A stretch of DNA of 64,000 nt from an uncultured Lentisphaerota bacterium (GTDB lineage: Bacteria > Verrucomicrobiota > Lentisphaeria > Victivallales > GWF2-50-93). The position numbers and the translations under genes are program-made. Shown here piece after piece: positions 1-64,000 of this stretch; the first letter of the stretch is position 1; the number at the start of each line of letters is the position of its first letter. Under the pieces are notes generated by a model, which searched no databases, had not been told where the DNA came from, and was given only the letters and a program-made list of their open reading frames with translations. The stretch is taken from NCBI GenBank assembly GCA_903872565.1, contig CAIQLG010000287.1, positions 4,936-68,935 on the forward strand, in the 5' to 3' direction.

Positions 1-1
1 C

Positions 2-208
2 GTCGGACTCGATTTCACGCGTCTCATGGTCGAGACGATGGAGTTGAAAGAGCAGTATGCGGCAAGCAAGAAGCAGGACACCAAAATGGCCGACAGGTTG
101 CGTGAGAACATGAAGAAGTTGAAGAATATTATTGATGCGAAACCCACGGACTATATGGGGATATGTGCTGATATGTATCTGAATTGGCTGAACCCGAATA
201 AGCTGTGA
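2..208 (+). CDS. 3-prime end of a gene that starts upstream of the window; function unknown
   Basis: The frame is open from the first bases of the window to the stop at 206-208. No recognisable motif in the 68 residues. Confidence 0.3.
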   Translation, partial: VGLDFTRLMVETMELKEQYAASKKQDTKMADRLRENMKKLKNIIDAKPTDYMGICADMYLNWLNPNKL

Positions 209-293
209 TTAGAGCAAGTATTCAAAAAAGAAAAGAAGAAGTGACGATCAAAGAGGGCATCATGGATTCAGGAGTTTATAAAGGAGTTTGATA

Positions 294-3200
294 ATGTGTA
301 AAGGTAGTTTTGAAGAAAAAGAAAAGGGGATCTCTGTCTTAATGGATTCAAAGGATGTTTTGCACCAGGTCCGATATGACAACGCGTTCAGCGACTGGTC
401 CGAAGCCCTACCGCTCGGCAACGGCCACTTCGGTGCGATGGGCTATCTCGACCGCGAAGACGGACTGATTTTTACGTTCAATCATTACGACGTGTACTAT
501 CGGAGCAACCTCTCGCCAGAGGCGTTGGCTACAGGAAATCCGTACGTCGGCAAGGGGTTTCGAGAGGTTGACCGAAAAGAGATGAAACGGCGAGCACTGG
601 AGGCGCATGCGGACCCGAATCATCCCGCGCATCAGAACTACAATGTTTGTTTTTGGCCCGAAGTTGCGACGCGTTGGGGCTTTCCGATCCTGATAGCCCC
701 TGGTGTACCCATGGCGATCGCCGGATCCTTGCGGCTGATCCCGCGAAAAGGAGCGCTTGCGGCGGCTCCCCATGCAACGACGCTGGAAATTGAAAAGGCG
801 CGGGTTCGATTCTCCCTGCCGAATCTCGAATTGCGGTCGTTCGTGGCGCAGGGTTCCGATGTATTCGTGGCGCGGGTGACTCAGACGGAGCCGGGCATCT
901 TCGAATCCCTCGAACTGTCCGTCCCGAAAATGCGGTTGCATCCGATCGTTCCCGTGCGCGCCGACATGGCGAATGGCTCTGTGTTTTTCATCGAAAACAG
1001 CTTCTGGTCCAGGACGAAACAGGGAGCGCCGCCCTACCACTACGTCATCGCCGTTAAACTTATCGGCGCAAAAGGCGAACTCAAACGTCATGCCGACGCC
1101 GATGTCCTGAACGTTACCCTGCAACATCAAGCGAAGGACATGACGTTCCTGGTGACGGTGATTCCACCGGACGAAGGGCCGGACCTTGTCGCCGCCGCCT
1201 GCCGCAAGTTGGATGATGCGGCGGGACGGCTGGACAAACTGGAAACGGCGCATCAGAAGCACTGGAGTGGTTTTTTTAGCGCATCGCGGGTCTCGCTGCC
1301 GGATCGGATGCTGGAAACGCTCTGGTATCTCCACCTGTATTCGCTGGCCTCGTGCAGCGGGGAAGGCGCACGCCTGTACGGCGAGGCGTGTGGCCTCAAC
1401 GGATTATGGAATATCAAGGGCCCAACCCAATGGGGGAGTTCTTGGTACTGGGACGTCAACATCGAGCAGGCGTTCTGGCCTGTTTTTACCAGCAATCATC
1501 TGGAATTGGCCAAACCGTTCCACAAGGGATTGCTGGCCTGGGTCGATGCGGCCCGAGCCCAAGCCAAAGAATACTATTCGTTGGACGGCATTGCGGCCGA
1601 TTACCCGTTCACCTATTTTATGTCCATCTGGGCTTGGTGTGCGCAGTACTTCTGGTGGTATTACACATATTCCGGGGACGAGTCATTTCTGAAAGAGACC
1701 GCCTACCCGCTCTTCAAGGAGATATTACGTTTCTACGAGGGGTATGCCGAGTACGACAAGGAAACCGGGAAGCTGGTGATTTTCCCGGATGTCTGTCCGG
1801 AGCAAGGTCCGCTGACGCGCAACTCGATGAGCACCATGAGTTGCTTGAAGTATCTCCTGCGAATGGGAATTCAGAGCAGTGAAACGCTCGGGTGCGATGA
1901 GGATCTGCGCAACACATGGAGGGACATGCTGAACCGGTGCGGGGAATACGCCTGGAACACGTCGCATCAATTTGGCGAATATTACATGGACTGCGAATGG
2001 TCGGAAGACCTGCTCTACCTGGGCCACAGCGGTATTCTGAAGCCGATCTACCCCAATCGTGAAATAACCAAGCGCAGCTCGCCAACGGAGAGGAACAGGG
2101 CGTTGGGCACCTTTCGCTACTGCGACGGGCTTCAGGCCCACTGCACGCACGCCATCTGGCCGGCCGCCGCCGCCGCCGTCCTCGGACTCGGTGATGAAGC
2201 AGCACGTATCCTTTATGACCGCGGCATCTCATTGCAGATGTCGGCCAGCGGCATGTTCTCGGAAGAAACAGAACGGTGGATGCAAAATTGCCTGACCTAC
2301 GCCACTCCGGTCTATAATCCGCCGTTAATTGAGGCCGGCAGCACGGTCGTCGCGGTGATCAACGAGATGCTCCTGCAAAGTTATGACGGAGTGATCGAGG
2401 TCTTTCCTGCCATACCGGTCGGCGCGCCGACGACGCGCTATCACAATGACTGGCTCAACCCACCGCATCGGGCGCCGGCGCCGGTTCAGAAGTGGGAGGA
2501 TTGCGCTTTCGAAAACCTGCTGGCTGAGGGCGCGTTCGAAGTTTCGGCGTGGTTGCGTGGCGGAAAAACAGCTGCTGTGCGAATCACGAGTCGTAAGGGC
2601 AATGTCGTGCGCATGATCGATCCGTTTTCCACGGAAGCGGTTGTCAGAAACGGCACCGCAAAGGTAGAGCACACATGCCAGAATGGGGTTCTGTCGTTCC
2701 CCACGACCGCCGGTCAGACGTATGAGATTTCCACGGGAGGAGAAGCGCCGACAACGGTCCAGAAGGTGGATGCGGACCCAACCTTGCCGCTTGTCGCAAC
2801 GGCGTTCACACGCCGCCGCGTTTTTTTGGGTAAAGACCGGGACACGGAATTTTATCGCGCCTTGGACTGCGCGTTTCTCGATTTTTATCCAGGGGATCTT
2901 CCGCAATCCAAGTTGACGATTTACAAATTCGACTTTACCCAGCCCCAACTCCGCAAGGACTACTTCAAGGTAGTTTCCTGGCAGTGGCACATCAACCGCA
3001 AGGCCGGGGGGGAATTCGTGCCCATTTCAGCCGACAGCAAATATGACTACACTGTGGGACGCGGTTGGGCTGACATTGAACATTTGATCTATATTGATCG
3101 GGGCGCGCCGGACGAGCTACGGAGGGACTTCGTCTGCTCCAAGGCGGCCGCGGAATTCCTCGTGTTCCTGCGCGCCGGACAATACCAGGTTGTGCTTGTT

Positions 3201-3410
3201 TCCGGAGACCAGGAGGCTGCCAGTGGTATCTCCGTGAGCGTGCCGGGGGGCACCTCATGGGAATCCGGACCGCTCGCCCCCGGCTCATTTGCCGTGGGGA
3301 CCATACTGTTAAATCACGCACGGGATGGAGTTGCATCCTTTCATGTTAAATCGCCGACGCCGTCTCCGGCATGGTCGCTGTGCACGTTGATTATAAACAG
3401 GATACTATAG
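294..3410 (+). CDS. Large glycoside hydrolase, GH95-like (alpha-L-fucosidase-type N-terminal domain and (alpha/alpha)6 catalytic region) with a C-terminal extension of about 250 aa
   Basis: N-terminal WSEALPLGNGHFGAMGY resembles the GH95 N-terminal signature. WYWDVNIEQAFWPVF resembles the GH95 catalytic NINxQMNYWP region. AAGGAG at 281-286 lies 7 nt before the ATG at 294; the track start at 288 is TTG. The exact start is uncertain. Confidence 0.65.
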   Translation: MCKGSFEEKEKGISVLMDSKDVLHQVRYDNAFSDWSEALPLGNGHFGAMGYLDREDGLIFTFNHYDVYYRSNLSPEALATGNPYVGKGFREVDRKEMKRRALEAHADPNHPAHQNYNVCFWPEVATRWGFPILIAPGVPMAIAGSLRLIPRKGALAAAPHATTLEIEKARVRFSLPNLELRSFVAQGSDVFVARVTQTEPGIFESLELSVPKMRLHPIVPVRADMANGSVFFIENSFWSRTKQGAPPYHYVIAVKLIGAKGELKRHADADVLNVTLQHQAKDMTFLVTVIPPDEGPDLVAAACRKLDDAAGRLDKLETAHQKHWSGFFSASRVSLPDRMLETLWYLHLYSLASCSGEGARLYGEACGLNGLWNIKGPTQWGSSWYWDVNIEQAFWPVFTSNHLELAKPFHKGLLAWVDAARAQAKEYYSLDGIAADYPFTYFMSIWAWCAQYFWWYYTYSGDESFLKETAYPLFKEILRFYEGYAEYDKETGKLVIFPDVCPEQGPLTRNSMSTMSCLKYLLRMGIQSSETLGCDEDLRNTWRDMLNRCGEYAWNTSHQFGEYYMDCEWSEDLLYLGHSGILKPIYPNREITKRSSPTERNRALGTFRYCDGLQAHCTHAIWPAAAAAVLGLGDEAARILYDRGISLQMSASGMFSEETERWMQNCLTYATPVYNPPLIEAGSTVVAVINEMLLQSYDGVIEVFPAIPVGAPTTRYHNDWLNPPHRAPAPVQKWEDCAFENLLAEGAFEVSAWLRGGKTAAVRITSRKGNVVRMIDPFSTEAVVRNGTAKVEHTCQNGVLSFPTTAGQTYEISTGGEAPTTVQKVDADPTLPLVATAFTRRRVFLGKDRDTEFYRALDCAFLDFYPGDLPQSKLTIYKFDFTQPQLRKDYFKVVSWQWHINRKAGGEFVPISADSKYDYTVGRGWADIEHLIYIDRGAPDELRRDFVCSKAAAEFLVFLRAGQYQVVLVSGDQEAASGISVSVPGGTSWESGPLAPGSFAVGTILLNHARDGVASFHVKSPTPSPAWSLCTLIINRIL

Positions 3411-3495
3411 AGGTAATCGCAAAAGTCTGAAATTTGGTGAAGTGGTTTCTCGGCAATCACGATGTCGGCACAAGGGTTCCCCCTCCCCTCGCCCA

Positions 3496-3573
3496 CCAGC
3501 TTGGTGGCATTTATTCAATAGTGCCGGCAGGTTGCCGGTGTTCCTTCGAAAATACAATTTTCTATACTATTGA
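3496..3573. repeat. Intergenic structured repeat, copy A (family shared with 45378-45490)
   Basis: CCACCA-gct-TGGTGG palindrome, then CATTTAT, then a CCGGCA-ggt-TGCCGG hairpin, then the conserved tail GTTCCTTCGAAAATACAATTTTCTATACT. The same order and the same tail occur in copy B. Confidence 0.6.
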
Positions 3574-3682
3574 GTTAACCTTCCAAAATAAATTTACAAG
3601 TCATCCAACCACCAAAAAAAATGAGTGGTTTTTAAAAGTCCACACCCTGAGGACGGAAATTTCCGAGTTACTCTGAAAATCT

Positions 3683-4936
3683 TCACGGAATCCGATTTAA
3701 AATAGAATAAGCTTCTGAGTAAAGCTTAATATATTCGCATGTACCTGAAAGAATTCTGTCTTCAAATTGCGCTTGGATTTTCTTCATGTGATTACTGCAC
3801 TTGAAGCGCTGGTATAATGAGTCTGATGCCGAATAATATCTTCCACTTAAAAGAGGTTCAAAACTTGCGGTTTCGCTTATCGGAAACGGCAGGAAGAAAG
3901 AATGGCGGCTGTTCCCGCAGCATGCGTAATTTATTGAATTTCCGGGATCCTTTCTGTCAATGACCTGCAAATGAACCGATATTGTCATCCAGAAATGCTT
4001 TAAATCATCGTTGCACAGGGAATGCGGAACATATTTCCTATCCCTCGACAAAGCAAAAATGCGCTTCAGGTCATTTTCGTCAACAACGCCATGAAGAAGC
4101 TCGTCAATCCTCTTTTTCCTTAGCAATGTGTTTTTGCTTGGAGCCGCGCTTTCCCATTTCCTGGCTTTCGGAAGCGTGAAATGGTTCGATACTGTAAATA
4201 TGCCCTTATCTATGAACTTATAAGTAAAATCCCTTGACGTGTATTCAAGTATTATTCCTTTTTCACTGTCGGCAAGCAGGAGGATAGTGCCTCTTTTTTT
4301 GCCAGCGCCGCCTGCTACTTTTTTGCCTATGAGTTTTTCTATCAGGTCAGGAATTTTTTCCACGGAAGAAGCATGCTCCGCGACATACCTTAATATGTGG
4401 CAGTCTGATAATGCCGGTTCCTCTGTTATATCCTCTGTGGTGGAGCCTGTATTGTTTGCTCCGGCAAGTCCGCTCGAACTGAAGAAGTGCGCCACTCCCA
4501 TGTTCCCTATATCATGGCCAACCTGATAATGAAATTTTCCATACTTTCTTGTGTAAAAACTCTGTATATGGTTCCGCTCATCCCTGATTTTAAAAAGCAT
4601 GTTGTGTTTTTTGCCGATTGAAATGAATGACGTACAATTGCCGGCTTTTTTGGAGGAGAAAAAATCAGGAGGAAGACAGTTTATCTTCAGATAGTCATTT
4701 AAATCAATTCCAGCGGCGTCTGAAATCCCTTTTGCCTCCTCCAGCCAGTTTCCTGATACTGACTTGAGTATTCTGGTAAAATCTTTTATTCTTGAATTCA
4801 GAACACTTTCAGTGATTTTGTTTTTCTTTTGTACTTTATTTACGTTGCAAATGCGGTTGCGCAGGAAATTTTTCCAGTATGACCCCAGCTTAAAGCCGTC
4901 CGAATAACAATCGCCTTCAAAATTTACAAATTTCAT
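3683..4936 (-). CDS. Putative Ntn-hydrolase, peptidase C45 / acyltransferase-like
   Basis: 417-aa ORF with a G-N-C-T-S-F motif about 100 residues from the N terminus. This is the position of the autoproteolytic Gly-Cys site in C45 enzymes. Followed by FKIRDERN and a late SNHF. Family assignment is by motif only. Confidence 0.5.
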   Translation of the reverse strand: MKFVNFEGDCYSDGFKLGSYWKNFLRNRICNVNKVQKKNKITESVLNSRIKDFTRILKSVSGNWLEEAKGISDAAGIDLNDYLKINCLPPDFFSSKKAGNCTSFISIGKKHNMLFKIRDERNHIQSFYTRKYGKFHYQVGHDIGNMGVAHFFSSSGLAGANNTGSTTEDITEEPALSDCHILRYVAEHASSVEKIPDLIEKLIGKKVAGGAGKKRGTILLLADSEKGIILEYTSRDFTYKFIDKGIFTVSNHFTLPKARKWESAAPSKNTLLRKKRIDELLHGVVDENDLKRIFALSRDRKYVPHSLCNDDLKHFWMTISVHLQVIDRKDPGNSINYACCGNSRHSFFLPFPISETASFEPLLSGRYYSASDSLYQRFKCSNHMKKIQAQFEDRILSGTCEYIKLYSEAYSILNRIP

Positions 4937-5098
4937 TTAGCCGCATTCCTTTCAATTTACATACATAAGTAGTATATTAGCCATTTGTATTAAAGTATAA
5001 TGTTAATTGATACATTATGATGAAAAAGCATTGGAGCGTTTGCTTTTGACAAAGCATTCCAATGGCAAGAACAATAGGATAAATGTGGAGGAACCATC

Positions 5099-6229
5099 GT
5101 GACAACTTTTAAAATCATTACAGGGTTTGATGGAGCTTGCCCTTTTTCAGATGAAGGGGTATCTCTGTTAAATGATGGGACATTTGAAGTGAGGCCGATG
5201 TGGCGGCCCGCCCCTGGGATCAGCGAGGAAAGCCCTGATTGTGGAGGAAGCAGGTTCTCCATAAAAGTCGAAAACACATCCACTGGACCATCCTTTTTCG
5301 AGTGCTTCATAAACTGGGAAGATAAGCAGCAACAAAGACTTCATTTTCATGATTATGTTCATATCCTGATATCCGGGAGCAATGAGTGGAAGATGTTTCC
5401 TGTCGAACTGGAGCCCCCCGGTGCGAGGCTTAAAATCAAGTTGCCCCCCGGCATTTCCCATATTGACACTTCTCCTTACTACAGTTATGGAATGTCGGTC
5501 GAGTATATGAAGTCGAAAGAGGGGATTTATGGCGCGAAATATTCCAGCATAGGAAAGAGCACCGAAGGAAGGGAAATTCCACTTCTCCTGATTGACGATC
5601 CTTCCGGATGGAAAAACAAGACAGACATGATTTTCATGGCCCGGAACCACGCCTATGAAACGGCCGGTTCATTCTGCGCTGAAGGGATGATTGATTTCCT
5701 TTTGTCGGACGATGATCTGGCAAAATATTTCAGGGCATCATACCGTTTCCATTTTTTGCCGATGACAAATCCTGACGGCGTATACAATGGGATGAGCCGC
5801 CTGACCGCGCCAAAAGGGGCGGACCTCAACCGTACAAGACAACAGGACGACGATGCATGGCGTGCCCTTAAAAGCTATGTCGACAAAGTAAAACCTGGAC
5901 TGTTTCTCAATATCCACAACTGGATGTCTAAAAATCAGGACGGACTTCTTGCCAACACCCAGCATTTCGCCGAGAAGTTCAAGAAGCTGATGCCCGATCA
6001 ACACCAGGATGGAAAGTTCTGGGAGGTGGAGTGGACAGAACTTTTCCTGAAAAATGCTGGTGCCGAAATCTCCAGGGAAGAGTGGCAGAGCTGGAAAGGC
6101 TATCTCAGGGAGAAATTCGGTGCCATAGCGATGGTTTTGGAGTTCCCATGGTTTGGGCGGACCATTTCAAGAATGCGCGAGATAGGAAAGACTTCACTGA
6201 TTTCCTTCCTGCTGGCAAGCAAAGTTTAA
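5099..6229 (+). CDS. M14-family zinc carboxypeptidase
   Basis: ARNHAYETAG (HxxE zinc site) and HFLPMTNPDGVYNG (M14 NPDG region). GTG start with GGAGGA 7 nt upstream. Confidence 0.8.
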   Translation: MTTFKIITGFDGACPFSDEGVSLLNDGTFEVRPMWRPAPGISEESPDCGGSRFSIKVENTSTGPSFFECFINWEDKQQQRLHFHDYVHILISGSNEWKMFPVELEPPGARLKIKLPPGISHIDTSPYYSYGMSVEYMKSKEGIYGAKYSSIGKSTEGREIPLLLIDDPSGWKNKTDMIFMARNHAYETAGSFCAEGMIDFLLSDDDLAKYFRASYRFHFLPMTNPDGVYNGMSRLTAPKGADLNRTRQQDDDAWRALKSYVDKVKPGLFLNIHNWMSKNQDGLLANTQHFAEKFKKLMPDQHQDGKFWEVEWTELFLKNAGAEISREEWQSWKGYLREKFGAIAMVLEFPWFGRTISRMREIGKTSLISFLLASKV

Positions 6230-6336
6230 AAGAATAAAGTTGTTTTTATCAGGACGGCCTTCTTTTGTTTTTTTATGACGACATAACATAACGCCATGTC
6301 TTAAAGAGGACACATTGCCTCTACAGGTCAATGCCG

Positions 6337-7137
6337 TTATTGTCGGTATGCCGGAACAGCGCACCACTGCATCGGATCCGACTCCCGGACTGAACCCGCA
6401 TGAGCATCCCCGAATATGGCGTTATAAGTTCCGGAACATGTGCTGTAGTTGTAGTTGTGATGGTTCCCGACATCCCTGTAGTTTTCTCCAGCTGATGATG
6501 TCGGGAATGGGCCATGATCCGTCTCGAGATATCTTGTAATACCTGTCATGTCGCTGTTCCAACCACTTTCGCTCGTATAGGTAAAAGGCCTTCTTAAACA
6601 GTCAACCATGTATATTTTTGATTCGGGATTTTTCACTTGGACTAATTTTACAGGGTTTTGCGAGTTCCTCCCCCATCCCGTTGATTCCGCCGGATCCGCG
6701 TCACCGATCTTAGCACCATTCCACTTCCCCTTGCTGATCGTGTTCATTATGTACGAACATTTGTCCAGATCAAATGAGCCAGAAGCCGAATAGCTGGAAG
6801 GATTATAGAATTGCGAATCCTCTATGAATGCCGGACATTGGAAGGTCTTCTCATTTTTCATGTCGTATAAACTCGCAAGCAAATTCGGCCAGCCTATTTT
6901 GTCGCTGCCACCACACTCAACAACAACAGAAGGAAGAGCAAAGCCCTGATTATCCTCCGCATAATTGGTCGTTACATATCCAATCTGCTTCAAGTTGCTG
7001 GAACAAAGAGACTCCCTGGCCTTGTCCCTCGCCTTCTGCAATGCAGGGAGAAAAATCCCCGCAAGAATCGATATTATGGCTATTACAATCAGCAGTTCGA
7101 TCAAAGTGAATCCGTCAGTGCGATCCTCATATTTCAT
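6337..7137 (-). CDS. Prepilin-type N-terminal cleavage/methylation domain protein (DUF1559-like pseudopilin)
   Basis: [25 protein letters not shown] class III signal peptide. The start is moved to the ATG at 7137, which has GGAGG upstream. The tail is typical of PVC-group DUF1559 proteins. Confidence 0.85.
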
Positions 7138-7457
7138 TTTTACCTCCGTGAAACTTGCCGGCAACAACGCTACCGCCATGGCGATGGCAACAAGATATAT
7201 AATGGTTGATTTATAAATATATAAATAATGATGTACTGATATATTTATAAAATAGTTTTGAATAAAACATTAAAAAAATTATTTTCAATGGGATAAATAC
7301 AAGAATCCATATAAATATAACTAATATTACATACTTACGATATCGTCCCACGGATTATTGGATAATCGGTGAATATTTACTTGCTTGATGATTTCACAAA
7401 TGGAATTATTTTATCCCTTGCAGGAGTCAAGTCAAAAATACCTCAGGAGACATAGCT

Positions 7458-8585
7458 ATGGAAAACTCGGTAAAACATGGAAGAGTATGGCTCGATATCA
7501 ATCTCGGCACCTTGCGGGAAAATTTCGGAAAAATCCGGAATGCCGTTCAGCCCTGCGGAGTTATAGCCGTACTCAAGGCGGACGCTTATGGGCTCGGATT
7601 CGAAAAAATTGCAGGAACACTCGCCAAGGCAGGAGCCGTCGGTTTCGGAGTCGCCGAACTGAGCGAGGCTCTGGCAATACGGAAATTCAAAAAGCCTGTC
7701 CAAATCCTTGGAGCAGTGCTTCCGGAGGAGATTCCTGACGCAGTCAATGCCGGAATAATCCTTCCCATCAACGACTATGAAATCGCAGAAATGATAAGCA
7801 GGGAGTCGGTGAAACAAAAAAAGAAGACCGAATGCCACTTTCTGATTGACACTGGAATGGGAAGGCTCGGTATGGTCTGGCAACAGGCTGAAAAAACAAT
7901 CCGGAAATGCGTAAAACTTCCAAACATTGACTTCACCGGAATCTACACTCATTTTCCAGTCGCATATCAGTCCGGAAGGGAATATACTGCCGGGCAGATC
8001 AGAAAATTCCTGGAGATTCTTGAAAGCCTCTCGAAATCGGGAATCAACTTCAGAAAAGTCCATTGCGCAAACAGCGACGCCGTCAACAACTTTCCTTTCA
8101 CATACAAATCTCCTTTCAATCTTGTGAGAACAGGCCTGGACATACACGGATCTTTTGACATCGAAGGCAAAAGAAGCCTCAACCTGAAATCAGTGCTTAC
8201 TCTCAAGACAAGGCTCGCCGCGGTCAGAACCCTCGAAGCGGGAGCAAGGATAGGATACGGCTGTACCTATACCCTTCCACGCAAAATGCTGGTAGGGACA
8301 ATTTCCGCCGGATACGCCGACGGCATCCCGTTCGCCCTCTCAAACAAGGGATATGTCATCATACGAGGAAAACCATGTGGGATCCTTGGAAGAGTATCAA
8401 TGGACTACACAACAGTCTCACTCGAACAGATCCCGGAGTCCCAGCGCGGAGACGAGGTCATATGCCTCGGTGGCGAAGGAATTCTCGAGATAACCGTCGA
8501 AAGCTGGGCACAGCTCAAGACAACGCACCCCCACGAGATAATCTGCTCCTTCGGAAAACGCGTCAAAAGATGCTACTCCGCCTGA
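7458..8585 (+). CDS. alr: Alanine racemase
   Basis: AVLKADAYGLG PLP-lysine motif, about 375 aa, AGGAG RBS. Confidence 0.9.
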   Translation: MENSVKHGRVWLDINLGTLRENFGKIRNAVQPCGVIAVLKADAYGLGFEKIAGTLAKAGAVGFGVAELSEALAIRKFKKPVQILGAVLPEEIPDAVNAGIILPINDYEIAEMISRESVKQKKKTECHFLIDTGMGRLGMVWQQAEKTIRKCVKLPNIDFTGIYTHFPVAYQSGREYTAGQIRKFLEILESLSKSGINFRKVHCANSDAVNNFPFTYKSPFNLVRTGLDIHGSFDIEGKRSLNLKSVLTLKTRLAAVRTLEAGARIGYGCTYTLPRKMLVGTISAGYADGIPFALSNKGYVIIRGKPCGILGRVSMDYTTVSLEQIPESQRGDEVICLGGEGILEITVESWAQLKTTHPHEIICSFGKRVKRCYSA

Positions 8586-8760
8586 AACTCTTGTCCAAAT
8601 GATTTCAAAATTGACCGGGCATAAAATATATTGATTCAGACATTGAAATGGAGCTTGGATACTTGCTCCATCCTGCCGCGTTTTCCATTCAGCACCATCT
8701 TTTGAGTAAAAAAAATGCAGGTATGCTGTTCTTGCATAGAAAAAGGATATTCAGATGGCG

Positions 8761-8829
8761 TTTCCACAATCCTCCTAATTGTGGAAACTTATAGATTTGC
8801 TTATGCGGAAGGACTTCCGCGAAGCAAAT
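8761..8829. terminator. Two adjacent stem-loops between convergent alr and carA; possible bidirectional terminator
   Basis: TTTCCACAAT / ATTGTGGAAA forms a 10-bp perfect stem (8761-8787). GATTTGCTT.GCGGAAG-GA-CTTCCGC.AAGCAAATC forms a second stem (8794-8829) that abuts the carA stop. There is no clean U-tract. Confidence 0.4.
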
Positions 8830-9978
8830 CTAGCCCATAATTTTCTTGAACTGGGCGAAAAGGTAATACGGGTCGTGCGGGCCTGGAGAGGATTCAGGAT
8901 GATATTGTACAGCGAACATGGGCTCTCTTTTGTGCCTTAGTCCCTCGATGGTGCCATCGTTCAGATTTATATGCGTCTTATGCAGACAGGAGGGAAAATT
9001 CTTTTCGCTTATTGCAAAGTTGTGGTTCTGCGAAGTTATCTCCACCATTTTTGTCTTAAGGTTCTTTACCGGATGGTTGCATCCGTGATGCCCGAACTTC
9101 AACCTGAATCTTTCTCCACCGCAGGCAATCCCGAGAATCTGATGCCCGAGACATATCCCCATGATTGGAACTTTTCCTATCAGAGATTTTGCGGCGTCAA
9201 TCGCATATGATACGGCCGCAGGATCCGCAGGACCATTCGAGAAGAAAACACCATCGGGTTTCCTCTTCAGCACATTCTCAGCAGAAGTCTCCGCAGGAAC
9301 GACGGTCACATCCATCCCATTGAGCCGCAATGATCTGAGTATATTCCATTTTATCCCGAAATCATAGGCTACCACCTTGTATTTCAGTGGCGGAAGTTCT
9401 TCAGCTATTCCCCATGACTTTGTAAGCTTTCCGCTCTTGTCCCACTGATAGGGTTCCTTGCATGAGACTTTCGATGCATAGTCCTGATTGTCAAGCCCGA
9501 TCCATTTCTTCGCCTTTTCGACTCCTTTTTCCGGACTGAGACTTCCCGAACAGCACATATATCCCTTGAGTGTGCCCTTTGTCCTGAGCTTGACTGTCAG
9601 CGCTCTCGTGTCTATTCCTGCAATTCCCGGGATTTTGGCCTTTTTGAGAGCCGACACGAGCGACTGTTCTGAACGCCAGTTGCTTTCCTCGTTGAGATCA
9701 TGAATGATAAATCCATTCAGGAACAATCTGGCCGACTCCATGTCCTCGCTGTTGATTCCGGTGTTTCCGATTTCAGGATATGTCATCGTTACGAACTGTC
9801 CCGCATAGGATGGATCACTCAGTATTTCCTGGTACCCTGACATTCCGGTATTGAAGACGACTTCGCCTTCGCGGCTGACTTCTGCCCCGATGGAATATCC
9901 CTCAAATACTGTTCCATCCTCGAGTGCAAGAAATGCGTTCTTCTCTCTTTTCCGCTTCCAGTCGTAGTTATGTTTCAT
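8830..9978 (-). CDS. carA: Carbamoyl-phosphate synthase small (glutaminase) subunit
   Basis: FNTGMSGYQEILSDPSYAGQ N-domain and GICLGHQ class I amidotransferase catalytic Cys. Confidence 0.9.
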   Translation of the reverse strand: MKHNYDWKRKREKNAFLALEDGTVFEGYSIGAEVSREGEVVFNTGMSGYQEILSDPSYAGQFVTMTYPEIGNTGINSEDMESARLFLNGFIIHDLNEESNWRSEQSLVSALKKAKIPGIAGIDTRALTVKLRTKGTLKGYMCCSGSLSPEKGVEKAKKWIGLDNQDYASKVSCKEPYQWDKSGKLTKSWGIAEELPPLKYKVVAYDFGIKWNILRSLRLNGMDVTVVPAETSAENVLKRKPDGVFFSNGPADPAAVSYAIDAAKSLIGKVPIMGICLGHQILGIACGGERFRLKFGHHGCNHPVKNLKTKMVEITSQNHNFAISEKNFPSCLHKTHINLNDGTIEGLRHKREPMFAVQYHPESSPGPHDPYYLFAQFKKIMG

Positions 9979-10187
9979 TTATTGGTAATCCATAAGTTTT
10001 GTTTTCAAGAATGTCCACAGAATATATATTGCAATGATGCCTTTTCAAGCAGGCCAAGTCTCGACCTGTCCCCCATAGTCTCGCGAATGCGGACGACGTG
10101 GGATGAGACTTGGCATGTCTGGTTTCATCGAAACCAGACCTACTTTTGCGGCCCTCTACTGAAAACTTGTACGCATTGCGGTATGCT

Positions 10188-10652
10188 TTACTTACCTTCC
10201 CAAGTATGCAAACAATCAAAACAATGCCATTTCTTTTCTTTCCATCGCCAAGGCATAAATGTAACGACAAGTTGCATTAATACATTTCTGTAACTAACAG
10301 AATCATATATTATACTGACAGACGGGCATTTAGGGAATTCATCTTTAGTTTTCACAATATCATCATACATTTTATCATCCTCAGCTGCCGAATACTTAAG
10401 ATTAAAAACACGTCCCCGGATTTCCATAGCAAGTTCAATATCATCAGGATGGATGTAGATAGCAGTCCCAGCACCTTGTCCAAAGGTTCCTCCATATGCC
10501 GCTATTAAAGGTGAGACATTCTTCAATTCTTCAGAATTCTCAGAAAAATTAAACCGTACTCCTCCTTCAATAAAATTGTCTAAAAGAAGTTTTGCATCAG
10601 AGTAACTGTAAGTTCCGAAATCACTGAATTTTTTATCTTTCTGTTTAGACAT
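10188..10652 (-). CDS. Hypothetical protein with a C-terminal Cys pair region (CP...CFDC)
   Basis: 154-aa ORF in the same orientation as its neighbours. No confident family. Confidence 0.45.
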   Translation of the reverse strand: MSKQKDKKFSDFGTYSYSDAKLLLDNFIEGGVRFNFSENSEELKNVSPLIAAYGGTFGQGAGTAIYIHPDDIELAMEIRGRVFNLKYSAAEDDKMYDDIVKTKDEFPKCPSVSIIYDSVSYRNVLMQLVVTFMPWRWKEKKWHCFDCLHTWEGK

Positions 10653-10676
10653 GGTTTCTTATTCTCCAAATAACTT

Positions 10677-12065
10677 CTATTTCAGCAGGTACATGTTTGC
10701 GATTGAAATTCCACTAAGCATTGCGCCGGTTATCCCTAGGAAGCCCTGATCGGTTCCGCACAGATAAAGACCTTCCGTGTGTGTTCGGCCATTCTTGAAT
10801 TTCAACGGCGAACCATAAACCGCTCCATTGATATGCCCGGTAAACCTTCTAACAGTTTCCGGAGTAAAAATGTCTGAAAATACCAGTCTTTGCCTGAGAT
10901 CAGTTCTTCCGCAGAGTTCTCCGCATTTTTTCAGCAGGATTTCGGAAAGCTCCGCTTTTTTCCCGCGATATGTCTTTTTGTCGTATTTTCTCCAGGAATT
11001 GTGATTCGCGAGAACTGTGAGCCTAAGCATCCTCTCGTTTTTTCTCTCATCGTATCTGAAATTGAACGGACAGCAGAAAACACCGCTCCTGAGACTGTAA
11101 GCGGTGTCCGGCGCACAATAATCAAAATTGTCCGTTTCGTTGAAGAATTTTATCGAATAATCAATTCCTTCAAGATTTGTGCCGGGGTCGATGCAGAAAA
11201 TCGCCTCGATGAATGAAAGCTGGCCCTCAGGCAATTCCGCGAAATTCGCAGGTTTCTCATCGCAGATGTGCATCGTCTCCAGGCTTCCCGCGGATGAAAG
11301 CACATTTGAAGTCTCGAGCATTTCTCCGCCGGAAGTGATGGCAGCCACCGTTTTCCCGCCAGAATTCATAATTCTGCGAATTTCGCAGTTGTACCTAAGT
11401 TCGCCGCCGGATTCCTTGAAACGGTCCTCGAGAAGAGTTATCAGCTGTCTTATCCCCTTCTCTGGACGACAGAAACCTTCCCTGAAAATGCTCTTGTACA
11501 TGATTGCGAACTGCGCAAAATCCATGTCCTTCTCGACTGCACTTCCATAATACATCAGCGGGCAGAAAAGCATTTCGACGAGAAGTTCGTTTTTGATGAA
11601 TCCGGACACGGTTTTTCTGGCGGATACATAAGGGGCGTTGACATCCAGTTCGTTGTAGGACATTATGTGTGAGTCGAGCCTGAGAAAGTTGTCAATCTCG
11701 GAGGGGAACTTGTCCGAGATCGAAGTTTTCAGCATATCGAAGTCGTTTGAGAAGGAGAGGGAAGCGGAGGAAAATTGTATGATGGAATAGTTCTGTTCTC
11801 TCAGGCAGAGTTCATCGTAGGGAATTCTCAGCTGTCTGAGAAGTTTCATCAGCGGCGAGTTCTTTGCACCGCCACGCGGGATAAAGTTGGTCATGGCATG
11901 AAGGCCGGTGTCAATTTCGATTCCATTCCTGTTGTAATACGAGTTGAGACCGCCTCCTCTGCCATGCTTTTCAGCAATGCAGACTTTCTTCCCGAAATGT
12001 GCGAGCCGTATCCCGGCGGCAAGCCCCGACATTCCGGCTCCGACTATGATGCAGTCATATTTCAT
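10677..12065 (-). CDS. FAD/NAD(P)-dependent oxidoreductase, phytoene-desaturase-like
   Basis: N-terminal YDCIIVGAGMSGLAAGIRLA dinucleotide-binding fold, 462 aa. Confidence 0.8.
   Translation of the reverse strand: MKYDCIIVGAGMSGLAAGIRLAHFGKKVCIAEKHGRGGGLNSYYNRNGIEIDTGLHAMTNFIPRGGAKNSPLMKLLRQLRIPYDELCLREQNYSIIQFSSASLSFSNDFDMLKTSISDKFPSEIDNFLRLDSHIMSYNELDVNAPYVSARKTVSGFIKNELLVEMLFCPLMYYGSAVEKDMDFAQFAIMYKSIFREGFCRPEKGIRQLITLLEDRFKESGGELRYNCEIRRIMNSGGKTVAAITSGGEMLETSNVLSSAGSLETMHICDEKPANFAELPEGQLSFIEAIFCIDPGTNLEGIDYSIKFFNETDNFDYCAPDTAYSLRSGVFCCPFNFRYDERKNERMLRLTVLANHNSWRKYDKKTYRGKKAELSEILLKKCGELCGRTDLRQRLVFSDIFTPETVRRFTGHINGAVYGSPLKFKNGRTHTEGLYLCGTDQGFLGITGAMLSGISIANMYLLK
11237..11251. repeat. 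15-bp palindrome family CTGCGAAWTTCGCAG, one mismatch (CCGCGAAATTCGCAG)
   Basis: Read directly. Lies inside the oxidoreductase ORF. Confidence 0.8.
11374..11388. repeat. 15-bp palindrome CTGCGAATTTCGCAG, perfect
   Basis: Read directly. Lies inside the oxidoreductase ORF, 137 bp from the previous copy. Confidence 0.9.
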
Positions 12066-12291
12066 TTATTTACTTTGCCCAAGAGTAATGAAAATATCCG
12101 AATCGAAAAAAGTTGCTTTTAATGCTATTATCCACTTAATAAGTAATACATTGTTTATTTGTAAAATCAAAATTATTTACATTTTTGCCTCGGCATCAGG
12201 CACAATCAGATTCTTTTTTTTAAATTTTAAATTTGTTTTATTTTTTATAGGCAATATATTACCCATCCGAGAAATCAAAATTATTTCTTGT

Positions 12292-12366
12292 TCCGGCGTA
12301 GCTCAGTGGTAGAGTAGGTGGCTGTTAACCACTTGGTCGTAGGTTCGAATCCTACCGCCGGAGCCA
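12292..12366 (+). tRNA. tRNA-Asn (anticodon GTT), CCA encoded
   Basis: Acceptor TCCGGCG/CGCCGGA, D-arm GCTCAGTGGTAGAGT, anticodon loop CTGTTAA, T-arm GTAGGTTCGAATCCTAC, then GCCA. Confidence 0.9.
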
Positions 12367-12375
12367 TTTTTATTA

Positions 12376-12663
12376 ATGACCTATTATCTTTATATTCTAG
12401 AAAATCCAGATGGTCGCACATATGTCGGGCAGAGCAACGATCTTGATCGCAGGCTGATTCAACACAACAATCCCGAATATAGTGGAACACTCTACACGAA
12501 GCGCATCAAAGGACCTTGGAGACTAATTTATTCGGAAGAACATGCGAGCCGGTCGGACTCCATGGCGCGTGAAAAATATTTCAAGACCGGCAAGGGCCGA
12601 GCAATGATTGCTGAAATACAAAACAAGATTTGCGCCGGGAGTTCCAATTTAGGTGGCTGTTAA
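12376..12663 (+). CDS. Small GIY-YIG nuclease-superfamily protein
   Basis: YYLYILENPDGRTYVGQSNDLDRRLIQHN contains the GIY...YVG motif plus conserved R and H/N. 95 aa. The stop codon lies in the anticodon-loop sequence of the partial tRNA copy. Confidence 0.85.
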   Translation: MTYYLYILENPDGRTYVGQSNDLDRRLIQHNNPEYSGTLYTKRIKGPWRLIYSEEHASRSDSMAREKYFKTGKGRAMIAEIQNKICAGSSNLGGC

Positions 12664-12700
12664 TTCGCCTTGGCGAATTCGAATCCTACCGCCGGAGCCA
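12650..12700 (+). pseudogene. Partial duplicate of tRNA-Asn (anticodon arm to 3-prime end)
   Basis: AGGTGGCTGTTAA and TTCGAATCCTACCGCCGGAGCCATTTT are identical to 12315-12328 and 12344-12370. The middle is replaced by the palindrome AATTCGCC-TT-GGCGAATT. Confidence 0.75.
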
Positions 12701-12956
12701 TTTTGTCTGACACGAATTCCCACGAATTTTAATCGCTGAATATCCCCGGGCAAAGAATTTCCGTTTCTCCAAAATATTCATTGCCACTGTAAAAGATGAC
12801 GGCCAGGAATGACCGTCCTACTAAATTGCATAAAATCTTATTCCTCTCTAAGAGTAAATTCGTAAATCGATACATAACCACCAATTCATTAAAATTTAGT
12901 TGTAACGACCTTAATTTAGTCTATATTATGGTCATGATATAAGGGGAAATAATATT

Positions 12957-13250
12957 ATGAAACTGCACGATAAGGTAAAATCAATCAGCTATGTGAAGTC
13001 TCACGCCTCTGAAATACTGAACAAGATAAGCGATACCCATTCCACCTATGTGATAACCCAGAATGGTGAAGCAAAGGCGGTGATACAGGACATAGAAGAA
13101 TATGACAAGCTTCAGGAATCGCTTGCCATGCTTAAACTGATAGCCCAGGGTGCCAATGATATTGAACATGGCAGAATCAGACCGCTCAAAGAGTCATTCT
13201 CAAGTATTCGCAGGAAAATATCCGACAGGAAGTCCGCATGGAAAAAATGA
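12957..13250 (+). CDS. Phd/YefM-family antitoxin
   Basis: SYVKSHASEILNKISDTHSTYVITQNGEAKAVIQDIEEYDKL is a typical Phd/YefM fold sequence. ATGA overlap with the next ORF. Confidence 0.8.
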   Translation: MKLHDKVKSISYVKSHASEILNKISDTHSTYVITQNGEAKAVIQDIEEYDKLQESLAMLKLIAQGANDIEHGRIRPLKESFSSIRRKISDRKSAWKK

Positions 13251-13579
13251 GATATGAGATATTTGTCTCCGAAGAGGCAGAGAAGGATATTATAGATATT
13301 TGGTCGCACATAGCCTTGAACGATTGTCTCGAAAACGCTGACTACGTTCTCAATGGCATTGAAAAAGTAATTTCATCTCTCGAGACGATGCCACGGAGAG
13401 GGCATCTTCCGCCGGAACTTGAGAGGATATCAGTCTTCAACTACCTCGAAGTCCATTACAAGCCATACCGCATCATCTACCAGATTTGCGGTACTTCTAT
13501 TAATATTTACTGCGTAATGGACGGCAGAAGGGATGTCCAGAGTGTGTTGTGCAGGAGACTTCTGAAAATAGAATATTAA
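13247..13579 (+). CDS. ParE/RelE-family toxin
   Basis: About 110 aa. The EAEKDI...IW..I N-terminus and the YRIIY...I.I..V.DGRRD C-terminus are typical of ParE. I prefer the start at the ATGA overlap at 13247; the track start is 13238. Confidence 0.75.
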   Translation: MRYEIFVSEEAEKDIIDIWSHIALNDCLENADYVLNGIEKVISSLETMPRRGHLPPELERISVFNYLEVHYKPYRIIYQICGTSINIYCVMDGRRDVQSVLCRRLLKIEY

Positions 13580-13799
13580 ATATGCCAATATTTAGCTTAA
13601 ATCCAAAATAATATGCCATTATTTCCGTTTTAAATGCTATAATTATTAATTTCTACATCATAAATATCTGTAATTCAACTACTTCACTCAACCCGGGGTG
13701 ATATGTGGGCATTTGGAATTAACGCATTTTATGCTATAGCCTATTTTTTCTTTAAACTCTTTCCATAAAGTTTATAACTAAAACAAACCAAATCAGAGT

Positions 13800-13828
13800 T
13801 TGACATTCTATTGAATAGAATGTATTTT
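13800..13828 (+). promoter_or_regulatory. Sigma70-like promoter with a 19-bp palindrome in the spacer
   Basis: TTGACA (13800-13805), N17, TATTTT (13823-13828). CATTCTATT-G-AATAGAATG at 13804-22 is a perfect 9-bp dyad. The site is 45 nt upstream of the methyltransferase ATG. Confidence 0.45.
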
Positions 13829-13872
13829 TAAACAAAATTAGAAACGTACAAGAAATAATTCAAACAAAAGCC

Positions 13873-15084
13873 ATGAAGAAACTTCATAACAGCAATAAAA
13901 TCAAGGCAATATCTAATTGTTTGTTTGACAATTCTGATGGGAAAGTTGGGTCATTATTGTGGTTGCAACGGACAAAAAAACCTTTGGCAATCAATTCAAA
14001 TGAAAAAGTAAGCATTGTAGACCTTTTTTGCGGGTGCGGCGGCTTTTCACTGGGCGTTGTAGAGGCTGCAGTTGCAAGAAACTTATCCCCAGAAATAAAG
14101 CTTGCCATAGATTCAGATTCGGAGGCACTCAAGGTTTACGCTAAAAATTTTAAAGATTATGGTACAAACTTCATTGAAGATGATATTTCCAATCAATTTC
14201 CTGGCAAACTTGGTGCTGCTATGCATCATGTTGAAAAAAGACATTCGAAGAATCTTGGAAATATTGACTTTTTGATTGCAGGCCCACCGTGTCAGGGCCA
14301 CTCAGACTTGAATAATAGGACCAGGAGAAATGACCCTAGAAACAAACTTTATCTCAAGGTTGTTAGGGCAATTGAAGTGTTGAATCCTAAAATTGCCATA
14401 ATAGAGAATGTCGCTTCTGTTAAGCATGACAAATCAGAAGTGGTTCGAAAAAGCATTGAAAAATTAAAAGCATTGAATTACTCAATTGAGGAGATGAACA
14501 TAAATGCATTGGAATACAGCGTTGCTCAAAACAGGAAAAGACATCTTCTAATAGCCCACAAAGTAAAATTGCCATTCACAATAAATGCTTTCATTGAAGG
14601 CCTTGATTGGGAACCTTTAGCCTTAAAGGACGTAATTAAAGATATCATAGAAAAGCCAGAACAGTCTTCAGAAATGTTTGAAAAACCATCAAAAACAAAT
14701 GCTGAAAATATAGATAGAATATCCTATCTATTCAAGAACAAGCTATTCAATTTGCCAAATGATAAAAGGCCTCCTTGCCATCAAGCAAATCAGCATTCAT
14801 ACTTATCCATGTACGGTCGTTTAAAGTGGAACTTGCCTTCCCAAACAATTACTACAGGATTTGGGTCTATTGGTCAAGGTAGATATATTCATCCTTCAAA
14901 AAAAAGGGTAATCACCCCACATGAAGCAGCTAGAATTCAAGGCTTCCCTGATTATTTCAATTTTTCAATTGTCAAAAAGAGAATTACCTTGCAAACTATT
15001 ATTGGAAATGCAGTTCCCCCTCCTATCGGTGCTGTCTTTTCCTCATTCTTAATGGATTTTATTGGAAAGGAACATCATGTTTAA
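13873..15084 (+). CDS. DNA (cytosine-5)-methyltransferase
   Basis: Motif I DLFCGCGGFSLG, IV GPPCQGHS, VI ENV, VIII QNRKR, X GNAVPPP. Confidence 0.9.
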   Translation: MKKLHNSNKIKAISNCLFDNSDGKVGSLLWLQRTKKPLAINSNEKVSIVDLFCGCGGFSLGVVEAAVARNLSPEIKLAIDSDSEALKVYAKNFKDYGTNFIEDDISNQFPGKLGAAMHHVEKRHSKNLGNIDFLIAGPPCQGHSDLNNRTRRNDPRNKLYLKVVRAIEVLNPKIAIIENVASVKHDKSEVVRKSIEKLKALNYSIEEMNINALEYSVAQNRKRHLLIAHKVKLPFTINAFIEGLDWEPLALKDVIKDIIEKPEQSSEMFEKPSKTNAENIDRISYLFKNKLFNLPNDKRPPCHQANQHSYLSMYGRLKWNLPSQTITTGFGSIGQGRYIHPSKKRVITPHEAARIQGFPDYFNFSIVKKRITLQTIIGNAVPPPIGAVFSSFLMDFIGKEHHV

Positions 15085-16117
15085 TCAAGAGAGAATTAAT
15101 GCGGCTGAAAAGCAAATTGAAGAAGAAAAAAAAATCGTTGATTATGACACCAAAGAGTATCCAGTTGAAGTCATTGTGGCCAAATATGTCACAAAAATGG
15201 AAGATGATGATAATGAATTATTTATTCCTGATTATCAGAGGGATTTTGTTTGGTCAGAAAAGCGACAATCTAAATTTATTGAGTCTGTAATATTAGGCTT
15301 GCCAATTCCATACGTTTTTGTAGCAGATAACGAAGGACGAATTGAAGTTGTTGATGGTTCTCAAAGGATCCGAACGCTAGTCGCTTTTGTTCGTGGCCAG
15401 CTTATATTGACTGACTTAAAGAAGCTTACAGAGCTAAACGATTTCAAATTTAGTGATCTTTCAGAAAAAGAGCGTCGCAGGTTTAACCGCAAAACAATTA
15501 GGATGATAGAACTTACTGAAAACGCAAACGAGGATGTTAGGCGAGACATTTTTGAGAGAATAAATACAGGTAGCGATGAGCTAAGCGAAATGGAAAAAAG
15601 AAAGGGTATTTTAGCTGGAAGCTTCTATAAGGTTGTCTCTGATTGTTCTAACAATCCAATGTTCAAGAAACTATGCCCAATAAGTGATAAAAAAATCAAA
15701 CGTGAAGAAGGACCTGAAATGGTCCTGCGATTCTTTGCGTATGCCTATAATTATGAGTCGTTTGAGCATTCAGTTGTTGACTTTTTAACTGATTTTATGA
15801 CAGAAATGAACGAGAAAACTGATTTTGCTCCATATATCAATGATTTTGAAACCATGCTTACATTTGCAGAAAGATTGCTGAAAAATGGCTTTCGACGAAC
15901 AGCAAGTGCCAGCACGACGCCACGAGTTCGGTTTGAGACGCTTTCAGTAGGAATTCATTTGGCTTTAAAGCAGAATCCAGAACTTACCTTGCCAAATGAT
16001 TTGACTTGGTTAGATTCAGATGAGATGGCAGAATTTACACGTTCAGATGCTAGCAATTCAAAACCAAAAGTGAAGGCAAGAATTGAATTTGTAAGAGATA
16101 AATTGTTGGGAGGATAA
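15077..16117 (+). CDS. DUF262 (ParB-like / GmrSD N-terminal type) domain protein without a recognisable DUF1524 nuclease half
   Basis: IPDYQRDFVW and VDGSQRIRT signatures. The ATG at 15077 overlaps the methyltransferase stop by 8 nt. Confidence 0.75.
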   Translation: MFNQERINAAEKQIEEEKKIVDYDTKEYPVEVIVAKYVTKMEDDDNELFIPDYQRDFVWSEKRQSKFIESVILGLPIPYVFVADNEGRIEVVDGSQRIRTLVAFVRGQLILTDLKKLTELNDFKFSDLSEKERRRFNRKTIRMIELTENANEDVRRDIFERINTGSDELSEMEKRKGILAGSFYKVVSDCSNNPMFKKLCPISDKKIKREEGPEMVLRFFAYAYNYESFEHSVVDFLTDFMTEMNEKTDFAPYINDFETMLTFAERLLKNGFRRTASASTTPRVRFETLSVGIHLALKQNPELTLPNDLTWLDSDEMAEFTRSDASNSKPKVKARIEFVRDKLLGG

Positions 16118-16120
16118 AAG

Positions 16121-16786
16121 ATGAAAAACGTTTTGGCAGATTATGAGAATAGGAAGAATGAGATTGGCGTATATATTGAGTTCATGAAACTAATTGAAAA
16201 TGATTCTGAGCTTGAGCCAATTATAAAAATTAAATGTGCTGATTCAAATAAGCTCAAGAAGATATTGAAGGCAAACACCTATTTGCTAATGTACAATATG
16301 GTGGAATCATCAATAAGAAATGCAATTCAAGCAATATACGACCATTTTAAAAGGAATATGGTTGAATTTGACTCACTGCATAATGAAATTCAAGTGCTAA
16401 TATTAAAAAATGTTAAGAAGACAAACCCCTCTGACTTTCAAAAAAAGCTAAATGCAATTGCTAAGGATATTGTTCTTGAATCTTTTAACCCTGACAATCT
16501 TACCTCTGGGAATATTGATGCCAGAAAAATTAAGGAGATTTCTAAAGAATATGGCTTTTCATGTAAGACGGATTACAAAACATGCAAAGATGGTGCGAAG
16601 TTAATAGAGATTAAGAATAAAAGGAACGATTTGGCTCATGGAATCATATCCTTTGCTGATTGCGGAAAAGACATAGTTACTTCAGATGTTAACACTGCTT
16701 TCGATGAATGCTCTTCATATTTATCTGCTATTTTAACAAATGTTGAAAAATATCTGAATAATAATGAATATTTAAAAACTGCTTGA
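16121..16786 (+). CDS. Putative HEPN-domain protein (R-x4-H)
   Basis: NKRNDLAHG near the C terminus and helical-looking sequence. Starts 3 nt after the DUF262 stop. Confidence 0.55.
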   Translation: MKNVLADYENRKNEIGVYIEFMKLIENDSELEPIIKIKCADSNKLKKILKANTYLLMYNMVESSIRNAIQAIYDHFKRNMVEFDSLHNEIQVLILKNVKKTNPSDFQKKLNAIAKDIVLESFNPDNLTSGNIDARKIKEISKEYGFSCKTDYKTCKDGAKLIEIKNKRNDLAHGIISFADCGKDIVTSDVNTAFDECSSYLSAILTNVEKYLNNNEYLKTA

Positions 16787-17058
16787 ACACCGTTATATGT
16801 GCAACTCAGTGGTGATCTAACTAACGGAATCACAGTTAGTTATGGCTCAGGAATGGGCTGATTAAACACCTTAAAACGGAATAAAGGCCATAATTTTTTG
16901 TGCCTATAAATTATTGCATGGATGGGTACGTTCTTTAATAGTTCTTTTTAAAGTTAAAAAAACGTTTTTGTTAAAAAATCTTGATTTTTTAGATTTTCAA
17001 TTGTATTTTTCCACACAGAAGACAAAGAGGAATTTCAAATATTAACTGTTCGGCTAAA

Positions 17059-17709
17059 ATGATAAAAAAACAACCATTTGATCGTCAAAAGCATATCTAC
17101 CGGAATGATGCTTTTGTTGAACTTGTGAAGGATGCAGTACGTTTCTTCAACGGGACACCCGTTCTCACTCTACCACCACCGAAATATTTTTTGGGAACAG
17201 GTGTCTATGCTCTCTACTACACCGGCACAAATCCACTCTATGCGAAATACCGTGATATAAATAGATTATCATACAGAACTGCTATTTATGTTGGTAAAGC
17301 CGTACCAAAAGGTTGGCGGCAAGCACGGTCAACCGATAACCCATTAAATCAGTCCCGAGAACTCTGCAATCGGTTGCGAGAACATAGCCGAAGCATCATG
17401 ACTACTTCCGACTTATCAATCAAAGATTTTATGTGTCGCTTCGTGATTTTTGAAGATGCCGATTCAGATATGATTGGAACAATCGAAGCTGCGTTGATAA
17501 GATTGCATACACCATTGTGGAATACCACAGTCGATGGTTTTGATAATCACGATCCCGGCAGCGGTCGTTATGAACAAGCCAGGTCTGACTGGGATGTTCT
17601 CCATCCGGGAAGACAATGGGCATTAAAATGTAATGGTGCTCCAAGAGAAAAATCAGCCATCCTTGCGGACATAATCAACCACTTAAATAGACTTATGGTG
17701 ACCCAGTGA
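17059..17709 (+). CDS. Eco29kI-family (GIY-YIG) type II restriction endonuclease
   Basis: GVYALYYTG ... IYVGKAVPKGWRQ ... LREH ... PLWNT. Strongly resembles my recollection of R.Eco29kI over the whole 216 aa. Confidence 0.75.
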   Translation: MIKKQPFDRQKHIYRNDAFVELVKDAVRFFNGTPVLTLPPPKYFLGTGVYALYYTGTNPLYAKYRDINRLSYRTAIYVGKAVPKGWRQARSTDNPLNQSRELCNRLREHSRSIMTTSDLSIKDFMCRFVIFEDADSDMIGTIEAALIRLHTPLWNTTVDGFDNHDPGSGRYEQARSDWDVLHPGRQWALKCNGAPREKSAILADIINHLNRLMVTQ

Positions 17710-19019
17710 AGTCCTTAGAACTTTTTTCAGGGGCAGGTGGATTGGCTAAGGGTCTCGAACTTGCAGGTTTTGAACACAGTGCATTTGTGGAATTCAACAA
17801 GTATGCATGCGCTTCCCTACGACGAAATTTCGACCCTAATAAAGTGTTTGAAGGAGACATTCGAGATTTTGACTTTCATAATCTTTCAGGCATTGATGTC
17901 GTTGCTGGCGGCCCACCGTGCCAGCCTTTTTCCATGGGTGGAAAACATGGAGCAAACAATGATAACCGCGATATGTTTCCTTATGCAATCCGAGCGATTG
18001 AAACGCTCATGCCAAAAGCATTCTTATTTGAGAATGTGAAGGGATTATTGAGGGATTCGTTCTCGGAATATTTCCAGTATATAATTCTTCGCTTAACTTT
18101 TCCCGATGCACATGCGGGGTTGAAGTCTACATGGCGTGAACATCTCGTTTCCTTGAAGAATATAAACTACGACCATTATGAAGGAATAAAGTATCGTGTA
18201 ACGAAAACCTTGATAAATGCAGCAGATTACGGAATACCACAATGCCGTGAACGTGTAGTTATTGTCGGTATTCGTTCGGATATTGACGCTACTTGGCAGT
18301 TCCCAGATGCTACACACAGCGAAGAGAGACTATTGTGGGATAAATTCGTCACGGGTTCTTATTGGGATAATCACGAAGTTGCAAAAGTTCAACGTGAAGC
18401 ATGCCCCACAACCTTGCTGCCGAGGATAAACGACTTGCGCAACACATTTTGCTTCTTCAAGCCGGAGCTAGAGCCATGGCACACTGTTCGCGATGCGTTA
18501 AAGAATATTCCAGATCCTAGAACTAAGCATGGAATTCCAGACCACATCTTTCGTGATGGAGCACGAACATACGCCGGACACACGGGGAGCGATCTTGATT
18601 CGCCCGCCAAAACAGTCAAGGCCGGTGGACATGGCGTTCCAGGTGGTGAGAATATGATGAGATTTCGTGATGGCACAGTGCGTTACTTCACCATTTACGA
18701 AGCGAAGATAATCCAAACATTTCCAAATAATTTTGTGATAACAGGTTCGTGGGGGGAAGCCCTTCGGCAAATCGGCAATGCTGTACCTGTTTTATTAGGG
18801 AAACAGATAGGCCGCAAATTGTTCAATAGTATCCGTTCTGAATATACCAGTGTGAATTGGCCACAACTCGAAAAAACTATGCAGGCCACTTGTATTCAGG
18901 AAATATCAACTCCCTATTGTATGCACAATTTGCGGCGCAAATCTTCTGCTAACAAGCTCAATACACATCATAAGCCGAAAAAGAAGGTCGGAAGTAAATC
19001 CCAATTTACGAAATGCTAG
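17706..19019 (+). CDS. DNA (cytosine-5)-methyltransferase, cognate of the Eco29kI-like nuclease
   Basis: FSGAGGLAKG, GGPPCQPFS, ENVKGL, QCRERV, GNAVPV. GTG start in a GTGA overlap with the nuclease stop. Confidence 0.9.
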   Translation: MKSLELFSGAGGLAKGLELAGFEHSAFVEFNKYACASLRRNFDPNKVFEGDIRDFDFHNLSGIDVVAGGPPCQPFSMGGKHGANNDNRDMFPYAIRAIETLMPKAFLFENVKGLLRDSFSEYFQYIILRLTFPDAHAGLKSTWREHLVSLKNINYDHYEGIKYRVTKTLINAADYGIPQCRERVVIVGIRSDIDATWQFPDATHSEERLLWDKFVTGSYWDNHEVAKVQREACPTTLLPRINDLRNTFCFFKPELEPWHTVRDALKNIPDPRTKHGIPDHIFRDGARTYAGHTGSDLDSPAKTVKAGGHGVPGGENMMRFRDGTVRYFTIYEAKIIQTFPNNFVITGSWGEALRQIGNAVPVLLGKQIGRKLFNSIRSEYTSVNWPQLEKTMQATCIQEISTPYCMHNLRRKSSANKLNTHHKPKKKVGSKSQFTKC

Positions 19020-19213
19020 AAATATTTTGACAGAATATAATTTACGTCCAACTATCGTTTTTTATGGACTTAACGCTAAACATCGGATATTCCATTCACC
19101 CCGTGAGCCTTGAATTCTCTCAAATGTTTTTTCATGATATTTGAAGATTTTGCCTTGAAAATGCAACCTGTGGGGTTACAAAATTGATTATCATTGAAAA
19201 GCAGGAATATACT

Positions 19214-19513
19214 ATGAAAAACATAAGAAAACCGAAACATCCTGGAATGATACTGAATGAACTATATCTTGATGAACTTGGCATTACTCTGACAGATTTC
19301 GCCAATTACATTGGCGTGTCCAGAAAAGCCATATCCGCAATTGTAAATGGACGCAAGCGGGTAACACCCGAAATGGCGCTCCGTTTTGCAAAAGCCTTCA
19401 ACACGACTCCGGAACTTTGGTTGAACCTACAGCAAAATTATGATCTTTGGATGGCCAAGCAAGCCATAGGGGATAAAATATCGTCAATACATCCGCTTTG
19501 CGCCGTGGCGTGA
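19214..19513 (+). CDS. higA: HigA-family antitoxin (XRE HTH)
   Basis: HPGMILNELYLDELGITLTDFANYIGVSRKAISAIVNGRKRVTPEMALRFAKAF. I prefer the ATG at 19214, which has an AGGA upstream. Confidence 0.8.
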   Translation: MKNIRKPKHPGMILNELYLDELGITLTDFANYIGVSRKAISAIVNGRKRVTPEMALRFAKAFNTTPELWLNLQQNYDLWMAKQAIGDKISSIHPLCAVA

Positions 19514-19591
19514 TCCATCAGTTTTATTACTTCATCGCTTATAGGTGATTTTTGCGCTTTACCCTGATGGATGCGCCAGACGTTGATTGGA

Positions 19592-20338
19592 TCAGTTTAT
19601 GAGAATGACGATGGCGGTGATATTGTCGAGTCCGCCGGCCCAGTTTGATACCTTGACGATTTCATCGCATATTTCCTGTGGCGTCTTTTTCTTGTCGGAA
19701 AGAATTTTAGAGAGATCGTCGTCGTCAATCATATTTGTGACTCCATCGGAGCAGAGGAGTACTCTATCTCCGCTCATCAGATTGAAATCTTTAGCTTCGG
19801 GAATAGGTGGAGATGGCATTCCCATGAACCTGATGAGGCGGTTTTTCGATGGGTGATATTTAAACTCCTCCTCGGTTATGGCTCCTTCATCGAAAAGAAG
19901 CTGTGACAGGTTATGATCCTTTGTCAGCTGTCTGAAATCGTGGTCTCTCAGGAGATATGCCCTGCTGTCGCCCATATTGGCTACAAGCATCTTGTGGTCG
20001 GCTATTATTGCGCACACCAGTGTGGCACCCATTCCGGTGAGGCCCGGCTGATCCTCTGTTTTGTCCGCTATAAGATTGCTCAATTGCGATATTTTTTTGA
20101 TAAGCTGGCGTTTTATCTTGTCCTGCAGGATGTCCCTGTCTTTCGGTATAATCTCGCGGACGAGTTCTGGGAGTGTTTCTGTTACGATGCCGGAGGCAAT
20201 ATCTCCAGCGAATTCGCCTCCAATGCCATCCGAGACGACGAAGAGCCCCAGTTCGGGATCGGCTTTCCACGAATCCTCGTTCTTTTCCCGTTTAAGGCCT
20301 TTGTCGGTTATTCCCGCATATGAAAATTGGTTCAACAT
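19592..20338 (-). CDS. PP2C-family Ser/Thr protein phosphatase
   Basis: KREKNEDS, VSDGIGGEFAG, MGATL, NMGDSRAY, LLCSDGV. Confidence 0.85.
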   Translation of the reverse strand: MLNQFSYAGITDKGLKREKNEDSWKADPELGLFVVSDGIGGEFAGDIASGIVTETLPELVREIIPKDRDILQDKIKRQLIKKISQLSNLIADKTEDQPGLTGMGATLVCAIIADHKMLVANMGDSRAYLLRDHDFRQLTKDHNLSQLLFDEGAITEEEFKYHPSKNRLIRFMGMPSPPIPEAKDFNLMSGDRVLLCSDGVTNMIDDDDLSKILSDKKKTPQEICDEIVKVSNWAGGLDNITAIVILIN

Positions 20339-20522
20339 AAAACCCGCATCTTCGCATTTCTATTTGATTAAAATAACAATCTAGCAAGCTTTTTCCTAAT
20401 TTCAGCCAAAGTTTTGATTTTTATTCAAATAAACAATGATTGTGTGCGGCTTGAAACTTCATTGTACTGGTTTTCTTTTACGATTTCAGGAAAAAATTAT
20501 ACATGTTCAATAAGGAAAGCAA

Positions 20523-20699
20523 ATGTTTGACGAAAGACTGAAGAAGAAGATCGAGAAAAGGAAGATCGTTGCGGTAATAGTCATAGAATCTGCGGAGAAT
20601 GCTGTCCCCACAGCGAAGGCACTGATGGATGGAGGAATAGACATCATCGAGCTTGCGTTCAGGACTCCGGATCGCAAGATATCCCGAGGTCGCCGATAA
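20523..20699 (+). pseudogene. eda: 5-prime fragment of a KDPG/KHG aldolase gene (about 48 native codons, then out-of-frame tail)
   Basis: MFDERLKKKIEKRKIVAVIVIESAENAVPTAKALMDGGIDIIELAFRTP matches the Eda N-terminus. It then reads DRKISRGRR-stop. AAGGA RBS is present. Confidence 0.6.
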
Positions 20700-21078
20700 A
20701 ATGGCGAAGCAGTTCCCGAATCTCGAAAAGGTCGCCTGTACCCTGAGAGAAAGCATTTCCGCCAGCCACAACAACTGGGGAGCCATGCTCTACGACACCA
20801 AAACTAAAACTGCGAATTTCGCACCTATGGACGGTGGAAAATATGCCCCATACGAAATCAGAAACATTGTTGACAGAGTCGGTGGTGGCGACGCCTTTGC
20901 CGCAGGCCTGATTTTTGCAATGAACGATCCGGCACTAAAAAATCCTGAAAAGACAATTGCGTTTGCGACTGCCGCCTCCTGCCTGGCTCATTCGATAAGG
21001 GGAGACTTCAACTTCATATCGAGAAGCGAGGCCGAGGCACTTATGAAAGGCAGCACCTCTGGAAGAGTGGTCAGATAA
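20653..21078 (+). pseudogene. kdgK: 3-prime fragment of a PfkB-family 2-dehydro-3-deoxygluconokinase gene
   Basis: PEVADKMAKQFPNLEKVACTLRES ... NIVDRVGGGDAFAAGLIF (PfkB DxxGxGD). Only the C-terminal part (about 135 residues) is present, in a different frame from the eda fragment. Confidence 0.65.
20810..20824. repeat. 15-bp palindrome family, one mismatch (CTGCGAATTTCGCAC)
   Basis: Read directly. Lies inside the kdgK remnant. Confidence 0.8.
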
Positions 21079-21223
21079 AGCCAGAAAAACATTTTGCCAC
21101 AATAAGGCACAAAAGTCACAAATTAAAAAAGTTAAAAGAATCTATTTCCATATTGGTAAAACTAGTGGAACTGGAATAGAATAAAGGCTTGAATTTTAAT
21201 TTAAAATGAAGGAGACATATCCG

Positions 21224-21445
21224 ATGGAAGAAAAAATCAAGAAAGTTCTAGAGGAACTCAGGGTCCATCTTCAGGCGGACGGTGGAGATCTCGAGCTTGT
21301 GAGCATCACTGGGAAGAAAGTTCTTCTGAGACTCAAGGGAGCCTGTGGCTGCTGCCCTCACGCAACAATGACTCTCAAGGATGGCATAGAACGGATACTC
21401 AGAGAGAAAGTTGATCCAAAGATAGAAGTGGAAAGATCCGAATAG
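21224..21445 (+). CDS. NifU C-terminal-domain Fe-S scaffold-like protein
   Basis: LQADGGDLELV ... LKGACGCCPHATMTLKDGIE. I prefer the ATG at 21224 because AAGGAG lies 8 nt upstream; the track start is 21206. Confidence 0.75.
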   Translation: MEEKIKKVLEELRVHLQADGGDLELVSITGKKVLLRLKGACGCCPHATMTLKDGIERILREKVDPKIEVERSE

Positions 21446-21516
21446 TATTTAACAGTTCGGCATACTCCGTCCTTAGCGGAGCCCATTCTTTGGCAAACAC
21501 AAAAAGGAGCAAGGTG

Positions 21517-21972
21517 ATGACAGTCTCTGAAATTGTTGAAAAAAGGGGAAACTCCAGAGAAAATCTGATTCAGATTCTCCACGACATCCAGGATGTTTCC
21601 GGTGACAATTCCCTGCACAAGGACAAGATCGAGGAATTGTCGAAGCTGATGGACTTGAATGTGGCGGACATCGTAGGAACGGCTTCGTTCTACACGATGT
21701 TCAGTCTCGTGCCAAGAGGGAAACATATCATACGTCTCTGCGACAGCCCCCCATGCTACATCATGGGATCGGACAACATACTCGAGGCACTCGAGAAGAA
21801 GCTCGGAATCAAGATGGGCGCAACTACGGAGGATGGCATGTTCACACTGGAACCGACAAGCTGTCTCGGAGTTTGCGGTGTAGCCCCTGCCCTCATGATA
21901 GATGAGGAGGTCTATGGCAATCTCACGAACGAAAAGGTAAATGGAATCATAGACGGGATAAGAGCCGGCTGA
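21517..21972 (+). CDS. hydC: [FeFe]-hydrogenase gamma subunit, NuoE-like [2Fe-2S] protein
   Basis: CDSPPCYIMG ... CLGVCGVAPALMIDEEVYG thioredoxin-like 2Fe-2S pattern. AAGGAG RBS before the ATG at 21517. Confidence 0.85.
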   Translation: MTVSEIVEKRGNSRENLIQILHDIQDVSGDNSLHKDKIEELSKLMDLNVADIVGTASFYTMFSLVPRGKHIIRLCDSPPCYIMGSDNILEALEKKLGIKMGATTEDGMFTLEPTSCLGVCGVAPALMIDEEVYGNLTNEKVNGIIDGIRAG

Positions 21973-21991
21973 AATTTAAGGAGAACACACT

Positions 21992-23632
21992 ATGAGCAGG
22001 CCGAGAAGTTATGTTATGATCCCGATTGATGCGAACAGCGTCATCAACGGGGCGAGAGAGGTCAAGAACCGCTTTTCCGCCGAGATAGGCAAACGCGGAC
22101 TGAGCGATGAGTTCAAAGTGATCGAGACTGGCTCTTTCGGTCCCTCCGACTGCGGGGTGCTGGCGGCTGTCCAGCCGGAAGGAGTCGTCTATGGCAATGT
22201 AAAGACATCAGATGTGGCTGAAATCGTCGAAGAGCACTTTGTGAAGGGGCGCAAATGCCAGAAGTTCATACTGCCTTCCGACAAGAAGATCACGCTTCCA
22301 ATAGCTGACGCATCCAGCGCGCTTTCTCTCCAGTCGGCCGGAAGGATTGTCCTTGACAATTGCGGAAAGATAGATCCTGAAAGCATTGACGAATATATTG
22401 CGGATGACGGATATGTCGCCTTGGGTAAGGCTCTCACGGAGATGACACCTGAACAGGTGATCACCGAGATGAAAGATTCCGGGCTGAGAGGGCGCGGTGG
22501 AGCAGGCTTCCCGACCGGGCTGAAATGGAGCTTTTGCGCACCTGTCAAATCCAAGGAGAAATACGTGATTTGTAATGCCGATGAAGGCGAGCCCGGCACA
22601 TTCAAGGACAGGCTGATAATGGAAGGCGATCCGCACAAGGTCATCGAAGGAATGGCCATATGCGGCTATGCCATCGGCGCAAATATGGGATATATCTACA
22701 TCCGGGGCGAATACAAACTTTCAATACAGAGAATCCAGAAAGCTATTGAAGACGCCAAAAAATACGGGCTCCTGGGGAAAAAGATATTCAAGAGCAAATT
22801 CAATTTCGACATCGAAATAAAAATTGGTGCTGGTGCGTACGTCTGCGGCGAAGAGACCGCACTCATCGAATCAATGGAGGGGAAAAGAGGGATGCCCAGA
22901 CTGAAGCCACCGTTTCCGGCACAGTGCGGATTCCGAGGCAAGCCTACAAATGTGAACAATGTCGAAACTCTCGCAAATGTCGCTCCTATCATCCGCAACG
23001 GCGCAAAATGGTTCCATAATTTCGGAACGGCTGGAACACCAGGGACAAAAGTCTATACAGTTCTCGGCCACATAAACCGCCCCGGTCTGATCGAAGTCCC
23101 GACTGGGGTGACTCTCAGGGAGATCATCGAGGAATATGGCGGTGGAATCAAGAAGGGCAAGTTCAAGATGGCACAGCTCGGCGGAACCGCCGGCGACATC
23201 ATGGGCGAGGAAATGCTAGATGTCCCGATGGATTACGATGCGATGCAGAAAGTCGGCCACACCCTCGGATCCGGCGCCATTCTCATAATGGATGAAAGCA
23301 TTGGCGTAAATGACTTCCTGGATGCCTGCATGCGCTTCTTCCTGCATGAGACATGCGGAAACTGCAATCCCTGCAGGAACGGACTCAAAATTATTTCAGA
23401 CATCACAGGCAGACTCAAGGCTGGGAAAGCCTATTCCGACGATATAAACGCGATGGAAGAGGTTTCCATGATGCTCAAGGCCTCAGCTTTCTGTCCCCTC
23501 GGACAATCGCCCGCAGCACCTATCACTTCGGCACTGAGATACTTCCGCAAGGAAATGGAGGCGGGAGTGGATCCATCCATCAACAGAGAGATCAGAAGAA
23601 ACAACAGAAATCTCATCCCGCTGGCAAGCTGA
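21992..23632 (+). CDS. hydB: [FeFe]-hydrogenase beta subunit, NuoF-like NAD(P)H/FMN/[4Fe-4S] protein
   Basis: GLRGRGGAGFPTGLKW, ADEGEPGTFKDR, CGNCNPCRNG. Confidence 0.9.
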   Translation: MSRPRSYVMIPIDANSVINGAREVKNRFSAEIGKRGLSDEFKVIETGSFGPSDCGVLAAVQPEGVVYGNVKTSDVAEIVEEHFVKGRKCQKFILPSDKKITLPIADASSALSLQSAGRIVLDNCGKIDPESIDEYIADDGYVALGKALTEMTPEQVITEMKDSGLRGRGGAGFPTGLKWSFCAPVKSKEKYVICNADEGEPGTFKDRLIMEGDPHKVIEGMAICGYAIGANMGYIYIRGEYKLSIQRIQKAIEDAKKYGLLGKKIFKSKFNFDIEIKIGAGAYVCGEETALIESMEGKRGMPRLKPPFPAQCGFRGKPTNVNNVETLANVAPIIRNGAKWFHNFGTAGTPGTKVYTVLGHINRPGLIEVPTGVTLREIIEEYGGGIKKGKFKMAQLGGTAGDIMGEEMLDVPMDYDAMQKVGHTLGSGAILIMDESIGVNDFLDACMRFFLHETCGNCNPCRNGLKIISDITGRLKAGKAYSDDINAMEEVSMMLKASAFCPLGQSPAAPITSALRYFRKEMEAGVDPSINREIRRNNRNLIPLAS

Positions 23633-23670
23633 ATTAAATAAAATTAAAAAAATAATCGAAGGAGACTAAA

Positions 23671-25449
23671 ATGGCCGTAAATCTTACGATAAACAGAGTT
23701 CCAGTGACTGTTCCCGAAGGAACGACAATTCTGGACGCCGCAAAAGAGGTTGGAATCAAAATTCCAACACTATGCCATCTCGAAGGGGTCGGAAGCCCAG
23801 GTTCCTGCCGCGTATGCCTTGTCGAAGTCCAGGGAGCAAGGACGCTTCAGCCTTCCTGCGTTACAAAAGTCGGACAGGGAATGGTTGTGTGTACAAACTC
23901 CAAAATTGCAAGAGAGGCTAGACAGCTTTCGGTTGAACTTCTTCTCGCGAACCATCCGTGGGACTGCAATGCGTGCGTCAGAAACAACAAATGTGAACTT
24001 CAAACACTTGCCTCTGAGATGGGCATAACCGAAGTCCGCTTTCCCTACACCAAGGAGCAATTGCCAATTGACGACAGCACTCCTGCCCTCATCAGGGACA
24101 ACAACAAATGCATCCTCTGCCGCCGTTGCGTCTCTGTCTGCCAGGATGTACAGGGCGTGGGCTCTCTTGCTCCGCGTCTCCGCGGCTTTGACACAATCAT
24201 AGGAACAGGCGCAGGCGAAAAACTTTCCGATGCGGTATGCGTGCAGTGCGGACAGTGCTCCACTGTATGCCCTGTCGGCGCAATCTATGAGAAAGATGCC
24301 ATCGAGGATGTTTGGAAGGCTCTCGACGATCCGACCAAGCACGTTGTTGTCCAGACTGCTCCCGCAATCAGGGCCGCCCTGGGAGAATGTTTCGGACTTA
24401 AACCGGGGACATGCGTAACCGGGAAAATGGTCACGGCGCTAAGAAGAATGGGCTTCGACAAGGTTTTCGACACTAACTTCACCGCCGATCTCACGATCAT
24501 CGAGGAAGGACACGAACTTCTCACCAGGCTTAAAGACGCCCTCGTCGATAAGAAGGAAGTAGCGCTTCCCATGTTTACAAGCTGTTCCCCGGGGTGGATC
24601 AACTTCATGGAATATTTCTATCCGGAAATCATCCCGAACATATCAACATGCAAATCGCCCCAGCAGATGTTCGGCGCCCTCGCAAAAACATATTATGCCC
24701 AGAAAGAGGGCATTGATCCAAAAAATATAGTTGTGGTCTCCGTGATGCCATGCACAGCCAAAAAATTCGAGTGCTCAAGAGATGAAATGAACTCCTCCGG
24801 GTTCAAGGACGTTGACTTTGTCCTGACGACAAGGGAACTCGGCAGAATGATCACCGAAGCCGGCCTTGACTTCCTTAACCTGCCCGACGGCGAACAGGAC
24901 TCCCCGATGGGAATGTCAACTGGTGCAGCCGACATCTTTGCCAACACCGGCGGGGTCATGGAAGCCGCGATCAGGACAGTCTATGAAGTGGTTACCGGCC
25001 GTCAACTTCCGATGGACGGACTCCATATCAAGCCGATCCAGGGACTCAAGGGGCTCAAGGAGGTTTCACTTACATTTACGGATTGTGTGCCAGACTGGAA
25101 GTTCCTCGAAGGCGTAACTGCGAAAGTCGCAGTCGCTCACGGGCTTTCGAATGCTCGCAAGATCTGCGACATCGTGGCCGCCGGCAACAAACCCGGCTAT
25201 CATTTCATCGAAGTGATGTGCTGCCCCGGCGGATGTATCGGCGGCGGTGGACAACCTCTCTTCACGACGGACGAAGTCAGGAAGGCCAGGATCAAGGCCA
25301 TCTACAAGGAAGATGAACATAGGCCAATGCGCAAATCGCATGAAAATCCGGCTATCACACAGATATACAAGGAATTCCTTGGCAAGCCGCTTGGACACAA
25401 GTCCCACGAGCTTCTGCATACTCATTATCACAAGAAAGAAAAGAAGTAA
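23671..25449 (+). CDS. hydA: [FeFe]-hydrogenase catalytic subunit (M3-type: 2Fe-2S, His-ligated 4Fe-4S, two ferredoxin clusters, H-domain)
   Basis: N-terminal cluster motifs CRVCLVEV, HPWDCNACVRNNKCELQ, CILCRRCVSVC and CVQCGQCSTVCP. H-cluster L2 is MPCTAKKFE and L3 is EVMCCPGGCIGGGGQP. L1 reads FTSCSPGW, which deviates from the consensus. Confidence 0.9.
   Translation: MAVNLTINRVPVTVPEGTTILDAAKEVGIKIPTLCHLEGVGSPGSCRVCLVEVQGARTLQPSCVTKVGQGMVVCTNSKIAREARQLSVELLLANHPWDCNACVRNNKCELQTLASEMGITEVRFPYTKEQLPIDDSTPALIRDNNKCILCRRCVSVCQDVQGVGSLAPRLRGFDTIIGTGAGEKLSDAVCVQCGQCSTVCPVGAIYEKDAIEDVWKALDDPTKHVVVQTAPAIRAALGECFGLKPGTCVTGKMVTALRRMGFDKVFDTNFTADLTIIEEGHELLTRLKDALVDKKEVALPMFTSCSPGWINFMEYFYPEIIPNISTCKSPQQMFGALAKTYYAQKEGIDPKNIVVVSVMPCTAKKFECSRDEMNSSGFKDVDFVLTTRELGRMITEAGLDFLNLPDGEQDSPMGMSTGAADIFANTGGVMEAAIRTVYEVVTGRQLPMDGLHIKPIQGLKGLKEVSLTFTDCVPDWKFLEGVTAKVAVAHGLSNARKICDIVAAGNKPGYHFIEVMCCPGGCIGGGGQPLFTTDEVRKARIKAIYKEDEHRPMRKSHENPAITQIYKEFLGKPLGHKSHELLHTHYHKKEKK
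25118..25132. repeat. 15-bp palindrome family, one mismatch (CTGCGAAAGTCGCAG)
   Basis: Read directly. Lies inside hydA. Confidence 0.7.
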
Positions 25450-25508
25450 TTCCGTCTTTGCTCGCTGTCGATATCGTCGCGCACCTTGCCGGATTGGCAA
25501 AAATCAGG

Positions 25509-25544
25509 GGGCGGGGGTATCGTCCCGCCCGGCGATGTTTTTTC
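25509..25544 (+). terminator. Possible intrinsic terminator after hydA
   Basis: GGGCGGG-8 nt-CCCGCCC stem, then GGCGATG and a T7 run at 25538-25544. The gap between stem and T-run is not canonical. Confidence 0.45.
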
Positions 25545-25843
25545 TAGGGAAATTTGATTTCAGCGCGCAGTCCTCTTTGTCTTCGTGCGCCTTTTTAAGA
25601 GAGGACATAGAGGACGATGAAGACGGAAAATAGAGGACAAAGAGGACAGGCGGCGCAGATACCAGATTTCGGAAATTACAGAACAATAGGCGAACCAAAA
25701 AATTCTGCCAACACCTAGACAGGCGTGGCAAATTTTAAGCGTAAAAAATATACGGCGCAGTGCCCGGGCTTAAATTTGGGCTTGAATCCTATCACTTCAT
25801 GTCGGGATACTTGAGCATGTCGTCGAGCTTGGACTTGATCATG

Positions 25844-26323
25844 TCATCCATATTCTTTTCGCGTTTTTCGACACGCTCCTTCATCCTCTTCCATTTTTCC
25901 TCGACTTTCGCGAGCATTTTTTTTCAAAAACTCAAAAAACGGGATATCTGCGGGCACAAAACAAAGTTTTCCCATTTCCTCTGTTGATGCCCACATGAGT
26001 TTCTGTCCTTCCATAGGGTGAAGATTTTCCAGGCTGTCATCAATAAAAGTACGCAGAAAGTGAATCCTTACCGTTTTTTCAGGATATGTGTGGAAGATTT
26101 CAAAAATCTGATCGGCGGCAAATACATTGACCCCGAGTTCTTCCTTGAGTTCTCGGCGTAGTGATTCTTGGATGCTTTCATCGTCGTGGATTTTTCCTCC
26201 GGGAAACTCCCACATTCCGGCGAGATGCTTACCTTCGGGGCGCGTGCAGATGAGTATCCGGCCATCTTTCCGTATGACAGCGGCGCAGACCCGAATGCAA
26301 TTGTCCAATCTCATATTCTCCAT
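25844..26323 (-). CDS. NUDIX hydrolase (MutT-like)
   Basis: GMWEFPGGKIHDDESIQESLRRELKEELGV NUDIX box. I prefer the start at MENMRL (26323). The 3-prime end is doubtful; see the T8-tract finding. Confidence 0.8.
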   Translation of the reverse strand: MENMRLDNCIRVCAAVIRKDGRILICTRPEGKHLAGMWEFPGGKIHDDESIQESLRRELKEELGVNVFAADQIFEIFHTYPEKTVRIHFLRTFIDDSLENLHPMEGQKLMWASTEEMGKLCFVPADIPFFEFLKKNARESRGKMEEDEGACRKTRKEYG

Positions 26324-26589
26324 CGCATAATATAGCTCATGATTGAATATTCTAATGTGCTGTTCAAAAAACAAGCCAGTTTTTATTGTAGAGTTTACTG
26401 TAGCCGCCCCTATGTTAGGGGCGGCTTACACGGCCAACATGGCCGTGGCTACATCGAATACAATTGCAAAGGCTGACATTTTACTCTTCAAAGAAAAAAT
26501 GAGTATAAACATATTGCATTATGCTTGTATGGATTTAAATTATGGAATTCGGAAAGGCAATATGTTTAAAACAAAACAATGGAGGAAAA

Positions 26590-26952
26590 ATGAAAAATCT
26601 GTTGGTTGGGATTATGTTGGGAGCACTGGTTTTATTCATCACAGGGTGCAGCATCTTTGACGGTATGACGCAGTCACATCACGAGGACAATTCCACAAGC
26701 ATGGATGTACCTCTCGCCCTTGACGTTGTTTCCGCAGCCATCGAGAAGTCTGTTCCGAAGACCGGTTATAGCGTAAACAAGACCAAGGACACTATCCTCG
26801 ACAAGGAATTTGTAGGCCAGGATATTGATATCACAGCCAAGAAGATAAATGACAACTCTTCTAAAATATATGTCCGCATAGGTTTCTCTGGCGATCCGGT
26901 AAAAGAAGGCGCCATCATTTCCGAGATCAAAAAAGAACTTAATATAAAATAA
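26590..26952 (+). CDS. Small lipoprotein, function unknown
   Basis: MKNLLVGIMLGALVLFITGC lipobox. GGAGG RBS before the ATG at 26590. Confidence 0.6.
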   Translation: MKNLLVGIMLGALVLFITGCSIFDGMTQSHHEDNSTSMDVPLALDVVSAAIEKSVPKTGYSVNKTKDTILDKEFVGQDIDITAKKINDNSSKIYVRIGFSGDPVKEGAIISEIKKELNIK

Positions 26953-27801
26953 TTATTTTCTGATATCAGAGATTTTTAATTTCTGGATAGGCCCCGTAAA
27001 TCTTCTATATTTTTCCGGGGCTTTTATTTTTCCCCCATAGTTGATCGCAAGACTGGGGCAGAAATTATAACATCTGAAACAAAGCAGGCATTTATCTTTT
27101 CTTTTCAAATCTGAATTCCAAAGTTCAAAAAACAGATTCTCTGTCGGGCAAGTGTTTACACACAATCTGCATTTTATGCATCTGTCCTTCGAAAATTTGA
27201 ATTTATCTGGGAGTTTACTCTTACCACGCCTGAAAAAAGCCCTTTCCAGGCCTCCCAATAAAACCTGGTAGAATCTTTTTCCTTCAAGGTATTCTTTGTT
27301 TTCCGCTATTTTCCCGGCAACTTTTTTAATCTTTATGGAAGCTTTAGCCTTTATTTTTTCCAGTTTATCTCCTTCAGCTGGCTTGGACAACGAGAATGGT
27401 AGCATTGCAACATTGAAATTGGTCGTCAGATCAATTTGAAAACTTTGCAAGAACTTATACCCCTTTTCTTCTACATCTTTCTTGAAAAATATGCATCCAT
27501 CACCAGAAAATCCGGCCTGAGTGCAAAATGCACCGAATTTTTTGCCGTCCGAAACCTTGGGCAAATCATGGATAAAATCCATCATGTTTGTCGGAAGGTC
27601 TGAACCATATATCGGGAATCCGACAATTACCTGGTCCGCCTTTTCTATCTCCTTGACGGTGAAACCTTCCTCTTTCAGAACAGGATTTTCCAACGAATAC
27701 ATCTCGACGGTATTTCCCAGGCTTTCCAGCTCCGATTTCAATATCGAAGAAGCCCACCAAGTGTTCCCAGTTCCACTGAAATAAAATATGACGATTTTCA
27801 T
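26953..27801 (-). CDS. Flavodoxin-like domain fused to a 2x[4Fe-4S] ferredoxin domain (EFR1-like)
   Basis: MKIVIFYFSGTGNTWW flavodoxin-type start. CIKCRLCVNTCP and CLLCFRCYNFCP cluster motifs. Confidence 0.7.
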   Translation of the reverse strand: MKIVIFYFSGTGNTWWASSILKSELESLGNTVEMYSLENPVLKEEGFTVKEIEKADQVIVGFPIYGSDLPTNMMDFIHDLPKVSDGKKFGAFCTQAGFSGDGCIFFKKDVEEKGYKFLQSFQIDLTTNFNVAMLPFSLSKPAEGDKLEKIKAKASIKIKKVAGKIAENKEYLEGKRFYQVLLGGLERAFFRRGKSKLPDKFKFSKDRCIKCRLCVNTCPTENLFFELWNSDLKRKDKCLLCFRCYNFCPSLAINYGGKIKAPEKYRRFTGPIQKLKISDIRK

Positions 27802-27916
27802 ATCATTCTCCGTTAGTGTGCAAAATATTTATTTACTGATCGCTATCGCTATCGTCAAAATTCCTTTTTCGATCCCGATCCCGATAGCGACCCCGACTCC
27901 GAAGAAAATCTGAAAA

Positions 27917-28504
27917 TTATGCCTCTCCCTTCTTCGTAGCTTTCCATTTTTTAAAAAGGATTATAATGAACCAAAAGCATTCCCCTATGAATGCAACTAA
28001 TATCAGAGCAAACCCAAGTACAATCCTGGGAATAAACTGCATGAATTCCATTCCGCAAAATATCCTATGTGGCTGGAGAGTTATCAGATCATAATTTTTA
28101 TCTCTGAGATTAGCCTCGTATTTGAGCTCAATCATCCTTCCTGATTTTTCATCAAATTTGTTGTCATCAGGACCAATGTAGAAAATATTTTGATTGCTGT
28201 TTATCCTTACTTGATCCCATTTCAATTGATTCCAATTTCCTTTTTCCTTTACATAAAGACGTATTTTATTTTCTTGGAAAAGCGATAAAGCAGACTGGGT
28301 TTTCAAATCAAGATATACACCATTCGTATCTTCATAATTATCGTATATTGACAGATAGGCACTTGTTTGAGGATCTATTATGATATCGGCCATCCCGCTT
28401 TGAATTCTTGCAGTCATTTCCCCCTGTTTGAATTTCACATTTATTAAAATAAAGATGCCGGTGATCACCATGCACCATTTGATAATATTAAGTATAATTT
28501 TCAT
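27917..28504 (-). CDS. Hypothetical protein with N- and C-terminal transmembrane segments
   Basis: 195-aa ORF with hydrophobic stretches at both ends. No family recognised. Confidence 0.45.
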   Translation of the reverse strand: MKIILNIIKWCMVITGIFILINVKFKQGEMTARIQSGMADIIIDPQTSAYLSIYDNYEDTNGVYLDLKTQSALSLFQENKIRLYVKEKGNWNQLKWDQVRINSNQNIFYIGPDDNKFDEKSGRMIELKYEANLRDKNYDLITLQPHRIFCGMEFMQFIPRIVLGFALILVAFIGECFWFIIILFKKWKATKKGEA

Positions 28505-28820
28505 CTTTAAAACAAATAGTTTATTGGTTTCAAGCAGTCGGACAAAACATCAAATAATCAAACGCCAATTTCTGTCTGAACAAATTTATCTTCTTTTTTT
28601 AATCTAAGTTTGTTTTTCCCATATTCCAGGAGGGAATCCCAAATTTCAATTCCGCTTCGTTCAGATTTTCTTGCGGAAGACACATACAGCGAACTGGGCA
28701 TTCTCTAATGCTTCCACGCTTTGCATAACAACGGATCAGAAAATCTGAAATTGAAATTCCACAAAATAGTGATAGAATAGCTTAAATTTAAATTTGTATC
28801 CTGGTGGAGATTATTAAAAT

Positions 28821-29687
28821 ATGAAAAAGATACTGTTTCTTGTCATGTTTTGCATGTTGTCCGTCCGGCTTTGCGCCGGAACAGTCACTGGAGTCGTAAC
28901 ATCAGTCGCATTGAATGTCAGACTGAAGCCTAATCTTGAAAAAAACAACAGTGTTGTCGCGACGCTCAAGAAGGGGAACGAAATCCGTGTTATCAAGGAG
29001 GTTGAAGGCTGGTGCGAGATAGAAATTCCCGAGTCGGCTGCCGTATGGGTCCATGGGGATTATCTGAAGGACAATGTCGTACAGAAAGAGATAAAACTGA
29101 GATCCGGGCCAGGGGTGGCGTATGCTCCCTATGCAATTACCGCGAAATCTGGGCAAAAAATTGAAGTCCTCAGAAAGTGCAGTGACAACTGGGTGAAGAT
29201 AAAACCGCCCCAGGGGCTGACAGCCTGGGTATCCTCGGAGTTTGTGAAGCTTCCGGAGGCTGACAAGAGTTTGCCTAAACCCGAGGAAAAAAAAGAAGGT
29301 GACAAGAGTTCAGCCAAGGTCGAAGAGAAAAAAGAAGCCGACAGCGCGGCCAAGCCTGCGGAAAAAAATGCCGAACCCAGTTCCGACAAACCTGTGGAAG
29401 CCAAAACGGACAAGGAAAAGGAGCCGGCTACGGAAGTAAAAAGCAGTTCTGTCACGAAAGAGGGGTTCATTGTTCCTGTAACATCGGATATGGAGACGGT
29501 GACCCATGCTCTGGCCTCGAAAGAAAAGGACAAATATGTTCCTATCTGCTATCTTCGCAGTTCCAAGTTAAACCTCAAGAACTGGCAGGACAACAAGGAA
29601 AAAGTGAAGATTACAGGATATGAAAGCACTATTCCAGGTTGGAAATATCCTATTGTTGATGTTGAAACAGTCGCTCCGCTCCGTTGA
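28821..29687 (+). CDS. Secreted protein with two bacterial SH3-like repeats and a K/E/A-rich linker
   Basis: Signal peptide. LNVRLKPN...GNEIRVIKEVEGWCEIEI and IKLRSGPG...GQKIEVLRKCSDNWVKI resemble SH3b repeats. Confidence 0.6.
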   Translation: MKKILFLVMFCMLSVRLCAGTVTGVVTSVALNVRLKPNLEKNNSVVATLKKGNEIRVIKEVEGWCEIEIPESAAVWVHGDYLKDNVVQKEIKLRSGPGVAYAPYAITAKSGQKIEVLRKCSDNWVKIKPPQGLTAWVSSEFVKLPEADKSLPKPEEKKEGDKSSAKVEEKKEADSAAKPAEKNAEPSSDKPVEAKTDKEKEPATEVKSSSVTKEGFIVPVTSDMETVTHALASKEKDKYVPICYLRSSKLNLKNWQDNKEKVKITGYESTIPGWKYPIVDVETVAPLR

Positions 29688-29759
29688 GTTTGAAAGTTCT
29701 ACTTGGCCGATGTACATTGCAAAATCAATTAACCCTAAATCGGAAGTGAAAAAAATAAT

Positions 29760-30848
29760 ATGAATAAATTGTCATTGCTTCTTTTTGCGGCCGCACTGCT
29801 TTTTATTGTGCAGGGCTGTTCGACGGTCAGGGATTACGAGACACCGAGAAATGCCCTCAGAGCCAAAGGCATCTCCTTCACTGTCAAAGAGTTCATGATG
29901 GCGGCCACTGAAGGTAAAAATGATGTCCTCGAACTATTTCTGGACGGGGGTATGGACATCAATACGCTCGACGACGGGACAGTCCTTACAGCAGCCGTTG
30001 TCGGGAACAAGAAGGAAACCGTTGATTTTGTTCTTAAAAAGGGAGCTGACCCCAACTTGTCGTCCTACAGAGGTTCACCTCTCTTTCTCGCGTCGAAAAT
30101 GGGCTTCTATGATGTGGCACTGAGGCTTGTCCAGGAAGGTGCCGAACCTGAATATGCAAAAAATGACGGATCCACTCCGCTTTCAGAGGCTGTCAGGAAC
30201 AACTATCTAGAAGTTGCCGAACTTCTAATAAAGGCAGGGGCGGATCCCGAGTTGGGCGATTCCATGTTCAAAAGGACTTCGGTATTCCTAGCCGCAGCCA
30301 ACGGAAATGCCGAAATGATTGAAATACTATGCGATAACGGGGCGGATCCCAAGGAAGCGGACATATACGGAACAACGCCACTTGACAGTGCGGTCGTGAA
30401 CGGAGGGAAAGAGGCGGTTTCGCTTCTCCTCGAAAAAGGGGCTGCGCTGACTGAAGACGGAAATGCATCGAAGGCTGTGCTCGATGTATGTTCCCGTAAA
30501 AATTTGGAACTGCTCAAATTGTTCATTGAAAAGGGATTGAATGTCAATTGCCTTGCCCCATTGAAGATTCCCCTTCTTTCATGGTGCATCAAGAATGGAT
30601 ATTACGATTCGGCTAAAATACTGTTGAATTCCGGCGCGGATCTGCAACTCGAAGATGCGCAGGGTGAACTGCCACTTGACTATGCCATGAATTCCGACCC
30701 CGAATTTCTGGCATATTTCAAAAGTGCGGCTGGCAAATCCATTCCGCCCACCACGGGAAAACCCAATGAAAGTGCTGTCAACCAAGCCACGGAAAAGCCC
30801 ATCATTCCTGCTGATGAAGTGAAAACTGAAGTTCCTAAATCTCCATAA
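29760..30848 (+). CDS. Ankyrin-repeat lipoprotein
   Basis: LLFIVQGC lipobox. Repeated G.TPL..A......E....LL..GADPN units. Confidence 0.8.
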   Translation: MNKLSLLLFAAALLFIVQGCSTVRDYETPRNALRAKGISFTVKEFMMAATEGKNDVLELFLDGGMDINTLDDGTVLTAAVVGNKKETVDFVLKKGADPNLSSYRGSPLFLASKMGFYDVALRLVQEGAEPEYAKNDGSTPLSEAVRNNYLEVAELLIKAGADPELGDSMFKRTSVFLAAANGNAEMIEILCDNGADPKEADIYGTTPLDSAVVNGGKEAVSLLLEKGAALTEDGNASKAVLDVCSRKNLELLKLFIEKGLNVNCLAPLKIPLLSWCIKNGYYDSAKILLNSGADLQLEDAQGELPLDYAMNSDPEFLAYFKSAAGKSIPPTTGKPNESAVNQATEKPIIPADEVKTEVPKSP

Positions 30849-30994
30849 AAAGCAACATACCACATTGTGTGTGGAACCTTTGGAATTTGAACGGGCCAGC
30901 GACTGGATTTGTTGTAGCCACATGATGGCCGTCTACGCCCCCGACATCCGCTTTTGTTTCAAAATAAAGAATTTGGAAAAAGTAAAATTCTATT

Positions 30995-31732
30995 ATGAGA
31001 AAAATGCAAAAAGATTCTGTTAAACTATTTGTCCTTAACATCGGCAACACGAACACCGGATATGGAGTCTGGACAGACGGTGTTTTTTCAGGCATCGCCA
31101 AAATCCCCACATCACGGATAGGAGAACTCGAAATCCCCTCCGGAATTCCTTTGGCGGGATCATCCGTTGTCCCGGAAGCCTCAAAAAAACTATCCGGCAG
31201 AAATATTTTCTGGCTGAACCCCGAAATGAACAGCGGAATAGATTTCTCCGGTGCCGACATCTCGAACATGGGTGCGGACAGGCTTGCTAACCTTGTCGCA
31301 GCTGCGAATTTCGCAGAACCGCCGCCTTTGATCGTTGCGGATTTCGGAACCGCAATCACCATTGATTTTTTAGACAGGGGGTGGATATTCATGGGAGGGG
31401 TTATTCTGCCCGGAAGAACAATGGCAAGAAAAGCCCTCACTCAGCAGACGGCTAAAATTCCGACTGTTCCTCTTCTTGAAAACATCGAACCGTTCGGAAA
31501 AAACACTGAAGAAGCCGTTTCTTTCGGAACCGACATCATGATAACGGGAGGAGTAAAGGAAATAATTGGCAGAATGATTGACAAAGTCGGATATGGCAAA
31601 GCAGATGTCCGCATTATAGGCGTCGGCGGAGACGCGGAGTTCTTCCTAAGTCAGATTCCGGAATTGACTTTTGGTGGAGATGAGTTTACATTAGCCGGAA
31701 TTGCAAAAGCTTGGGAGATTAGTCGTCTATGA
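30995..31732 (+). CDS. coaX: Type III pantothenate kinase
   Basis: LNIGNTNTGYGVW, VADFGTAITIDF, GGVILPG. Confidence 0.85.
   Translation: MRKMQKDSVKLFVLNIGNTNTGYGVWTDGVFSGIAKIPTSRIGELEIPSGIPLAGSSVVPEASKKLSGRNIFWLNPEMNSGIDFSGADISNMGADRLANLVAAANFAEPPPLIVADFGTAITIDFLDRGWIFMGGVILPGRTMARKALTQQTAKIPTVPLLENIEPFGKNTEEAVSFGTDIMITGGVKEIIGRMIDKVGYGKADVRIIGVGGDAEFFLSQIPELTFGGDEFTLAGIAKAWEISRL
31302..31316. repeat. 15-bp palindrome CTGCGAATTTCGCAG, perfect
   Basis: Read directly. Lies inside coaX. Confidence 0.9.
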
Positions 31733-32406
31733 AAGTGAAAATCTGCGGAATCAAAAGCGTTGAGGATCTTAAAATAGCCTTGGAGGCTGGTGCCGATGCG
31801 ATGGGATTTCTGGTCGGTCAACTTCACGCCTCCACCGATTTTGTCCTTCCAAGCACAGCTTCGAGGCTCACATCGGGACTGCCTCCATACACCTCCCCGG
31901 TCATCGTGACCCATCTCATTGATGCCGATGAAATCTTTGACATAGTGAAAAAAACTTCCATCTCAACCGTCCAAATGCACGGAGGATCTCCACTCAAAGA
32001 GGTCAAAAAACTAAGGAAACTTATGTCTCCGGACAGCAAAATTATTTTGGCGGTGCATATAGTCTATGACAGGCCCGAGCTGGACTACGAGGAGTTCTAT
32101 CCGTTCATAGATGCGATTTTACTCGATAGTTTCAACAAGAACACAGGGCAGGTAGGTGGTACTGGGAAAACTCACAACTGGGACAAGAGCGCGGAAGTTG
32201 TAAAAAGTTGCAAGGTTCCTGTGATTTTAGCCGGAGGGTTGACCCCTGAAAATGTCGCTGAAGCCATAGAAAAAGTGAAACCGTTCGGGGTTGACGCTAA
32301 TAGCGGGCTCAAGAATGAGGACGGCTCAAGATCTGCGGAGCTCTGCAGAAAATTCGTGATAAATGCTAAAACCGCATTCCTCAAGGTAAAAATTCAGATA
32401 CCCTGA
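31729..32406 (+). CDS. trpF: Phosphoribosylanthranilate isomerase
   Basis: MKVKICGIKSVEDLKIALEAGADAMGF, ...ILAGGLTPENV. ATGA overlap with coaX. Confidence 0.85.
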   Translation: MKVKICGIKSVEDLKIALEAGADAMGFLVGQLHASTDFVLPSTASRLTSGLPPYTSPVIVTHLIDADEIFDIVKKTSISTVQMHGGSPLKEVKKLRKLMSPDSKIILAVHIVYDRPELDYEEFYPFIDAILLDSFNKNTGQVGGTGKTHNWDKSAEVVKSCKVPVILAGGLTPENVAEAIEKVKPFGVDANSGLKNEDGSRSAELCRKFVINAKTAFLKVKIQIP

Positions 32407-32426
32407 TCCATGAAAATTATATAATG

Positions 32427-32529
32427 TGTCAGTTTTTATTGGTGGAGGGCCACGCTCCGTTGTGGCCATAACGGACGCGACCCTTCTACGCCAAACGAGC
32501 TACGCAGGGCAGGCAGCGCGCGTCCCTCC
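32427..32529. repeat. GGAGGG...CCCTCC structured repeat, long copy
   Basis: TGTCAGTTT leader, GGAGGGCCACGCTCCGTTGTGGCC ... GCGCGTCCCTCC. Same ends and first hairpin as 56161-56231, with an insert of about 30 nt. Confidence 0.6.
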
Positions 32530-32565
32530 AAAAAAGGCATTTGCCGAAAAAGACGCATTACGAAA

Positions 32566-33588
32566 TTATCTCAGACGATCCGGCGGGGTGGATGGTCGTT
32601 CTATAACTGTGGCGGTAAGGTACATGTCGAGGAGGTTCGTGTTGTTGTCTTCCCCAATGAAATTAGGTCCGAAGAAACTGCTGTAGAAATCGTTTTTACC
32701 CTTCACTATTCCTCCGATGTTTATCTTGAACCCACTTTTCACAGTAACCCTTGTTGATACCGATTCGACTCTGACGGCCTGTTTTTTCCCTTTTCCATCG
32801 AGATAACTGACAACCGGGAATACCTCCACATCTATGAGGCCGTCACCGAGATATTTCGGAAGGATGTAGAGGTAAGCTCCAACATTCGTCCATACGAAGT
32901 CCGGAGTTTCTCCAGGAATGATTACTGTGGAATTCTTATTGTTAATGATTACGAGAGGCCGGAACTTGTAGTTGTTTAGCCAGGAGGGATCCACTATTGT
33001 TTTTCCGGCCCAGATGCTGGCTGGCCGGCCACTACGCGTCACGATGAACTGGGTGGTGTTGCTTGAACCTCTCGTGGAGTTGTCAAAGGCGCGGACCGTT
33101 ACACTTTTAGGCTTCATAACCTTGCCGTCCCTGATTATTAACTGGTTCTCCTGTCCGTTGCCATATGACACTTTCCCCCCGAGCCCTGAGCTTCCTCCTC
33201 CGGATACGCCCTGATATGATACTTCGACCTTGATGTTCACATTGCTGTAGTCGGGAATCTGTGCGGTGGCGCTTTCAATGAACTCCCTTATTTTCGCGGC
33301 ATTTTTCTTGTAATCGAAGACTACTACGCATTCTTTTTCTGGCATATACCCCATGGTTCCAGTTTTGGAAAGCATTGGAGTACAGAACTCCTTGATGGTA
33401 TCGTAGCTGATCACCCCGATTGGAATGAATTCCGAAACCTGCGGATTGTCGGCATCGTACGTTACAACTACAGCCTTCTTTTTCTGTTCTGCAGGTTTTT
33501 CATCCGTAGTGGCGGTAGTTTCCTCCGCAGATATCAGATATGAGAACAGAAATAACAAAACCAATGTCCCAAATGCAAGATTTTTCAT
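32566..33588 (-). CDS. Secreted protein, function unknown
   Basis: Signal peptide MKNLAFGTLVLLFLFSYLISAEE. ATG at 33588 with a purine-rich RBS. No confident family. Confidence 0.5.
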   Translation of the reverse strand: MKNLAFGTLVLLFLFSYLISAEETTATTDEKPAEQKKKAVVVTYDADNPQVSEFIPIGVISYDTIKEFCTPMLSKTGTMGYMPEKECVVVFDYKKNAAKIREFIESATAQIPDYSNVNIKVEVSYQGVSGGGSSGLGGKVSYGNGQENQLIIRDGKVMKPKSVTVRAFDNSTRGSSNTTQFIVTRSGRPASIWAGKTIVDPSWLNNYKFRPLVIINNKNSTVIIPGETPDFVWTNVGAYLYILPKYLGDGLIDVEVFPVVSYLDGKGKKQAVRVESVSTRVTVKSGFKINIGGIVKGKNDFYSSFFGPNFIGEDNNTNLLDMYLTATVIERPSTPPDRLR

Positions 33589-33719
33589 TTTTCCCTCTGA
33601 CAGCAAATATTCATTAGAATTTCGATATTAGAATTTCGGGTTTGGGGCGAAGCCCTCCTTAGGTTAGTATATCATTCCCTACAGGTATTTCAAAATTAAA
33701 TTATGGATTCTATCTAACT

Positions 33720-35264
33720 CTATTTCTTCAACTTGTAGAGGGCAACTGCATTTTCAATTCCGATCTTCCGCGCCAAATCGGGAGGAAGTGCATTTAGAAA
33801 TTTCGGAATAATCTCACGTGTTGCCGGAATTTTGCTGGTAAGTGTTGACATCATTCCCTGCCCCTGGAAATTGGCCGATGGGATGAAATTATCGCTGCCA
33901 ATTACAAAACGTGTCGGAAAATCCTGGAACAGGCTCAGCCATTCGGGTCTGATTTGGCCGTCCCGTGTCATAGGAAAATTTTCAGGAAAATGTCCCGGCC
34001 CCAATCTCAAGCTCATATAGAGATTGGAATATTTTTCCAGGAGTCTGCGGCTCAAATCAGTTGTCCAGTGCCCTATATTGTCAGAACCGGCATGAGCCCA
34101 GCATATCTTGGCATTCGGATTGTGTGCCAGAAGTCGTTCAAATGCGGCCAGGTTGGCCTGAAGGATCTTAGGATTGTTGGGAGATGTGAGATAGCCTGGA
34201 ATCGGAATGTCTTTAGAGACGACATCGAAATGAACATCTATCGGAACATCATGTTTGGCGGCAGTGTCAGCGAGAAGAAGAAGAAGAGGATGATCGGCGG
34301 GAACACTCTCATAGGGATGATCTTCCCCATGGAGCGACAGATGGTGGATAGCAATTTCTCCAAATCCTATGGCTCCGGAACGCAGAATCTCCTTGGCTGT
34401 CTGTTCAAACTGGTGCTTAATACTGTCTGGTATCCGTGTCTGCGATTCAGTCTGGTGAAGCATGATGTTCAGCGATTCGCCCCCACCCATAAAGGCAAAC
34501 CGCGCCGAGTTTTTCTTGACTGCCGCCGAAAGCTGGCTTAAATCATCATTTACTGCCGTTTTATCAGGAACTCCAGGAGGCGGCATAACAATCATCTTTT
34601 GGATGCCTATTTGATCCATTATCTCCAGTGCGGCCTTAGTGGCTCCCGCATAATCATGCTGACGACCACCGACCAAATGGTTATGGACATCAATCCATTT
34701 AACCTCACCTGAAGACGTGGTCTTTCCAGCCGGGGATGTGCTCTTCTCTTGAGTCTTGGACTGACCCGCTGATTTTTCGCCATTTGCGTTTGGAGTTTCC
34801 GGTCCCATGCCTCGCCCCATGCCGGCCCCCATGCTTTTCATCAGCCTGATCAACAGTTGTTCCTGCTGAGCCTTGTACTGATTTTCAGACAGACTCCGAA
34901 CATCGTCCAATATTATCCCAACCTCTTCAATTGCAGATGGAATTGCTTCGGGATTGTTTGTGTTCTGCTGTTCCATGCGGGACTGTATTCTGGAGAGCAT
35001 CTTTTTTTTCATCAAAGTCCATTCATCGTCGGATGCCGAGCGGGCATCTGAAAGCAATTGCGTCATACGCCCTCTAATATCCTGCTGTCCACCTCCCATT
35101 TCACCGCTTTGCCCACCTTTGCCATCACCCTGCCCTCCCATCCGGCCTCCCTGTTTTCCCTTGCCGCCACCTTGTCCACCGTTAAACTGGCTTTGGCTGT
35201 ACATAAAGGAAAAACAGGCAAGCATTAGCAGAGCCACAATCGATATTTTGCAGAGCTTGTTCAT
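33720..35264 (-). CDS. Secreted amidohydrolase-superfamily (TIM-barrel metal hydrolase) protein with a G/Q/K-rich N-terminal region
   Basis: WIDVHNHLVGG metal-binding HxH-type motif. Signal peptide. GGQGGGKGKQGGRMGGQGDGKGGQ low-complexity tract. Confidence 0.6.
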   Translation of the reverse strand: MNKLCKISIVALLMLACFSFMYSQSQFNGGQGGGKGKQGGRMGGQGDGKGGQSGEMGGGQQDIRGRMTQLLSDARSASDDEWTLMKKKMLSRIQSRMEQQNTNNPEAIPSAIEEVGIILDDVRSLSENQYKAQQEQLLIRLMKSMGAGMGRGMGPETPNANGEKSAGQSKTQEKSTSPAGKTTSSGEVKWIDVHNHLVGGRQHDYAGATKAALEIMDQIGIQKMIVMPPPGVPDKTAVNDDLSQLSAAVKKNSARFAFMGGGESLNIMLHQTESQTRIPDSIKHQFEQTAKEILRSGAIGFGEIAIHHLSLHGEDHPYESVPADHPLLLLLADTAAKHDVPIDVHFDVVSKDIPIPGYLTSPNNPKILQANLAAFERLLAHNPNAKICWAHAGSDNIGHWTTDLSRRLLEKYSNLYMSLRLGPGHFPENFPMTRDGQIRPEWLSLFQDFPTRFVIGSDNFIPSANFQGQGMMSTLTSKIPATREIIPKFLNALPPDLARKIGIENAVALYKLKK

Positions 35265-35398
35265 ACTGATAACTTTCGGAAATTTCTCAGCCTCAAAACA
35301 CCCAGCTTAATGGTTACATTCTGTTTGAATTATAGCCAAATACATTAGGTATGACACTGTTTGTCTCGTTTGTCGTTCGTTCATCGGTGGACGAATCT

Positions 35399-35908
35399 TC
35401 ATATGTCTGAATAGTCTTCTGTTGCGCCTGGTTTTCTGGAGAAGGCGACTCTTCCGGTCCTGGCTATTTCTATTATTCCGAATTCGTTCATCAGGTTTAT
35501 GAAATCTTCCAGTTTCGCGGCTCTGCCAGCAAGTTCTATGCCGAGTTCATCCTTGTGGACGAGAATGATTTTACCCCCGAATATTTCGGTTATCTGTATT
35601 ATGTCGCCCCGAGTTTTAGAGGTAGTCTTTATCTTCATCAGGATTACTTCGCGTTCGATGAACTCGCTTCCGGTCAGGTCTGTTACCTTTATAACGTCAA
35701 TCAGCTTGTTGAGCTGCTTGTCAATCTGTTCTATAATGGAGTCATCGCCGCGGGTCACAATTGTCATCTTGGATATTTTCGGGTCGTGGGTTGTATTGAC
35801 GGAGAGAGACTCGATGTTGTATCCGCGTCCGCTGAAAAGCCCTGCGACTCTCGCAAGAACACCGAATTTGTTTTCGACCAGAACTGAAATTGTATGTGTC
35901 TGCTGCAT
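35399..35908 (-). CDS. ilvH: Acetolactate synthase small (regulatory, ACT-domain) subunit
   Basis: HTISVLVENKFGVLARVAGLFSGRGYNIESLSV. Confidence 0.85.
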   Translation of the reverse strand: MQQTHTISVLVENKFGVLARVAGLFSGRGYNIESLSVNTTHDPKISKMTIVTRGDDSIIEQIDKQLNKLIDVIKVTDLTGSEFIEREVILMKIKTTSKTRGDIIQITEIFGGKIILVHKDELGIELAGRAAKLEDFINLMNEFGIIEIARTGRVAFSRKPGATEDYSDI

Positions 35909-36064
35909 TTTTGATTCCTTTTCGGCTTAAATATTAAATCCCGTTCCATTATTCTAATTCCCACATGGTCCCTTTTCAAGGATAGACTTGTGAATATCAG
36001 GATGAGTGAGTGCGATTTGATCCATCTTTAGAAAAAGAGATTTTGTTTGAAGGGGTATCCCAAT

Positions 36065-36112
36065 GGAGGGTCGAGTTCTACTCGACCACGGTCGAATAGA
36101 ATTCGACCCTCC
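36065..36112. repeat. GGAGGG...CCCTCC structured element (outer stem enclosing two hairpins)
   Basis: GGAGGGTCGA / TCGACCCTCC forms the 10-bp outer stem. The inner hairpins are GTCGAG-ttcta-CTCGAC and GGTCGAAT-aga-ATTCGACC. Confidence 0.55.
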
Positions 36113-36155
36113 AAGTGAAGAAAAATTGGATTCAGCAGTAATTTTTCACAACTCT

Positions 36156-37241
36156 TTATTCCTTTCCTTCTTCTGTTGGATATTCCGTGTCTGCCCCTCG
36201 GCCTGTCCCTCGAAGCCATAAAGGCAAAGCGGGAAGCTCAAAGAGCGAAGTGGGGTTCTGTATTGGACATTCATTCAAGAAAACCTGGAATTCCCCGCTT
36301 ATCTCCGTCTCCAAAATTTTTATTCCGCTGATTTTCCCGTCTTCCACAATCATTTCTAATATAATTCCTTTCATGGCTTCAGGATTCCAGTCCTGATCGA
36401 AAAGAAAATTCCCGAGCCCATAAGCTATGAATCCATCCTTGTATCTTTCCGTTGGCTGGATTTGATGGCTGTGATGACCAATCACGAGCGAAGCTCCCGC
36501 ATCTATGAATTTTCTCGCAATCATTTCTTGTCTTTCATCCTGGATTTTGCTGTATTCTCTGCCGAAATGCAGGTTAACTATTACTATTTCTCCGTTTTGC
36601 ACGGCATTTCTCAGCAATTTTGACGCTCTTTCATCCTCGCAGTCGGCGACAAGTGAGTTTTTCCTTTCGATTCCCCATTTGTCATATCCGATGTCGTTGA
36701 ATGCGAAAATCGCAAATTTACAGCTATTTTTTGTAAATATGACAGGATTGAAAGCCTTTTCAGGCTCCATTGCGGCCCCTGTATGCTGAATACCCGTTTT
36801 ATCAAGATCTTTCAAAGTGTCTTGAAGGCCTTTTCCCCCATAGTCGAGAATATGATTGTTCGCAATCCCTAGCGCGTTGAACCCGGCATATTCGAGTCCC
36901 AAAACGGATTCCGGCGGAAGCTTTAACCATATTTTCTTGTCCTTGCCTGATGTTTTGTCCTCGTTTTTCGTCAAAGCACCCTCGAGGTTCCCAAAAACAA
37001 AATCACAGGATTTGAAATAATTCCTGACCTTCAGGAATGGCCAGTTCCAGTCATTCTTGGTGCGACAGATCTCCTCAACTTTTCTTCCCGTCATTATGTC
37101 GCCGGTGAATACGAGTTTGACCCTTCCGGATTCCGCAGAATTTTTCTCGGGCACCGCACAGCCGGAAAAAAGCGGAACGAGAAGAAAAATCAAGAGGTAT
37201 TTTTCCCAGCCGCCTGAAATAATATTTTTTTTCTTGTTCAT
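36156..37241 (-). CDS. CapA-family (poly-gamma-glutamate capsule synthesis-like metallophosphatase) lipoprotein
   Basis: LVPLFSGC lipobox, FTGDIMTGR, IANNHILDYG, IGHHSH. I prefer the ATG at 37241. Confidence 0.75.
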   Translation of the reverse strand: MNKKKNIISGGWEKYLLIFLLVPLFSGCAVPEKNSAESGRVKLVFTGDIMTGRKVEEICRTKNDWNWPFLKVRNYFKSCDFVFGNLEGALTKNEDKTSGKDKKIWLKLPPESVLGLEYAGFNALGIANNHILDYGGKGLQDTLKDLDKTGIQHTGAAMEPEKAFNPVIFTKNSCKFAIFAFNDIGYDKWGIERKNSLVADCEDERASKLLRNAVQNGEIVIVNLHFGREYSKIQDERQEMIARKFIDAGASLVIGHHSHQIQPTERYKDGFIAYGLGNFLFDQDWNPEAMKGIILEMIVEDGKISGIKILETEISGEFQVFLNECPIQNPTSLFELPALPLWLRGTGRGADTEYPTEEGKE

Positions 37242-37788
37242 AAATTGAACCCGCAGCAGCGGAAACTTAATACCATATTTCTTCCCGCTAAACACGCCAA
37301 ATGCGCGAAAATACAAATTCCTAATATGAAATTAGGACTGGATACGAATACAATAAACTGGGATAAAAATCAAATTTTGCGAATTCCACAGATAACGTAT
37401 TACAATAACTTATCAATAACGATAATTTAATAGAGCCGATTGCAAAAGTCGAATTTTAAAGGAGCGCGGGTTTTCCTACCCGCAAAAATTGAACTCAAAT
37501 GGCAGACTGGAAAGTCCACCCTCCGTTAGTTTTTCATCGGCTCGAGGGTATTTTGCAATTATCTCAATAGTATGAAATGGGAAGATCTTCTAATTAATTA
37601 CGGTCGGGAGTGAGCCAGTTTTCCCCTCGGTACGAATTCCAATGGGACAAGGTTCAGGCCTACTTACTTCCATTTCTCGAACGCCAACAGGATCTGAGCC
37701 TGGTCACGCTTGACAACTGCATTAAATTAATCTCGGAAAAGCAGTAACTGTATCGGGGAAAGTCAATTCAGATCCTCGATCAGGGCAT

Positions 37789-38448
37789 TCACTTTTTCTC
37801 TTCGTTTTTATCAGACGATGGGGGAGATGTCGGCTTTTCCGTGTCAAGCCTTTTTTTACATTCCAGCAGCATTTCATTAACTTCTTTTATGTAAATATAA
37901 TCCTTATATTTTTCGGTAATGACTTTAAATATATTAAAGGCGGAAAGATAACTTTTTTTTGCGATATCCTTGTCGTCAGTTTTTTTTGCAATAGACAAAT
38001 ATACTCGCCCATGAAGGAATCTTACCTTGGCTCCAATTTCTTCACCAGACACTTTTGCGTCTGGATAATGTTCATCTAATTCTTTTAAATAATCTTGCAC
38101 ATTTACATCCAAGATTTTCAGAGCTTCATCATAATCCTCCATGATGTAGTGTGCCCGAGCTTCTTCCGTTGCATAAAGAAGAGGAAGATAATCTTTTTGA
38201 CTTGCCCAGTCGAGTTCCCGGAAGCGCGGCATTATTGATTTTATTAATTCCATCCATCCTTCCTCATTTTTCTTTTTCATCAATTCCGCTTTATTCAAAG
38301 TATCTACTATGTCTGAAATCAGGTAATTGTGAATACGAAACTGTTTTACAAATGTTGGATCATCATAATCATTAGACTGGCAATCGAATGATAAAATAAT
38401 TACAGATAATAATATTGGGAACCAAAATGCAAGTTGCTTTATATTCAT
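37789..38448 (-). CDS. Hypothetical exported helical protein
   Basis: ORF with an N-terminal hydrophobic segment starting from the ATG at 38448. No family recognised. Confidence 0.45.
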   Translation of the reverse strand: MNIKQLAFWFPILLSVIILSFDCQSNDYDDPTFVKQFRIHNYLISDIVDTLNKAELMKKKNEEGWMELIKSIMPRFRELDWASQKDYLPLLYATEEARAHYIMEDYDEALKILDVNVQDYLKELDEHYPDAKVSGEEIGAKVRFLHGRVYLSIAKKTDDKDIAKKSYLSAFNIFKVITEKYKDYIYIKEVNEMLLECKKRLDTEKPTSPPSSDKNEEKK

Positions 38449-38715
38449 TATTTTCCTATCTCCCTTATCTCTTTTTTCCCGTCCTGCCAGACTTGTTCCC
38501 AAACAACAAAATCTTCTATCCCTGGCACATCTCCGTGAAGATCCTCAACGCAAACCGGACATGTAACAAAAGTCATATTTACCTTTCGTACCACATACGA
38601 CATTCCATTAGTGTCTGTCCATATTACCCTAAATTCCATCTTTCTACGATAAACAACTCAAAAAAACTTAGAAACGGGTGTATGGTACAAGTTCGCATTA
38701 TGTAATAGGCCATAT

Positions 38716-41700
38716 ATGAAGCTGAAAAATGTAAAAAAATACATTGAGGGGACTTTTTCCGATGATGAACGGAAGAAGGCCGGACAACTCCTGAAGATGA
38801 GTCCGGTTGTATATTGCTTTTTAGACGTGGACGGTACAATTTTCGGGGCTCTGCGAAATTCGCAGAACGAGAAAGACAACAAGATTGTCCGTCTGAAAAT
38901 ATTGGAGACCGGAACCGGCGAACCGGCTCCCGAATGCGAATTGTGCGGTGCTGGCAGATGTTTTCATTCTGCTGTTCTTCTTCTTCACTGCGAGAGGCAC
39001 GAGAATCTTTTTTCCGAGAAGGTTGAAAAGAAAGAGGTAATCAGCTATTCAGGTCTTCCAGCGGTGTCGTTGAAAACTTTCTCGAAGCAGGCGGAGGAGG
39101 AAGGTGCCGGCACTCGGCTGGAGGTATATTTTCCGTCCGGCCTTCCCCATTTGCCCACGAGATGGGACAACTGTGTTTTTGGAGTGCGACTTTTTTCGAC
39201 TGCCAGGGAATATATGGGAAACTTGGGCAACCTCAGGCAGTTGCATTTCAAGGAGACGATAGGTGCAAAACTGCGAATTTCGCAGTTTTCCCTCCAGGAA
39301 AGACAGATAATCCGCTATCTTGCGCTGAACTCGGAGGCGGAAGGGAATCTTCTCTGTGTAAATTCTGAAAACATGGCGGAGTTTTTCCATTCTCTGTCAG
39401 GTTTTGAAGGAATCTTCTCTGGCGACAAGACAGTGCATATAAACCGGGCTCCTGCGGAACCATCGGTTGCCTATTTTGTAAAATCTGGCAAGACAATGTT
39501 TCGTCCGGCGATATTCGAGGGCGACAGGGCGGTTGTGGCGAAGAACTTCCACATCATCATGGGCAAGTCCGGCTGTTGGATAGGCACAAATGGGGATTAC
39601 TGGTGGATTCCCGGAACTATAGATGTGTCCATTTTGCGGGCTTTTTTCCGCATTGAAGAAACGGTTCTGGGCTCGGAAGAAGCTGAAAAACTGCTTTCCC
39701 AATTCCCGGAAAAATTCTTCAGATCGCTTCATATGGAAGACAAAAATCTGAGGAAAAGGCATTTTTCGCCGATTTATCAAATCAAATCAGGGATGGACTT
39801 GGGGCACATATTGGAGCTGAACCTTCTTTTCGACTACGACAGCCTTCTTCTGCCGCCGGGAATGGAAAATATTTTCCATGGAAAGGGCAGATCATTCAGG
39901 CGTGACAAGGAAAGGGAGACTTCATTGGTGGAGGAACTTCTGCTTTTCGGATTCATCCGCAAGAGCAACGAAAAAAATGAGTTTTTCCTTGATAATGTCG
40001 AGGCGGCCGGTGTATTTGTCAGCAGGCTTGTCCCCATCTGGATAAAAGCTGGCGCTAAAGTTTACTTCGAGGCTGATTGCGGAATGGGTGTTCCCGGAAT
40101 GAAAATAAGCCTTGAAAAGGTGGATTCCAACTGGGAAACTGTCAAATTCAGGTACGATATAGCTGCGGGCGACCAGGAACTTGACTGGGGGCGGCTCGTA
40201 AAGATATGCAAAGAACCGGGCGACTACACCAGGCTTGAAAAAGGTGGAATAACACATATTGGTGGCAAGTTAAGGGAATTTGTCATGGCGGTCTGGGACA
40301 TCACCCGGAAGGACGCAGACTCCGATGTTATTGCCATTCCTATGGCGTGCGAGACTTTCTGGAATGCGAAGGCGGCTGATGCCGGGATAAACCTGAAGGG
40401 ATTGGACAGTCACCACGTTCCATCCATCAAAGATTCCGGAGACAAGATCCCTCCCCTGATTTTTTTTAAGGGTGAGCTGAGGAAATACCAGTTGGAAGGC
40501 TTGGAATGGATGCGGCTGATGATCTCAAGAAAACTGAATTTCATTCTTGCCGATGAGATGGGGCTGGGAAAAACTGTGCAGGCTCTTGCTCTTATGGCAT
40601 CTTTGAAAGAGACTTCACCCGGGCGGAAGCCTTTTATTGTGCTTTGCCCAAGCACTCTTGTAGAAAACTGGCAGATGGAAGCGGAAAGATTTGTTCCGGA
40701 ACTCGGCGTGGCTGTCGTTAAAGGTGCTTTGCGCGGAAAGGAAATGTGGGACAAAGCCTCTCTTTCCGACATAATAATATGCAGTTATTCGATTCTGAAA
40801 CGGGATATAGAACATTGCCGCGGCATCTCGTTCCGCTGCGTTTTTCTCGACGAGGCCCAGCACATAAAGAATCCATCTACGGAAAATGCGAAATCCTGCA
40901 AACAGCTGAAATCGGGAAGCAGAATAGTTCTTACTGGTACACCTCTTGAAAATTCGCCGTCCGAGCTGTGGTCAATCTTCGATTTCCTTCATCCTGGCAT
41001 TCTGGGTTCGCTGGGGAATTTCAAGGCAAGATATTGTGCAGATGGGGCAGGTGCGGAGACACACCGGGAATTGGCTTCAAGAGTTGGTCCATTTATTCTG
41101 AGGAGAAAAAAGGCGGAGGTCACGCCAGAACTGCCAGAAAAGACAGAACAGCTTGTTTTCTGTGATTTCGAAGAGGATCAGAAGGCTGTTTACGATCAAA
41201 TTCTTGAGTGCGGCAGAAATGAATATGAGAAGATGACGGGATCACATGCCGCAAACAGGATCAATGTGCTGAGCTGGCTTCTCAGGCTCAGACAGCTCTG
41301 CTGTCATCCTGATCTTCTCCCCGCCAATCTCAGGCCGCCCGGCATCAGTTCCGCAAAGACGGAACTTTTCAAGGAGCTTCTGCTTGAGAGTTTCGACAGT
41401 GGCCACAGGGTACTTCTCTTCAGTCAGTTCACAAGCCTGCTCAAGATAATAAGGGAATGGCTCGACTCGGAATCTGTAAAATATGAATATCTCGATGGAA
41501 AGACCCAGGATAGAATGCAGAGGGTAGTCAATTTCAACAGAGACAGAAGCATCCCCGTTTTTCTCCTGAGCCTGAAAGCAGGTGGAACCGGGCTGAACCT
41601 GGCATCTGCAGACAGAGTCATAATATATGATCCCTGGTGGAACCCTGCGGTTGAGGATCAGGCTTCCGACCGGGCACACCGGATCGGACAGATCCGGAAT

Positions 41701-41853
41701 GTCAGCATTTTGAAGCTTGTAGTGAAAAATTCTATCGAGGAAAAGGTTATAAAACTTCACGAACACAAAAAACAACTTTTCCAGAATCTTGTGGAAAATA
41801 CCTCACTTTTTAGAAAATTATCCAATAAAGACATAGAATTTTTACTGGAATGA
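38716..41853 (+). CDS. SNF2-family helicase with an N-terminal SWIM-type zinc finger region
   Basis: CELCGAGRCFHSAVLLLH (CxC...CxH), DEMGLGKTVQALAL (motif I), LDEAQHIKN (motif II), helicase-C QASDRAHRIGQ. Confidence 0.85.
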   Translation: MKLKNVKKYIEGTFSDDERKKAGQLLKMSPVVYCFLDVDGTIFGALRNSQNEKDNKIVRLKILETGTGEPAPECELCGAGRCFHSAVLLLHCERHENLFSEKVEKKEVISYSGLPAVSLKTFSKQAEEEGAGTRLEVYFPSGLPHLPTRWDNCVFGVRLFSTAREYMGNLGNLRQLHFKETIGAKLRISQFSLQERQIIRYLALNSEAEGNLLCVNSENMAEFFHSLSGFEGIFSGDKTVHINRAPAEPSVAYFVKSGKTMFRPAIFEGDRAVVAKNFHIIMGKSGCWIGTNGDYWWIPGTIDVSILRAFFRIEETVLGSEEAEKLLSQFPEKFFRSLHMEDKNLRKRHFSPIYQIKSGMDLGHILELNLLFDYDSLLLPPGMENIFHGKGRSFRRDKERETSLVEELLLFGFIRKSNEKNEFFLDNVEAAGVFVSRLVPIWIKAGAKVYFEADCGMGVPGMKISLEKVDSNWETVKFRYDIAAGDQELDWGRLVKICKEPGDYTRLEKGGITHIGGKLREFVMAVWDITRKDADSDVIAIPMACETFWNAKAADAGINLKGLDSHHVPSIKDSGDKIPPLIFFKGELRKYQLEGLEWMRLMISRKLNFILADEMGLGKTVQALALMASLKETSPGRKPFIVLCPSTLVENWQMEAERFVPELGVAVVKGALRGKEMWDKASLSDIIICSYSILKRDIEHCRGISFRCVFLDEAQHIKNPSTENAKSCKQLKSGSRIVLTGTPLENSPSELWSIFDFLHPGILGSLGNFKARYCADGAGAETHRELASRVGPFILRRKKAEVTPELPEKTEQLVFCDFEEDQKAVYDQILECGRNEYEKMTGSHAANRINVLSWLLRLRQLCCHPDLLPANLRPPGISSAKTELFKELLLESFDSGHRVLLFSQFTSLLKIIREWLDSESVKYEYLDGKTQDRMQRVVNFNRDRSIPVFLLSLKAGGTGLNLASADRVIIYDPWWNPAVEDQASDRAHRIGQIRNVSILKLVVKNSIEEKVIKLHEHKKQLFQNLVENTSLFRKLSNKDIEFLLE
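38851..38865. repeat. 15-bp palindrome CTGCGAAATTCGCAG, perfect
   Basis: Read directly. Lies inside the SNF2 gene. Confidence 0.9.
39271..39285. repeat. 15-bp palindrome CTGCGAATTTCGCAG, perfect
   Basis: Read directly. Lies inside the SNF2 gene, 420 bp from the previous copy. Confidence 0.9.
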
Positions 41854-41965
41854 ATATACTTTTTCATTAGGAAATTTGTTTTAGGGGGGCTTGCCGGTTC
41901 ATCATGTCCGTCCCTCCTCTAAAAATTATAAAGCAACAACATCTTATTCAACATATGGGAATATA

Positions 41966-42385
41966 ATGAAAAGTTACAGAAAAGAACTGTGGTTCAACAT
42001 AGCTGCGAGAAGAGCTTTCTTGAATATAACTCCGCAAGTTGTGGCATGCCTGAAGGAGTCGGGGATAAAAGAGGGGATTATTCTCTGCAATGCGATGCAT
42101 ATTACTGCTTCAGTGTTTGTAAATGACGACGAACGTGGCCTGCATTCCGACTTCGAAAAGTGGCTGGAACGTATTGCCCCTCATGAGCCGATCTCGGCAT
42201 ATTCCCACAATTTGACGGGGGAAAACAATGCCGACGCACACCTCAAAAGGCAGATTATGGGAAGAGAGGCGATCATTGCCGTAACAGATGGAAAGCTTGA
42301 TTTTGGTCCATGGGAGCAGATCTTCTACGGGGAGTTCGACGGCGGCAGACGGAAAAGAGTACTTGTGAAAATTATTGGTGAATAA
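41966..42385 (+). CDS. yjbQ: YjbQ/UPF0047-family protein (secondary thiamine-phosphate synthase)
   Basis: ITPQV...[21 protein letters not shown] ... [12 protein letters not shown] ... [14 protein letters not shown] prefer the ATG at 41966. Confidence 0.85.
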
Positions 42386-42386
42386 T

Positions 42387-44648
42387 ATGCAGTTCATATG
42401 TAATTTCTGTCTTTCGCCCATTCAGCACATAAAAAGTGAATATCTGGGACGCAAGATAAAATGTCCGCATTGCAATCAGAAGATGGTGCTTCCCTCATAC
42501 GAATATGGTGCCGGAAGAATAATCGGAGATTTCATAATCAGCTCTAAAATAGGCGAGGGATCAATAGGAACTGTGTTCCTGGCGAAACAGAGATCCCTCG
42601 ACAGGAATGTTGCGCTCAAGATACTTTCTTCAAAGTACACTACGGAAAAGGGAATAAGCTCATTTCTCTCGGAGGCAAGAATCGCCGCGAAATTGAACCA
42701 CCCCAGCATTGTCCAGGTATTATTCGTAGGAGAGGACAACGGAATATGCTTTATGGCCATGAACTATATCCAGGGCAAGACCGTCCGCCAAAAGATAGAC
42801 GATCACGACCAAATTCCGGTGGACGAATCACTGCATATAATCCAACAGGTCGCGGAGGCTCTTCATTTTGCCTGGGAACAGGAAAAAATGATACATCGCG
42901 ACATAAAGCCAGAAAATATTATAATAACCATGGAAGGTGCCGTCAAACTTACCGACCTTGGACTTGCAATACAGGCTTCGGAATGCAGGAAGGGAATGGA
43001 AATATCCGGAACACCATTTTTTATGAGCCCTGAACAGTTCGCCGGCGAGAAACTTGACACCAGGACAGACATCTATAGCCTAGGAATAACCCTCTATCAG
43101 ATGCTTGCAGGCCGTCTCCCGTACGACGGGGAAACACTCAACACCGTCGCTAAACAGCATTTCTACGAACAACCGGAATCAATTAAAAATGCAAATCCAT
43201 CCGTCTCGGACGAAGTCGAAAATCTTGTTGCAAAAATGATCGCCAAACATCCGGACGACAGATTCCAGAACATGGAAGAACTTCTTAATCAAATATGGAT
43301 TATCAGGCAGACAACTGCGCCTAACAAAGACATGATACCGGGTGTCCACACAATATCCATCAAGAAGCTCGACTACAAGGTGATTGAACCACCAAAGCCC
43401 GCATATAGGACAGGGAAGCCGGTGGCACCCTCATCTCCAAAAGTGAAATCACTTGCCAGTACAGAGGAGGAAGAGGATTCCTTCAATGTCAGCATGAAAT
43501 TCATCGGCGCCTGTGTGGCAATCATCGTCACCATAATTTTTGTGATACTCCTCGTCTATGTGAGCAAGTCCAAAAAAATCAGTCAGCTCGAGAGCGAGAT
43601 GGAGTTGATCGAAAAAAATTTCTATGAGACAAACATGCTTAATATGCAGACGGAAGAAGACTGCATGAATATCATTGCAAAAACAAAAAACACGGAAGAT
43701 CCCAGAGAAAAAAATGTTCAGCTTAGGGCCAGGCTTGTGATAGCGGAATTGAAAAACAAAAAAAACATCTCCAGTATGAAGACTTTCGCCACCGAACTCG
43801 AAACCCTGAAAAAAGGGATGGAGAACAAGGATAACTCAGTGGCCTCCACTCATGAAAGGGAACTTGCCAAAGTCGAAGTATTGAAAACCATAGAGTCGGA
43901 AAAACTTAAGGCCGATCTGGAAAATGAGAAGATCAAGGCTAAAAGCGAGAAAGAATCCTTGCAAAAACAACTCGAGGAAACCTTGAAAAACGTGAACGAA
44001 CAGAAAAAAAAGGACGAGGAATACAAGCAGAACATCTTCTATGCAAAACTTTATTCGCTCGTCAGACAGTACAAGTTTCCCGAAGTTTCCGCCGCACTCG
44101 ACGAATTCTCGCAGAAAGGTGTCCTCGACCAGAAAAAGAGCGACAATTTGAAAGAAAGAATTCAGCGCTTCCAAACATATTGTGCCCTGCTCTCAAAAAG
44201 TGGCAACAAATTCTACAATATAACAACTCCGGACGGCACCGTAATAAAGATATCTGATGGGATTATAGAGTTCAATGATAAAGGAGCCTTATCATCTAAA
44301 AAATGGTACTCGCTTCCCGTGGAAACATTGTATGCGATACTTTCGGAAAACGTTTCCGGTCAGACCGAGAACAAGGTGAAAGCAGAGATTTCGCTTCTTA
44401 TAGGAAACCCTGAGGATGCAATAAAATACGCGCCGGACGATCAAGAACTCAAAATTATCATTGATTCCTCCTTCAATTCAAATATGGATACCTTGAAGTC
44501 CCTGGCCAGCAGCAGTAAAAAGAAGGCCATGCTCAAACTCATGTTGCTGCAGAAGGAGTTTGGCAATATCCCGAAATATAAGGGACAGCTCGATGAACTC
44601 AAACTTTCTCTGGAAAAAAATTCCACACCCTCAACAGAAGACGAATAG
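42387..44648 (+). CDS. Ser/Thr protein kinase with an N-terminal zinc ribbon, one TM segment and a coiled-coil C-terminal region
   Basis: CNFC...CPHC, HRDIKPENIII, DLGLA, GTPFFMSPEQ. The ATG at 42387 is 1 nt after the yjbQ stop. Confidence 0.85.
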   Translation: MQFICNFCLSPIQHIKSEYLGRKIKCPHCNQKMVLPSYEYGAGRIIGDFIISSKIGEGSIGTVFLAKQRSLDRNVALKILSSKYTTEKGISSFLSEARIAAKLNHPSIVQVLFVGEDNGICFMAMNYIQGKTVRQKIDDHDQIPVDESLHIIQQVAEALHFAWEQEKMIHRDIKPENIIITMEGAVKLTDLGLAIQASECRKGMEISGTPFFMSPEQFAGEKLDTRTDIYSLGITLYQMLAGRLPYDGETLNTVAKQHFYEQPESIKNANPSVSDEVENLVAKMIAKHPDDRFQNMEELLNQIWIIRQTTAPNKDMIPGVHTISIKKLDYKVIEPPKPAYRTGKPVAPSSPKVKSLASTEEEEDSFNVSMKFIGACVAIIVTIIFVILLVYVSKSKKISQLESEMELIEKNFYETNMLNMQTEEDCMNIIAKTKNTEDPREKNVQLRARLVIAELKNKKNISSMKTFATELETLKKGMENKDNSVASTHERELAKVEVLKTIESEKLKADLENEKIKAKSEKESLQKQLEETLKNVNEQKKKDEEYKQNIFYAKLYSLVRQYKFPEVSAALDEFSQKGVLDQKKSDNLKERIQRFQTYCALLSKSGNKFYNITTPDGTVIKISDGIIEFNDKGALSSKKWYSLPVETLYAILSENVSGQTENKVKAEISLLIGNPEDAIKYAPDDQELKIIIDSSFNSNMDTLKSLASSSKKKAMLKLMLLQKEFGNIPKYKGQLDELKLSLEKNSTPSTEDE

Positions 44649-44697
44649 GAAAACCCGGTACACTCATTTAAAAGACTCCAAAGGTTGAAAGAACGGG

Positions 44698-45348
44698 TTA
44701 ATGAATATTTGCTAGTCCGTGGTATTCGCAAAGATTGTTTATCCATTCTGAAAACGAATGCCAGTACTCGGTACCCAGATCTGGAATTCCATCGCCCTTG
44801 CAAAGAAAATTCACCATCATCCCGGTAAAACGTATCCTTTTAAGTCCGTCAGGATTCTTTTCGGCCTCTTCCATCGAATGTCCTGGAAGAAGCCCGTGCT
44901 CGTAGAGATACACCAATTTAAGCAGGTCGAAAACTGGAGGATTTTCCGGAAGAGGACCGCAGAGGATCTTTAGAACACCCCTCAGGGACGAATAAAGAAT
45001 CGGGGAAGGCAGCATGGTGTGCGAATTTCGCAGAACAAATTCCGCAATTTCGGCCGCCAGAATGAAGTTCCCGGTCCGTAGAGAAATAGCATCGGATGTG
45101 CCGACAATCTCGACGGAATTGATGGTGTAGAGTCCCTTCGCACCTTCCTTGAAATGCACATTCAACTCCCGGAAGAGGTCAACTTCGGGAAACCGTTTCT
45201 TTTCCACACGCATCGCTCCTCTGGCAAGAAAGTCAAGACGCCCGTAGTCCGCACTCACCGACGCAATCACTAGACTGCTTTCGCTGAAAGGCGTCTTCCG
45301 AAGAACAATTATGTTAGTGTCAATCATAAGATCATCTATAACAAACAT
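44698..45348 (-). CDS. recO: DNA repair protein RecO
   Basis: NIIVLRKTPFSESSLVIASVSADYGRLDFLARGA OB-fold N-terminus. I prefer the ATG at 45348. Confidence 0.75.
   Translation of the reverse strand: MFVIDDLMIDTNIIVLRKTPFSESSLVIASVSADYGRLDFLARGAMRVEKKRFPEVDLFRELNVHFKEGAKGLYTINSVEIVGTSDAISLRTGNFILAAEIAEFVLRNSHTMLPSPILYSSLRGVLKILCGPLPENPPVFDLLKLVYLYEHGLLPGHSMEEAEKNPDGLKRIRFTGMMVNFLCKGDGIPDLGTEYWHSFSEWINNLCEYHGLANIH
45019..45033. repeat. 15-bp palindrome family, one mismatch (GTGCGAATTTCGCAG)
   Basis: Read directly. Lies inside recO. Confidence 0.8.
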
Positions 45349-45377
45349 AACCGGCTGCGCCGGGACTTGTCGGAACG

Positions 45378-45490
45378 CCAGCAACTTGCTGGCATTTATC
45401 CGATATTGCCGGCAGAGTCACAAGATCCCGTCCACAGAGCGCGTCGGGATTGTCGGCGTTCCTTAGAAAAATACAATTTTCTACACTGTT
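45378..45490. repeat. Intergenic structured repeat, copy B (family shared with 3496-3573)
   Basis: GCCAGCAA-c-TTGCTGGC palindrome, CATTTAT, a longer GCCGGCA...CGGGATTGTCGGC hairpin, and the tail GTTCCTTAGAAAAATACAATTTTCTACACT. Confidence 0.6.
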
Positions 45491-45495
45491 TACTT

Positions 45496-46020
45496 TCATC
45501 CAGAAATTCCTGTCTGTTTTTGCATAATATAGTCGTCCATTATAAATCCGCCGCCTATATCCTTGACAACAGATCCCTTTTTCTCAAATCCCATTTTTTC
45601 GTATACTTTAATTGCTGAACAATTGTTTTTATTAACCGTCAGAATTATTTTCCCAAGGTTTCGATCCATGGCTGCCTTTTCGATGAATTCCATCGCTTCC
45701 CTCCCGTATCCTTGACCTCTATGCCCGGACAAAATGTAGAATTTACTTAGGAAAAGCTCGGATTTTCCGTTTCTCTCCTGAAAAGCGATGTAGCCGACAT
45801 ATTTGCCTTTCATTTTCAAAAGATAGTAAGATATTCCTTCATTCTTGATCTGATTCGAGATTGCTTCTTCCGAGTGGAATTTTTCCAGCATATATTCCAC
45901 CTGTGCCTTCCCGATGATGGGAGTGTAATGCTCTGTCCATATTTTTCTTGCAAGAACACATAGTGCCTTAATATTATTTTTATTTGTGGGCTCAAAAGTC
46001 ATGTTGATTAATAATATCAT
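45496..46020 (-). CDS. GNAT-family N-acetyltransferase
   Basis: GHRGQGYGREAMEFIEK acetyl-CoA binding motif. Confidence 0.8.
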   Translation of the reverse strand: MILLINMTFEPTNKNNIKALCVLARKIWTEHYTPIIGKAQVEYMLEKFHSEEAISNQIKNEGISYYLLKMKGKYVGYIAFQERNGKSELFLSKFYILSGHRGQGYGREAMEFIEKAAMDRNLGKIILTVNKNNCSAIKVYEKMGFEKKGSVVKDIGGGFIMDDYIMQKQTGISG

Positions 46021-46050
46021 ATTTTTGTCTAAATGGTTGTATCTCTAGGA

Positions 46051-46392
46051 TTAACTGGTGTTTTTCCTAATTTTGTAATGGCTATGGCAATATTTGTTTC
46101 CAGGGAGATGGGCTTCTAAGAGACCTTTAAAAAGTTTTCCGTGATTTGGAATATGAAGATGAAGTAGATCATGGACAATCACATAATCTCTTAACTCAGT
46201 ATCACCACCAAGAAGAGCTTCATTAAAGGTGACACATCCACTACTTGAACAGGATGCCCATTTGCTACGCATCTTTTGGATTCGTAATCGGGCTGGCTTC
46301 ACCTTGATTTTCCGTGCCCATTCCATAACCTGTTCTTTGAAATAAATCCTATCCATATAATTCTCTTGAAACTTATTTTCAACCATAATCAT
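46051..46392 (-). CDS. Short DUF45/YgjP-like (WLM/M48-type) metal-dependent hydrolase
   Basis: RSKWASCSSSGCVTFN ... YVIVHDLLHLHIPNHGKLF (HExxH-like HDLLH plus NH). Lies 15 nt downstream of hsdR. Confidence 0.7.
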   Translation of the reverse strand: MIMVENKFQENYMDRIYFKEQVMEWARKIKVKPARLRIQKMRSKWASCSSSGCVTFNEALLGGDTELRDYVIVHDLLHLHIPNHGKLFKGLLEAHLPGNKYCHSHYKIRKNTS

Positions 46393-46407
46393 AATTCATT
46401 TTTTTTA

Positions 46408-49365
46408 TTATCTCAGCAGTCTTTCGACAATCTGAATCATCTTTTCCTTCCCTACCAGAGGGAAGAGAAACTTGTAAAGCTCTGCCTTGAGTTGACGCAG
46501 TTCTTCCGGATTGTCCTTGGAATTCGGAAATCTCTCAACCATACTTTTTACTATGGCTGCATTTTTGGCGGGTTCTTCCATTTTTTCTGATTTCAGCTTC
46601 CAGAAAATTCCAAAAGTATCAGAGTCGAGACCAGACAACTCCCGCTCCTTCCGCGCGGCCAGCATTTCCTTCACAATATCCTCTATTCTCTTCAATGCGC
46701 TCTCCGTGGAAATCTGCCTGTCGTCGAATGCCTCTATTATAGCCTCCGCACGGTCGCCGATTTCGTGGAGATACGGCGCATTGTCTCCTTCATCGGTCAC
46801 TTTTTTCCTTATGCCGATCACAAGGTTGATTATCTTTCCTTTGTCCGATTTTCCGGAAATTCTTATCGCATCAAGAGTCTTATCGTCAATTACTACTGCA
46901 GGAAGAGCATTTTCCAGACCGAACACCGAGATATTTTCGCGGATAAGATGTTCCGTCTTTCCAGCTACATCGCCATACAGGACGGTTTTTCTGCTGAACG
47001 CATTTCCTATTATCTGGAACATTGCGGAAAGTTTTGCGAAATCATCCATATGATCCCTTAGATCGGGAGATGGAGACAATATGTCGTATATCGTTTCCAA
47101 TTGTTTGTAAAGCCTGAAGAAATCCTCTCTCTCGCTCTTGTCAGAGAACAATTCGACAATTTTTTCCACTGTCTTGTCATCCAGACTACCATCACAGAGT
47201 ACCAGATATTTTTTCGCATCCTTTGCCATCAGGTCGTGAAATCTTGCAAGAAGGATATCTATCCCCTCGATCGCTCCGCCAACCACATCAGAGTCGAATG
47301 CCAGTGCTTTCTCAAGCTTCTCGAAGATTCCTACAAAATCCACTACGAGGCCGCATGGCTTCCGTTTTTTCTCATTTATTTCATAAGGTCTGTTAACCCT
47401 TGCAATCGCCTGAAGCAGAACGTGATCGCGCATCGGCTTATCAAGATACATGCAGTAGAGAATCGGAGCGTCGAAACCAGTCAGAAGCTTGTCAGTCACA
47501 ATGAATATCTTTGGCAAAGTGTCCGGTTTCAAAAACTGCTTGCGGACCATCTTTTCTGCTTCCGCGCCAACCTGGTGTTTATAAACAAAGGGAAATCTCT
47601 CACCGTCGTGCTGGGCCGAACTGTATATCGGCATAGAATATTCCGGAGGCAAAAGCTTGTCCAGTTCCTCCTTGTAGAGGGCACAGGCTTCGCGATCCAC
47701 ACCGACTAGAAAGGCCTTGTATCCCATCGGCTCGACATTTTCCCGGTAGTGTTTTGCAACAAACTTTGCGACCTTCGCAATTCGGTCCTTAGATTTAAGA
47801 AAATTCTTCAATTTCAGTGCATGGTCCAGAATTTTGTTTAACACATCAATATCGCAAATGCCTTCTGCCTCCGCAAGCGACAGGAATTCCTTCTCGAGTT
47901 GTTCCCGCGGCACTCTGATCTCGTTCGGTGCGAGAGCATACTTCAGAGGTAGAGTAGTTCCGTCGTCTATTGATTCGCTTATTGAATATTTGTCGAGATA
48001 ACCCTTGTCGTCCTCTCTTCCAAAAATCTTGAATGTCCCCTTCCCATATGCGGTCTTGTCTATCGGCGTTCCGGTGAAGCCTATCATCGTGGCACTTGGA
48101 AGAGCGGCAACCAGATAGTTACCGAGATCGCCCCCTATACTCCTGTGCGCCTCGTCTATAAGAACGAAGATATTGTCCCGCTTGTTAACATCTTTTGAAA
48201 TTCCATCGAACTTGTGTATCATCGAGACAACAAGGCCTCTGAAATCCGATTCTAGAAGGCTTCTGAGTTTTTTCTTGCTGTTTGCTGACTCGATCTTAAT
48301 GTCGTGCGCCTGCATCTCGCCAAGAAGCCTTCCGACCCATCCGGAAAGCTGTCCCTCGAGTTCATTTCTGTCAATCATAAGTATCACTGTTGGTTTGCCG
48401 AACAGATCCTTCTCACGGAGAATTAGGCGTGCCGCAGTAATCATAGTGAAAGTTTTACCCGACCCCTGAGTGTGCCATATCAGACCTGTCTTCCTTGCCT
48501 CGTCGGAACAACGTTCGAGAATCTTGTCCACAGCTCTCGTCTGATGCTGTCGCAGGACAGTCTTACGTAGTTCATCATCCTTGTAATAAAACAAAATCCA
48601 TTCCCGCAGCATCATCAGGAAACGTCCACGGTCAAAGAAACTTTTCACCTTCGACTCGAAAGAATCGAAGTTCTGGGAGATGCCGTTCTCGCCTCTCCCC
48701 GTCCCCCTCTGGAGAGGGGCTCCAACCCGTTCATCATTTGCCGATTTCCAACTGAAAACATTCTTGCAGTCGAGGTTCCAGGTCACTCCATACATGAAAT
48801 CAATCAGATGTGTTATGTTGAAAACCTGTGCGCTTGTAACCATTTCCGGTGTTTCCCTGTGATATTCGCGAATCTGGACTAGCGCCTTCTCGATTCCGTC
48901 CGGTTTTTTTGCATTTTTTGACTCTACTATGGCAACTGGAATTCCATTGATCAGAAAAATAATATCAGAGCGGTTGGTCTCTCGTCCATTGGTGAACTGC
49001 CACTCTTCGGTGACTTGAAAAATATTGTTTTTGATTTTTTCATAGTCAATGAGAGCCACATTGCGTTCACGTTTTTCCTTGTGGTCATAAATGCTTTTTT
49101 CGCCGCGAAGCCAGGAAAGGATCGAGGCATTGCCCTCGATGGTATTCCGCTCTGACTCTATCCTTCGTATCACATCATTTACATTTTCGCCAGTGATCAG
49201 GCCGGGGTTGAATTTCTTAAGCTTGTCAGCAAGAATGTCCGAAAAAAGCATCCCGGACTCTCCACCGCGGAGCGACAACGCTTCCGAGGTGGAAATATAT
49301 TCCCACCCCGCATCAACCGCATATTTTATCAGCGGTTTCTGAACTGTGTTTTTTTCCGTAAACAT
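46408..49365 (-). CDS. hsdR: Type I restriction enzyme R subunit
   Basis: WHTQGSGKTFTMI (motif I), LIDEAHRS (DEAH), C-terminal helicase and assembly regions. I prefer the ATG at 49365 with a GAGGA RBS; the track start is TTG at 49386. Confidence 0.9.
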   Translation of the reverse strand: MFTEKNTVQKPLIKYAVDAGWEYISTSEALSLRGGESGMLFSDILADKLKKFNPGLITGENVNDVIRRIESERNTIEGNASILSWLRGEKSIYDHKEKRERNVALIDYEKIKNNIFQVTEEWQFTNGRETNRSDIIFLINGIPVAIVESKNAKKPDGIEKALVQIREYHRETPEMVTSAQVFNITHLIDFMYGVTWNLDCKNVFSWKSANDERVGAPLQRGTGRGENGISQNFDSFESKVKSFFDRGRFLMMLREWILFYYKDDELRKTVLRQHQTRAVDKILERCSDEARKTGLIWHTQGSGKTFTMITAARLILREKDLFGKPTVILMIDRNELEGQLSGWVGRLLGEMQAHDIKIESANSKKKLRSLLESDFRGLVVSMIHKFDGISKDVNKRDNIFVLIDEAHRSIGGDLGNYLVAALPSATMIGFTGTPIDKTAYGKGTFKIFGREDDKGYLDKYSISESIDDGTTLPLKYALAPNEIRVPREQLEKEFLSLAEAEGICDIDVLNKILDHALKLKNFLKSKDRIAKVAKFVAKHYRENVEPMGYKAFLVGVDREACALYKEELDKLLPPEYSMPIYSSAQHDGERFPFVYKHQVGAEAEKMVRKQFLKPDTLPKIFIVTDKLLTGFDAPILYCMYLDKPMRDHVLLQAIARVNRPYEINEKKRKPCGLVVDFVGIFEKLEKALAFDSDVVGGAIEGIDILLARFHDLMAKDAKKYLVLCDGSLDDKTVEKIVELFSDKSEREDFFRLYKQLETIYDILSPSPDLRDHMDDFAKLSAMFQIIGNAFSRKTVLYGDVAGKTEHLIRENISVFGLENALPAVVIDDKTLDAIRISGKSDKGKIINLVIGIRKKVTDEGDNAPYLHEIGDRAEAIIEAFDDRQISTESALKRIEDIVKEMLAARKERELSGLDSDTFGIFWKLKSEKMEEPAKNAAIVKSMVERFPNSKDNPEELRQLKAELYKFLFPLVGKEKMIQIVERLLR

Positions 49366-49392
49366 TTTTTCCTCGCAAAGACGCAAAGCTTT

Positions 49393-49452
49393 TTATATTT
49401 TGACACTTTTAACATCAATATCCAATTCCCCCACCCGGATTTTACCTCTCAT
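49393..49452 (-). pseudogene. hsdS: Relic of a second hsdS 3-prime end (19 codons plus stop)
   Basis: Translates as MRGKIRVGELDIDVKSVKI-stop, against LMTGELRVGELDIDVESVKI-stop at the end of the intact hsdS. Over the core of about 50 nt the DNA differs from 51151-51200 at only one position. Confidence 0.65.
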
Positions 49453-49493
49453 AGGACATTGCCGTATCGCCGAGGGTTTCAGTGTTGCTTCTC

Positions 49494-51044
49494 TCATATC
49501 AACGGCTTTTCCATGTCGGTCTTCCATTCCTGTAGTTCTTTCAGAGATAGAACCACATCGTAATCTTCGCAATCTTCGGCGTGATTCAATGCATCCTGTA
49601 AAAAAACCATGGCGCAGGACAGGTCGAGAGGCATGCCATATTTTTCAGCGTCACAGCCATGCATTTCAGCAATAACAACATAGTTCTGCGCATCTTTTGG
49701 ATTCTCGGTGATCGCCTCTTCTAAAAAGTCCAACGCCTGTTTGTTACGCCCTAAAACGGCCATGGCGCGAGCCAGATCGGCTTTAAGGTTTGACCTCATC
49801 CGCTTGTCCATTTCTGGAAAGCGGTCTAGGAGTTCCTTGAAATACGTCACTGAGAATTCAGCTGTCCTCATATTTCTTCCCGATAAATCGACCAGCAGCC
49901 TTTCAAAATCCTGCATCCAGTTGACAAGAAAATCATGTCCTTCAAAAACTCCGGCATCTTCGGGATTCTTTAAAGTCTGCGGCAGCATGTCCCGCAATTC
50001 ATTCCAACATCTCTTCCAGCACTCAAAAGTCTGCAATGACATATGCTTATCTATGTAAATATACCCAGCCCTCATCCAATCATTGGCCGAGATGTTTTTA
50101 TCCCGGACAGGCTTGTCCGACACTGAAACTTGGGGGGGAGCTTCCGAAGGGCCATTCAGACAGCATTTCTTGTATTTTTTTCCGCTACCACAGGGGCAGG
50201 GATCGTTTCTGCCTATCTTTGCACGCGGTGCAGTTGAGAGCCGTTGCTGCTCCTTGAGGACATCTAGCAAACCCAAGCATTCTTCTTCATTTTCAAATTC
50301 CGGATAGGGTTTCTTTCCCCATTGACAAACGAAGAAGTTCATTGACTTTTCGATGCTTTCAAAGACACGGTGACTTTTTCTCGTCTGTTCCAGCACCTCA
50401 TCAACAGATTTTTCGAAGTCACTTAGAATATAGTCCAATCTTTCGAACCCCGGATCGGCCAATCCCCTCTCGTAACATTTCTTAATCAGGGGCAATGCAA
50501 CATCAGCGTGAATGCTGGAAGCAACCACGATCGCCTTATCCCATATAAACGAGGCTCTTCTCTCCAATCCTTTTTCCAAGAGAAAAACACAGTATTCCGC
50601 AAGTGAATCCCGGGAGAGTTCACCATCCAGCATCATATGCAGCAAGCTGTCCATTGCCGAGGCCCGGGCATATTCATCGGGTACGGAATCTTCAATCAGT
50701 GCCTTTGTCTCATCCACCCGGCCCGCGCAGGTTCTCGCAAGCATGTCCGACATGGTCTCAGTCAGAATATCTCCAAGAACATGGCGTTGAACGACTTTGG
50801 GCAGACGACAAAGTTTTAAATAAAGCGGGAAAGCGTCCCGAGATCGCATCTCGGCACAAAGATGGATGGCGTAAAGAAACAGAGCATCACGATCCTCCGT
50901 CGTGGGAGATTGCAGTTTCAAGTCAATATCCTTCAACAGAAGCGGATCCGCCTCATTCCAGTTTGCACGTATGTAATCCAGCGCTTCTCGCGGCACCTTC
51001 GACGTGAACGGCCTCAGCGCATCAATCGCTTCCGTAATATTCAT
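49494..51044 (-). CDS. SEC-C metal-binding-motif protein (DUF1186-like N-terminal region, TPR-like C-terminal region)
   Basis: GRNDPCPCGSGKKYKKCC. AAGGAG RBS. 516 aa. Confidence 0.75.
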   Translation of the reverse strand: MNITEAIDALRPFTSKVPREALDYIRANWNEADPLLLKDIDLKLQSPTTEDRDALFLYAIHLCAEMRSRDAFPLYLKLCRLPKVVQRHVLGDILTETMSDMLARTCAGRVDETKALIEDSVPDEYARASAMDSLLHMMLDGELSRDSLAEYCVFLLEKGLERRASFIWDKAIVVASSIHADVALPLIKKCYERGLADPGFERLDYILSDFEKSVDEVLEQTRKSHRVFESIEKSMNFFVCQWGKKPYPEFENEEECLGLLDVLKEQQRLSTAPRAKIGRNDPCPCGSGKKYKKCCLNGPSEAPPQVSVSDKPVRDKNISANDWMRAGYIYIDKHMSLQTFECWKRCWNELRDMLPQTLKNPEDAGVFEGHDFLVNWMQDFERLLVDLSGRNMRTAEFSVTYFKELLDRFPEMDKRMRSNLKADLARAMAVLGRNKQALDFLEEAITENPKDAQNYVVIAEMHGCDAEKYGMPLDLSCAMVFLQDALNHAEDCEDYDVVLSLKELQEWKTDMEKPLI

Positions 51045-51079
51045 AGCTCAAGCTCCTTAACTTATCCTCTTTTTTTTAT

Positions 51080-51146
51080 CTTTGCGATCTTGGCGGCTTG
51101 GCGAGAGGTAAATAATTTTTTCTCGCAAAGGCGCAGAGACGCAAAG
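51080..51146. repeat. CTTTGCG-heptad palindromic spacer element (E4)
   Basis: CTTTGCGATCTTGGCGGCTTGGCGAGAGG ... CTCGCAAAGGCGCAGAGACGCAAAG. The reverse complement aligns with the element at 53929-53970. Confidence 0.65.
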
Positions 51147-51150
51147 TTTT

Positions 51151-52344
51151 TTATATTTTGACACTTTCAACATCAATATCCAATTCCCCCACCCGGAGTT
51201 CTCCTGTCATCAGCTTGTTCAATGTCGTATTGAACAAATCCTGCAACGCGGATTTTTTGGAATCATTAAACTCAAGCTTATTGGAAGTTATATCCATCAT
51301 TTTCACAATTTTATCCTGCTCCATTCGTTCCGGGCACGGAATAGACAATGATTTTAGTTGTGTGGCTGGAAGATGTGCTATTGTAGAGCTTGCACCAGCA
51401 TTACCATAAAGTTTCTGCATTTCAATCGAAAACATTAGCCAATATACTAAGAACTCATTTGAAATAATTTTTGTCTTTGGGCGAAGACGATGGAGCGCTT
51501 TTTGGTAATAGCAGTCTCGTATTTGCCCTTGCCAAATTGCTGCACGGCCAGGCTCTCCTCCCTCACAAATTAATAGATCACCGGGAACAAGGCTAAACTT
51601 TTCCATTTCTTTTGGTGTAAAATCCATTTTTAATATGTCTTCGACATCAATCTTACCCCATTGAACATTTTTATTGCGGAGATAAAGCTTTGGGTTATTA
51701 CCGATATGAGCCTTCTGTGATAACATCTTTCCAAGTTGCACATTAAATACCTCACCTATTTTCACCACTTCCCAGCTTTCCGGGATTTCGCCGATAGGCG
51801 TATATTTTGTTTTTTCCCCATGGAGTCCACGGGAAAAAATAAAATTCATTGTGGACTTTTTCAGATCTCGGAGGGACTGGATAATCTTTTCCTGGATTAA
51901 AATTGCATTCTGCAATTTTAATAGTACCGCCGCAATCTTCTCCTGCTCGGGAAAAGGTGGGAGTGAGATATCCTTTTCTTTCAATAGTTGATAATGGCGA
52001 GAATATCCTTTACTCGGTATATCCAAGAGTAAAAGGTAATAATAAAAATATCGTGGATTAATGTCCGATCTTGGCTTAATTAATTTGGTACCATCCGCAC
52101 CAAGAGCAAATGGAAAGTCAACATATTTGAATATCCTCGTGTGATCACCAAAAATTATATAAGGTAAATTTTCAGAGATCACTGTTGATACATCGTCTGT
52201 CCAGCCTGTTATATCACTTTGTCCCTGATCAACAATTGGATATTTCCCAGCAGTAAGATAGGTAGCGGCCTTAACCTGTCTGCTCCGATCTATACGAACT
52301 GGGTCAATACATTCAGAAAAATTATTAATCGTCCACTTATTCAT
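51151..52344 (-). CDS. hsdS: Type I restriction-modification specificity subunit
   Basis: Two target-recognition halves separated by the conserved LPPFPEQEKIAAVL...L spacer helix, with a matching C-terminal helix. 397 aa. Confidence 0.85.
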   Translation of the reverse strand: MNKWTINNFSECIDPVRIDRSRQVKAATYLTAGKYPIVDQGQSDITGWTDDVSTVISENLPYIIFGDHTRIFKYVDFPFALGADGTKLIKPRSDINPRYFYYYLLLLDIPSKGYSRHYQLLKEKDISLPPFPEQEKIAAVLLKLQNAILIQEKIIQSLRDLKKSTMNFIFSRGLHGEKTKYTPIGEIPESWEVVKIGEVFNVQLGKMLSQKAHIGNNPKLYLRNKNVQWGKIDVEDILKMDFTPKEMEKFSLVPGDLLICEGGEPGRAAIWQGQIRDCYYQKALHRLRPKTKIISNEFLVYWLMFSIEMQKLYGNAGASSTIAHLPATQLKSLSIPCPERMEQDKIVKMMDITSNKLEFNDSKKSALQDLFNTTLNKLMTGELRVGELDIDVESVKI

Positions 52345-52376
52345 TATTTAACTCTTTCTAACCCAAAAAAATTTTA

Positions 52377-52444
52377 CTTTGCGTTTCATTGCGCCCTTTG
52401 CGGTGAAGATTTTTTTACCGCGGAGAACGCCAAGGAACGCAGAG
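52377..52444. repeat. CTTTGCG-heptad palindromic spacer element (E1), direct repeat of 52850-52917
   Basis: CTTTGCGTTTCATTGCGCCCTTTGCGGTGAAGATTTTTTTACCGCGGAGAACGCCAAGGAACGCAGAG. Internal GCGGT...ACCGC hairpin. Abuts the GxxExxY stop codon. Confidence 0.75.
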
Positions 52445-52822
52445 TTACAAACCGTTCACCATTCTTTTGACCCCATCCTTTAGTAGCATGACATTGAAAT
52501 TCATCAGCAATCCGAGTTTAAGTCCGCTCAGTTTCAGGTATGACAGAAGCTGTGCTTCGTGGATTGGTGCGATTTTGTCTACAGCCTTGAGTTCGATTAC
52601 GACTTTGTTTTCAACAAGTAGGTCTATTCGGTATCCGAGGTCGATTTTGATATCGTCGTAGATGACCGGGAGAGCTTTTTGTTTTTCCACGAAGAGTTTT
52701 TTCTTTTTCAACTCATATTCGAGACATCCCTCATATGCGGATTCAAGAAGTCCCGGACCGAGAGCCTTGTGAACTTTCAATGACGCATCAATAATTTCTT
52801 TGCTGATTTCATTTTCCGTCAT
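52445..52822 (-). CDS. GxxExxY-family protein (PD-(D/E)XK-like small protein)
   Basis: GPGLLESAYEGCLEYEL contains G-x-x-E-x-x-Y. 125 aa. LVENKVVIELKAV is the typical core. Confidence 0.8.
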   Translation of the reverse strand: MTENEISKEIIDASLKVHKALGPGLLESAYEGCLEYELKKKKLFVEKQKALPVIYDDIKIDLGYRIDLLVENKVVIELKAVDKIAPIHEAQLLSYLKLSGLKLGLLMNFNVMLLKDGVKRMVNGL

Positions 52823-52849
52823 AATTTTTCTTCCTTATTTTATGTTTTT

Positions 52850-52917
52850 CTTTGCGTTTCATTGCGCCCTTTGCGGTGAAGATTTTTTTACCGCAGAGAA
52901 CGCTAAGATACGCAATG
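52850..52917. repeat. CTTTGCG-heptad palindromic spacer element (E2)
   Basis: Nearly identical to 52377-52444 over about 60 nt, in the same orientation. Lies 28 nt upstream of the GxxExxY start. Confidence 0.75.
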
Positions 52918-53103
52918 TTTATTTAATTTTGCTGGAAACAGCCCATTTACAGGCTGTAATTTCGGATATTTCTCCCTTGTGGAAATATATCTGTAAGTTC
53001 TTCGCTCATAATATATTGTAATTTTAGGTACAGTGTCCCCAAAATTTGCCGATATAAAGGATAATCTCCCTTCGATAGCTCTGTTACTTTCTTCTTCATT
53101 TAT

Positions 53104-53757
53104 CTACCATTCTTTCGGTTTATGGACAAATTTTCCGCTTGGCAATAGAACCTTGTCAGGGAACTGGTGTTTCGCATATGATTCGGCGGAAAAAGCAAAA
53201 GAATCAGGACTGATTTTCGCAAGCTCCTTGTTTTTACGGCCAAAGGGAAATGCAAATAACAATTTCTTCTCTGGATTCATTCGCCCAAATGTTGAAATGA
53301 CTGGTCGCAGATCTGTATCGCCGGTCACAATAACCGCAGTGTCAAACGATCCTTTGTTAGCTTCTTCCAGAACAGCACAAGCCAATGCAACATCGGTTTC
53401 CTTTTCCTCATGAGCAATGATCTTCTTTCCAGTCTCGGCATCGTATACGTCTTTTTTCTTAAAATGGCTTTCGTTGACTTTTACGCCAGTAGCTGTCAAT
53501 GCGCGGGTGTAAGCCTTATGTCTCGAAATTTTGTTGGGATTCTTATATGCGAGATGATAAGCGTAAGCCGTGAAATATGAAACCTGGCTGAGTACGGCCT
53601 CGTGGCCAATCAGGTGCAAATGTTTTTTGCATAGATTATGAATATCCAACCATTTGAGCTGTTTTCCGGGCAGGATTTTTTGAGCGTCACAAATAGAGTG
53701 GTACAAGTTGAACCCATCAACAAAGAAACAAGTGCGGATTGGGGTGGATGTAATCAT
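53104..53757 (-). CDS. NYN-domain (PIN-like, LabA-type) predicted ribonuclease
   Basis: CFFVDGFNLYHS, EEKETDVALA, AVIVTGDTDLRPVI acidic residues in the canonical NYN order. Confidence 0.8.
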   Translation of the reverse strand: MITSTPIRTCFFVDGFNLYHSICDAQKILPGKQLKWLDIHNLCKKHLHLIGHEAVLSQVSYFTAYAYHLAYKNPNKISRHKAYTRALTATGVKVNESHFKKKDVYDAETGKKIIAHEEKETDVALACAVLEEANKGSFDTAVIVTGDTDLRPVISTFGRMNPEKKLLFAFPFGRKNKELAKISPDSFAFSAESYAKHQFPDKVLLPSGKFVHKPKEW

Positions 53758-53928
53758 AAGACAATCTCCCCGGCAACATACGGCAGGGGAAAAAAACCCA
53801 CGGATCGTAACCCGTGGGGGGCCACGCGACCTCGGAACCAGGTCCGAGGATCATCGTGGGGATGATTCTGCATAAATATAGAATGAGTTTCTACTGTTTC
53901 AAGAAAATATTTCATGAAAAAATTATTC

Positions 53929-53970
53929 CTTTGCGTTCTTTGCGGCTTTGCAAGAAAAATAATTTTCTCC
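53929..53970. repeat. CTTTGCG-heptad spacer element (E3)
   Basis: CTTTGCGTTCTTTGCGGCTTTGCAAGAAAAATAATTTTCTCC, between hsdM and the NYN ORF. Confidence 0.65.
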
Positions 53971-54003
53971 CTGTGCATTTCGTGTCTTTTTTGATTAGAG
54001 CCA

Positions 54004-55818
54004 TTAAAACCCCATCTGTTTGAAAATCTTCTTCATATCCTTGTCAATTACAGTGGCTTTGCATTCCAGTTCCTCGAGTTCATTCAATATTTCCGGTATT
54101 GGACGATATTCGACTTTCTCACTTGTGTCCACATAACGGGATGGAGAGAGGTTATAGTCGTTTTCAGTGACTTCCTTATTGCCTATTACCTTGACAAATC
54201 TCTCTATGTCCTGGCCTTTTATGAACGCCTGGGCTATTTTCTTGATGTTCTCCTCGGGAATGTAATTTTTCGGACTTCCCTTCTTGAACTCTGTGCTTGC
54301 ATTAACCAGTACAATTTTGCCTTTTCTGGCCGGAACCTTATTTTTATTCAGTAGAATGATGATTCCCGCCGCTGTAGTATTGTAGAAGAGATTGTCCGGG
54401 AGAAGAATGACTCCCTCGACAAGATCATTTTCCACAAACCATTTTCTTATGGTGTTCTCCTTGTCCTCGTTACGGCTTCCACTGCCACGCGTCACCGCCC
54501 CGGTATCGAGAACCACGGCGGCACGTCCATTAGGCTTAAGCGAGGCGATGGTATGCTGAAGCCAGGCCCAGTCGGCCTTGCCGGAAGTGATTCCTCCGTG
54601 TGACTCGAACCTGTCGAAATGGTCATTTTCATAGACTGACGTTTCGAACGGCTGGTTCCACATCGGATTTGCCACGACAATATCGAACTGCCTCAGGCGC
54701 GATTCAGAATCCCTGAATTTCGGGTTCGTCATGGAATTTCCACGAACTATCTCCCCTTCCATATCATGGATAACCATATTCATCCGTGCGATGGCATAGC
54801 TTGAACCCGTAAGTTCCTGTCCATAGAGTTTTAGAGGCCTGTTCACTTTGATTTCACGTTCCTGGAGTGCAAGTTCGCATTTGATCAGGAGACCGGCTGA
54901 GCCACAGGCGTAGTCATAGACTTCTTCTCCCTGTGAAGGTCGTGCCATAAAGGCCATGAGCCAACCGACTTCTGTGGGCGTGAAAAACTCCCCGGCGCTC
55001 TGCCCCTGTCCTTCGGCGAATTTTCTGAGAAGATATTCGTAGCAGCGTCCGAGAAAATCAGGTTCCACATTGTAAAGTCCCAGTCGGTATTTCGGATCAG
55101 ACAACTTTTCGATGATTCCTGAAAGAGCCGCATCGCTGATTTCCCTCTCTCCGTTCCTGACCTCGTTGAAATCAATGATGTCCAAGACCCCGCTGAGATC
55201 TTTGCGCGTGTCTCCGGCGTTCATCTTCACTACCGCCCTCATCGCAAGAGTAAGATGTTCTCCGAGCGTTTTCGGTTTTTTGTCTTTTGTCCAGTCAAAC
55301 TTATCTCTACCGCTCACCACCGCCCATCGTGCCTCGGGAGGGATATAGAAACGAACCAGGCTTTTGTCGGCCTCGATTATTGAAATAGCCGTATCCCTGT
55401 CTCCATAGGTTTCGGACAAGCGTTCTATTTCATCGTCGAAGACATCGGAAAGTCTCTTGAGAAATATTATCGGCAATATATAGTCCTTGAACTTGGGGGC
55501 GTCCTTCTCTCCGCGGATAGAACAGGCGGCGCTCCACAATATCTGTTCCATGGATTTTGTGCTGAGAATATCACTTCTTTGTCCCTTGACCTTTTTCTTC
55601 GGAAGTTCCTCTTCAAAGAGTTCAGCCTGGTCGGACTCTGTCTCTTTGATCAGTTCCATGATAGCACGTTTCGCCTTTCCCTGAGGAAAACTTTTCCCAT
55701 TTTCCCAGCGATTCAAAGTGGAAAAGGCAACTCCAAGCTTGGCGGCAAGTTCTTCCTGTGTCAGATTCAGAGTTTCTCTTAGTCTGATTACTATTGATGA
55801 TATGTCCCTATCTTCCAT
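54004..55818 (-). CDS. hsdM: Type I restriction-modification methyltransferase subunit with a fused N-terminal XRE-type HTH
   Basis: LNLTQEELAAKLGVAFSTLNRWENGKSFP (HTH). DYACGSAGLL (motif I). VANPMWN (NPPW-type motif IV). Confidence 0.9.
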   Translation of the reverse strand: MEDRDISSIVIRLRETLNLTQEELAAKLGVAFSTLNRWENGKSFPQGKAKRAIMELIKETESDQAELFEEELPKKKVKGQRSDILSTKSMEQILWSAACSIRGEKDAPKFKDYILPIIFLKRLSDVFDDEIERLSETYGDRDTAISIIEADKSLVRFYIPPEARWAVVSGRDKFDWTKDKKPKTLGEHLTLAMRAVVKMNAGDTRKDLSGVLDIIDFNEVRNGEREISDAALSGIIEKLSDPKYRLGLYNVEPDFLGRCYEYLLRKFAEGQGQSAGEFFTPTEVGWLMAFMARPSQGEEVYDYACGSAGLLIKCELALQEREIKVNRPLKLYGQELTGSSYAIARMNMVIHDMEGEIVRGNSMTNPKFRDSESRLRQFDIVVANPMWNQPFETSVYENDHFDRFESHGGITSGKADWAWLQHTIASLKPNGRAAVVLDTGAVTRGSGSRNEDKENTIRKWFVENDLVEGVILLPDNLFYNTTAAGIIILLNKNKVPARKGKIVLVNASTEFKKGSPKNYIPEENIKKIAQAFIKGQDIERFVKVIGNKEVTENDYNLSPSRYVDTSEKVEYRPIPEILNELEELECKATVIDKDMKKIFKQMGF

Positions 55819-56160
55819 ATATTTCCTTTTTCATTTTTAAATAACACTATAAACACTATAGCATATAATATTGACAAATCAAGTTATTTTTGAATTATTA
55901 ATGAGATACTGTTAAATAAAATGCTGCAGTTTTTCTGAGCCATGCTGTTGGCGGTTGGAAGATCATTTTCCGGGTTAAAAATCATTATCTCCATGTTTTC
56001 CCCATTTTTTATCCCGCTTGTTTCAAGAAATTTTATGATTCCGTCCACACTTTCATCTAGGATATACTGTGCTATGTTCCAAATTCATTAATTAATGGTT
56101 TTACTTGCGAAAACACCAAAGTCAATTATTTTAAAAATCAGTTACTACAGGATCTGCAAA

Positions 56161-56231
56161 TGTCAGTTTAATGGTGGAGGGCCACGCTCCGTCGTGGCTG
56201 TATGGGCGGACGCGACGAAGCGCGTCCCTCC
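56161..56231. repeat. GGAGGG...CCCTCC structured repeat, short copy
   Basis: TGTCAGTTT leader. GGAGG outer arm, then hairpins GCCACG-ctccgt-CGTGGC and GGACGCG-acgaag-CGCGTCC, then the CCTCC arm. Confidence 0.6.
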
Positions 56232-56314
56232 AAATAAGTCCATTTTCCGGAACAAACTGTGCAAACTGGATGTAAAATACTTGGAAAACATAAATAATTC
56301 AAAGGGGAAATGCA

Positions 56315-57331
56315 ATGAACATTAAATTGAAAAACCTGCTTCAAATTATGATTCTAACCTGTGTGGCGGTATTTGTTTTACTGTCGCAGGCTGGCTGTGG
56401 CCGTGAAGAACCGGCTAAAAAAGATACAGGCAAATACATCTATCGTATTGCGTTCGCATCATTCGGACCTGACGCTGCCGCGGACAACGCGATACAGGGC
56501 TATCTTGACGGGCTACGTTCCGAAGGATTTGAAGAAGGTGTTAATCTTGAGGTTCAGCGCAAACATGCGTTTGGCGAAATCAGCCAGCTCCCGCAACTGA
56601 TGCAATCACTGGAAACACAGGGACTGGATCTGATAGTGCCAATGTCAACGCCAGGGCTCGCGGCCGCATTCGGCGCGGTAAAAAAGACACCGATGGTGTT
56701 CGTCTACACATATGATCCGCTCGGTGCCGGAGCCGGAAAAAGCTTCGAAGATCACCTGCCCAACATCACAGGAATTGCATCATTCCCGCCGGTGGAAGAA
56801 ACCATGGGAATAATATTGCAGCTTTTCCCCAACGCCAGGAAGGTCGGGACAATCTACAATGCTTCGGAATCCAATTCGGTCAAGGCGGTGGGTGTCGCAC
56901 GTGCCACTCTTAAAACCAAAGGATTGGACTTGGAGGAGGTCACTGTCGGAAGCACCGCAGATGTGATGAATGGAACACAGGCTCTGCTTGCAAAAGGTGC
57001 TGATGTCGTATGGGTTACAGGCGACAACACCATACTCCAGGCGCTTGAGGGAGTCATAAAACCAGTTTCAGACGCGCATATTCCGTTGATTCTAAACGAT
57101 CCTGAATTTGTTGACCGCGGCGCACTTATTGGGGTAGGGATCGGGTGGCATACAAGCGGTTTTGCAGCAGGAAAGATGGCGGCACGAGTTCTGCACGGAG
57201 AAAATCCATCCGGCATCCCGATAGTGGCAATGGCCAGGCGGCGAATTGTCTTAAATCAGGAACTTGCCAAAAAAATGGGGATAACTTTCCCTGCGGATCT
57301 GAATGAAGAAAGCAAGCAGGCAAATCCTTAA
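56315..57331 (+). CDS. ABC-transporter substrate-binding lipoprotein (ABC_sub_bind / BMP-like family)
   Basis: LLSQAGC lipobox. DLIVPMSTPG ... PMVFVYTYDPLGAG ... NITGIAS pattern. No permease or ATPase gene adjacent. Confidence 0.7.
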   Translation: MNIKLKNLLQIMILTCVAVFVLLSQAGCGREEPAKKDTGKYIYRIAFASFGPDAAADNAIQGYLDGLRSEGFEEGVNLEVQRKHAFGEISQLPQLMQSLETQGLDLIVPMSTPGLAAAFGAVKKTPMVFVYTYDPLGAGAGKSFEDHLPNITGIASFPPVEETMGIILQLFPNARKVGTIYNASESNSVKAVGVARATLKTKGLDLEEVTVGSTADVMNGTQALLAKGADVVWVTGDNTILQALEGVIKPVSDAHIPLILNDPEFVDRGALIGVGIGWHTSGFAAGKMAARVLHGENPSGIPIVAMARRRIVLNQELAKKMGITFPADLNEESKQANP

Positions 57332-58113
57332 CGAAATGATTTTTTAAATACGATTTCGGCGAGGTTCCTGAGATAGTTCTCATCGGAGAGGCCGTCGGAG
57401 GCCTCCTGCGGAAAATCCACTATTTTTTTGAAATATCCGGCAAGTTCGGCATAAACCTCGCTCCTCGCCTCCTCTGAAAGCTGTTTTTTCCTCAGGAGGG
57501 CGTTCTGTATGATTGCCGCCTCCTCTGGTGTCACAGTGTTTCTTGCACGAACGGCGACGTTGGGATAGTCCCTGAAAGAATTATATTTTTCCGGCATTAT
57601 CAAAGACAGATCTGGCTCTGAAATCTTAAGTTCCCTTACCACTACCGTTTCCGCAGCGAAGTCCCCCAGTCTCTGGTAATGTCTGGAAAGCAGCGAAGAT
57701 ATTCCGCCGATCATATAGAAAAACGGCATGAGATCAATTGTCCTCATCAGATTTCTAATCACAATTTGTGGAAATGCAAGCTTGAGCCCCTCCTTGTCGC
57801 GTACTCTGATAGAGAGAATTTTTTTTCCGAGAGTTTTTCCGTCCCAGATCCACTCGAGGATGATCCCGTATGATATGCCTATGAAGAAATACATTATTAT
57901 TCCGAAGGCGGCCGCGAAATCCGGATTGATGATTCCAAAAATACTGATTGGCTGCATGATGATATTCTGGATGCCTAGAATGCAGGCGAGATCAATGAGC
58001 CATGCACTGCATCTTGTCACGGGGCCTGCGAGCTGGATCGGAAAGAAAACGCCCTCCGGTGTCCTTATATCCATTACATTGGTTTTTTCATTGCTTTGCA
58101 TTGATAGCCCCAT
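57328..58113 (-). CDS. RDD-family membrane protein
   Basis: RCSAWLIDL..., three TM segments, GKTLGKKILSIRV. Confidence 0.7.
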   Translation of the reverse strand: MGLSMQSNEKTNVMDIRTPEGVFFPIQLAGPVTRCSAWLIDLACILGIQNIIMQPISIFGIINPDFAAAFGIIMYFFIGISYGIILEWIWDGKTLGKKILSIRVRDKEGLKLAFPQIVIRNLMRTIDLMPFFYMIGGISSLLSRHYQRLGDFAAETVVVRELKISEPDLSLIMPEKYNSFRDYPNVAVRARNTVTPEEAAIIQNALLRKKQLSEEARSEVYAELAGYFKKIVDFPQEASDGLSDENYLRNLAEIVFKKSFR

Positions 58114-59125
58114 CCGTTTTTTTCACTGAAGTATTGGGGTTCCCCGCAAAGGAAAGATACAATATGAGACCGGTGAGTTCGAGACATCCGAATGCGATCT
58201 TCACTCCGTATGGGATTACAGGCCAGTGATACTGCGAAAAAAATGACTCGATGATGCCCGCCCATACAAGAAGCAACGCACAACCACACAGCAAGGTCGT
58301 CATATCCGACGCATATACGCGGAGGCTCTGGAATTTTCCCATTCCGACCGGAAGGAGAACTATTCTTCCGAGTATGATTCCAGCCTGCCCGGCAATAAGT
58401 ATGGCGGGAATTTCTATAACCCCGTGTGGTAGCAGCCAGCCAAGGAGAAAATATGTTTGCCCCGCCAGTATATAGTCAATCGCCACCGCTCCGAGAATAA
58501 TTCCATTGTAGAAAAGCATCAAAATTGAACCTAGCCCGAAAACTATTCCGAAAGCGAATGCGTTGATTGAAACCTTTATGTTGTTGCTTATAAGATATGA
58601 TGCGAAAGAGGCCTGTCGCCCCTCGACCCGGGGCTTGTCCCGGGTTTCCTCCTGCCTGACCCTTTCTTCCGGCGATATGTTCAAATGTGCAAACTGTTGC
58701 GGGAATATGGCCTCCCTCGAGGTTCCATCGGAATAGATTGTGACTCCGCCGAAGACAACTCCTACCAGTGTCGCCGCTAGAGATACATAAAAAGCCCCTA
58801 TGTTTTTTCTGAAAGTCCTGGGAAACACGTTGACTATCCAGTTTTTAAATCCGAAATTTTTTATTCTGCCCTTTCTGGAATGCACGCAGGAATACGCCCT
58901 CGATGTGAGACTCTCTAGATACCGGCGTACTTCGCGTTCCCCTGAAAGAGTAGTTATCTTCACAAGATCGTCTGAAACTCTTCCATATAGATAATGCAGT
59001 CTTTTTATCGAATCCGGAGTGAAAAAAGCGGCTTCATGGGTTCTCTCGATGTCGTCGAGCATTTTCTCTAGCTCCTTCCAGAAAACTTCCTCTTCCCTGA
59101 TGAATTTTGCAGTGTCAATTATCAT
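58088..59125 (-). CDS. SpoIIM-like (DUF95) integral membrane protein
   Basis: Soluble N-terminal helical region, then multiple TM segments with GIVFGLGSILMLFYNGIILG. Overlaps both neighbours. Confidence 0.6.
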   Translation of the reverse strand: MIIDTAKFIREEEVFWKELEKMLDDIERTHEAAFFTPDSIKRLHYLYGRVSDDLVKITTLSGEREVRRYLESLTSRAYSCVHSRKGRIKNFGFKNWIVNVFPRTFRKNIGAFYVSLAATLVGVVFGGVTIYSDGTSREAIFPQQFAHLNISPEERVRQEETRDKPRVEGRQASFASYLISNNIKVSINAFAFGIVFGLGSILMLFYNGIILGAVAIDYILAGQTYFLLGWLLPHGVIEIPAILIAGQAGIILGRIVLLPVGMGKFQSLRVYASDMTTLLCGCALLLVWAGIIESFFSQYHWPVIPYGVKIAFGCLELTGLILYLSFAGNPNTSVKKTDGAINAKQ

Positions 59126-60438
59126 ATGAGCTGTTTTTCCTTGATTTCGAGGTATTTGGAAACAAGCCCCGAGGCGAAGTCCCGAGGCGGATGGCTTGTG
59201 AATGAAACTCCCTGCTTTACTAAAGATCGTTTAAGAGTCTCAAGTTCCATCCAGTTCAAGTGCCCTGCGAATTTCGCATATATGTCTGAGGCGGAGCTGA
59301 TGGAATTTCCCTCGAAAAGCGGGACATCCATTTTGTTCTTCACTGAGATGACCGAGCACAGGTGGTGATTTTTCAGGAGTTTTATTCCGGAGCTGAAAGA
59401 TTCCGCCAGTACCGGATCATCGAGATCGGTGAAAAAGAATATCAGCGCCCTTTTCCGCAGGCGTTCCTTGATCTGTGTGAAGAGGTTCCCATAGTCTGGT
59501 GTTCTGTACCCGGCATTTATTGACAATGCGGCTTCGCGACAGGAATTGTAATGGTTTTCCCCCGATTTTGCCTTGAGAAAATGCCTCATGGAGCTGTCGA
59601 ACGAGACAAGCCCGAAAAGATCGCCGTTCTTTTCGGTCACAAGGCATAGGATCAGGGCCGCCGCCAAATATGTCTCAATCACGGCGGTTCCGTCAATTTT
59701 CCTGCTGCTCATTCTTCCTGCATCTATGACAACATAAATTTCCTGAACACGCTCGGTGCGGAACACCTTGGAAATTGGTTTGCCGCGTTTCGCAGTGGAC
59801 TTCCAGGAAATGTTGCTGAAACTGTCGCCGGGCATATATTCCCTGAGCCTGTCGAATTCCCTTCCCTGCCCGACTATTCTGTTGAGATGTATCCCGGAAA
59901 ATTCCCTGCTCAGGAACACGGGTGCGAGCTGCCTGATTAGCGGGCGCAAGTTCGGATATGCGCGAACTTCGCAGTCGAGGGGAATTTTTCTTCTCACCCT
60001 CCACAGTCCGACTGGAGAGTCGGACTCGATTACCGCAGAGGGAATCCTGTAGATTCCCCGCTCAAGCGCTTCGCACTCCCATTCCGCCCTAAGAAAAGTA
60101 TTGTCCTCGGATAAAATTATTGGTCTGAAGCTCTGTGAGGTATAAAGATTGTCAGGAAAGTCAGGGCTGACCACAAGCTCGGCTCCGATTTTCCCGGAAC
60201 AATTGATGCCAAGCTCCAACTTGGATTTTCTCAGGACTGAAATTCGGAAAACATTATTGGAGGACATAGTTATTTTCCTGAGATTTTTCAGGCCTGCCAC
60301 CGCGTCAAAAACAGATACCAGCAGAATTGTGAGGGCAAAGACAAATCCTATGACTGCCAGACCGTCAATATAGACGGCCGCCGCCGAAAACGGCATCATA
60401 AGTGCAACCCAGAAAATAATTTTACGCGGAATAATCAT
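59122..60438 (-). CDS. DUF58-domain protein (vWA-like partner of MoxR)
   Basis: LREYMPGDSFSNISWKSTAKRGKPISKVF and two N-terminal TM segments. Confidence 0.8.
   Translation of the reverse strand: MIIPRKIIFWVALMMPFSAAAVYIDGLAVIGFVFALTILLVSVFDAVAGLKNLRKITMSSNNVFRISVLRKSKLELGINCSGKIGAELVVSPDFPDNLYTSQSFRPIILSEDNTFLRAEWECEALERGIYRIPSAVIESDSPVGLWRVRRKIPLDCEVRAYPNLRPLIRQLAPVFLSREFSGIHLNRIVGQGREFDRLREYMPGDSFSNISWKSTAKRGKPISKVFRTERVQEIYVVIDAGRMSSRKIDGTAVIETYLAAALILCLVTEKNGDLFGLVSFDSSMRHFLKAKSGENHYNSCREAALSINAGYRTPDYGNLFTQIKERLRKRALIFFFTDLDDPVLAESFSSGIKLLKNHHLCSVISVKNKMDVPLFEGNSISSASDIYAKFAGHLNWMELETLKRSLVKQGVSFTSHPPRDFASGLVSKYLEIKEKQLI
59265..59279. repeat. 15-bp palindrome family, one mismatch (CTGCGAATTTCGCAT)
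   Basis: Read directly. Lies inside the DUF58 gene. Confidence 0.8.
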
Positions 60439-61397
60439 CTCGGAATGCTGATATTTTCAAGAATCCTTTTTACCAATTCGTCAATTGAAAGACCTTCTAT
60501 TTCATATTCTGGCTTCAAAATTATCCTGTGTCCCAGAATGGGAAGCGCCAGACTTTTCACATCGTCGGGGGTCACGAAATCGCGCCCGGACAGGACGGCA
60601 TATACCCTGGAAGCGACTATGAACGCCTGTGTTGCGCGAGGACCGGCGCCGACCAGAACAGACTCGTTTTTTCTTGTTTCACGGACAATTTTCACCATGT
60701 ATTCGAGAATCTCTTCCTTGATTGTTACGGAGAGTAGAGATTCCTGCAATGAAGTGATAAGATCGCTGGTTATTATTTTTCTTGTCATCTCCGTTTCAAG
60801 AATTTTTTCCGGGGTCATGGCGCCGAGCATTTTCCCGGCCAGAATTTTCTCCTCGTCCTCGAGAGGATAATCCATCTTGATTTTAAGCATGAACCTGTCC
60901 TTTTCAGCTTCTGGAAGCGGGTATGTTCCCTCGTATTCTATCGGATTCTGGGTCGCAAAGACGGTGAAATGCGGAGACAAGGGATAATCTTTCACATCAA
61001 TGGTCACTTTTTTTTCCTGCATGCACTGAAGAAGTGCCGACTGCGTCTTGGCGGGAGCCCTGTTTATTTCGTCTGCAAGCAGGAAATCTGTGAACACGGG
61101 CCCCTTGAAGAGGTTGAAGTTCTGACCTGCCAGGTCGAAAACGTTCGTGCCTGTGATGTCGGTGGGCATGAGGTCCGGAGTAAACTGTATTCTTTTGGAA
61201 TCGCAGTCCATTATTTTCCCGAGCGTTCTGACAAGAAGTGTCTTGGCTATTCCTGGCACACCTTCGATCAGCGCGTGGGCGCTGGAGAAGACGGTCACGA
61301 TTGCCAGGTCAATGGCAGTTTCCTGTCCGATTATGACTTTCCCCATTTCCTGCCTGATGTCCGACAGGATTCCGATTATTTTTTCATTTGCGCTCAT
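60435..61397 (-). CDS. MoxR-family AAA+ ATPase
   Basis: LIEGVPGIAKTLLVRTL (Walker A), LLADEINRAPAKTQSALLQCMQE (Walker B / sensor). Confidence 0.9.
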   Translation of the reverse strand: MSANEKIIGILSDIRQEMGKVIIGQETAIDLAIVTVFSSAHALIEGVPGIAKTLLVRTLGKIMDCDSKRIQFTPDLMPTDITGTNVFDLAGQNFNLFKGPVFTDFLLADEINRAPAKTQSALLQCMQEKKVTIDVKDYPLSPHFTVFATQNPIEYEGTYPLPEAEKDRFMLKIKMDYPLEDEEKILAGKMLGAMTPEKILETEMTRKIITSDLITSLQESLLSVTIKEEILEYMVKIVRETRKNESVLVGAGPRATQAFIVASRVYAVLSGRDFVTPDDVKSLALPILGHRIILKPEYEIEGLSIDELVKRILENISIPR

Positions 61398-62568
61398 AGT
61401 GAAAATGCTTCCTTTCTGTAAGTATTTTATTTGCCTTGTTATATGTTGCGACAGGATCTCGCGAATTTTCGGATTCGGTCGCGATTGTTTTCAATTCTTG
61501 AATCTCGTGCTCCGAATAAAATCTGGTGTTTCCGGGCTTGAGCCATTCGTCGAAACAATATTTCAGGATTTTCTTCTCTGGAATTTTTCCAAGCAGCGTC
61601 TCGAGGCCTGCCGAACTGCTGAAGCTGTTTTCTTTCGCTGCGATGGCCTCCAAAAAGGATTTATTGCTTTCTTGAGAAAAGGAAAATGCGTTCCTCCATA
61701 GCAGAAGTACAACAATCAGAATGATGTTCAGGGCGAGAAACTCGAGGCGATAGCGCGAAAGCAGCCACACAATGTTTCTACTTATGAAAAATCCGTGCGC
61801 AGATTCGTCAAAAATAATATTGTTCCTTCCACCTGGAAGCCAGGCGAGAAAGGCGGGCTGGGGATTTTTTCTCAGACCTTCGTTGGAGATGACATAGGAT
61901 CCTGCAGAAACTATAAGTTTGCCCTTTCCTATTGCGGTTTCCGCCACGACTGGTCTTCCCGAAGGGTCAGTGAAAATGATCTTCCAACTGGCCGGATTGG
62001 CAAATTTGAAATATGTCATTGCATCATTGTCGAAACAGCCGAATTCCGCAAAATCCGGCTCTGGCGACGCCTTGCGTGGAAAAACCTGATCCCTTCCGTC
62101 ATATATTAATTCGAATTTCCCGGCCTCCATTTTTTTCCACTCGTCTTTTTTTGCAGTCTCCCTTCCATCTTCGGATTTGCCTTCTTTTTTCCTGGTCTTT
62201 TTATCTTCCAATCCGCACTTTCCAGAAAAAAATACTGCTACACGGCCGCCACCCAGCATGAATTTGAAAAGTTCCGCGTCTCCAACTGCATTTATGTTTT
62301 CCATTCCGGCGCGTAAGAGGAATACATTTTCTTCGGAAATTTCATAGAGTGGACGCATATTTCTCGATACTGTAATGTGTTCCAGCATGCTGTAGCTTTC
62401 ATAAAGCGCCTTTGTCCCGAGGGGGTCGCTTCTCATGCTCGAGTATTTCGGATAGATGTCTCCTTTTGAAAACCGTATGGAGAATATTCTGATGGCCGTA
62501 TAGACGAAAAATACGCATAGTCCGAGTATGACAAGTGTGGACATGTATGTTTTTGCATATTTTTTCAT
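61384..62568 (-). CDS. Membrane-anchored protein of the MoxR operon (DUF4350-like by position and size)
   Basis: N-terminal TM and a second TM near residue 270. Overlaps both neighbours. Family call is by context only. Confidence 0.45.
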   Translation of the reverse strand: MKKYAKTYMSTLVILGLCVFFVYTAIRIFSIRFSKGDIYPKYSSMRSDPLGTKALYESYSMLEHITVSRNMRPLYEISEENVFLLRAGMENINAVGDAELFKFMLGGGRVAVFFSGKCGLEDKKTRKKEGKSEDGRETAKKDEWKKMEAGKFELIYDGRDQVFPRKASPEPDFAEFGCFDNDAMTYFKFANPASWKIIFTDPSGRPVVAETAIGKGKLIVSAGSYVISNEGLRKNPQPAFLAWLPGGRNNIIFDESAHGFFISRNIVWLLSRYRLEFLALNIILIVVLLLWRNAFSFSQESNKSFLEAIAAKENSFSSSAGLETLLGKIPEKKILKYCFDEWLKPGNTRFYSEHEIQELKTIATESENSRDPVATYNKANKILTERKHFHYERK

Positions 62569-63992
62569 TTACCGCTTATTATCCTGTAATTGTTTTTGAA
62601 AACTGAAATCATTTCGTTGTCAACCTGCTGGGTTCCATACCATATCTCCTCGAATCCGAGCAGATTCTCACTGTACGCGGAAATGATGTCCGCATGAGAA
62701 TGATAGCGTCTATTGATTTCCCTGTAGTAGTCGAGATTTGTCTTATGCTTGGCAATGCTGAGCGCATTTTTCGAGTTCAAGGATACGATGCACGCAAGAA
62801 ATATGGCTCTTGCAGCAAGTTTCAGATCCCCGTTTGCGGCCAAATCTGCGGCAAGTTCCATCCAGCCGGATTCCTCGAGCATATCCGCGCTGACATGTTC
62901 GCTTTCGAGATCCGGCATAGGCGTTGAAAACGTTGCCTCCACGCCTTTTTTCACGCGATTTTTTCTCGCTTTAAAATAAAAATATAATATCAGAAGTCCG
63001 GCCAGGGCGGAGATGATTGTCGCCAAAGCTATGAAATCGCGTTTGGTAAAATTGAAATTTAGCCCGGCACCTCCTCCAAGATTCATTAATTTCGACCAGA
63101 ATTCGATCACTGATTGAATCCATTCTTCTATGAAGTCAAAGATAGCTTTTATATATGTCATCAGGTAGCTGTCCTGTCCGGCCACGGACTTGTCGGTAGG
63201 AATTCTCCATGCAAACTCTCTTCTCTCCAGCACAGATTTTATGTTGCTTCCCATTTCAGGGGAATTTATAAATGAAATCTCCGGCTGAGAGGCTGGTGCC
63301 GGCTCGGATCCGGAAATAGGAAAAACCCAGAATGCTGAAATGAAAAATGCTGTGAAAACTCTTTTGCCTGCCCGTTTTGCGCCCTCCCGGCAAATATCAA
63401 CGACAAGATCACGCCCTGTGGTGATCGAATCACAGTAGAAGAGGCGGACTGTGTATGCTGTTTTCAAGAGCAGATCTGCGGCAATATATGCCGTCATGCA
63501 GGTGATTGAGAAAAATGTGGAGTTGAAGATGAGCCTCATAATAGTCTGAGGATCACTTGCGGTGCTGAAGACAGTCTCGGTATTCAGAAATGTCTTCATT
63601 AACAACGGCATCAGGAGAATCATAACTCCGGTGTTGAGGAAAACTGCAAGAGCAAAGAATGCTATCACCGCTATGAGCAGATGATTCTGTGAAGGATTGA
63701 CACAGGCAAGACTCCAGGATTTCTTCACTAGCTTCCAAAAATCATTCTGTTCACAGAAGGATAACGCAGTCATATTGTGGGAAAATGCGAGTATCCATCC
63801 GAAAGGCAGAAGAAAAATCAGTGAAAGGAGGTAGAAGATGATGCAGAATGGTTTTACTATTCCAAGGAATACGAATACCATTAAAATGTTTGCCGCTCCG
63901 ATTTTTTCCCTTGGCGCTATATTCAGAATTTCATTGATCCTAAAGCAGAAAAAGGAATCGAAACCGCTTTTCAGCATGAAAAGCAGGGTCAA
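62565..63992 (-). CDS. Polytopic membrane protein with a DUF4129-like C-terminal domain; may extend past the window
   Basis: C-terminal AARAIFLACIVSLNS...TNLDYYREINRRY...EIWYG pattern. The annotated start is TTG, with the frame still open to the window edge. Confidence 0.5.
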   Translation of the reverse strand: MTLLFMLKSGFDSFFCFRINEILNIAPREKIGAANILMVFVFLGIVKPFCIIFYLLSLIFLLPFGWILAFSHNMTALSFCEQNDFWKLVKKSWSLACVNPSQNHLLIAVIAFFALAVFLNTGVMILLMPLLMKTFLNTETVFSTASDPQTIMRLIFNSTFFSITCMTAYIAADLLLKTAYTVRLFYCDSITTGRDLVVDICREGAKRAGKRVFTAFFISAFWVFPISGSEPAPASQPEISFINSPEMGSNIKSVLERREFAWRIPTDKSVAGQDSYLMTYIKAIFDFIEEWIQSVIEFWSKLMNLGGGAGLNFNFTKRDFIALATIISALAGLLILYFYFKARKNRVKKGVEATFSTPMPDLESEHVSADMLEESGWMELAADLAANGDLKLAARAIFLACIVSLNSKNALSIAKHKTNLDYYREINRRYHSHADIISAYSENLLGFEEIWYGTQQVDNEMISVFKNNYRIISGK

Positions 63993-64000
63993 AAGTGCGG

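Follow-up and report, generated by a model that had tools for sequence, protein, structure and literature searches.

The window, the whole 64,000-nucleotide stretch of Lentisphaerota DNA analysed here, carries a palindromic word scattered through mutually unrelated housekeeping genes. An earlier note, made from the sequence by eye, had described it as a 15-bp palindrome and placed nine copies, and all nine are present in position and sequence: scanning with CTGCGAAWTTCGCAG found four perfect and five one-mismatch copies and no two-mismatch copies in the window, compared with means of 0.00 (perfect) and 0.17 (up to two mismatches; largest, 2) in 100 dinucleotide-preserving shuffles. As the outermost positions are conserved only as Y and R, the unit is not the full 15-mer but a 13-bp core, TGCGAA-N-TTCGCA (scanned as TGCGAANTTCGCA), within the fuller consensus YTGCGAA-W-TTCGCAR. 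Allowing up to one mismatch, 13 copies of the core lie in the window, all 13 inside ORFs (Table 1). Three sites that had been listed as weaker relatives (36702, 47766/7 and 59960/1) are one-mismatch copies of this core, with PGA_cap and HsdR genes among the hosts so added, and the suspicion that further copies might exist was borne out by one, at 11505. Pfam matches agree with the gene labels assigned earlier (FAD/amine-oxidase-type oxidoreductase, PfkB remnant, HydA, CoaX, SNF2 helicase, RecO and DUF58). No earlier description of the motif was found in the full-text literature searched.

Table 1. Copies of the core with up to one mismatch in the window
Position	Sequence	Match	Host	Encoded peptide or remark
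11237..11251	CCGCGAAATTCGCAG	1 mismatch	FAD/amine-oxidase-type oxidoreductase gene, minus strand	P-A-N-F-A-E
11374..11388	CTGCGAATTTCGCAG	perfect	FAD/amine-oxidase-type oxidoreductase gene	N-C-E-I-R-R
11505..11517	TGCGAACTGCGCA	1 core mismatch	oxidoreductase gene (third copy)	absent from the earlier note
20810..20824	CTGCGAATTTCGCAC	perfect core	PfkB-kinase remnant ORF	T-A-N-F-A
25118..25132	CTGCGAAAGTCGCAG	1 mismatch	hydA ([FeFe] hydrogenase)	T-A-K-V-A
31302..31316		perfect	coaX (type III pantothenate kinase)	A-A-N-F-A
36702..36714	TGCGAAAATCGCA	1 core mismatch	PGA_cap (CapA-like) gene	F-A-I-F-A
38851..38865		perfect	SWIM/SNF2 helicase gene	L-R-N-S-Q
39271..39285		perfect	SWIM/SNF2 helicase gene	L-R-I-S-Q
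45019..45033	GTGCGAATTTCGCAG	perfect core	recO, minus strand	L-R-N-S-H
47767..47779	TGCGACCTTCGCA	1 core mismatch	hsdR, type I R-M island	
59265..59279	CTGCGAATTTCGCAT	perfect core	DUF58 gene, minus strand	Y-A-K-F-A
59961..59973	CGCGAACTTCGCA	1 core mismatch	DUF58 gene	C-E-V-R

The word exceeds codon-aware expectation

Window CDS contain 7, 6 and 4 copies at zero, one and two core mismatches, compared with 0.13, 1.0 and 4.4 after synonymous-codon shuffling (1.1 in total at up to one mismatch) and 0.01, 0.23 and 2.9 after permutation of codon order (0.24 in total). The excess over both nulls at zero to one mismatch is real, and two-mismatch copies are at background level. Similarly, relatives contain 9 perfect and 23 one-mismatch cores, where 0.27 and 1.95 are expected. 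The motif is about 100 times as frequent as codon-aware chance allows in unrelated genes of some Lentisphaerota.

The frames and peptides reported earlier for the window are correct and span all three frames, but use is very unequal in the larger data set (82:17:10): 75% of copies lie in the frame that encodes Ala-Lys/Asn-Phe-Ala, the one of lowest cost to the protein. All four A[KN]FA peptides of the window are coded GCG-AAW-TTC-GC[A/G], with the usage of each of these codons just 24–60%, and 31,069 codons from motif-poor relatives contain no such peptide. The codon-aware nulls and this codon choice support the view that a shared peptide does not explain the copies. As 109 of 113 copies are inside ORFs at a coding density of 90%, there is no intergenic preference; no bias in position within genes was found.

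The word recurs in relatives and is nearly absent from islands

Among related Lentisphaerota (Victivallales-like), the motif recurs at 1.4–4 copies per 10 kb in loci that are non-syntenic with the window and were fetched without reference to the motif. Such motif-blind sampling of motif-rich lineages yielded 45 copies with up to one mismatch in 161 kb, or 2.8 per 10 kb compared with about 0.02 expected; it includes three CarA-anchored loci (L241, L244 and L240) whose gene neighbourhood differs from that of the window. Confinement of the copies to the window through local paralogy, which the earlier note had offered as a way to refute its reading, is thus not what is seen. In other Lentisphaerota, including one complete genome, no copy was found in the single 18–21 kb locus sampled per genome. 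An exact 15-mer scan returned 115 genome stretches, each chosen for containing a copy; the roughly 23 from Lentisphaerota held 42 extra copies in 146 kb, and the other 90 held 3 in 669 kb.

Native coding DNA of the window's organism and of several related lineages carries about 2–4 copies per 10 kb. Every unselected locus of motif-rich lineages has about 280 copies per Mb, which would amount to roughly a thousand sites over a genome of several Mb. Recently acquired islands hold almost no copies; the motif is all but missing from a strain-variable R-M island, a type I R-M island and a GC-rich glycosidase block, including 5.7 kb past the window. The earlier note had seen no good copy in the three putative accessory blocks (about 20 kb, the second strain-variable), and 12 of the 13 copies do lie outside them (binomial p ~0.05); the sole exception, the hsdR copy, could be one of the approximately one copy expected by chance.

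Copies arise by point substitution

Four SNF2 orthologues (71–85% nucleotide identity) show four motif sites without indels, and third codon positions are invariant at 11 of 16 positions inside the sites compared with 268 of 1027 outside. One of these sites, in L185, was created by E-to-A and G-to-A replacements. Overall identity between L241 and L244 is 82.7%, and across their three shared sites it is 36/36. Within the window, the 39271 copy has no indel relative to homologues and is therefore substitutional, the 11374 copy has an identical 15-mer at the same N-C-E-I-R-R position of a 47%-identical orthologue (L149:598), and the hydA copy is unchanged in 8 further assemblies of the same species. 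Copies are thus made by point substitution, at times with amino-acid change, and then kept constant at synonymous positions. Together with the codon-aware nulls, the A[KN]FA codon choice and the recurrence in non-syntenic relatives, this conservation supports the earlier claim of DNA-level selection for a dyad-symmetric site.

The earlier note had also proposed a very short mobile palindrome, inserting 15 bp (five codons) into genes. The 38851 copy does coincide with a five-residue stretch gapped in two distant homologues, but this region is barely alignable (~30% identity), and nine of ten orthologous comparisons (the four SNF2 sites, the three L241/L244 sites, 39271, and 11374 against L149) show substitution without an indel, the L185 gain directly so. 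Neither conserved flanks nor target duplications were found around the copies. We therefore reject this explanation, already largely refuted, as scarcely credible.

Symmetry of the word and what may read it

The two TGCGAA half-sites vary independently, and constraint is greatest at GCG...CGC, from which we infer that a sequence-specific protein with two-fold symmetry (a homodimer) recognises the word in double-stranded DNA. Its information content, ~15–19 bits, compares with ~11–12 bits required by the observed frequency.

Constraint peaks at the G/C stem positions and is least at the three central bases, which would also suit a hairpin with a 6-bp stem and 3-nt loop, acting in mRNA or in DNA made single-stranded by replication, uptake or conjugation; the 15-mer folds as DNA at -5.1 kcal/mol (z = -4.4). 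A palindrome in mRNA gives the same RNA from either transcribed strand. Among 46 variants with two mismatches, nine are again perfect palindromes, but about four would be expected given that variation is concentrated at three half-site positions, so the excess is not significant, and the nine include orthologous duplicates. Variants are mostly single and unpaired, some being kept across four species (e.g. TGCGAAATCCGCA), the flanking Y and R do not co-vary, and no Rfam family overlaps any copy. Selection for structure should moreover leave room for a variety of stem sequences, whereas a single fixed sequence is seen. A hairpin is, on this evidence, quite improbable.

Alternatively, the word might go unread as a whole and be a by-product of methylation and repair, as in Elhai's ratchet for HIP1, with a methyltransferase seeing part of the palindrome and mismatch or very-short-patch-type repair, directed by the methylation, turning near-matches into matches. 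Such an origin would suit a palindrome like a type II methyltransferase site, its gain from proto-sites by point substitution, the greater number of one-mismatch than perfect copies, and a patchy phylogenetic distribution through gain and loss of the enzyme. However, the motif has 12 specified positions, far beyond any methyltransferase or Vsr-type specificity known to us, and a ratchet on a 4–6 bp site would leave the flanking positions unfixed. We identified no methyltransferase recognising part of the motif; the window's C5 and N6 methylases sit in islands, strain-variable or typical R-M modules. We consider this explanation improbable.

A possible role in chromosome organisation or as a tag of own-clade DNA

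A serious rival, though an unlikely one, holds that the copies are bound by an abundant dimer that organises the nucleoid or chromosome (MatP/matS, SlmA/SBS, Noc/NBS or ParB/parS logic) and are kept by selection on folding, segregation or division-site placement. The 6-1-6 palindrome with independent half-sites has the architecture of matS, copies are mainly intragenic without promoter preference, synonymous positions are kept constant at orthologous sites, and the motif is restricted to certain lineages, much as MatP, SlmA and Noc are. A GC-skew sign change with convergent genes near 44.6 kb of the window might be a terminus. On the other side, known systems have tens of sites, not the thousand or so extrapolated here; the equal density across sampled loci, whatever their gene neighbourhood, argues against a single macrodomain; the information content exceeds what this number of sites needs; and site positions have turned over completely between the window's SNF2 gene and its L183–L186 orthologues while density was retained.

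Our preferred, still tentative, reading places the motif, as a highly iterated palindrome specific to its lineage, in the class of HIP1 and DUS/USS, with the tagging of own-clade DNA as its most likely role. The density of ~280 per Mb and the frame bias make it resemble DUS, USS and HIP1 more than matS, SBS, NBS or parS. Such a tag would act when DNA is taken up or when incoming DNA is processed by recombination, and machinery favouring motif-bearing DNA would lead to accumulation of the motif by molecular drive, a process that has been modelled for USS and was recently proposed for HIP1. Two motif-rich relatives carry ComEC genes, L093 carries type IV-pilus/T2SS-type ATPase and platform genes, and the window has one prepilin gene and one secretin-like gene; neither ComEC nor pilus genes are diagnostic, as they occur too widely. 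No report of natural transformation in Lentisphaerota was found in the literature searched. Against a tag, a DNA-binding dimer of any function would suit a perfect palindrome whose half-sites are independent, and the HIP1 link runs via methyltransferases recognising part of the word, such as we did not identify for the motif.

Comparison with known systems

REP/BIME, Correia and other miniature palindromic repeats are likewise short, palindromic and present in many copies, but are intergenic, 20–150 bp long and spread by insertion or transposition, whereas the present motif is intragenic and substitutional, without conserved flanks. The matS, SBS, NBS and parS sites are, like the motif, 12–16 bp palindromes, mostly intragenic and lineage-restricted, and are read by dimers; they number 4 to ~75 per genome and keep to particular regions, unlike the motif with its similar density in every sampled neighbourhood, and have no sequence similarity to it.

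The DUS of Neisseriaceae and USS of Pasteurellaceae are also clade-specific words (9–12+ bp) located in genes, in frames encoding tolerated peptides, common to related species, depleted in foreign DNA, accumulated by point mutation and richer in information than their frequency requires. Canonical DUS and USS differ in being asymmetric rather than palindromic and several-fold denser, and the motif shows no terminator or intergenic enrichment as they do.

HIP1 and other HIPs of cyanobacteria (GCGATCGC) share with the motif a palindromic form, presence in all frames of coding DNA and also in non-coding DNA, spread by substitution and not insertion, conservation at orthologous sites, and absence from some lineages within the clade and from acquired DNA. 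HIP1 is unrelated in sequence and belongs to another phylum, and the motif, as a palindrome, has an odd length and leaves its central base free. At ~100 (perfect core) to 280 (up to one mismatch) per Mb, the motif overlaps the low end of the HIP1 range of 300–2700 per Mb (PMC4390886); with 13–15 rather than 8 bp, its observed/expected ratio exceeds 1000, compared with 55–228 for HIP1. HIP1 has both an association with methyltransferases (PMC4390886) and a link to transformation (bioRxiv 10.64898/2026.06.24.733823). The motif would thus be the same kind of genome-wide 'signature word', genome-wide meaning across the sampled loci of motif-rich lineages, as the uptake sequences of Neisseria and Haemophilus and the HIP1 of cyanobacteria.

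Motif copies, consensus and codon-aware expectation

An exact search of the window returned the four perfect 15-mers that the earlier note had listed, against an expectation of 0.00 and none in 100 dinucleotide-preserving shuffles. Allowing two mismatches (shuffle mean 0.17) added only the five one-mismatch copies already placed by the note, with no two-mismatch 15-mer in the window and no sequence conservation found outside the 15 bp. Every copy lies in a long ORF, and the Pfam matches agree with the host genes named in the note: an amine-oxidase/FAD oxidoreductase, a PfkB remnant, HydA, CoaX, an SNF2 helicase, RecO and DUF58. Relatives frequently carry TTGCGAA...TTCGCAA, and the two outermost positions vary independently of each other; the motif unit is a 13-bp core, TGCGAANTTCGCA, with Y/R flanks. 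Counted against this core, as mismatches are hereafter unless the 15-mer is named, one-mismatch copies include an extra site in the window, and three sites that the note had ranked as weaker relatives are real, although they are better described as one-mismatch copies of the core.

Positions of motif copies and other features in the window and in compared loci
Locus	Position	Feature	Motif copies
Window	11374, 31302, 38851, 39271	Perfect 15-mer, CTGCGAAWTTCGCAG	
Window	11237, 20810, 25118, 45019, 59265	One-mismatch 15-mer	
Window	11505	Extra one-mismatch core site	
Window	288-3410	Glycosidase block, left end	0
L247	14937-20670	Glycosidase block, part outside window	0
Window	12292-12366	tRNA-Asn adjoining defence island	
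Window	12292-19550	Defence island region	0 (12.4-19.5 kb)
L002	380	Site in strain without defence island	1 (one mismatch)
Window	20478-21078	Apparent decayed sugar-acid genes	20810
Window	38716-41853	SNF2 helicase	
Window	~44600	Plus-strand genes (38.7-44.6 kb) meet minus-strand genes (44.7-64 kb)	
Window	46408-55818	Type I R-M island	1 (one mismatch)
Window	46408-49386	HsdR	
Window	49494-51044	DUF1186/SEC-C gene	
Window	51151-52344	HsdS	
Window	53104-53757	NYN-domain gene	
Window	54004-55818	HsdM with N-terminal HTH	
L240	11177-13375	ComEC-type gene (DUF4131 + Competence domain), adjoining or near carA	
L244	19911-21152	ComEC-type gene (DUF4131 + Competence domain), adjoining or near carA	
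L204	2546-3260	Five TCCGGAAATCA copies, both orientations, within 700 bp	
L205	2547-3261	Five TCCGGAAATCA copies, both orientations, within 700 bp	
L241	~21 kb	CarA-anchored, same MAG as seed locus L068	5 (≤1 mismatch)
L244	~21 kb	CarA-anchored, JGI contig	7 (≤1 mismatch)
L240	~21 kb	CarA-anchored, GCA_964636325.1	3 (≤1 mismatch)
L238	~21 kb	CarA-anchored, complete genome of Lentisphaerota bacterium ZTH	0
L239	~21 kb	CarA-anchored, 8.6-Mb contig	0
L242, L243, L245	~21 kb each	CarA-anchored, other relatives	0 each

The 45 copies from DNA not chosen by motif were compiled into a symmetrised count matrix. GCG/CGC is nearly invariant, T1/A13 is ~94% conserved and the inner AA/TT ~87%, 80% of copies have A or T at the centre, and the flanks are only weakly Y/R; single mismatches pile up at half-site positions 6, 5 and 1. 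Information content is ~19 bits from this ascertained matrix and ~15 bits when modelled on the observed 16:29:14 ratio of copies with zero, one and two mismatches, and both estimates exceed the 11-12 bits that, by our own calculation, are required at the observed site frequency.

In the coding sequences of the window, 7, 6 and 4 core copies were observed with zero, one and two mismatches, respectively, compared to 0.13, 1.0 and 4.4 expected when synonymous codons were shuffled within genes (preserving proteins and codon usage) and 0.01, 0.23 and 2.9 when codon order was permuted. For seven loci of relatives, the synonymous shuffle gave 0.27 and 1.95, while 9 and 23 were observed. Counts above the synonymous-shuffle level indicate that codon choice is bent towards the motif, and peptides able to host it are also enriched. 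The window has four A[KN]FA tetrapeptides, and each is spelled GCG-AAW-TTC-GC[A/G], from codons of ordinary usage (24-60%), and no such tetrapeptide occurs in 31,069 codons from motif-poor relatives, meaning Lentisphaerota loci with essentially no copies. The dinucleotide shuffles, synonymous-codon shuffles and codon permutations rule out chance, composition or a codon artefact; the earlier note had named a codon-aware null as a way to refute its claim, and the counts lie above it, favouring the motif. A shared peptide, which the note had already discounted, is ruled out together with paralogy, given unrelated host genes, the use of three frames and fixed codon choice at A[KN]FA. The motif is almost certainly a real, lineage-specific iterated palindrome that is kept at the DNA level.

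Position of copies in genes and islands

Placement was determined for 113 copies (≤2 mismatches) from 14 sources. At a coding density of ~90%, 109 of the 113 lie inside ORFs, with no intergenic or promoter preference among them. As the note had proposed, all three reading frames are in use: among copies assigned a frame, 82 are read as xT-GCG-AAW-TTC-GCA (A-K/N-F-A), 17 as C-E-I/F-R and 10 as L-R-N/I-S-Q. Copies are spread roughly evenly along gene length, and local clusters sit in ordinary genes (GHMP kinase, T2SS/T4P E and F proteins, methyltransferase, UDP-GlcNAc 2-epimerase, lipoyl synthase, Mur ligase and a surface repeat protein). A mild excess of short gaps (16 gaps <600 bp vs 8.5) was set aside, as motif-free islands and the repeated counting of orthologous sites in several loci both confound it.

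Only one of the 13 window copies lies inside the islands, which together span ~20 kb. Three accessory blocks had been described as lacking a good copy; this holds for the defence island and for the GC-rich glycosidase block, including 5.7 kb of the latter outside the window, but the type I R-M island contains a single one-mismatch copy. The defence island encodes a GIY-YIG protein, a PhdYeFM/ParE toxin-antitoxin pair, a C5 methylase with GmrSD and a HEPN protein, an Eco29kI-like endonuclease with a second C5 methylase, and an HTH protein; in strain L002 its place is taken by ~680 bp that include the one-mismatch copy at L002:380. The glycosidase block (GC 51-56% vs ~45% elsewhere) encodes a GH95 glycosidase and two DUF4838 proteins, and the type I R-M genes are interrupted by the DUF1186/SEC-C and NYN-domain genes. 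These islands bear on the possibility that a methylation/repair ratchet generates the motif, which would be improbable: the methylases seen lie in R-M islands, one of them strain-variable.

Two further regions of the window were noted. The apparent sugar-acid gene remnant comprises 58 residues of an aldolase, as called in near-identical contigs, together with part of a PfkB gene that scores under the Pfam cut-off, and its motif copy has a perfect core that is identical in 7/7 other assemblies covering the site. Where the gene strands meet, GC skew turns from positive to negative, which could reflect a replication terminus or a mere gene-strand effect.

Gain, conservation and turnover of copies

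When the SNF2 genes of L183-L186, four loci of relatives fetched via this gene (71-85% nucleotide identity), are aligned by codon, four motif sites line up without indels, and third codon positions are invariant in all four sequences at 11/16 positions inside sites vs 268/1027 elsewhere. At a site present only in L185, a TGAGAACTTCGGG-like sequence has become TGCGAATTTCGCA, changing the peptide from P-E-N-F-G to P-A-N-F-A. Similarly, the three motif sites common to L241 and L244 are 36/36 identical, against 82.7% identity over 10.9 kb. The perfect copy in the window oxidoreductase encodes N-C-E-I-R-R, and an orthologue that is 47% identical (L149) has the same 15-mer in the same place, between different flanking residues. 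At greater distance sites turn over, with none of the window SNF2 sites coinciding with those of L183-L186. These comparisons show that a DNA-level force creates and preserves the motif in native DNA, fixing synonymous sites and occasionally altering residues, filtered by protein tolerance. The window's SNF2 helicase itself has a long, fast-evolving N-terminal region (~30-36% identity to the nearest homologues); a homologue is named SWIM zinc-finger containing by NCBI, and orthologues are widespread in gut and sediment metagenomes (56 loci).

The same alignments bear on the suggestion of a very short mobile palindrome. The copy at 38851 coincides with a 5-residue gap in two distant homologues, as a mobile element might leave, but the region is barely alignable and the case is treated as ambiguous. 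The other nine of ten orthologous comparisons lack an indel and show substitution, including one gain, which rules out an insertion origin and leaves a mobile element scarcely credible.

A hairpin in single-stranded nucleic acid was also considered, as the 15-mer can fold (-5.1 kcal/mol as DNA) and 9/46 two-mismatch variants are palindromic. However, ~4 palindromic double variants are expected anyway because the variants cluster at three half-site positions, some of the nine are orthologous duplicates, and unpaired variants are conserved between orthologues. Under a position-aware null the excess is non-significant, and selection for hairpin complementarity was rejected; the test lends no support to a function based on structure, and we consider a hairpin very unlikely. 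A known RNA family was likewise rejected, as none overlaps any copy.

Occurrence in other genomes

The window CarA shares 68-78% identity with proteins named Lentisphaerae, Victivallaceae, Victivallales, Lentisphaeria or Lentisphaerota, and among the window's genes is a prepilin (DUF1559/N-methyl) of a type usual in PVC bacteria. Assemblies of the same species (98.4-100% nucleotide identity) come from several metagenomes in ENA, Logan and JGI; motif copies are invariant among them, but the assemblies are too similar for this to be informative. An exact 15-mer scan of a species-representative genome collection yielded at least 115 stretches. Among the matches listed, ~23 stretches belong to MAGs whose titles read Victivallis, Victivallales, Lentisphaera or Lentisphaeria and, with the seed match left out, hold 42 more core copies (≤1 mismatch) in 146 kb, while the 90 listed stretches from other taxa hold 3 further core copies in 669 kb. 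One contig titled as a Syntrophus aciditrophicus MAG (L173, DYLD01000119.1) bears eight copies in 7.6 kb (3 perfect, 5 weaker), every one of them within one 2067-residue ORF; it may be mis-binned Lentisphaerota, as a motif-rich Lentisphaera MAG was recovered from the same cave sample.

Loci fetched via the SNF2 gene divide sharply, with 21 copies in 51 kb of L183-L186, 3 copies in 4 kb of L212, and one copy in total in ~50 others (640 kb, GC 36-65%). Loci fetched via carA divide likewise (see table). The gene neighbourhoods of L240, L241 and L244 are unlike that of the window, so the density is not tied to one syntenic region, and local paralogy, which the note had raised against itself, fails. 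Across 161 kb of unselected DNA from motif-rich lineages there are 2.8 copies (≤1 mismatch) per 10 kb vs ~0.02 expected, with 1.4-4 per 10 kb in each locus. Judged from the sampled loci, the motif belongs to certain Lentisphaerota lineages; a universal distribution is ruled out by its near absence from ~50 SNF2-anchored and five CarA-anchored loci, including one from the complete genome CP119760. In a tree of CarA, a single gene, the window falls with the L241/L244 lineage while L240 is placed elsewhere, so the distribution may be patchy.

Density also bears on whether the motif could be the site of a nucleoid or chromosome-organisation protein. Sites of this kind are likewise palindromic, 12-16 bp long and mostly intragenic; however, they number in the tens and are regionally confined, whereas the unselected loci extrapolate to about a thousand motif copies per several-Mb genome, at similar density in sampled loci with different gene neighbourhoods. 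Such a role would thus be unlikely.

At this sampling depth, motif-poor relatives have no recurrent 10-12-mer that could serve as an alternative 'dialect'; TCCGGAAATCA, found on a human-gut Lentisphaerota-like contig (L204/L205), was rejected as such a word, being a local inverted-repeat cluster. A viral link was also rejected, as the 58 viral-contig matches approximate the chance number apart from two families of homologous structured contig ends (L010, L012, L015, L034, L052, L056; and L011, L023, L036, L037, L044, L050, L057, L058). In both IMG/VR families, which account for 14/58 matches and have no relation to the window's organism, the exact 15-mer lies 47-115 nt from the contig end in a conserved hairpin-rich region resembling a viral untranslated terminus, with a related copy 62 nt from the first in one of the families.

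Discussion

The two-fold symmetry of the site and its independently varying half-sites suggest that its reader is a symmetric dimer on duplex DNA. A plausible though tentative explanation is that a dimeric protein reads the motif as a self-DNA tag during uptake or recombination, and that the motif accumulates partly by drive. The excess information content fits molecular drive, which would produce such an excess, as in the uptake sequences DUS and USS. More speculatively, a subset of Lentisphaerota (PVC superphylum) might possess a new self-DNA recognition system, in which native chromosomal DNA is marked by the 13-bp palindrome and a homodimeric reader recognises it; this reader may serve DNA uptake or transformation, or a Chi-like 'do not degrade / recombine here' signal. 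Transformation machinery consists of the type IV pilus, ComEA, ComEC and DprA. ComEC is present in L240 and L244, T2SS-E/F-type genes in L093, and one prepilin and a weak secretin match in the window, all of them widespread gene types. The searched literature yielded no report of competence in Lentisphaerota, and a full-text search for the sequence and related topics gave nothing relevant, in keeping with the note's view that the motif is undescribed.

To our knowledge, few genome-wide words maintained at the DNA level have been described: Chi, KOPS, DUS/USS and HIP1. Each started a mechanistic field, be it recombination, segregation or transformation. The present finding adds another, in a phylum with almost no genetics, and its long, exact palindromic consensus makes the reader protein directly fishable with the 15-mer, while its sharp presence or absence between related lineages suits phylogenetic profiling. 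The motif is usable as a compositional marker of native vs acquired DNA and may aid binning or the detection of mis-binned Lentisphaerota metagenome contigs, given the motif-dense contig filed as Syntrophus. A self-DNA system, if real, would have no DUS-type precedent outside Proteobacteria, although cyanobacterial HIP1 may be a parallel, and no earlier signal of this type would be a long perfect palindrome. Natural competence would then be implied for a gut and sediment phylum of which few members have been cultured, and, should the motif prove to be an uptake signal, it could help in building genetic tools for these bacteria.

Comparison with known systems

The motif does not share the intergenic position, the insertion relative to empty sites or the conserved ends of REP/MITE-like elements. 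With matS, SBS, NBS and parS (the sites of MatP, SlmA, Noc and ParB) it shares form and intragenic placement, but those sites number from a few to tens in one region, unlike the motif at its sampled-locus density, and their consensus sequences bear no resemblance to it by inspection.

In DUS/USS systems, competent cells prefer DNA with the word, which is bound by a receptor such as a minor pilin. Like these words, the motif is clade-specific, dense across native DNA and depleted in acquired DNA, and it resembles them in evolutionary behaviour and in holding more information than site frequency needs. DUS/USS are, however, asymmetric and denser, and often form inverted pairs in terminators, in contrast to the palindromic, mostly intragenic motif.

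Over the full property set, the motif most closely matches cyanobacterial HIP1. HIP words include a recognition site for DNA methyltransferases that are co-distributed with them and often orphan. The motif shares with this class a perfect palindrome far above composition-aware expectation, residence in coding DNA in all frames, propagation by substitution and conservation of sites between relatives above the neutral level, and we count its ~100-280 copies per Mb in sampled loci as a further likeness. The two are unrelated in sequence and host, HIP1 being GCGATCGC or a derivative in cyanobacteria. HIP1 combines palindromy, spread by substitution, use of all frames and hyperconservation with absence from some lineages and from foreign DNA (PMC4390886; bioRxiv 10.64898/2026.06.24.733823) and, after three decades, is being linked to a methylation-dependent boost of natural transformation (bioRxiv 10.64898/2026.06.24.733823).

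Follow-up and report, generated by a model that had tools for sequence, protein, structure and literature searches.

Within the window (the whole 64,000-nucleotide stretch of DNA that we analysed), three adjacent genes encoding a C5 cytosine DNA methyltransferase, a DUF262 protein and a HEPN protein form a real, widely conserved cassette, which probably serves in R-M-like phage defence. The module is compact (about 3 kb), widespread and found in recognised defence hot spots. The gene association itself is already known: HEPN, ParB and DNA methylase genes have been on record together since 2013 (Anantharaman, Makarova, Burroughs, Koonin & Aravind 2013, Biol Direct 8:15, Table 1). A methylase-less cousin is validated, as the DUF262 and HEPN pair PD-T4-2 from E. 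coli ECOR65 confers protection from T4 both on its native host and on K-12 (Vassallo et al. 2022). The first-pass annotation had called the system undescribed. This has to be withdrawn in view of the 2013 association, the existing family names (Pfam PF18737; NCBI 'MAE_28990/MAE_18760 family HEPN-like nuclease'), the note of Makarova et al. 2013 that COG1479/DUF262 fused to HEPN is a likely cell-death module linked to DNA modification, the validated PD-T4-2 pair and the RefSeq family names already carried by all three genes in E. coli and Klebsiella. What is new here, judged by sequence comparison, is that the methylase of the window trio comes from another clade than that of most trios. As PADLOC v2 profiles do not call the trio, defence-system censuses probably miss it.

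Gene layout and protein families

The three open reading frames are co-directional, with an 8-nt overlap between ORF1 and ORF2 (15077-15084) and a 3-nt gap between ORF2 and ORF3 (16118-16120), and these coordinates were verified as first claimed. The 8-nt overlap suggests translational coupling of ORF2 to ORF1. We start ORF2 at the ATG listed in the table, where homologues open with MFD or MFN; a mechanical ORF list had used a TTG at 15062. Upstream of ORF1, the sigma-70-like promoter proposed in the first-pass annotation is there as written, but its frequency is no better than chance: 15 sites of this type occur in the region against 13.3 +/- 3.5 in shuffled sequence. As such matches are no commoner than in shuffles, it is a plausible site that carries no evidential weight. 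A perfect palindrome within the promoter spacer is a possible operator. It was rejected as a conserved operator and is regarded as a local feature, because it is absent upstream of every related locus. No intrinsic terminator was found after ORF3. A search around the HEPN gene for a type III antitoxin-like RNA with tandem repeats found none, and a tRNA was the sole match in an Rfam search.

Features of the locus (window coordinates)
Feature	Position	Strand	Description
Sigma-70-like promoter candidate	13800-13828	+	TTGACA 13800-13805, N17, TATTTT 13823-13828; score 10/12
Perfect 10-1-10 palindrome	13803-13823		ACATTCTATT-G-AATAGAATGT; within promoter spacer, possible operator
ORF1	13873-15084	+	C5 cytosine DNA methyltransferase, 403 aa; modification component
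ORF2	15077-16117	+	DUF262 (ParB/Srx-like NTPase) plus conserved helical C-terminal 'ParBDB'-type domain, 346 aa; putative sensor/switch
ORF3	16121-16786	+	MAE_28990-type HEPN protein, 221 aa, R168-x4-H173; putative RNase effector
Eco29kI-type R-M pair	17059-19019		Complete, with its own overlapping methylase

All motifs quoted for the three proteins in the first-pass annotation were found in the translations. ORF1 is a C5-methyltransferase, as had been claimed: it matches PF00145 (2e-52) and TIGR00675 (1.6e-44) in profile searches and carries the full set of catalytic motifs, I, IV (PCQ), VI (ENV), VIII and X, with FCGCGG, GPPCQGHS, ENV, QNRKR and GNAVPPP all present. Its closest homologue lacks the N-terminal ~45 aa. 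For sequence specificity, PDB matches gave generic C5-methyltransferase similarity and nothing more. The methylases of the trios fall into three C5 clades with 19-31% identity between them, while the DUF262 protein stays at 50% identity or above. ORF1 belongs to a minority clade, with 56-57% identity to its counterparts in two loci (L010 and L011) and 26-31% to the main clade.

The identification of ORF2 as a DUF262 protein also holds. Its only Pfam match is PF03235 (GmrSD_N/DUF262; 5e-31, residues 45-179), and it contains IPDYQRDFVW and VDGSQRIRT; the QR..W, DGxQR and F...N motifs of its family are invariant in 70/70 homologues. Among PADLOC models NsnA is the best (1.7e-58); PD-T4-2_A scores 2e-36, and both match at full length. 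An AlphaFold model (pLDDT 88) has a ParB/Srx fold followed by an all-helical C-terminal domain of DNA-binding type, and its Foldseek matches are ParB, Noc, BrxU (7p9k), SspE (6jiv) and PadC. That ORF2 lacks a DUF1524 or other DNase domain, an earlier claim, is borne out on three counts: a Pfam profile search gave no match to DUF1524 (PF07510) at E<=0.1, the model matched no nuclease fold in Foldseek, and there is no invariant His across 119 homologues of the family. The residues that do not vary are Arg, Ser, Asn and Glu, which show neither a His nor a metal-site signature.

ORF3 belongs to the HEPN family by profile, as the annotation had it, since it exceeds the gathering scores of both PF18737 HEPN_MAE_28990 (2.1e-26; 93.9 bits, cutoff 26.8) and PF18735 (4e-10; 40.4 bits, cutoff 28.4), of which PF18737 fits better. 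The R-x4-H motif, within NKRNDLAHG, is conserved: R168 and H173 do not vary in 70/70 homologues, and neither do N59, E62 and G130. The model of ORF3 is all-helical (pLDDT 89). Foldseek against the PDB returned only insignificant matches to HepT-type HEPN toxins (E about 1, probability 0.2-0.33), a profile search of the ORF3 family against PDB sequences found no match, and hhalign of the family against a single PF18735 HEPN protein, from the methylase-less locus L091, found nothing. No DNase fold was found in ORF2 or ORF3, and ORF3 is not DUF1524. Neither ORF3 nor four other HEPN partners matched PADLOC PD-T4-2_B or other defence HEPN models (E<=0.1), so the trio cannot be filed under a PADLOC system. 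The PD-T4-2_B model looks narrow from these comparisons, because the PF18735 partner of L091 likewise fails to match it.

Conservation, mobility and defence context

The MTase-DUF262-HEPN neighbourhood recurs in unrelated genomes and is found in at least 10 phyla. We took a census of this DUF262 subfamily in 82 loci from different species (species-representative genomes) and 80 viral (IMG/VR) contigs. The HEPN gene directly follows the DUF262 gene in 81/82 species-representative loci, and a C5-methyltransferase is adjacent in 76/82, all six exceptions having a cut flank. Among the IMG/VR contigs, 80/80 carry the HEPN gene and 75/80 the methylase; four of the five that lack the methylase are cut. 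The sole complete-flank copy without an adjacent C5-methyltransferase is L166, a lambdoid prophage with full flanks. Junctions are tight: the DUF262 and HEPN genes overlap by 4 nt in 38 related loci, and in 26 loci the stops of the HEPN gene and a convergent methylase gene do so, again by 4 nt. Three gene orders occur among related loci, and these arrangements, with the methylase first in tandem or convergent, resemble those of classical R-M systems. The three proteins have correlated pairwise identities (r = 0.74-0.84). We conclude that the genes form a conserved module with obligate linkage, not a chance neighbourhood. Matches to it number at least 577 stretches of species-representative genomes, 164 contigs of IMG/VR and 1353 representatives of HEPN clusters (E<=1e-10). 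Two loci (L005 and L012) have a split methylase ORF beside an intact DUF262-HEPN pair, for which an assembly error is possible. As relatives without a methylase exist (L008, L091 and PD-T4-2), the DUF262-HEPN pair can be controlled without one.

The module is horizontally mobile and sits in defence hot spots. In seven E. coli genomes it occupies the variable locus that separates portal gene Q from replication gene A in P2-like prophages, and further copies lie on one Klebsiella plasmid and in Moraxella prophages; the natural copies in E. coli and Klebsiella make it testable in standard hosts. The window copy is compositionally foreign and shares a low-GC patch next to tRNA-Asn with a Phd/ParE pair and an Eco29kI-type R-M pair. 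The latter begins 273 nt downstream of the trio and had gone unnoticed, and the earlier statement that no conventional restriction endonuclease accompanies the methyltransferase is therefore correct inside the trio only. Searches of the literature on the Microcystis neighbour locus tags, on GmrSD_N plus HEPN and on DUF262 plus P2 hot spots found nothing, and Rousset 2022 does not mention the trio.

Models for methylation-linked RNA cleavage

Our preferred reading, which we put at about even odds, is that the locus is a copy of a mobile three-gene defence module of R-M-like design whose 'restriction' arm is not a DNase. In such a module, the methylase would tag host DNA with 5-methylcytosine as self. 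The DUF262 protein would depend on NTP to sense how DNA is modified, as DUF262 does in SspE, GmrSD and BrxU. Contact with wrongly marked DNA, in the simplest case incoming DNA that lacks methylation, would make it release or activate its translationally coupled HEPN partner, with which it may form a physical complex. The HEPN protein would then cut RNA and growth would stop, amounting to abortive infection; in copies carried by plasmids and prophages, this mechanism would cause post-segregational killing as well. Points in favour are the domains and motifs, the linkage, the tight junctions, the correlated identities, the defence context and the precedents of PD-T4-2, SspE and Li et al. 2025, who suggested non-modified DNA as a possible target of ParB-DUF262 in cases of Menshen linked to lone methylases. 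On the other side, the methylase has been swapped for unrelated C5 clades, which is awkward if DUF262 must recognise the methylase's sequence. Further points against are L166 without its C5-methyltransferase, the methylase-less relatives, the split methylases of L005 and L012, and a HEPN fold that structure search left unconfirmed.

Since the sensor is conserved although unrelated methylase clades can replace one another beside it, what it reads may be the methylase itself or the methyl mark in general, and no fixed sequence. Co-variation with methylase clade in the DUF262 C-terminal domain is weak (8 shared positions versus 6 in the best control). More tentatively, the trio could be an R-M analogue without DNA cleavage, in which an exchangeable methylase sets the 5mC state of DNA and a ParB-fold NTPase reads this state and turns it into HEPN RNA cleavage, that is, methylation-gated abortive infection. 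If this wiring is true, DNA-methylation self-marking can drive an RNase instead of a DNase effector, and three genes link R-M logic and abortive infection; a generic sensor, if true, would be a new logic of self/non-self discrimination.

The proposal of 2013 divides the labour differently. ORF2 would be a ParB-like DNase restricting unmethylated DNA, and the HEPN RNase a PrrC-like second line that the R-M proteins keep inactive and that is freed when a phage disables them. Anantharaman et al. 2013 termed the partner a 'ParB nuclease' and proposed PrrC-like reversible inhibition for R-M-linked HEPN proteins, and obligate three-gene linkage fits this arrangement equally well. We nonetheless consider it unlikely: in GmrSD, BrxU and SspE, the DUF262 domain is the NTPase or sensor and DUF1524 the DNase, and ORF2 has neither DUF1524 nor a recognisable nuclease fold, an invariant His or a metal-site signature.

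It is rather less probable that the module chiefly serves addiction or stabilisation of mobile elements, such that loss of the cassette would dilute methylation, the DUF262 protein would sense the chromosome and the HEPN toxin would arrest the cell, with phage defence secondary. The plasmid-borne copy, those in prophages (P2-like, lambdoid and Moraxella) and in the 164 IMG/VR contigs, and the foreign composition of the window copy, are in keeping with this, and a toxin-like HEPN protein with a protective methylase resembles selfish R-M behaviour. Yet such behaviour is a corollary of the preferred R-M-like reading and no mechanism of a different kind, the settings in the P2 Q-A locus and in defence islands suggest that selection has acted on phage defence, and the homologous PD-T4-2 pair protects against phage.

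An RNA-acting (Dnmt2-like) methyltransferase or epigenetic regulator, shielding the RNA target of the HEPN RNase and not marking DNA, would suit an RNA-directed effector, and the C5 fold is common to Dnmt2-type enzymes as well. This is very improbable, as the PDB matches of ORF1 to DNMT2 and tRNA-m5C enzymes are weak (E = 3e-7 to 7e-6) and those to DNA methyltransferases (DNMT1 catalytic domain, M.HaeIII and M.HhaI) far better (E = 1e-14 to 1e-30); moreover, three unrelated DNA-type methylase clades replace one another and the partner is a ParB-family DNA-binding protein. Least credible of all is the alternative offered in the first-pass annotation, a modification-dependent (type IV-like) DUF262/HEPN pair beside an unrelated orphan methylase: GmrSD and BrxU, themselves DUF262 enzymes, do target modified cytosines and methylase-less pairs exist (L008, L091, PD-T4-2), but the linkage census rejects it, because the methylase adjoins the pair at essentially every complete locus of this subfamily, in at least 10 phyla as well as in viral contigs, overlapping junctions are frequent, three gene orders occur, and a 5mC-dependent toxin beside a 5mC writer would be suicidal.

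Relation to known systems

Among the closest known systems is the MAE_28990 HEPN-ParB-methylase operon (Anantharaman et al. 2013), which has been described in a single line of a table that gives neither mechanism nor experiment. The window has the same three gene families in the same operonic linkage, with all three components present: a HEPN protein with Rx4-6H, a ParB-like DUF262 protein and a DNA methylase. Two Microcystis aeruginosa loci (L053 and L065) are the same trio, and their HEPN protein has the strongest PF18737 score (1e-41). In contrast to the MAE_28990 operon, the window methylase comes first, is co-directional and belongs to another C5 clade (26-31% identity to the cyanobacterial one). 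Expectations that the gene content would match no named system were right in part only: no PADLOC system fits the whole trio, but the same trio stands in the 2013 table and its core resembles PD-T4-2.

PD-T4-2 has the same two core genes in the same order as ORF2-ORF3. PD-T4-2_A (PDLC04027) matches ORF2 over profile positions 21-355 of 363, but NsnA scores higher. The PD-T4-2 protein and ORF2 are homologous but not close, and ORF2 is just 29% identical to the methylase-less DUF262 protein of the same architecture in L091. PF18735 is the HEPN family attributed to PD-T4-2, and ORF3, although above its gathering score, fits PF18737 better. The cloned PD-T4-2 region comprises two ORFs in 1.5 kb and no methylase, whereas the window pair has a coupled one. 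Menshen (NsnABC; Millman 2022; Li et al. 2025) shares the ParB-DUF262 protein with a helical ParBDB-type C-terminal domain, as found in both NsnA and ORF2. The window, however, has neither the NsnB ATPase nor the NsnC inPIN-nuclease; a HEPN gene comes next and then the Eco29kI REase.

SspABCD-SspE and GmrSD/BrxU have in common with ORF2 a DUF262 NTPase sensor with DGxQR and a following helical domain. The likeness to Ssp extends to genetics: in SspE a DUF262 protein serves a self-modification system, and here too genetic linkage joins the DUF262 protein to a module for self-modification, although the modification is predicted to be 5mC by a single methylase in the trio versus phosphorothioation in Ssp. 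GmrSD and BrxU have no cognate modification gene, whereas the trio has one. Unlike all three, the window lacks a DUF1524 His-Me DNase and the putative effector is a separate HEPN protein. As in PrrC-EcoprrI and other R-M-linked HEPN anticodon nucleases, the gene for a putative HEPN RNase is embedded among those for DNA modification, and abortive infection is the likely outcome. PrrC, however, has its own ABC-ATPase domain and lies inside a complete type Ic R-M system with a DNase subunit; the window trio has no DNase and its NTPase is a ParB-fold protein. Finally, classical type II R-M systems place a cognate endonuclease beside the methylase; the window trio shows no such endonuclease, and the Eco29kI REase nearby comes with a methylase of its own.

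Conservation and layout of the three-gene unit

The three ORFs, their junctions and all motifs quoted in the first-pass annotation are present in the sequence: a C5-methyltransferase gene (ORF1) overlaps a DUF262 gene (ORF2) by 8 nt, and a HEPN gene (ORF3) follows after a 3-nt spacing, which suggests that the trio is translationally coupled. The window's exact proteins, with the same neighbours, occur on about 10 metagenomic contigs. An ORF2 alignment scan with one genome per species gave at least 577 relatives, and we surveyed the neighbourhoods of 82 loci (the best 80 of these relatives plus earlier loci) using HMMs built for this analysis. In 81 of the 82 loci the gene directly after the DUF262 gene belonged to one and the same HEPN family, and a C5 methyltransferase was adjacent in 76; in every one of the other six, the contig ends on the expected methylase side. 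All 80 IMG/VR viral contigs surveyed carried the HEPN gene, and 75 of them the methylase. Of the five without a methylase, four are truncated; the fifth, a lambdoid prophage (L166), has full flanks yet no C5 methylase beside the pair, and is the only such exception found. Because both the species-representative loci and the viral contigs show three-gene linkage, we rejected a chance neighbour, that is, an orphan methylase merely sitting beside a DUF262-HEPN pair, as unlikely. Overall, the trio is a real, bona fide conserved system that recurs as a neighbourhood in other genomes.

Three layouts were seen. In 29 loci the methylase lies upstream and co-directional, as it does in the window; most of these come from Bacteroidota, Acidobacteriota, Planctomycetota, Verrucomicrobiota and Proteobacteria. 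In more than 41 it is downstream and convergent, a layout characteristic of cyanobacteria such as Microcystis aeruginosa, and in 3 it is downstream and co-directional. The DUF262-HEPN junction is a 4-nt overlap in 38 loci, and the HEPN stop and the convergent methylase stop overlap by 4 nt in 26.

Pairs lacking the methylase otherwise represent more distant branches: L008, and L091, which has a PF18735-only HEPN protein and a DUF262 protein 29% identical to ORF2. Instead of a C5 methylase, L166 has a convergent 170-aa second DUF262-like ORF. Decayed or rearranged copies were also seen, with the HEPN gene deleted (L060) or three consecutive HEPN-like ORFs (L055), and the methylase (L005, L012) or the DUF262 gene (L084, L086) is split in others. 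A split methylase beside an intact DUF262-HEPN pair, if not an assembly error, would argue against strict self-toxicity.

The proposed promoter (TTGACA-N17-TATTTT) is present but is no more than a candidate, since shuffled sequence yields such sites as often (15 in the region vs 13.3 ± 3.5 in shuffles). The spacer between its -35 and -10 hexamers is filled by a perfect 10-1-10 palindrome (ACATTCTATT-G-AATAGAATGT, 13803-13823); the palindrome is operator-like, has no adjacent regulator gene, and was conserved in none of the related loci in which it was sought.

Coordinates of the trio, its surroundings and selected related copies (window-relative, except for the L-numbered loci, which are in other genomes or contigs)
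Feature	Position	Description
tRNA-Asn(GTT)	12292-12366	
GIY-YIG ORF	12376-12663	95 aa, follows tRNA-Asn
Phd/YefM antitoxin	12957-13250	directly upstream of trio
ParE toxin	13238-13579	directly upstream of trio
ORF1	13873-15084	403 aa, C5 cytosine methyltransferase
ORF2	15077 (ATG)-16117	346 aa, DUF262
ORF3	16121-16786	221 aa, HEPN
Eco29kI-family REase	17059-17709	PF09517, 1e-68
Eco29kI-system C5 methylase	17706-19019	4-nt overlap with REase
HTH_3/HigA-like ORF	19184-19513	toxin partner not obvious
L166	4004-6369	DUF262-HEPN pair between replication O/P genes and NinG, lambdoid prophage
L092	140-3041	P2-like Q-A locus copy
L094	2501-5401	P2-like Q-A locus copy
L095	2423-5319	P2-like Q-A locus copy

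Domain content of the three proteins

A Pfam profile search of ORF2 matched a single family, PF03235 (GmrSD_N/DUF262; 5e-31, residues 45-179); neither DUF1524 nor any further nuclease family was matched at E<=0.1. Its AlphaFold model (pLDDT 88) has a ParB/Srx-like domain and, after it, an all-helical one, and Foldseek matched the model to ParB, Noc, PadC, KorB, BrxU and SspE (probability about 1, E = 2e-3 to 2e-2), with no nuclease fold among the matches. Profile and structure searches thus both support the earlier claim of a DUF262 protein without DUF1524. The model of ORF2 matches the 'ParB-DUF262 + ParBDB' architecture reported for NsnA, DndB, GmrSD and SspE (Li et al. 2025). The family is large and strongly conserved (5039 matches, the top 120 all at least 53% identical), and conservation spans the C-terminal half, where R283, R285, E287, S/T-D-A-S-N-S 323-328 and R335 are invariant.

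Across 70 complete trios, QR..W, DGxQR and F...N are invariant in the DUF262 protein, as are R168-x4-H173, N59, E62 and G130 in the HEPN protein. These residues include the R-x4-H signature noted in ORF3, and ORF3 exceeds the gathering score for two HEPN-clan families (PF18737 HEPN_MAE_28990, 2e-26; PF18735 HEPN_RiboL-PSP, 4e-10). The ORF3 model is all-helical (pLDDT 89). As PDB searches by structure and sequence gave no significant match, with HepT HEPN toxins only at E about 1, the evidence for the HEPN assignment is the Pfam profiles together with the invariant motif. A word-indexed search with ORF3 returned few close relatives (23 matches, at most 53% identity); at E<=1e-10 the HEPN family numbers 1353 cluster representatives, each a stand-alone protein of about 210-260 aa.

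The assignment of ORF1 as a C5-methyltransferase agrees with profile searches (PF00145, 2e-52; TIGR00675, 1.6e-44) and with the catalytic PCQ and ENV motifs. Its first ~45 residues (13873-14007), ahead of motif I, are missing in the closest homologue (L010); translation may start at another codon, or ORF1 may carry an N-terminal regulatory extension. At 45% identity, trio methylases form three clades: the main clade (63/70), that of the window's own copy with L010, L011 and L051, and a third with L015, L016 and L021. Methylases of different clades are 19-31% identical while the DUF262 proteins are 50-67% identical, and sequence comparison indicates that the methylase is exchangeable within the trio. 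The four DUF262 partners of the window's methylase clade share eight or nine positions that are rare elsewhere, almost all of them in the C-terminal domain; this hint of specificity matched to the methylase clade is weak, because the best control set already reached 6.

Mobility and genomic setting

The trio is mobile and is located where defence genes sit. Phage P24B2 and 7 of 5426 complete E. coli genomes carry it in P2-like prophages, at the variable locus bounded by the portal gene (Q) and the replication gene (A), as two sequence variants about 75% identical. A copy is present in E. coli 181.1 (NZ_CP059907.1, 503417-506317), and further mobile copies occur on a Klebsiella plasmid (NZ_CP069825.1) and in Moraxella prophages. 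The window trio has an Eco29kI R-M system and a Phd/ParE pair as neighbours, beside a tRNA-Asn in a low-GC patch (0.32-0.37 vs 0.43-0.53); the drop in GC from the tRNA to ORF3 (0.32-0.39 in 12000-17000 vs 0.43-0.53 in the flanks) is consistent with horizontal acquisition. The Eco29kI-family type II R-M (17059-19019) is complete and starts 273 nt downstream of ORF3; as it brings its own C5 methylase, the island has two. Exact repeats of parts of the tRNA-Asn lie at 12650-12663 (a 14-nt segment of the anticodon arm) and 12678-12704 (the 27-nt 3' end of the tRNA). The GIY-YIG gene is thus flanked by a partial second tRNA copy and has the look of a small mobile insertion at the tRNA.

Proposed mechanism and relation to known systems

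What was observed is obligate linkage of the three genes, catalytic motifs that are intact, the lack of a DNase domain, junctions that suggest translational coupling, mobility, and a setting among defence genes. The best model, on which our confidence is evenly balanced, is an R-M-like system with an RNase effector: the methylase would mark self DNA, the DUF262/ParBDB protein would read the state of DNA, and the HEPN RNase would be under its control. The reader role is suggested by analogy with SspE, GmrSD and BrxU, which read DNA modification in an NTP-dependent manner, and the role of the HEPN protein as an abortive-infection effector by analogy with PD-T4-2 and PrrC. A simple version of this model is least easily reconciled with the exchange of methylase clades and with the one prophage copy that lacks a methylase; both observations would be compatible with a sensor that generically reads either the methylase or its methyl mark.

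The main rival stems from the proposal that R-M-linked HEPN RNases are PrrC-like second-line suicide effectors (Anantharaman et al. 2013): ORF2 itself would be a ParB-type DNase, with the HEPN protein as back-up. We consider this improbable, as ORF2 has neither a nuclease family (profiles, E<=0.1) nor a nuclease fold (Foldseek). To an addiction module we assign a lower probability still, and this reading is a corollary of the R-M-like model rather than an alternative to it. That ORF1-type methylases act on RNA is unlikely, as both clades tested resemble DNA methylases and not the Dnmt2 type.

The domain reading and functional linkage proposed in the first-pass annotation were right. The description of the system as undescribed did not hold: the gene families and their linkage already appear in Table 1 of Anantharaman et al. 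2013, Makarova et al. 2013 describe COG1479/DUF262 fused to HEPN as a likely cell-death module connected with DNA modification, all three genes are already named in RefSeq in E. coli and Klebsiella, and PD-T4-2 is related. We found no paper testing the methylase-linked trio; its existence would not surprise a specialist, and its mechanism is easily testable in E. coli. PD-T4-2 ('DUF262, HEPN'; two ORFs, 1.5 kb) from ECOR65 protects against T4 both in K-12 and in its native host (Vassallo et al. 2022), and reviews count it, together with Menshen and Dazbog, among the DUF262 systems that lack DUF1524. The PADLOC models nearest to ORF2 were NsnA (1.7e-58) and PD-T4-2_A (2e-36), whereas ORF3 matched no PADLOC model and the NsnB and NsnC genes of Menshen are missing from the window locus; the locus therefore is not Menshen and, judged by profile, is not PD-T4-2 either. 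Overall, the window trio is of a bioinformatically known, experimentally uncharacterised kind, carries a minority methylase clade and is related to PD-T4-2.

Follow-up and report, generated by a model that had tools for sequence, protein, structure and literature searches.

A type I restriction-modification operon with three embedded genes and a conserved structured RNA linked to its NYN/HEC-09 gene

Do genes lodged between the hsd genes of a restriction-modification (R-M) operon act together with the Hsd proteins, or does the operon carry them as self-contained cargo? The question is raised by a locus in a 64,000-nucleotide stretch of DNA (the window), in which three passenger genes lie among hsdM, hsdS, and hsdR. 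Embedded genes in type I R-M operons are a known arrangement, and this locus is one more instance; according to the available text of Payne et al. (2024, 10.1101/2024.01.29.577857), the nesting of genes inside Hma, BREX, DISARM, and type I R-M systems occurs generally and is a source from which defence candidates can be drawn. A first-pass annotation of the sequence had described a type I operon with embedded passengers, which our analysis supports and for which published precedents exist (PrrC; Payne et al. 2024); its further suggestion, a PrrC-like coupling of the passengers to the Hsd complex, is not supported.

The seven co-directional minus-strand open reading frames of the first-pass annotation are present at the coordinates given below, in the order HTH-hsdM, NYN, GxxExxY, hsdS, DUF1186-SEC-C-TPR, hsdR, and a short YgjP-like gene, and profile searches with Pfam, NCBIfam, and PADLOC upheld the domain labels of all seven proteins. 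From hsdM through hsdR the gaps between the genes measure 246, 281, 100, 106, and 128 nt, and 15 nt separate hsdR from the YgjP-like gene. The locus is a chromosomal type I R-M operon of a lineage that has an N-terminal HTH domain on HsdM, and its closest relatives are found in Lentisphaerota, Victivallales, and Verrucomicrobiota.

The hsdM gene (54004..55818, minus strand; 604 aa) encodes an N-terminal Xre-type HTH domain (HTH_3, 1.2e-10) together with the HsdM N-terminal domain (HsdM_N, 1.1e-21) and the N6-adenine methyltransferase domain (N6_Mtase, 9.4e-90; all Pfam) expected of a type I HsdM, and it matches the PADLOC profile MTase_I at 8.3e-152. Its score against TIGR00497 (206) is under the equivalog cut-off of 242.75; thus, this HsdM belongs to a divergent subfamily with an extra HTH domain. 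Among the loci with NYN near hsd, the HTH-HsdM fusion recurs in L001, L006, L008, L011, L036, and L061. The hsdS gene (51151..52344, minus strand; 397 aa) encodes two target-recognition domains (Methylase_S in two stretches, 1.3e-27) and matches the type I specificity subunit (PADLOC Specificity_I, 1.1e-60); a 371-aa allele was found within the same population. The restriction/translocase subunit HsdR (46408..49365, minus strand; 985 aa from the ATG at 49365) scored 471 bits against TIGR00348 (5.7e-141; cut-off 284.55) and has the N-terminal nuclease domain and the SF2 translocase of a type I HsdR (HSDR_N, SWI2_SNF2), as well as ResIII and T1R_D3-like matches. Although the longest possible hsdR frame begins at TTG 49386, the ATG at 49365 is borne out as the start, being used by gene callers and matching the N-terminus in a sister locus. 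The short YgjP-like metallopeptidase-core gene (46051..46392, minus strand; 113 aa; PF01863, 1.8e-24) covers only profile positions 113-201 of 207. The short form is conserved in four sister loci (L006, L008, and L011 among them) and is therefore not a truncation. The copy in the window reads HDLLH where its relatives read HELxH.

The first passenger, between hsdM and hsdS, is a NYN/LabA-like ribonuclease gene (53104..53757, minus strand; 217 aa). The protein matches Pfam NYN (PF01936, 1.2e-9) and, over its full length (residues 8-217 on profile positions 3-202 of 203), the PADLOC candidate HEC-09 (4.8e-43). The best PDB match of its AF2 model (pLDDT 93.8) was 2qip (E 4.6e-7), which we take to be a LabA-type NYN protein. 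The active-site residues D14, N17, E118, D122, D147, and D149 are invariant in 21 homologues. In the available text of Payne et al. (2024, 10.1101/2024.01.29.577857), HEC-09 was defined from Hma-embedded genes, in contrast to the type I operon here, and was proposed as a defence candidate because it was found embedded in defence systems; a representative gave no protection against the coliphages tested.

Upstream of the NYN gene we found a conserved structured RNA (53786..53871, minus strand; minimum free energy -37.4 kcal/mol, z -3.65; covariance model match 70.7 bits). From 5' to 3' it consists of a single-stranded AUCAUCCCC, a variable hairpin P1, a GCCCCC linker, a hairpin P2 with a GGGUUACGAUCC apex and a UACG tetraloop, and a U-run; its length is about 70-85 nt across homologues, and a single P1-P2 unit is present at every aligned locus. 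The minimum free energy fold of the window RNA equals the consensus fold. In a MAFFT alignment of 31 sequences, covariation was 0.597 against 0.228 in shuffled alignments (0/500), and 97.9% of the stem cells were paired. A covariance model built from these 31 sequences, the remaining searched sequences being independent, matched all 80 species-level NYN loci whatever their context, upstream and in sense in 79 of them, and only three further matches occurred in 1.48 Mb. On viral contigs the RNA was found upstream of 25 of 50 divergent NYN copies, with no further match in 437 kb; three genuine matches on viral contigs had no detectable NYN in the stretch examined. The active-site residues and the RNA are both clearly under purifying selection. 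The RNA reached the gathering threshold of no Rfam 15 family (best match anti-hemB, 19.1 bits against 49.5); the abiF model did not match it, the sole abiF match being sub-threshold and at a different site in L006. By these comparisons, this is a new, previously undescribed conserved structured RNA linked to NYN/HEC-09. The first-pass annotation listed no separate structured RNA in the hsdM-NYN gap.

The RNA is preceded by a predicted promoter-like site, TTGAAA-16-TATATT (53875..53902, minus strand; 10 of 12 positions in a consensus scan). At the other loci inspected, a -10-like box lies about 5-8 nt upstream of the conserved AUCAUCC. P2 and the U-run form a predicted intrinsic terminator (terminator-like site at 53818-53797, minus strand). 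In the compact loci L041, L029, L076, and L045, the U-run directly abuts the ATG, so that the GGAGG/GGGGG arm of P2 is the sole candidate for a Shine-Dalgarno sequence.

The same region contains a 74-aa open reading frame (53978-53754), and the element could in principle be a gene for a small protein, for example a protein antitoxin, rather than an RNA. Gene callers annotated this frame in several assemblies, and its end overlaps the NYN start in an ATGA, as happens with a similar frame in L006; according to the available text of Matelska et al. (2017, PMC5499597), stop/start overlaps of this kind are typical of toxin-antitoxin pairs. However, across 79 loci the open stretch varies from 22 to 101 codons and lies in frame 0, 1, or 2 relative to the NYN start, 21 of these loci have no stop-free frame across the element at all, and the length changes of P1 are not multiples of three. 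Compensatory double substitutions in 9 of the 14 stem pairs are likewise unexpected for coding sequence. We regard a small-protein gene as highly improbable.

How might the RNA act on the nuclease? The order of parts, a non-coding RNA immediately upstream of a candidate toxin gene with a predicted intrinsic terminator between them, resembles the promoter, structured RNA, terminator, and ribonuclease gene of type III toxin-antitoxin systems (ToxIN, CptIN, TenpIN), and also RNA-regulated abortive infection, in which AbiF is encoded after an upstream structured RNA (PMC12373285). A refinement of the explanation that we favour below is that an abundant small RNA of about 80 nt, ending at P2, inhibits NYN in trans; when infection shuts off host transcription, the RNA would be depleted and the nuclease freed. 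The near-invariant single-stranded 5' segment and the P2 apex look like features that a partner would recognise. In addition, L044, L233, and L242 have copies of the RNA without an adjacent NYN. The L022 locus has an intact copy that points towards NYN from its downstream side and has promoter-like boxes of its own; there the RNA is not a 5' UTR, but L022 is one metagenome-assembled contig and may be rearranged or misassembled. In type III systems the antitoxin consists of tandem repeats that a toxin of the ToxN fold cleaves, whereas the RNA described here is one two-hairpin unit without tandem repeats of the kind that ToxN-type toxins process, and its nuclease has a NYN/PIN-like rather than a ToxN/AbiQ fold. 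Moreover, the overlap of P2 with the Shine-Dalgarno sequence in the compact loci by itself explains the conservation as that of a cis-acting off-switch. We therefore consider inhibition in trans possible, though on the unlikely side.

PrrC, the model for the first-pass reading, combines an ABC-ATPase-like part with an anticodon-nuclease domain at the C-terminus, and binding to the Hsd complex regulates it. Applied to this locus, the NYN protein, the SEC-C/TPR protein, or both would be latent effectors held inactive by Hsd binding; a phage anti-restriction protein that disables Hsd would release them, and cellular RNA would be cleaved as a back-up defence. The likeness lies in a putatively latent ribonuclease gene inside a type I hsd operon whose arrangement is stable in the population, with conserved catalytic residues, and in cargo occupying the hsdS-hsdR slot, as prrC does. 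That slot, however, is held by the SEC-C/TPR gene, and NYN lies instead between hsdM and hsdS. Neither passenger has the architecture of PrrC: profiles from Pfam, NCBIfam, and PADLOC found an ABC-ATPase-like N-domain with a C-terminal anticodon-nuclease domain in neither. The NYN protein differs from PrrC in fold and in having its own RNA leader. It also occurs mostly outside hsd loci: an Hsd or N6-methyltransferase gene was found within 10 kb of NYN at about 10 of the 80 species loci (about 13%), an enriched association but a minority, and about 87% of the species-level homologues have none within that distance, whereas PrrC occurs almost only inside type I R-M systems according to the available text of Payne et al. 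(2024, 10.1101/2024.01.29.577857).

The first-pass annotation had held that promoters and terminators of their own, and no association with hsd loci, would mark the passengers as uncoupled. For NYN this is largely what was found, as the promoter-like site and the terminator are present, although the association is enriched. In the neighbourhood survey that it had proposed, NYN was thus enriched near hsd, but the SEC-C/DUF1186/TPR gene was embedded in an hsd operon in none of six independent lineages. R-M families were the commonest neighbours of NYN (147 families overall among 96 neighbour proteins). Every one of the closest NYN relatives (54-75% identity) lies within an HTH-hsdM operon, so that a functional tie to Hsd specific to this lineage is possible. 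In the available text of Matelska et al. (2017, PMC5499597), PIN-superfamily nucleases are apparently co-transcribed with type I R-M genes, sometimes without a protein antitoxin, in arrangements not conserved between close species; that text describes neither the LabA-type NYN family studied here nor an RNA partner. Judged by its promoter-like site, leader, and terminator, which travel with the gene, NYN is an autonomous module, and we consider coupling to Hsd in the manner of PrrC improbable for either passenger.

The other two passengers are unrelated to NYN and to each other. The GxxExxY gene (52445..52822, minus strand; 125 aa) encodes a small protein of the PD-(D/E)XK_3 nuclease fold. It belongs to the GxxExxY family because its score is above the curated TIGR04256 cut-off (153.3 bits against 35; 3e-45); it also matches PDDEXK_3 (PF13366, 149 bits against 22; 7.8e-44), and its translation shows a D...ELK motif. 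In PADLOC it gave weak matches alone, to PDC-S02 and Cas4. The DUF1186-SEC-C zinc knuckle-TPR gene (49494..51044, minus strand; 516 aa; DUF1186 3.2e-33, SEC-C 3.3e-10, weak TPR) encodes a protein whose AF2 model (pLDDT 87.6) is entirely alpha-helical and whose Foldseek matches are generic TPR proteins only (E >= 2e-3, TM about 0.2); Pfam, NCBIfam, and PADLOC profiles, the model, and Foldseek revealed no nuclease or other catalytic domain.

The borders of these genes are repetitive. The structured repeats that had been reported in the gaps are confirmed: the pattern CGCAAAG-N(1-12)-CGCAAAG matches the 64-kb window five times, each time inside one of these gaps, and shuffled versions lead one to expect 0 matches. 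Full imperfect hairpins of 72-75 nt occupy three gaps (-27.6 to -28.4 kcal/mol, z -5.3 to -6.6; all features of this kind on the minus strand). Two of them, at 52845..52919 (-28.4 kcal/mol, z -5.75) and 52372..52446 (-28.0 kcal/mol, z -5.27), are the upstream and downstream copies of a direct repeat that brackets the GxxExxY gene (75-nt family D2 at 91%; 70 nt at 93% by a second alignment). The third, between hsdS and the SEC-C gene (51075..51146; -27.6 kcal/mol, z -6.64; a pattern match), opens the inserted SEC-C segment with its right arm. A half hairpin of the right-arm type with CGCAAAG units lies just 3' of hsdM (53928..53952; pattern match 53929-53944) and has no complementary left arm. 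Against Rfam 15 the hairpins gave chance matches to miRNA models only, far under threshold. In 2.03 Mb we counted 27 hairpin clusters, compared with 5 in shuffled sequence, and they were concentrated at cargo borders.

The insertion point of the SEC-C gene is at about nucleotide +8 of hsdR, and a duplication of about 100 nt of the hsdS-hsdR junction flanks the gene. Copy 1 (51108..51210; 103 aligned nt, 83% identical to 49358-49452; D1 and D3) contains the final 60 nt of the hsdS frame including the stop, the left arm of the hairpin, and a decayed hsdR start (ATT ATT TAC); copy 2 (49358..49452) contains what is left of the hsdS 3' end, together with the left arm and the genuine start of hsdR. 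The first-pass annotation did not report the direct repeats around the GxxExxY and SEC-C genes. L006 has the same architecture, with a 226-nt repeat (89%) flanking a DUF3800 cargo, and in L033, a Bacteroidetes R-M locus, a 162-nt repeat (91%) flanks the NYN module itself. The repeats flanking cargo, 70-226 nt in length, comprise the 3' end of the upstream R-M gene and a CGCAAAG-type hairpin.

Sister loci retain the order hsdM-NYN-hsdS-X-hsdR, and X varies among DUF3800, STAND NTPase, and IVS-protein-like genes. L006 has a 119-aa frame and DUF3800 in its slots; L008 has a second NYN, an IS200-like fragment, and an IVS-protein-like frame; L001 has a 1520-aa STAND-HEAT protein (STAND NTPase/PDC-M54A); and L011 has an ABC ATPase (matching Ppl, PDC-M49A) and Schlafen/AlbA_2. 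The insertion point is common to the window and L006 (hsdR nucleotide +7/+8), while their cargo is unrelated. Because the two loci are related, their junction duplication may date from a single ancestral event, with the cargo replaced later; in L001 and L008 the same slot also holds cargo, and the space there is too short for a junction duplication. The flanking repeats suggest turnover of cassettes by recombination, and the pieces of neighbouring R-M genes within them indicate homologous rather than site-specific recombination. Many metagenome samples of the population show the three passengers stably inherited together, and we saw no empty site or excised circle among them, so the mobility of the cargo is deduced from the repeats and the comparison of sister loci. 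Taken together, the shared insertion point, the differing cargo, and the repeats suggest a simple route of homologous recombination by which defence cassettes could pass between R-M operons.

Co-directional cargo frames divided by imperfect palindromes at their borders recall integron cassettes with attC sites. However, the integron repeats differ from those here, which include pieces of R-M genes; inspection by eye found no RYYYAAC/GTTRRRY core sites in the window or L033 elements, and there is no integron integrase among the genes of the locus. In L036 a GxxExxY gene lies between inverted arms, like the frame in the stem of frame-bearing 23S rRNA intervening sequences.

Such mobile-unit-like settings bear on a further reading, in which the passengers are selfish or neutral, a mixture of small mobile genes and a housekeeping-type scaffold protein without a role in defence, that accumulate in R-M operons because insertions at intergenic junctions are tolerated. 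The GxxExxY genes between inverted or direct hairpin arms agree with it, as do the IS200-like fragment and the IVS-protein-like frame in the same slots of sister loci, the DUF1186-SEC-C-TPR genes that elsewhere adjoin NADH dehydrogenase, lipase, and sugar dehydrogenase genes, and the negative outcome, in the available text, of the published test of HEC-09. On the other hand, the STAND NTPase, the ABC ATPase, and Schlafen/AlbA_2 in these slots are defence-like, no gene families adjoin the NYN module more often than those of R-M, DUF1186 lies in a toxin-antitoxin island in two of its contexts, and selection maintains the NYN active site and its RNA. Passengers without any defence role are a conceivable but rather doubtful explanation.

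The explanation that we consider probable, though far from certain, is that the R-M operon is a landing site for self-contained cargo cassettes and not an integrated seven-gene machine. The first cassette would be the NYN/HEC-09 module, bringing its promoter-like site and structured RNA. The NYN gene would be off by default and would be switched on, or its product neutralised, via the upstream RNA, with P2 presumably serving as an intrinsic terminator and, in the compact versions, also holding the Shine-Dalgarno sequence. The second would be the GxxExxY gene between its two hairpin copies of about 70-75 nt, and the third the gene for the all-helical protein near the hsdR start. Cargo may enter or be exchanged by homologous recombination, of the Campbell type or by double crossover, at the repeated junction or hairpin sequences, and the cargo genes may have roles in defence or conflict independent of the Hsd proteins. 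The first-pass annotation had not known this gene content as described; that holds for the exact combination, but the phenomenon, and NYN within it, have been published. The available text of Payne et al. (2024, 10.1101/2024.01.29.577857) describes no associated RNA, DUF1186/SEC-C, or GxxExxY.

A bolder joint reading, which we offer tentatively and think unlikely as a whole, is that NYN/HEC-09 is a two-part RNA-protein module and that R-M operons swap modules by portable homology. The RNA of about 80 nt, in which the 5' single strand is conserved and a UACG hairpin resembling a tRNA T-arm doubles as terminator, would then serve the LabA-type NYN ribonuclease as antitoxin, decoy, or sensor, and the portable homology would be the 3' end of an R-M gene plus the CGCAAAG-type hairpin. 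If this is true, NYN and its RNA would represent a new class of abortive-infection or toxin module under RNA control, one that differs from type III systems.

Searching R-M operons for embedded cargo is an accepted way of finding new immune genes, and the locus as a whole is a further example of it and not a new principle. The HEC-09 NYN family, so far a candidate without a phenotype, has an obligate and deeply conserved structured RNA that is missing from current RNA catalogues. This RNA suggests a concrete, testable way in which a PIN-like nuclease that stands alone, with no protein antitoxin, may stay silent. Functional tests of HEC-09 should keep or manipulate the RNA, and our covariance model offers a means of annotating the NYN-RNA module.

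The seven minus-strand ORFs that the first-pass annotation had proposed for the type I R-M operon were all located, and their labels were upheld by profile searches. In order, they encode an HTH_3, HsdM_N and N6_Mtase protein (hsdM, 55818-54004), the NYN protein (53757-53104), a GxxExxY/PDDEXK_3 protein (52822-52445), HsdS with two Methylase_S stretches (52344-51151), a protein with DUF1186, SEC-C and a weak TPR (51044-49494), HsdR (49365-46408), and a YgjP-like protein of 113 aa (46392-46051). The longest ORF of hsdR has a TTG start at 49386; the gene callers instead give a product of 985 aa from the ATG at 49365. GNAT and RecO genes lie downstream of the operon. The YgjP-like ORF is not a truncation, as the short form is kept in sister loci. 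In the window, this protein (46051-46392, minus strand) has HDLLH at the zinc-peptidase motif, HELxH in relatives, so that the catalytic Glu is replaced by Asp; HELxH is kept in three sister loci and one full-length relative.

Some further features of the window were observed. A 50-aa ORF (52947-53099, minus strand) starts 4 nt past the NYN stop codon, and some assemblies have it as a gene call; the equivalent place in L006, the closest relative (uncultured Lentisphaera, 75% identity), is occupied by an unrelated-looking ORF of 119 aa. Two alleles of hsdS (51151-52344, minus strand), of 397 and 371 aa, occur in one population in which NYN is identical. The 371-aa allele is linked to a 518-aa, 93%-identical version of the SEC-C/TPR protein, and this linked pair suggests a putative recombination tract across hsdS and the SEC-C/TPR gene. 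Between 12001 and 17000, the G+C content is 0.31-0.39, clearly below the value of about 0.45 elsewhere in the window.

The closest NYN relatives share the skeleton HTH-hsdM ... NYN ... hsdS ... X ... hsdR - short ygjP, or a permutation of it. The short ygjP was seen in L006, L008 and L011; the fourth sister locus, L001, ends inside hsdR. The other cargo differs: the 119-aa ORF and DUF3800 in L006; a second NYN paralogue, an IS200-like fragment and a 23S-IVS-protein-like ORF in L008; a 1520-aa STAND-HEAT protein, PDC-M54A-like, in L001; and an ABC ATPase (matching Ppl, PDC-M49A) with Schlafen/AlbA_2 in L011. Thus, NYN is the companion that this lineage conserves, and the contents of the other slots change.

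The intergenic gaps measure 246, 281, 100, 106 and 128 nt, and the structured repeats that had been noted in them were confirmed. Tandem CGCAAAG matches occur five times in the 64-kb window, every time inside one of these gaps (expected, 0), and three gaps contain imperfect hairpins of 72-75 nt with z-scores of -5.3 to -6.6. In 2.03 Mb, 27 clusters of the arm motif were counted; shuffled sequence gave 5. The hairpins matched no Rfam family. The GxxExxY gene lies between two copies of the hairpin element (70 nt, 93%), and another GxxExxY gene, in L036, is flanked by opposite hairpin arms. The SEC-C gene lies between copies of a 103-nt repeat (83%) composed of the 3' end of hsdS, the left arm of the hairpin and the first hsdR codons; in the upstream copy, the hsdR ATG has decayed to ATT. 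The DUF3800 cargo of L006 has the same border design (226-nt repeat, 89%), and its right-hand boundary is at the same point as in the window, hsdR nt +7/+8. In L033, from Bacteroidetes, the NYN module itself lies between two repeat copies (162 nt, 91%), which consist of a CGCAGAG-type hairpin and a remnant of the 3' end of the upstream methyltransferase gene; past the module are another small cargo ORF and then a further hairpin. The same R-M cargo array contains a match to the Rfam Acido-Lenti-1 RNA (RF01687; L033:4826-4870, minus strand; 38.6 against a gathering score of 37), about 350 nt downstream of the NYN gene and between two hairpin elements.

From these borders, we infer that cassettes may be exchanged by homologous recombination at the repeated junction sequences, by which they would be both gained and replaced. 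A circle carrying the junction could integrate in a Campbell-type event, or a double crossover could occur between related operons. An identity of the hairpins with integron attC sites was set aside, as no core sites were seen by eye and the repeats contain R-M coding sequence. No empty site was seen. The junction duplications of the window and L006 may represent one shared ancestral event.

The first-pass annotation raised the association of the passengers with hsd loci, and the answer differed between the two proteins. In about 10 of 80 species, an Hsd or N6-methyltransferase gene lies no more than 10 kb from NYN, as judged by HMMs seeded from the Hsd proteins of the window, which divergent R-M genes may escape. 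A Pfam scan of neighbors (96 proteins from 30 species) agreed: the commonest of 147 families were N6_Mtase, HSDR_N, Eco57I, SWI2_SNF2 and Schlafen/AlbA_2, with 3-4 members each. Therefore, the NYN module is enriched near R-M genes, but most copies are elsewhere. Long-form (516-aa) SEC-C/TPR homologs are widespread, and a 93%-identical copy with the same layout occurs in related strains. Seven contigs were examined for the context of this protein; in the six independent lineages, the gene was never embedded in an hsd operon (0/6). It was convergent to a type I locus in one lineage, in toxin-antitoxin or mobile islands in two (RhuM-Fic and HipA; ParE and PRiA4), next to a DUF1016 nuclease gene in one, and amid housekeeping genes in two. 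A metagenome scan for DUF1186-SEC-C-TPR relatives was excluded from the statistics, because the generic SEC-C motif (CGSGKK[YF]K) swamped the matches and nearly all of its 80 loci were unrelated SEC-C proteins.

In its AF2 model (pLDDT 87.6), the SEC-C/TPR protein is helical throughout, before and after the zinc knuckle, and the only structures that it resembles are generic TPR proteins. The PADLOC matches to PDC-S12 and E2 cover only the SEC-C motif. The protein is not an obvious effector; a role as sensor or adaptor is possible, as is one that has nothing to do with defense. For GxxExxY in R-M loci, a literature search of incomplete coverage, which does not prove absence, found nothing specific.

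Payne et al. 2024 (bioRxiv 10.1101/2024.01.29.577857), who introduced 'guilt-by-embedding', describe defense genes that are nested inside Hma, BREX, DISARM and type I R-M systems. In their account, PrrC occurs almost only inside type I R-M systems, and HEC-09 is a MARF1-like NYN protein with conserved aspartates that gave no protection against the phages tried. DUF1186, SEC-C, PDDEXK, GxxExxY, PDC-S12 and PDC-S02 do not occur in the supplements of that paper. Earlier, Matelska et al. 2017 (PMC5499597) reported PIN-like nucleases that seem to be coupled to type I R-M genes, in some cases with no protein antitoxin. Thus, neither the general arrangement nor the presence of NYN in it is new, and the locus is another case of a type I R-M operon that houses defense or cargo genes. 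To that extent the earlier reading of the passengers holds; its other part, a PrrC-style coupling to the Hsd complex, is less likely, NYN being mostly outside hsd loci.

Along its full length, the NYN protein matches HEC-09, a PADLOC model (4.8e-43). The active-site conservation assumed for it was confirmed, the catalytic residues being invariant among homologs. AF2 models the protein with confidence (pLDDT 93.8); among solved structures, the model is matched best by 2qip (E 4.6e-7), a LabA-type NYN protein. In L008, two NYN paralogs are in tandem inside the hsd operon (8957-9637 and 9923-10681, plus strand); the first is divergent (HEC-09, 1.5e-12), and the pair is followed, still within the operon, by the ORF with the IS200-like Y1 transposase fragment.

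Comparison of the window with L006 revealed a conserved element about 30-110 nt 5' of the NYN start codon. With a single sequence as nhmmer query, about 48 of the 78 homologous loci proved to have the element in that position. Its parts are a -10-like box; the single-stranded AUCAUCCCC, which is conserved; a hairpin P1 of variable sequence with closing pairs of the CCAG/CUGG type; a GCCCCC linker; a second hairpin, P2, of 9 bp, with a nearly invariant apex GGGUUACGAUCC (UACG tetraloop); and a U-run. RNAalifold, applied to an unbiased 31-sequence MAFFT alignment, predicted both P1 and P2; 97.9% of the cells were paired, and 9 of 14 pairs had double compensatory changes. Covariation was 0.597 against 0.228 in shuffles (0/500), and it collapsed in slid controls. 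Gene finders annotate a small ORF at the element. This weak alternative, a coding sequence in place of an RNA, was rejected, because neither the frame nor the length of the open stretch is conserved and, in 21 of 79 loci, every frame across the element is interrupted.

The covariance model of the RNA matched all 80 species-level NYN loci obtained in a genome scan (31.6-86.8 bits), directly upstream and on the sense strand in 79, with only three matches elsewhere in 1.48 Mb. The leader also precedes 25 of 50 more divergent NYN copies (26-45% identity) on viral contigs, where no other match was found in 437 kb. No family in Rfam 15 reached threshold, and the literature, incompletely covered so that absence is unproven, yielded nothing specific on an NYN-associated RNA motif. 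The window leader (53871-53786) folds identically to the consensus (-37.4 kcal/mol, z -3.65) and is preceded by TTGAAA-16-TATATT; a separate prediction also marked its P2 as a terminator. Where the locus is compact, the U-run reaches directly to the NYN ATG. This leaves the G-rich 3' arm of P2 as the sole candidate for a Shine-Dalgarno sequence, and P2 would there block both transcription and translation. Between hsdM and the leader of L006 (9300-9339, plus strand), the Rfam abiF RNA model gave a sub-threshold match (29.7 against 37 bits, E 0.12), which is probably just the hsdM terminator.

Leader copies were also found in places other than upstream of an NYN gene. In L022 (4153-4228, minus strand), an intact copy (70 bits) with its own promoter-like boxes is downstream of NYN and convergent to it, not upstream; this placement could reflect trans action, rearrangement, or an assembly artifact. 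When viral contigs were searched in reverse, from RNA to gene, with DNA patterns, the strict pattern found only NYN contigs, and the loose one yielded three genuine RNA copies for which no NYN gene was detectable in the fetched stretch. The RNA is therefore not exclusive to NYN genes: it is always present with NYN in this sample, but, because of the L022 copy and these three, the converse is not absolute. Copies of the motif with 35-45 bits and no adjoining detectable NYN are at L044:14370-14444, L242:1411-1479 and L235:379-442 (all minus strand); the ORFs next to the copy in L242 encode small, phage-like proteins. On one of the viral contigs (L233:760-1560, minus strand), a strong copy (60 bits) has TTGACA-17-TATAGT upstream and lacks the U-run. 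It lies about 150 nt before an array of repeats of about 37 nt (GTCGCACTCTCC...GCTGCAAC) with spacers, which looks like a CRISPR array, near an ORF fragment that looks TnpB-type. No NYN gene was found on this 7.9-kb stretch.

The main new lead is a conserved, uncatalogued RNA that accompanies the NYN/HEC-09 gene. This RNA is probably a cis off-switch and possibly a trans-acting RNA antitoxin, and NYN is an autonomous module with its own RNA.
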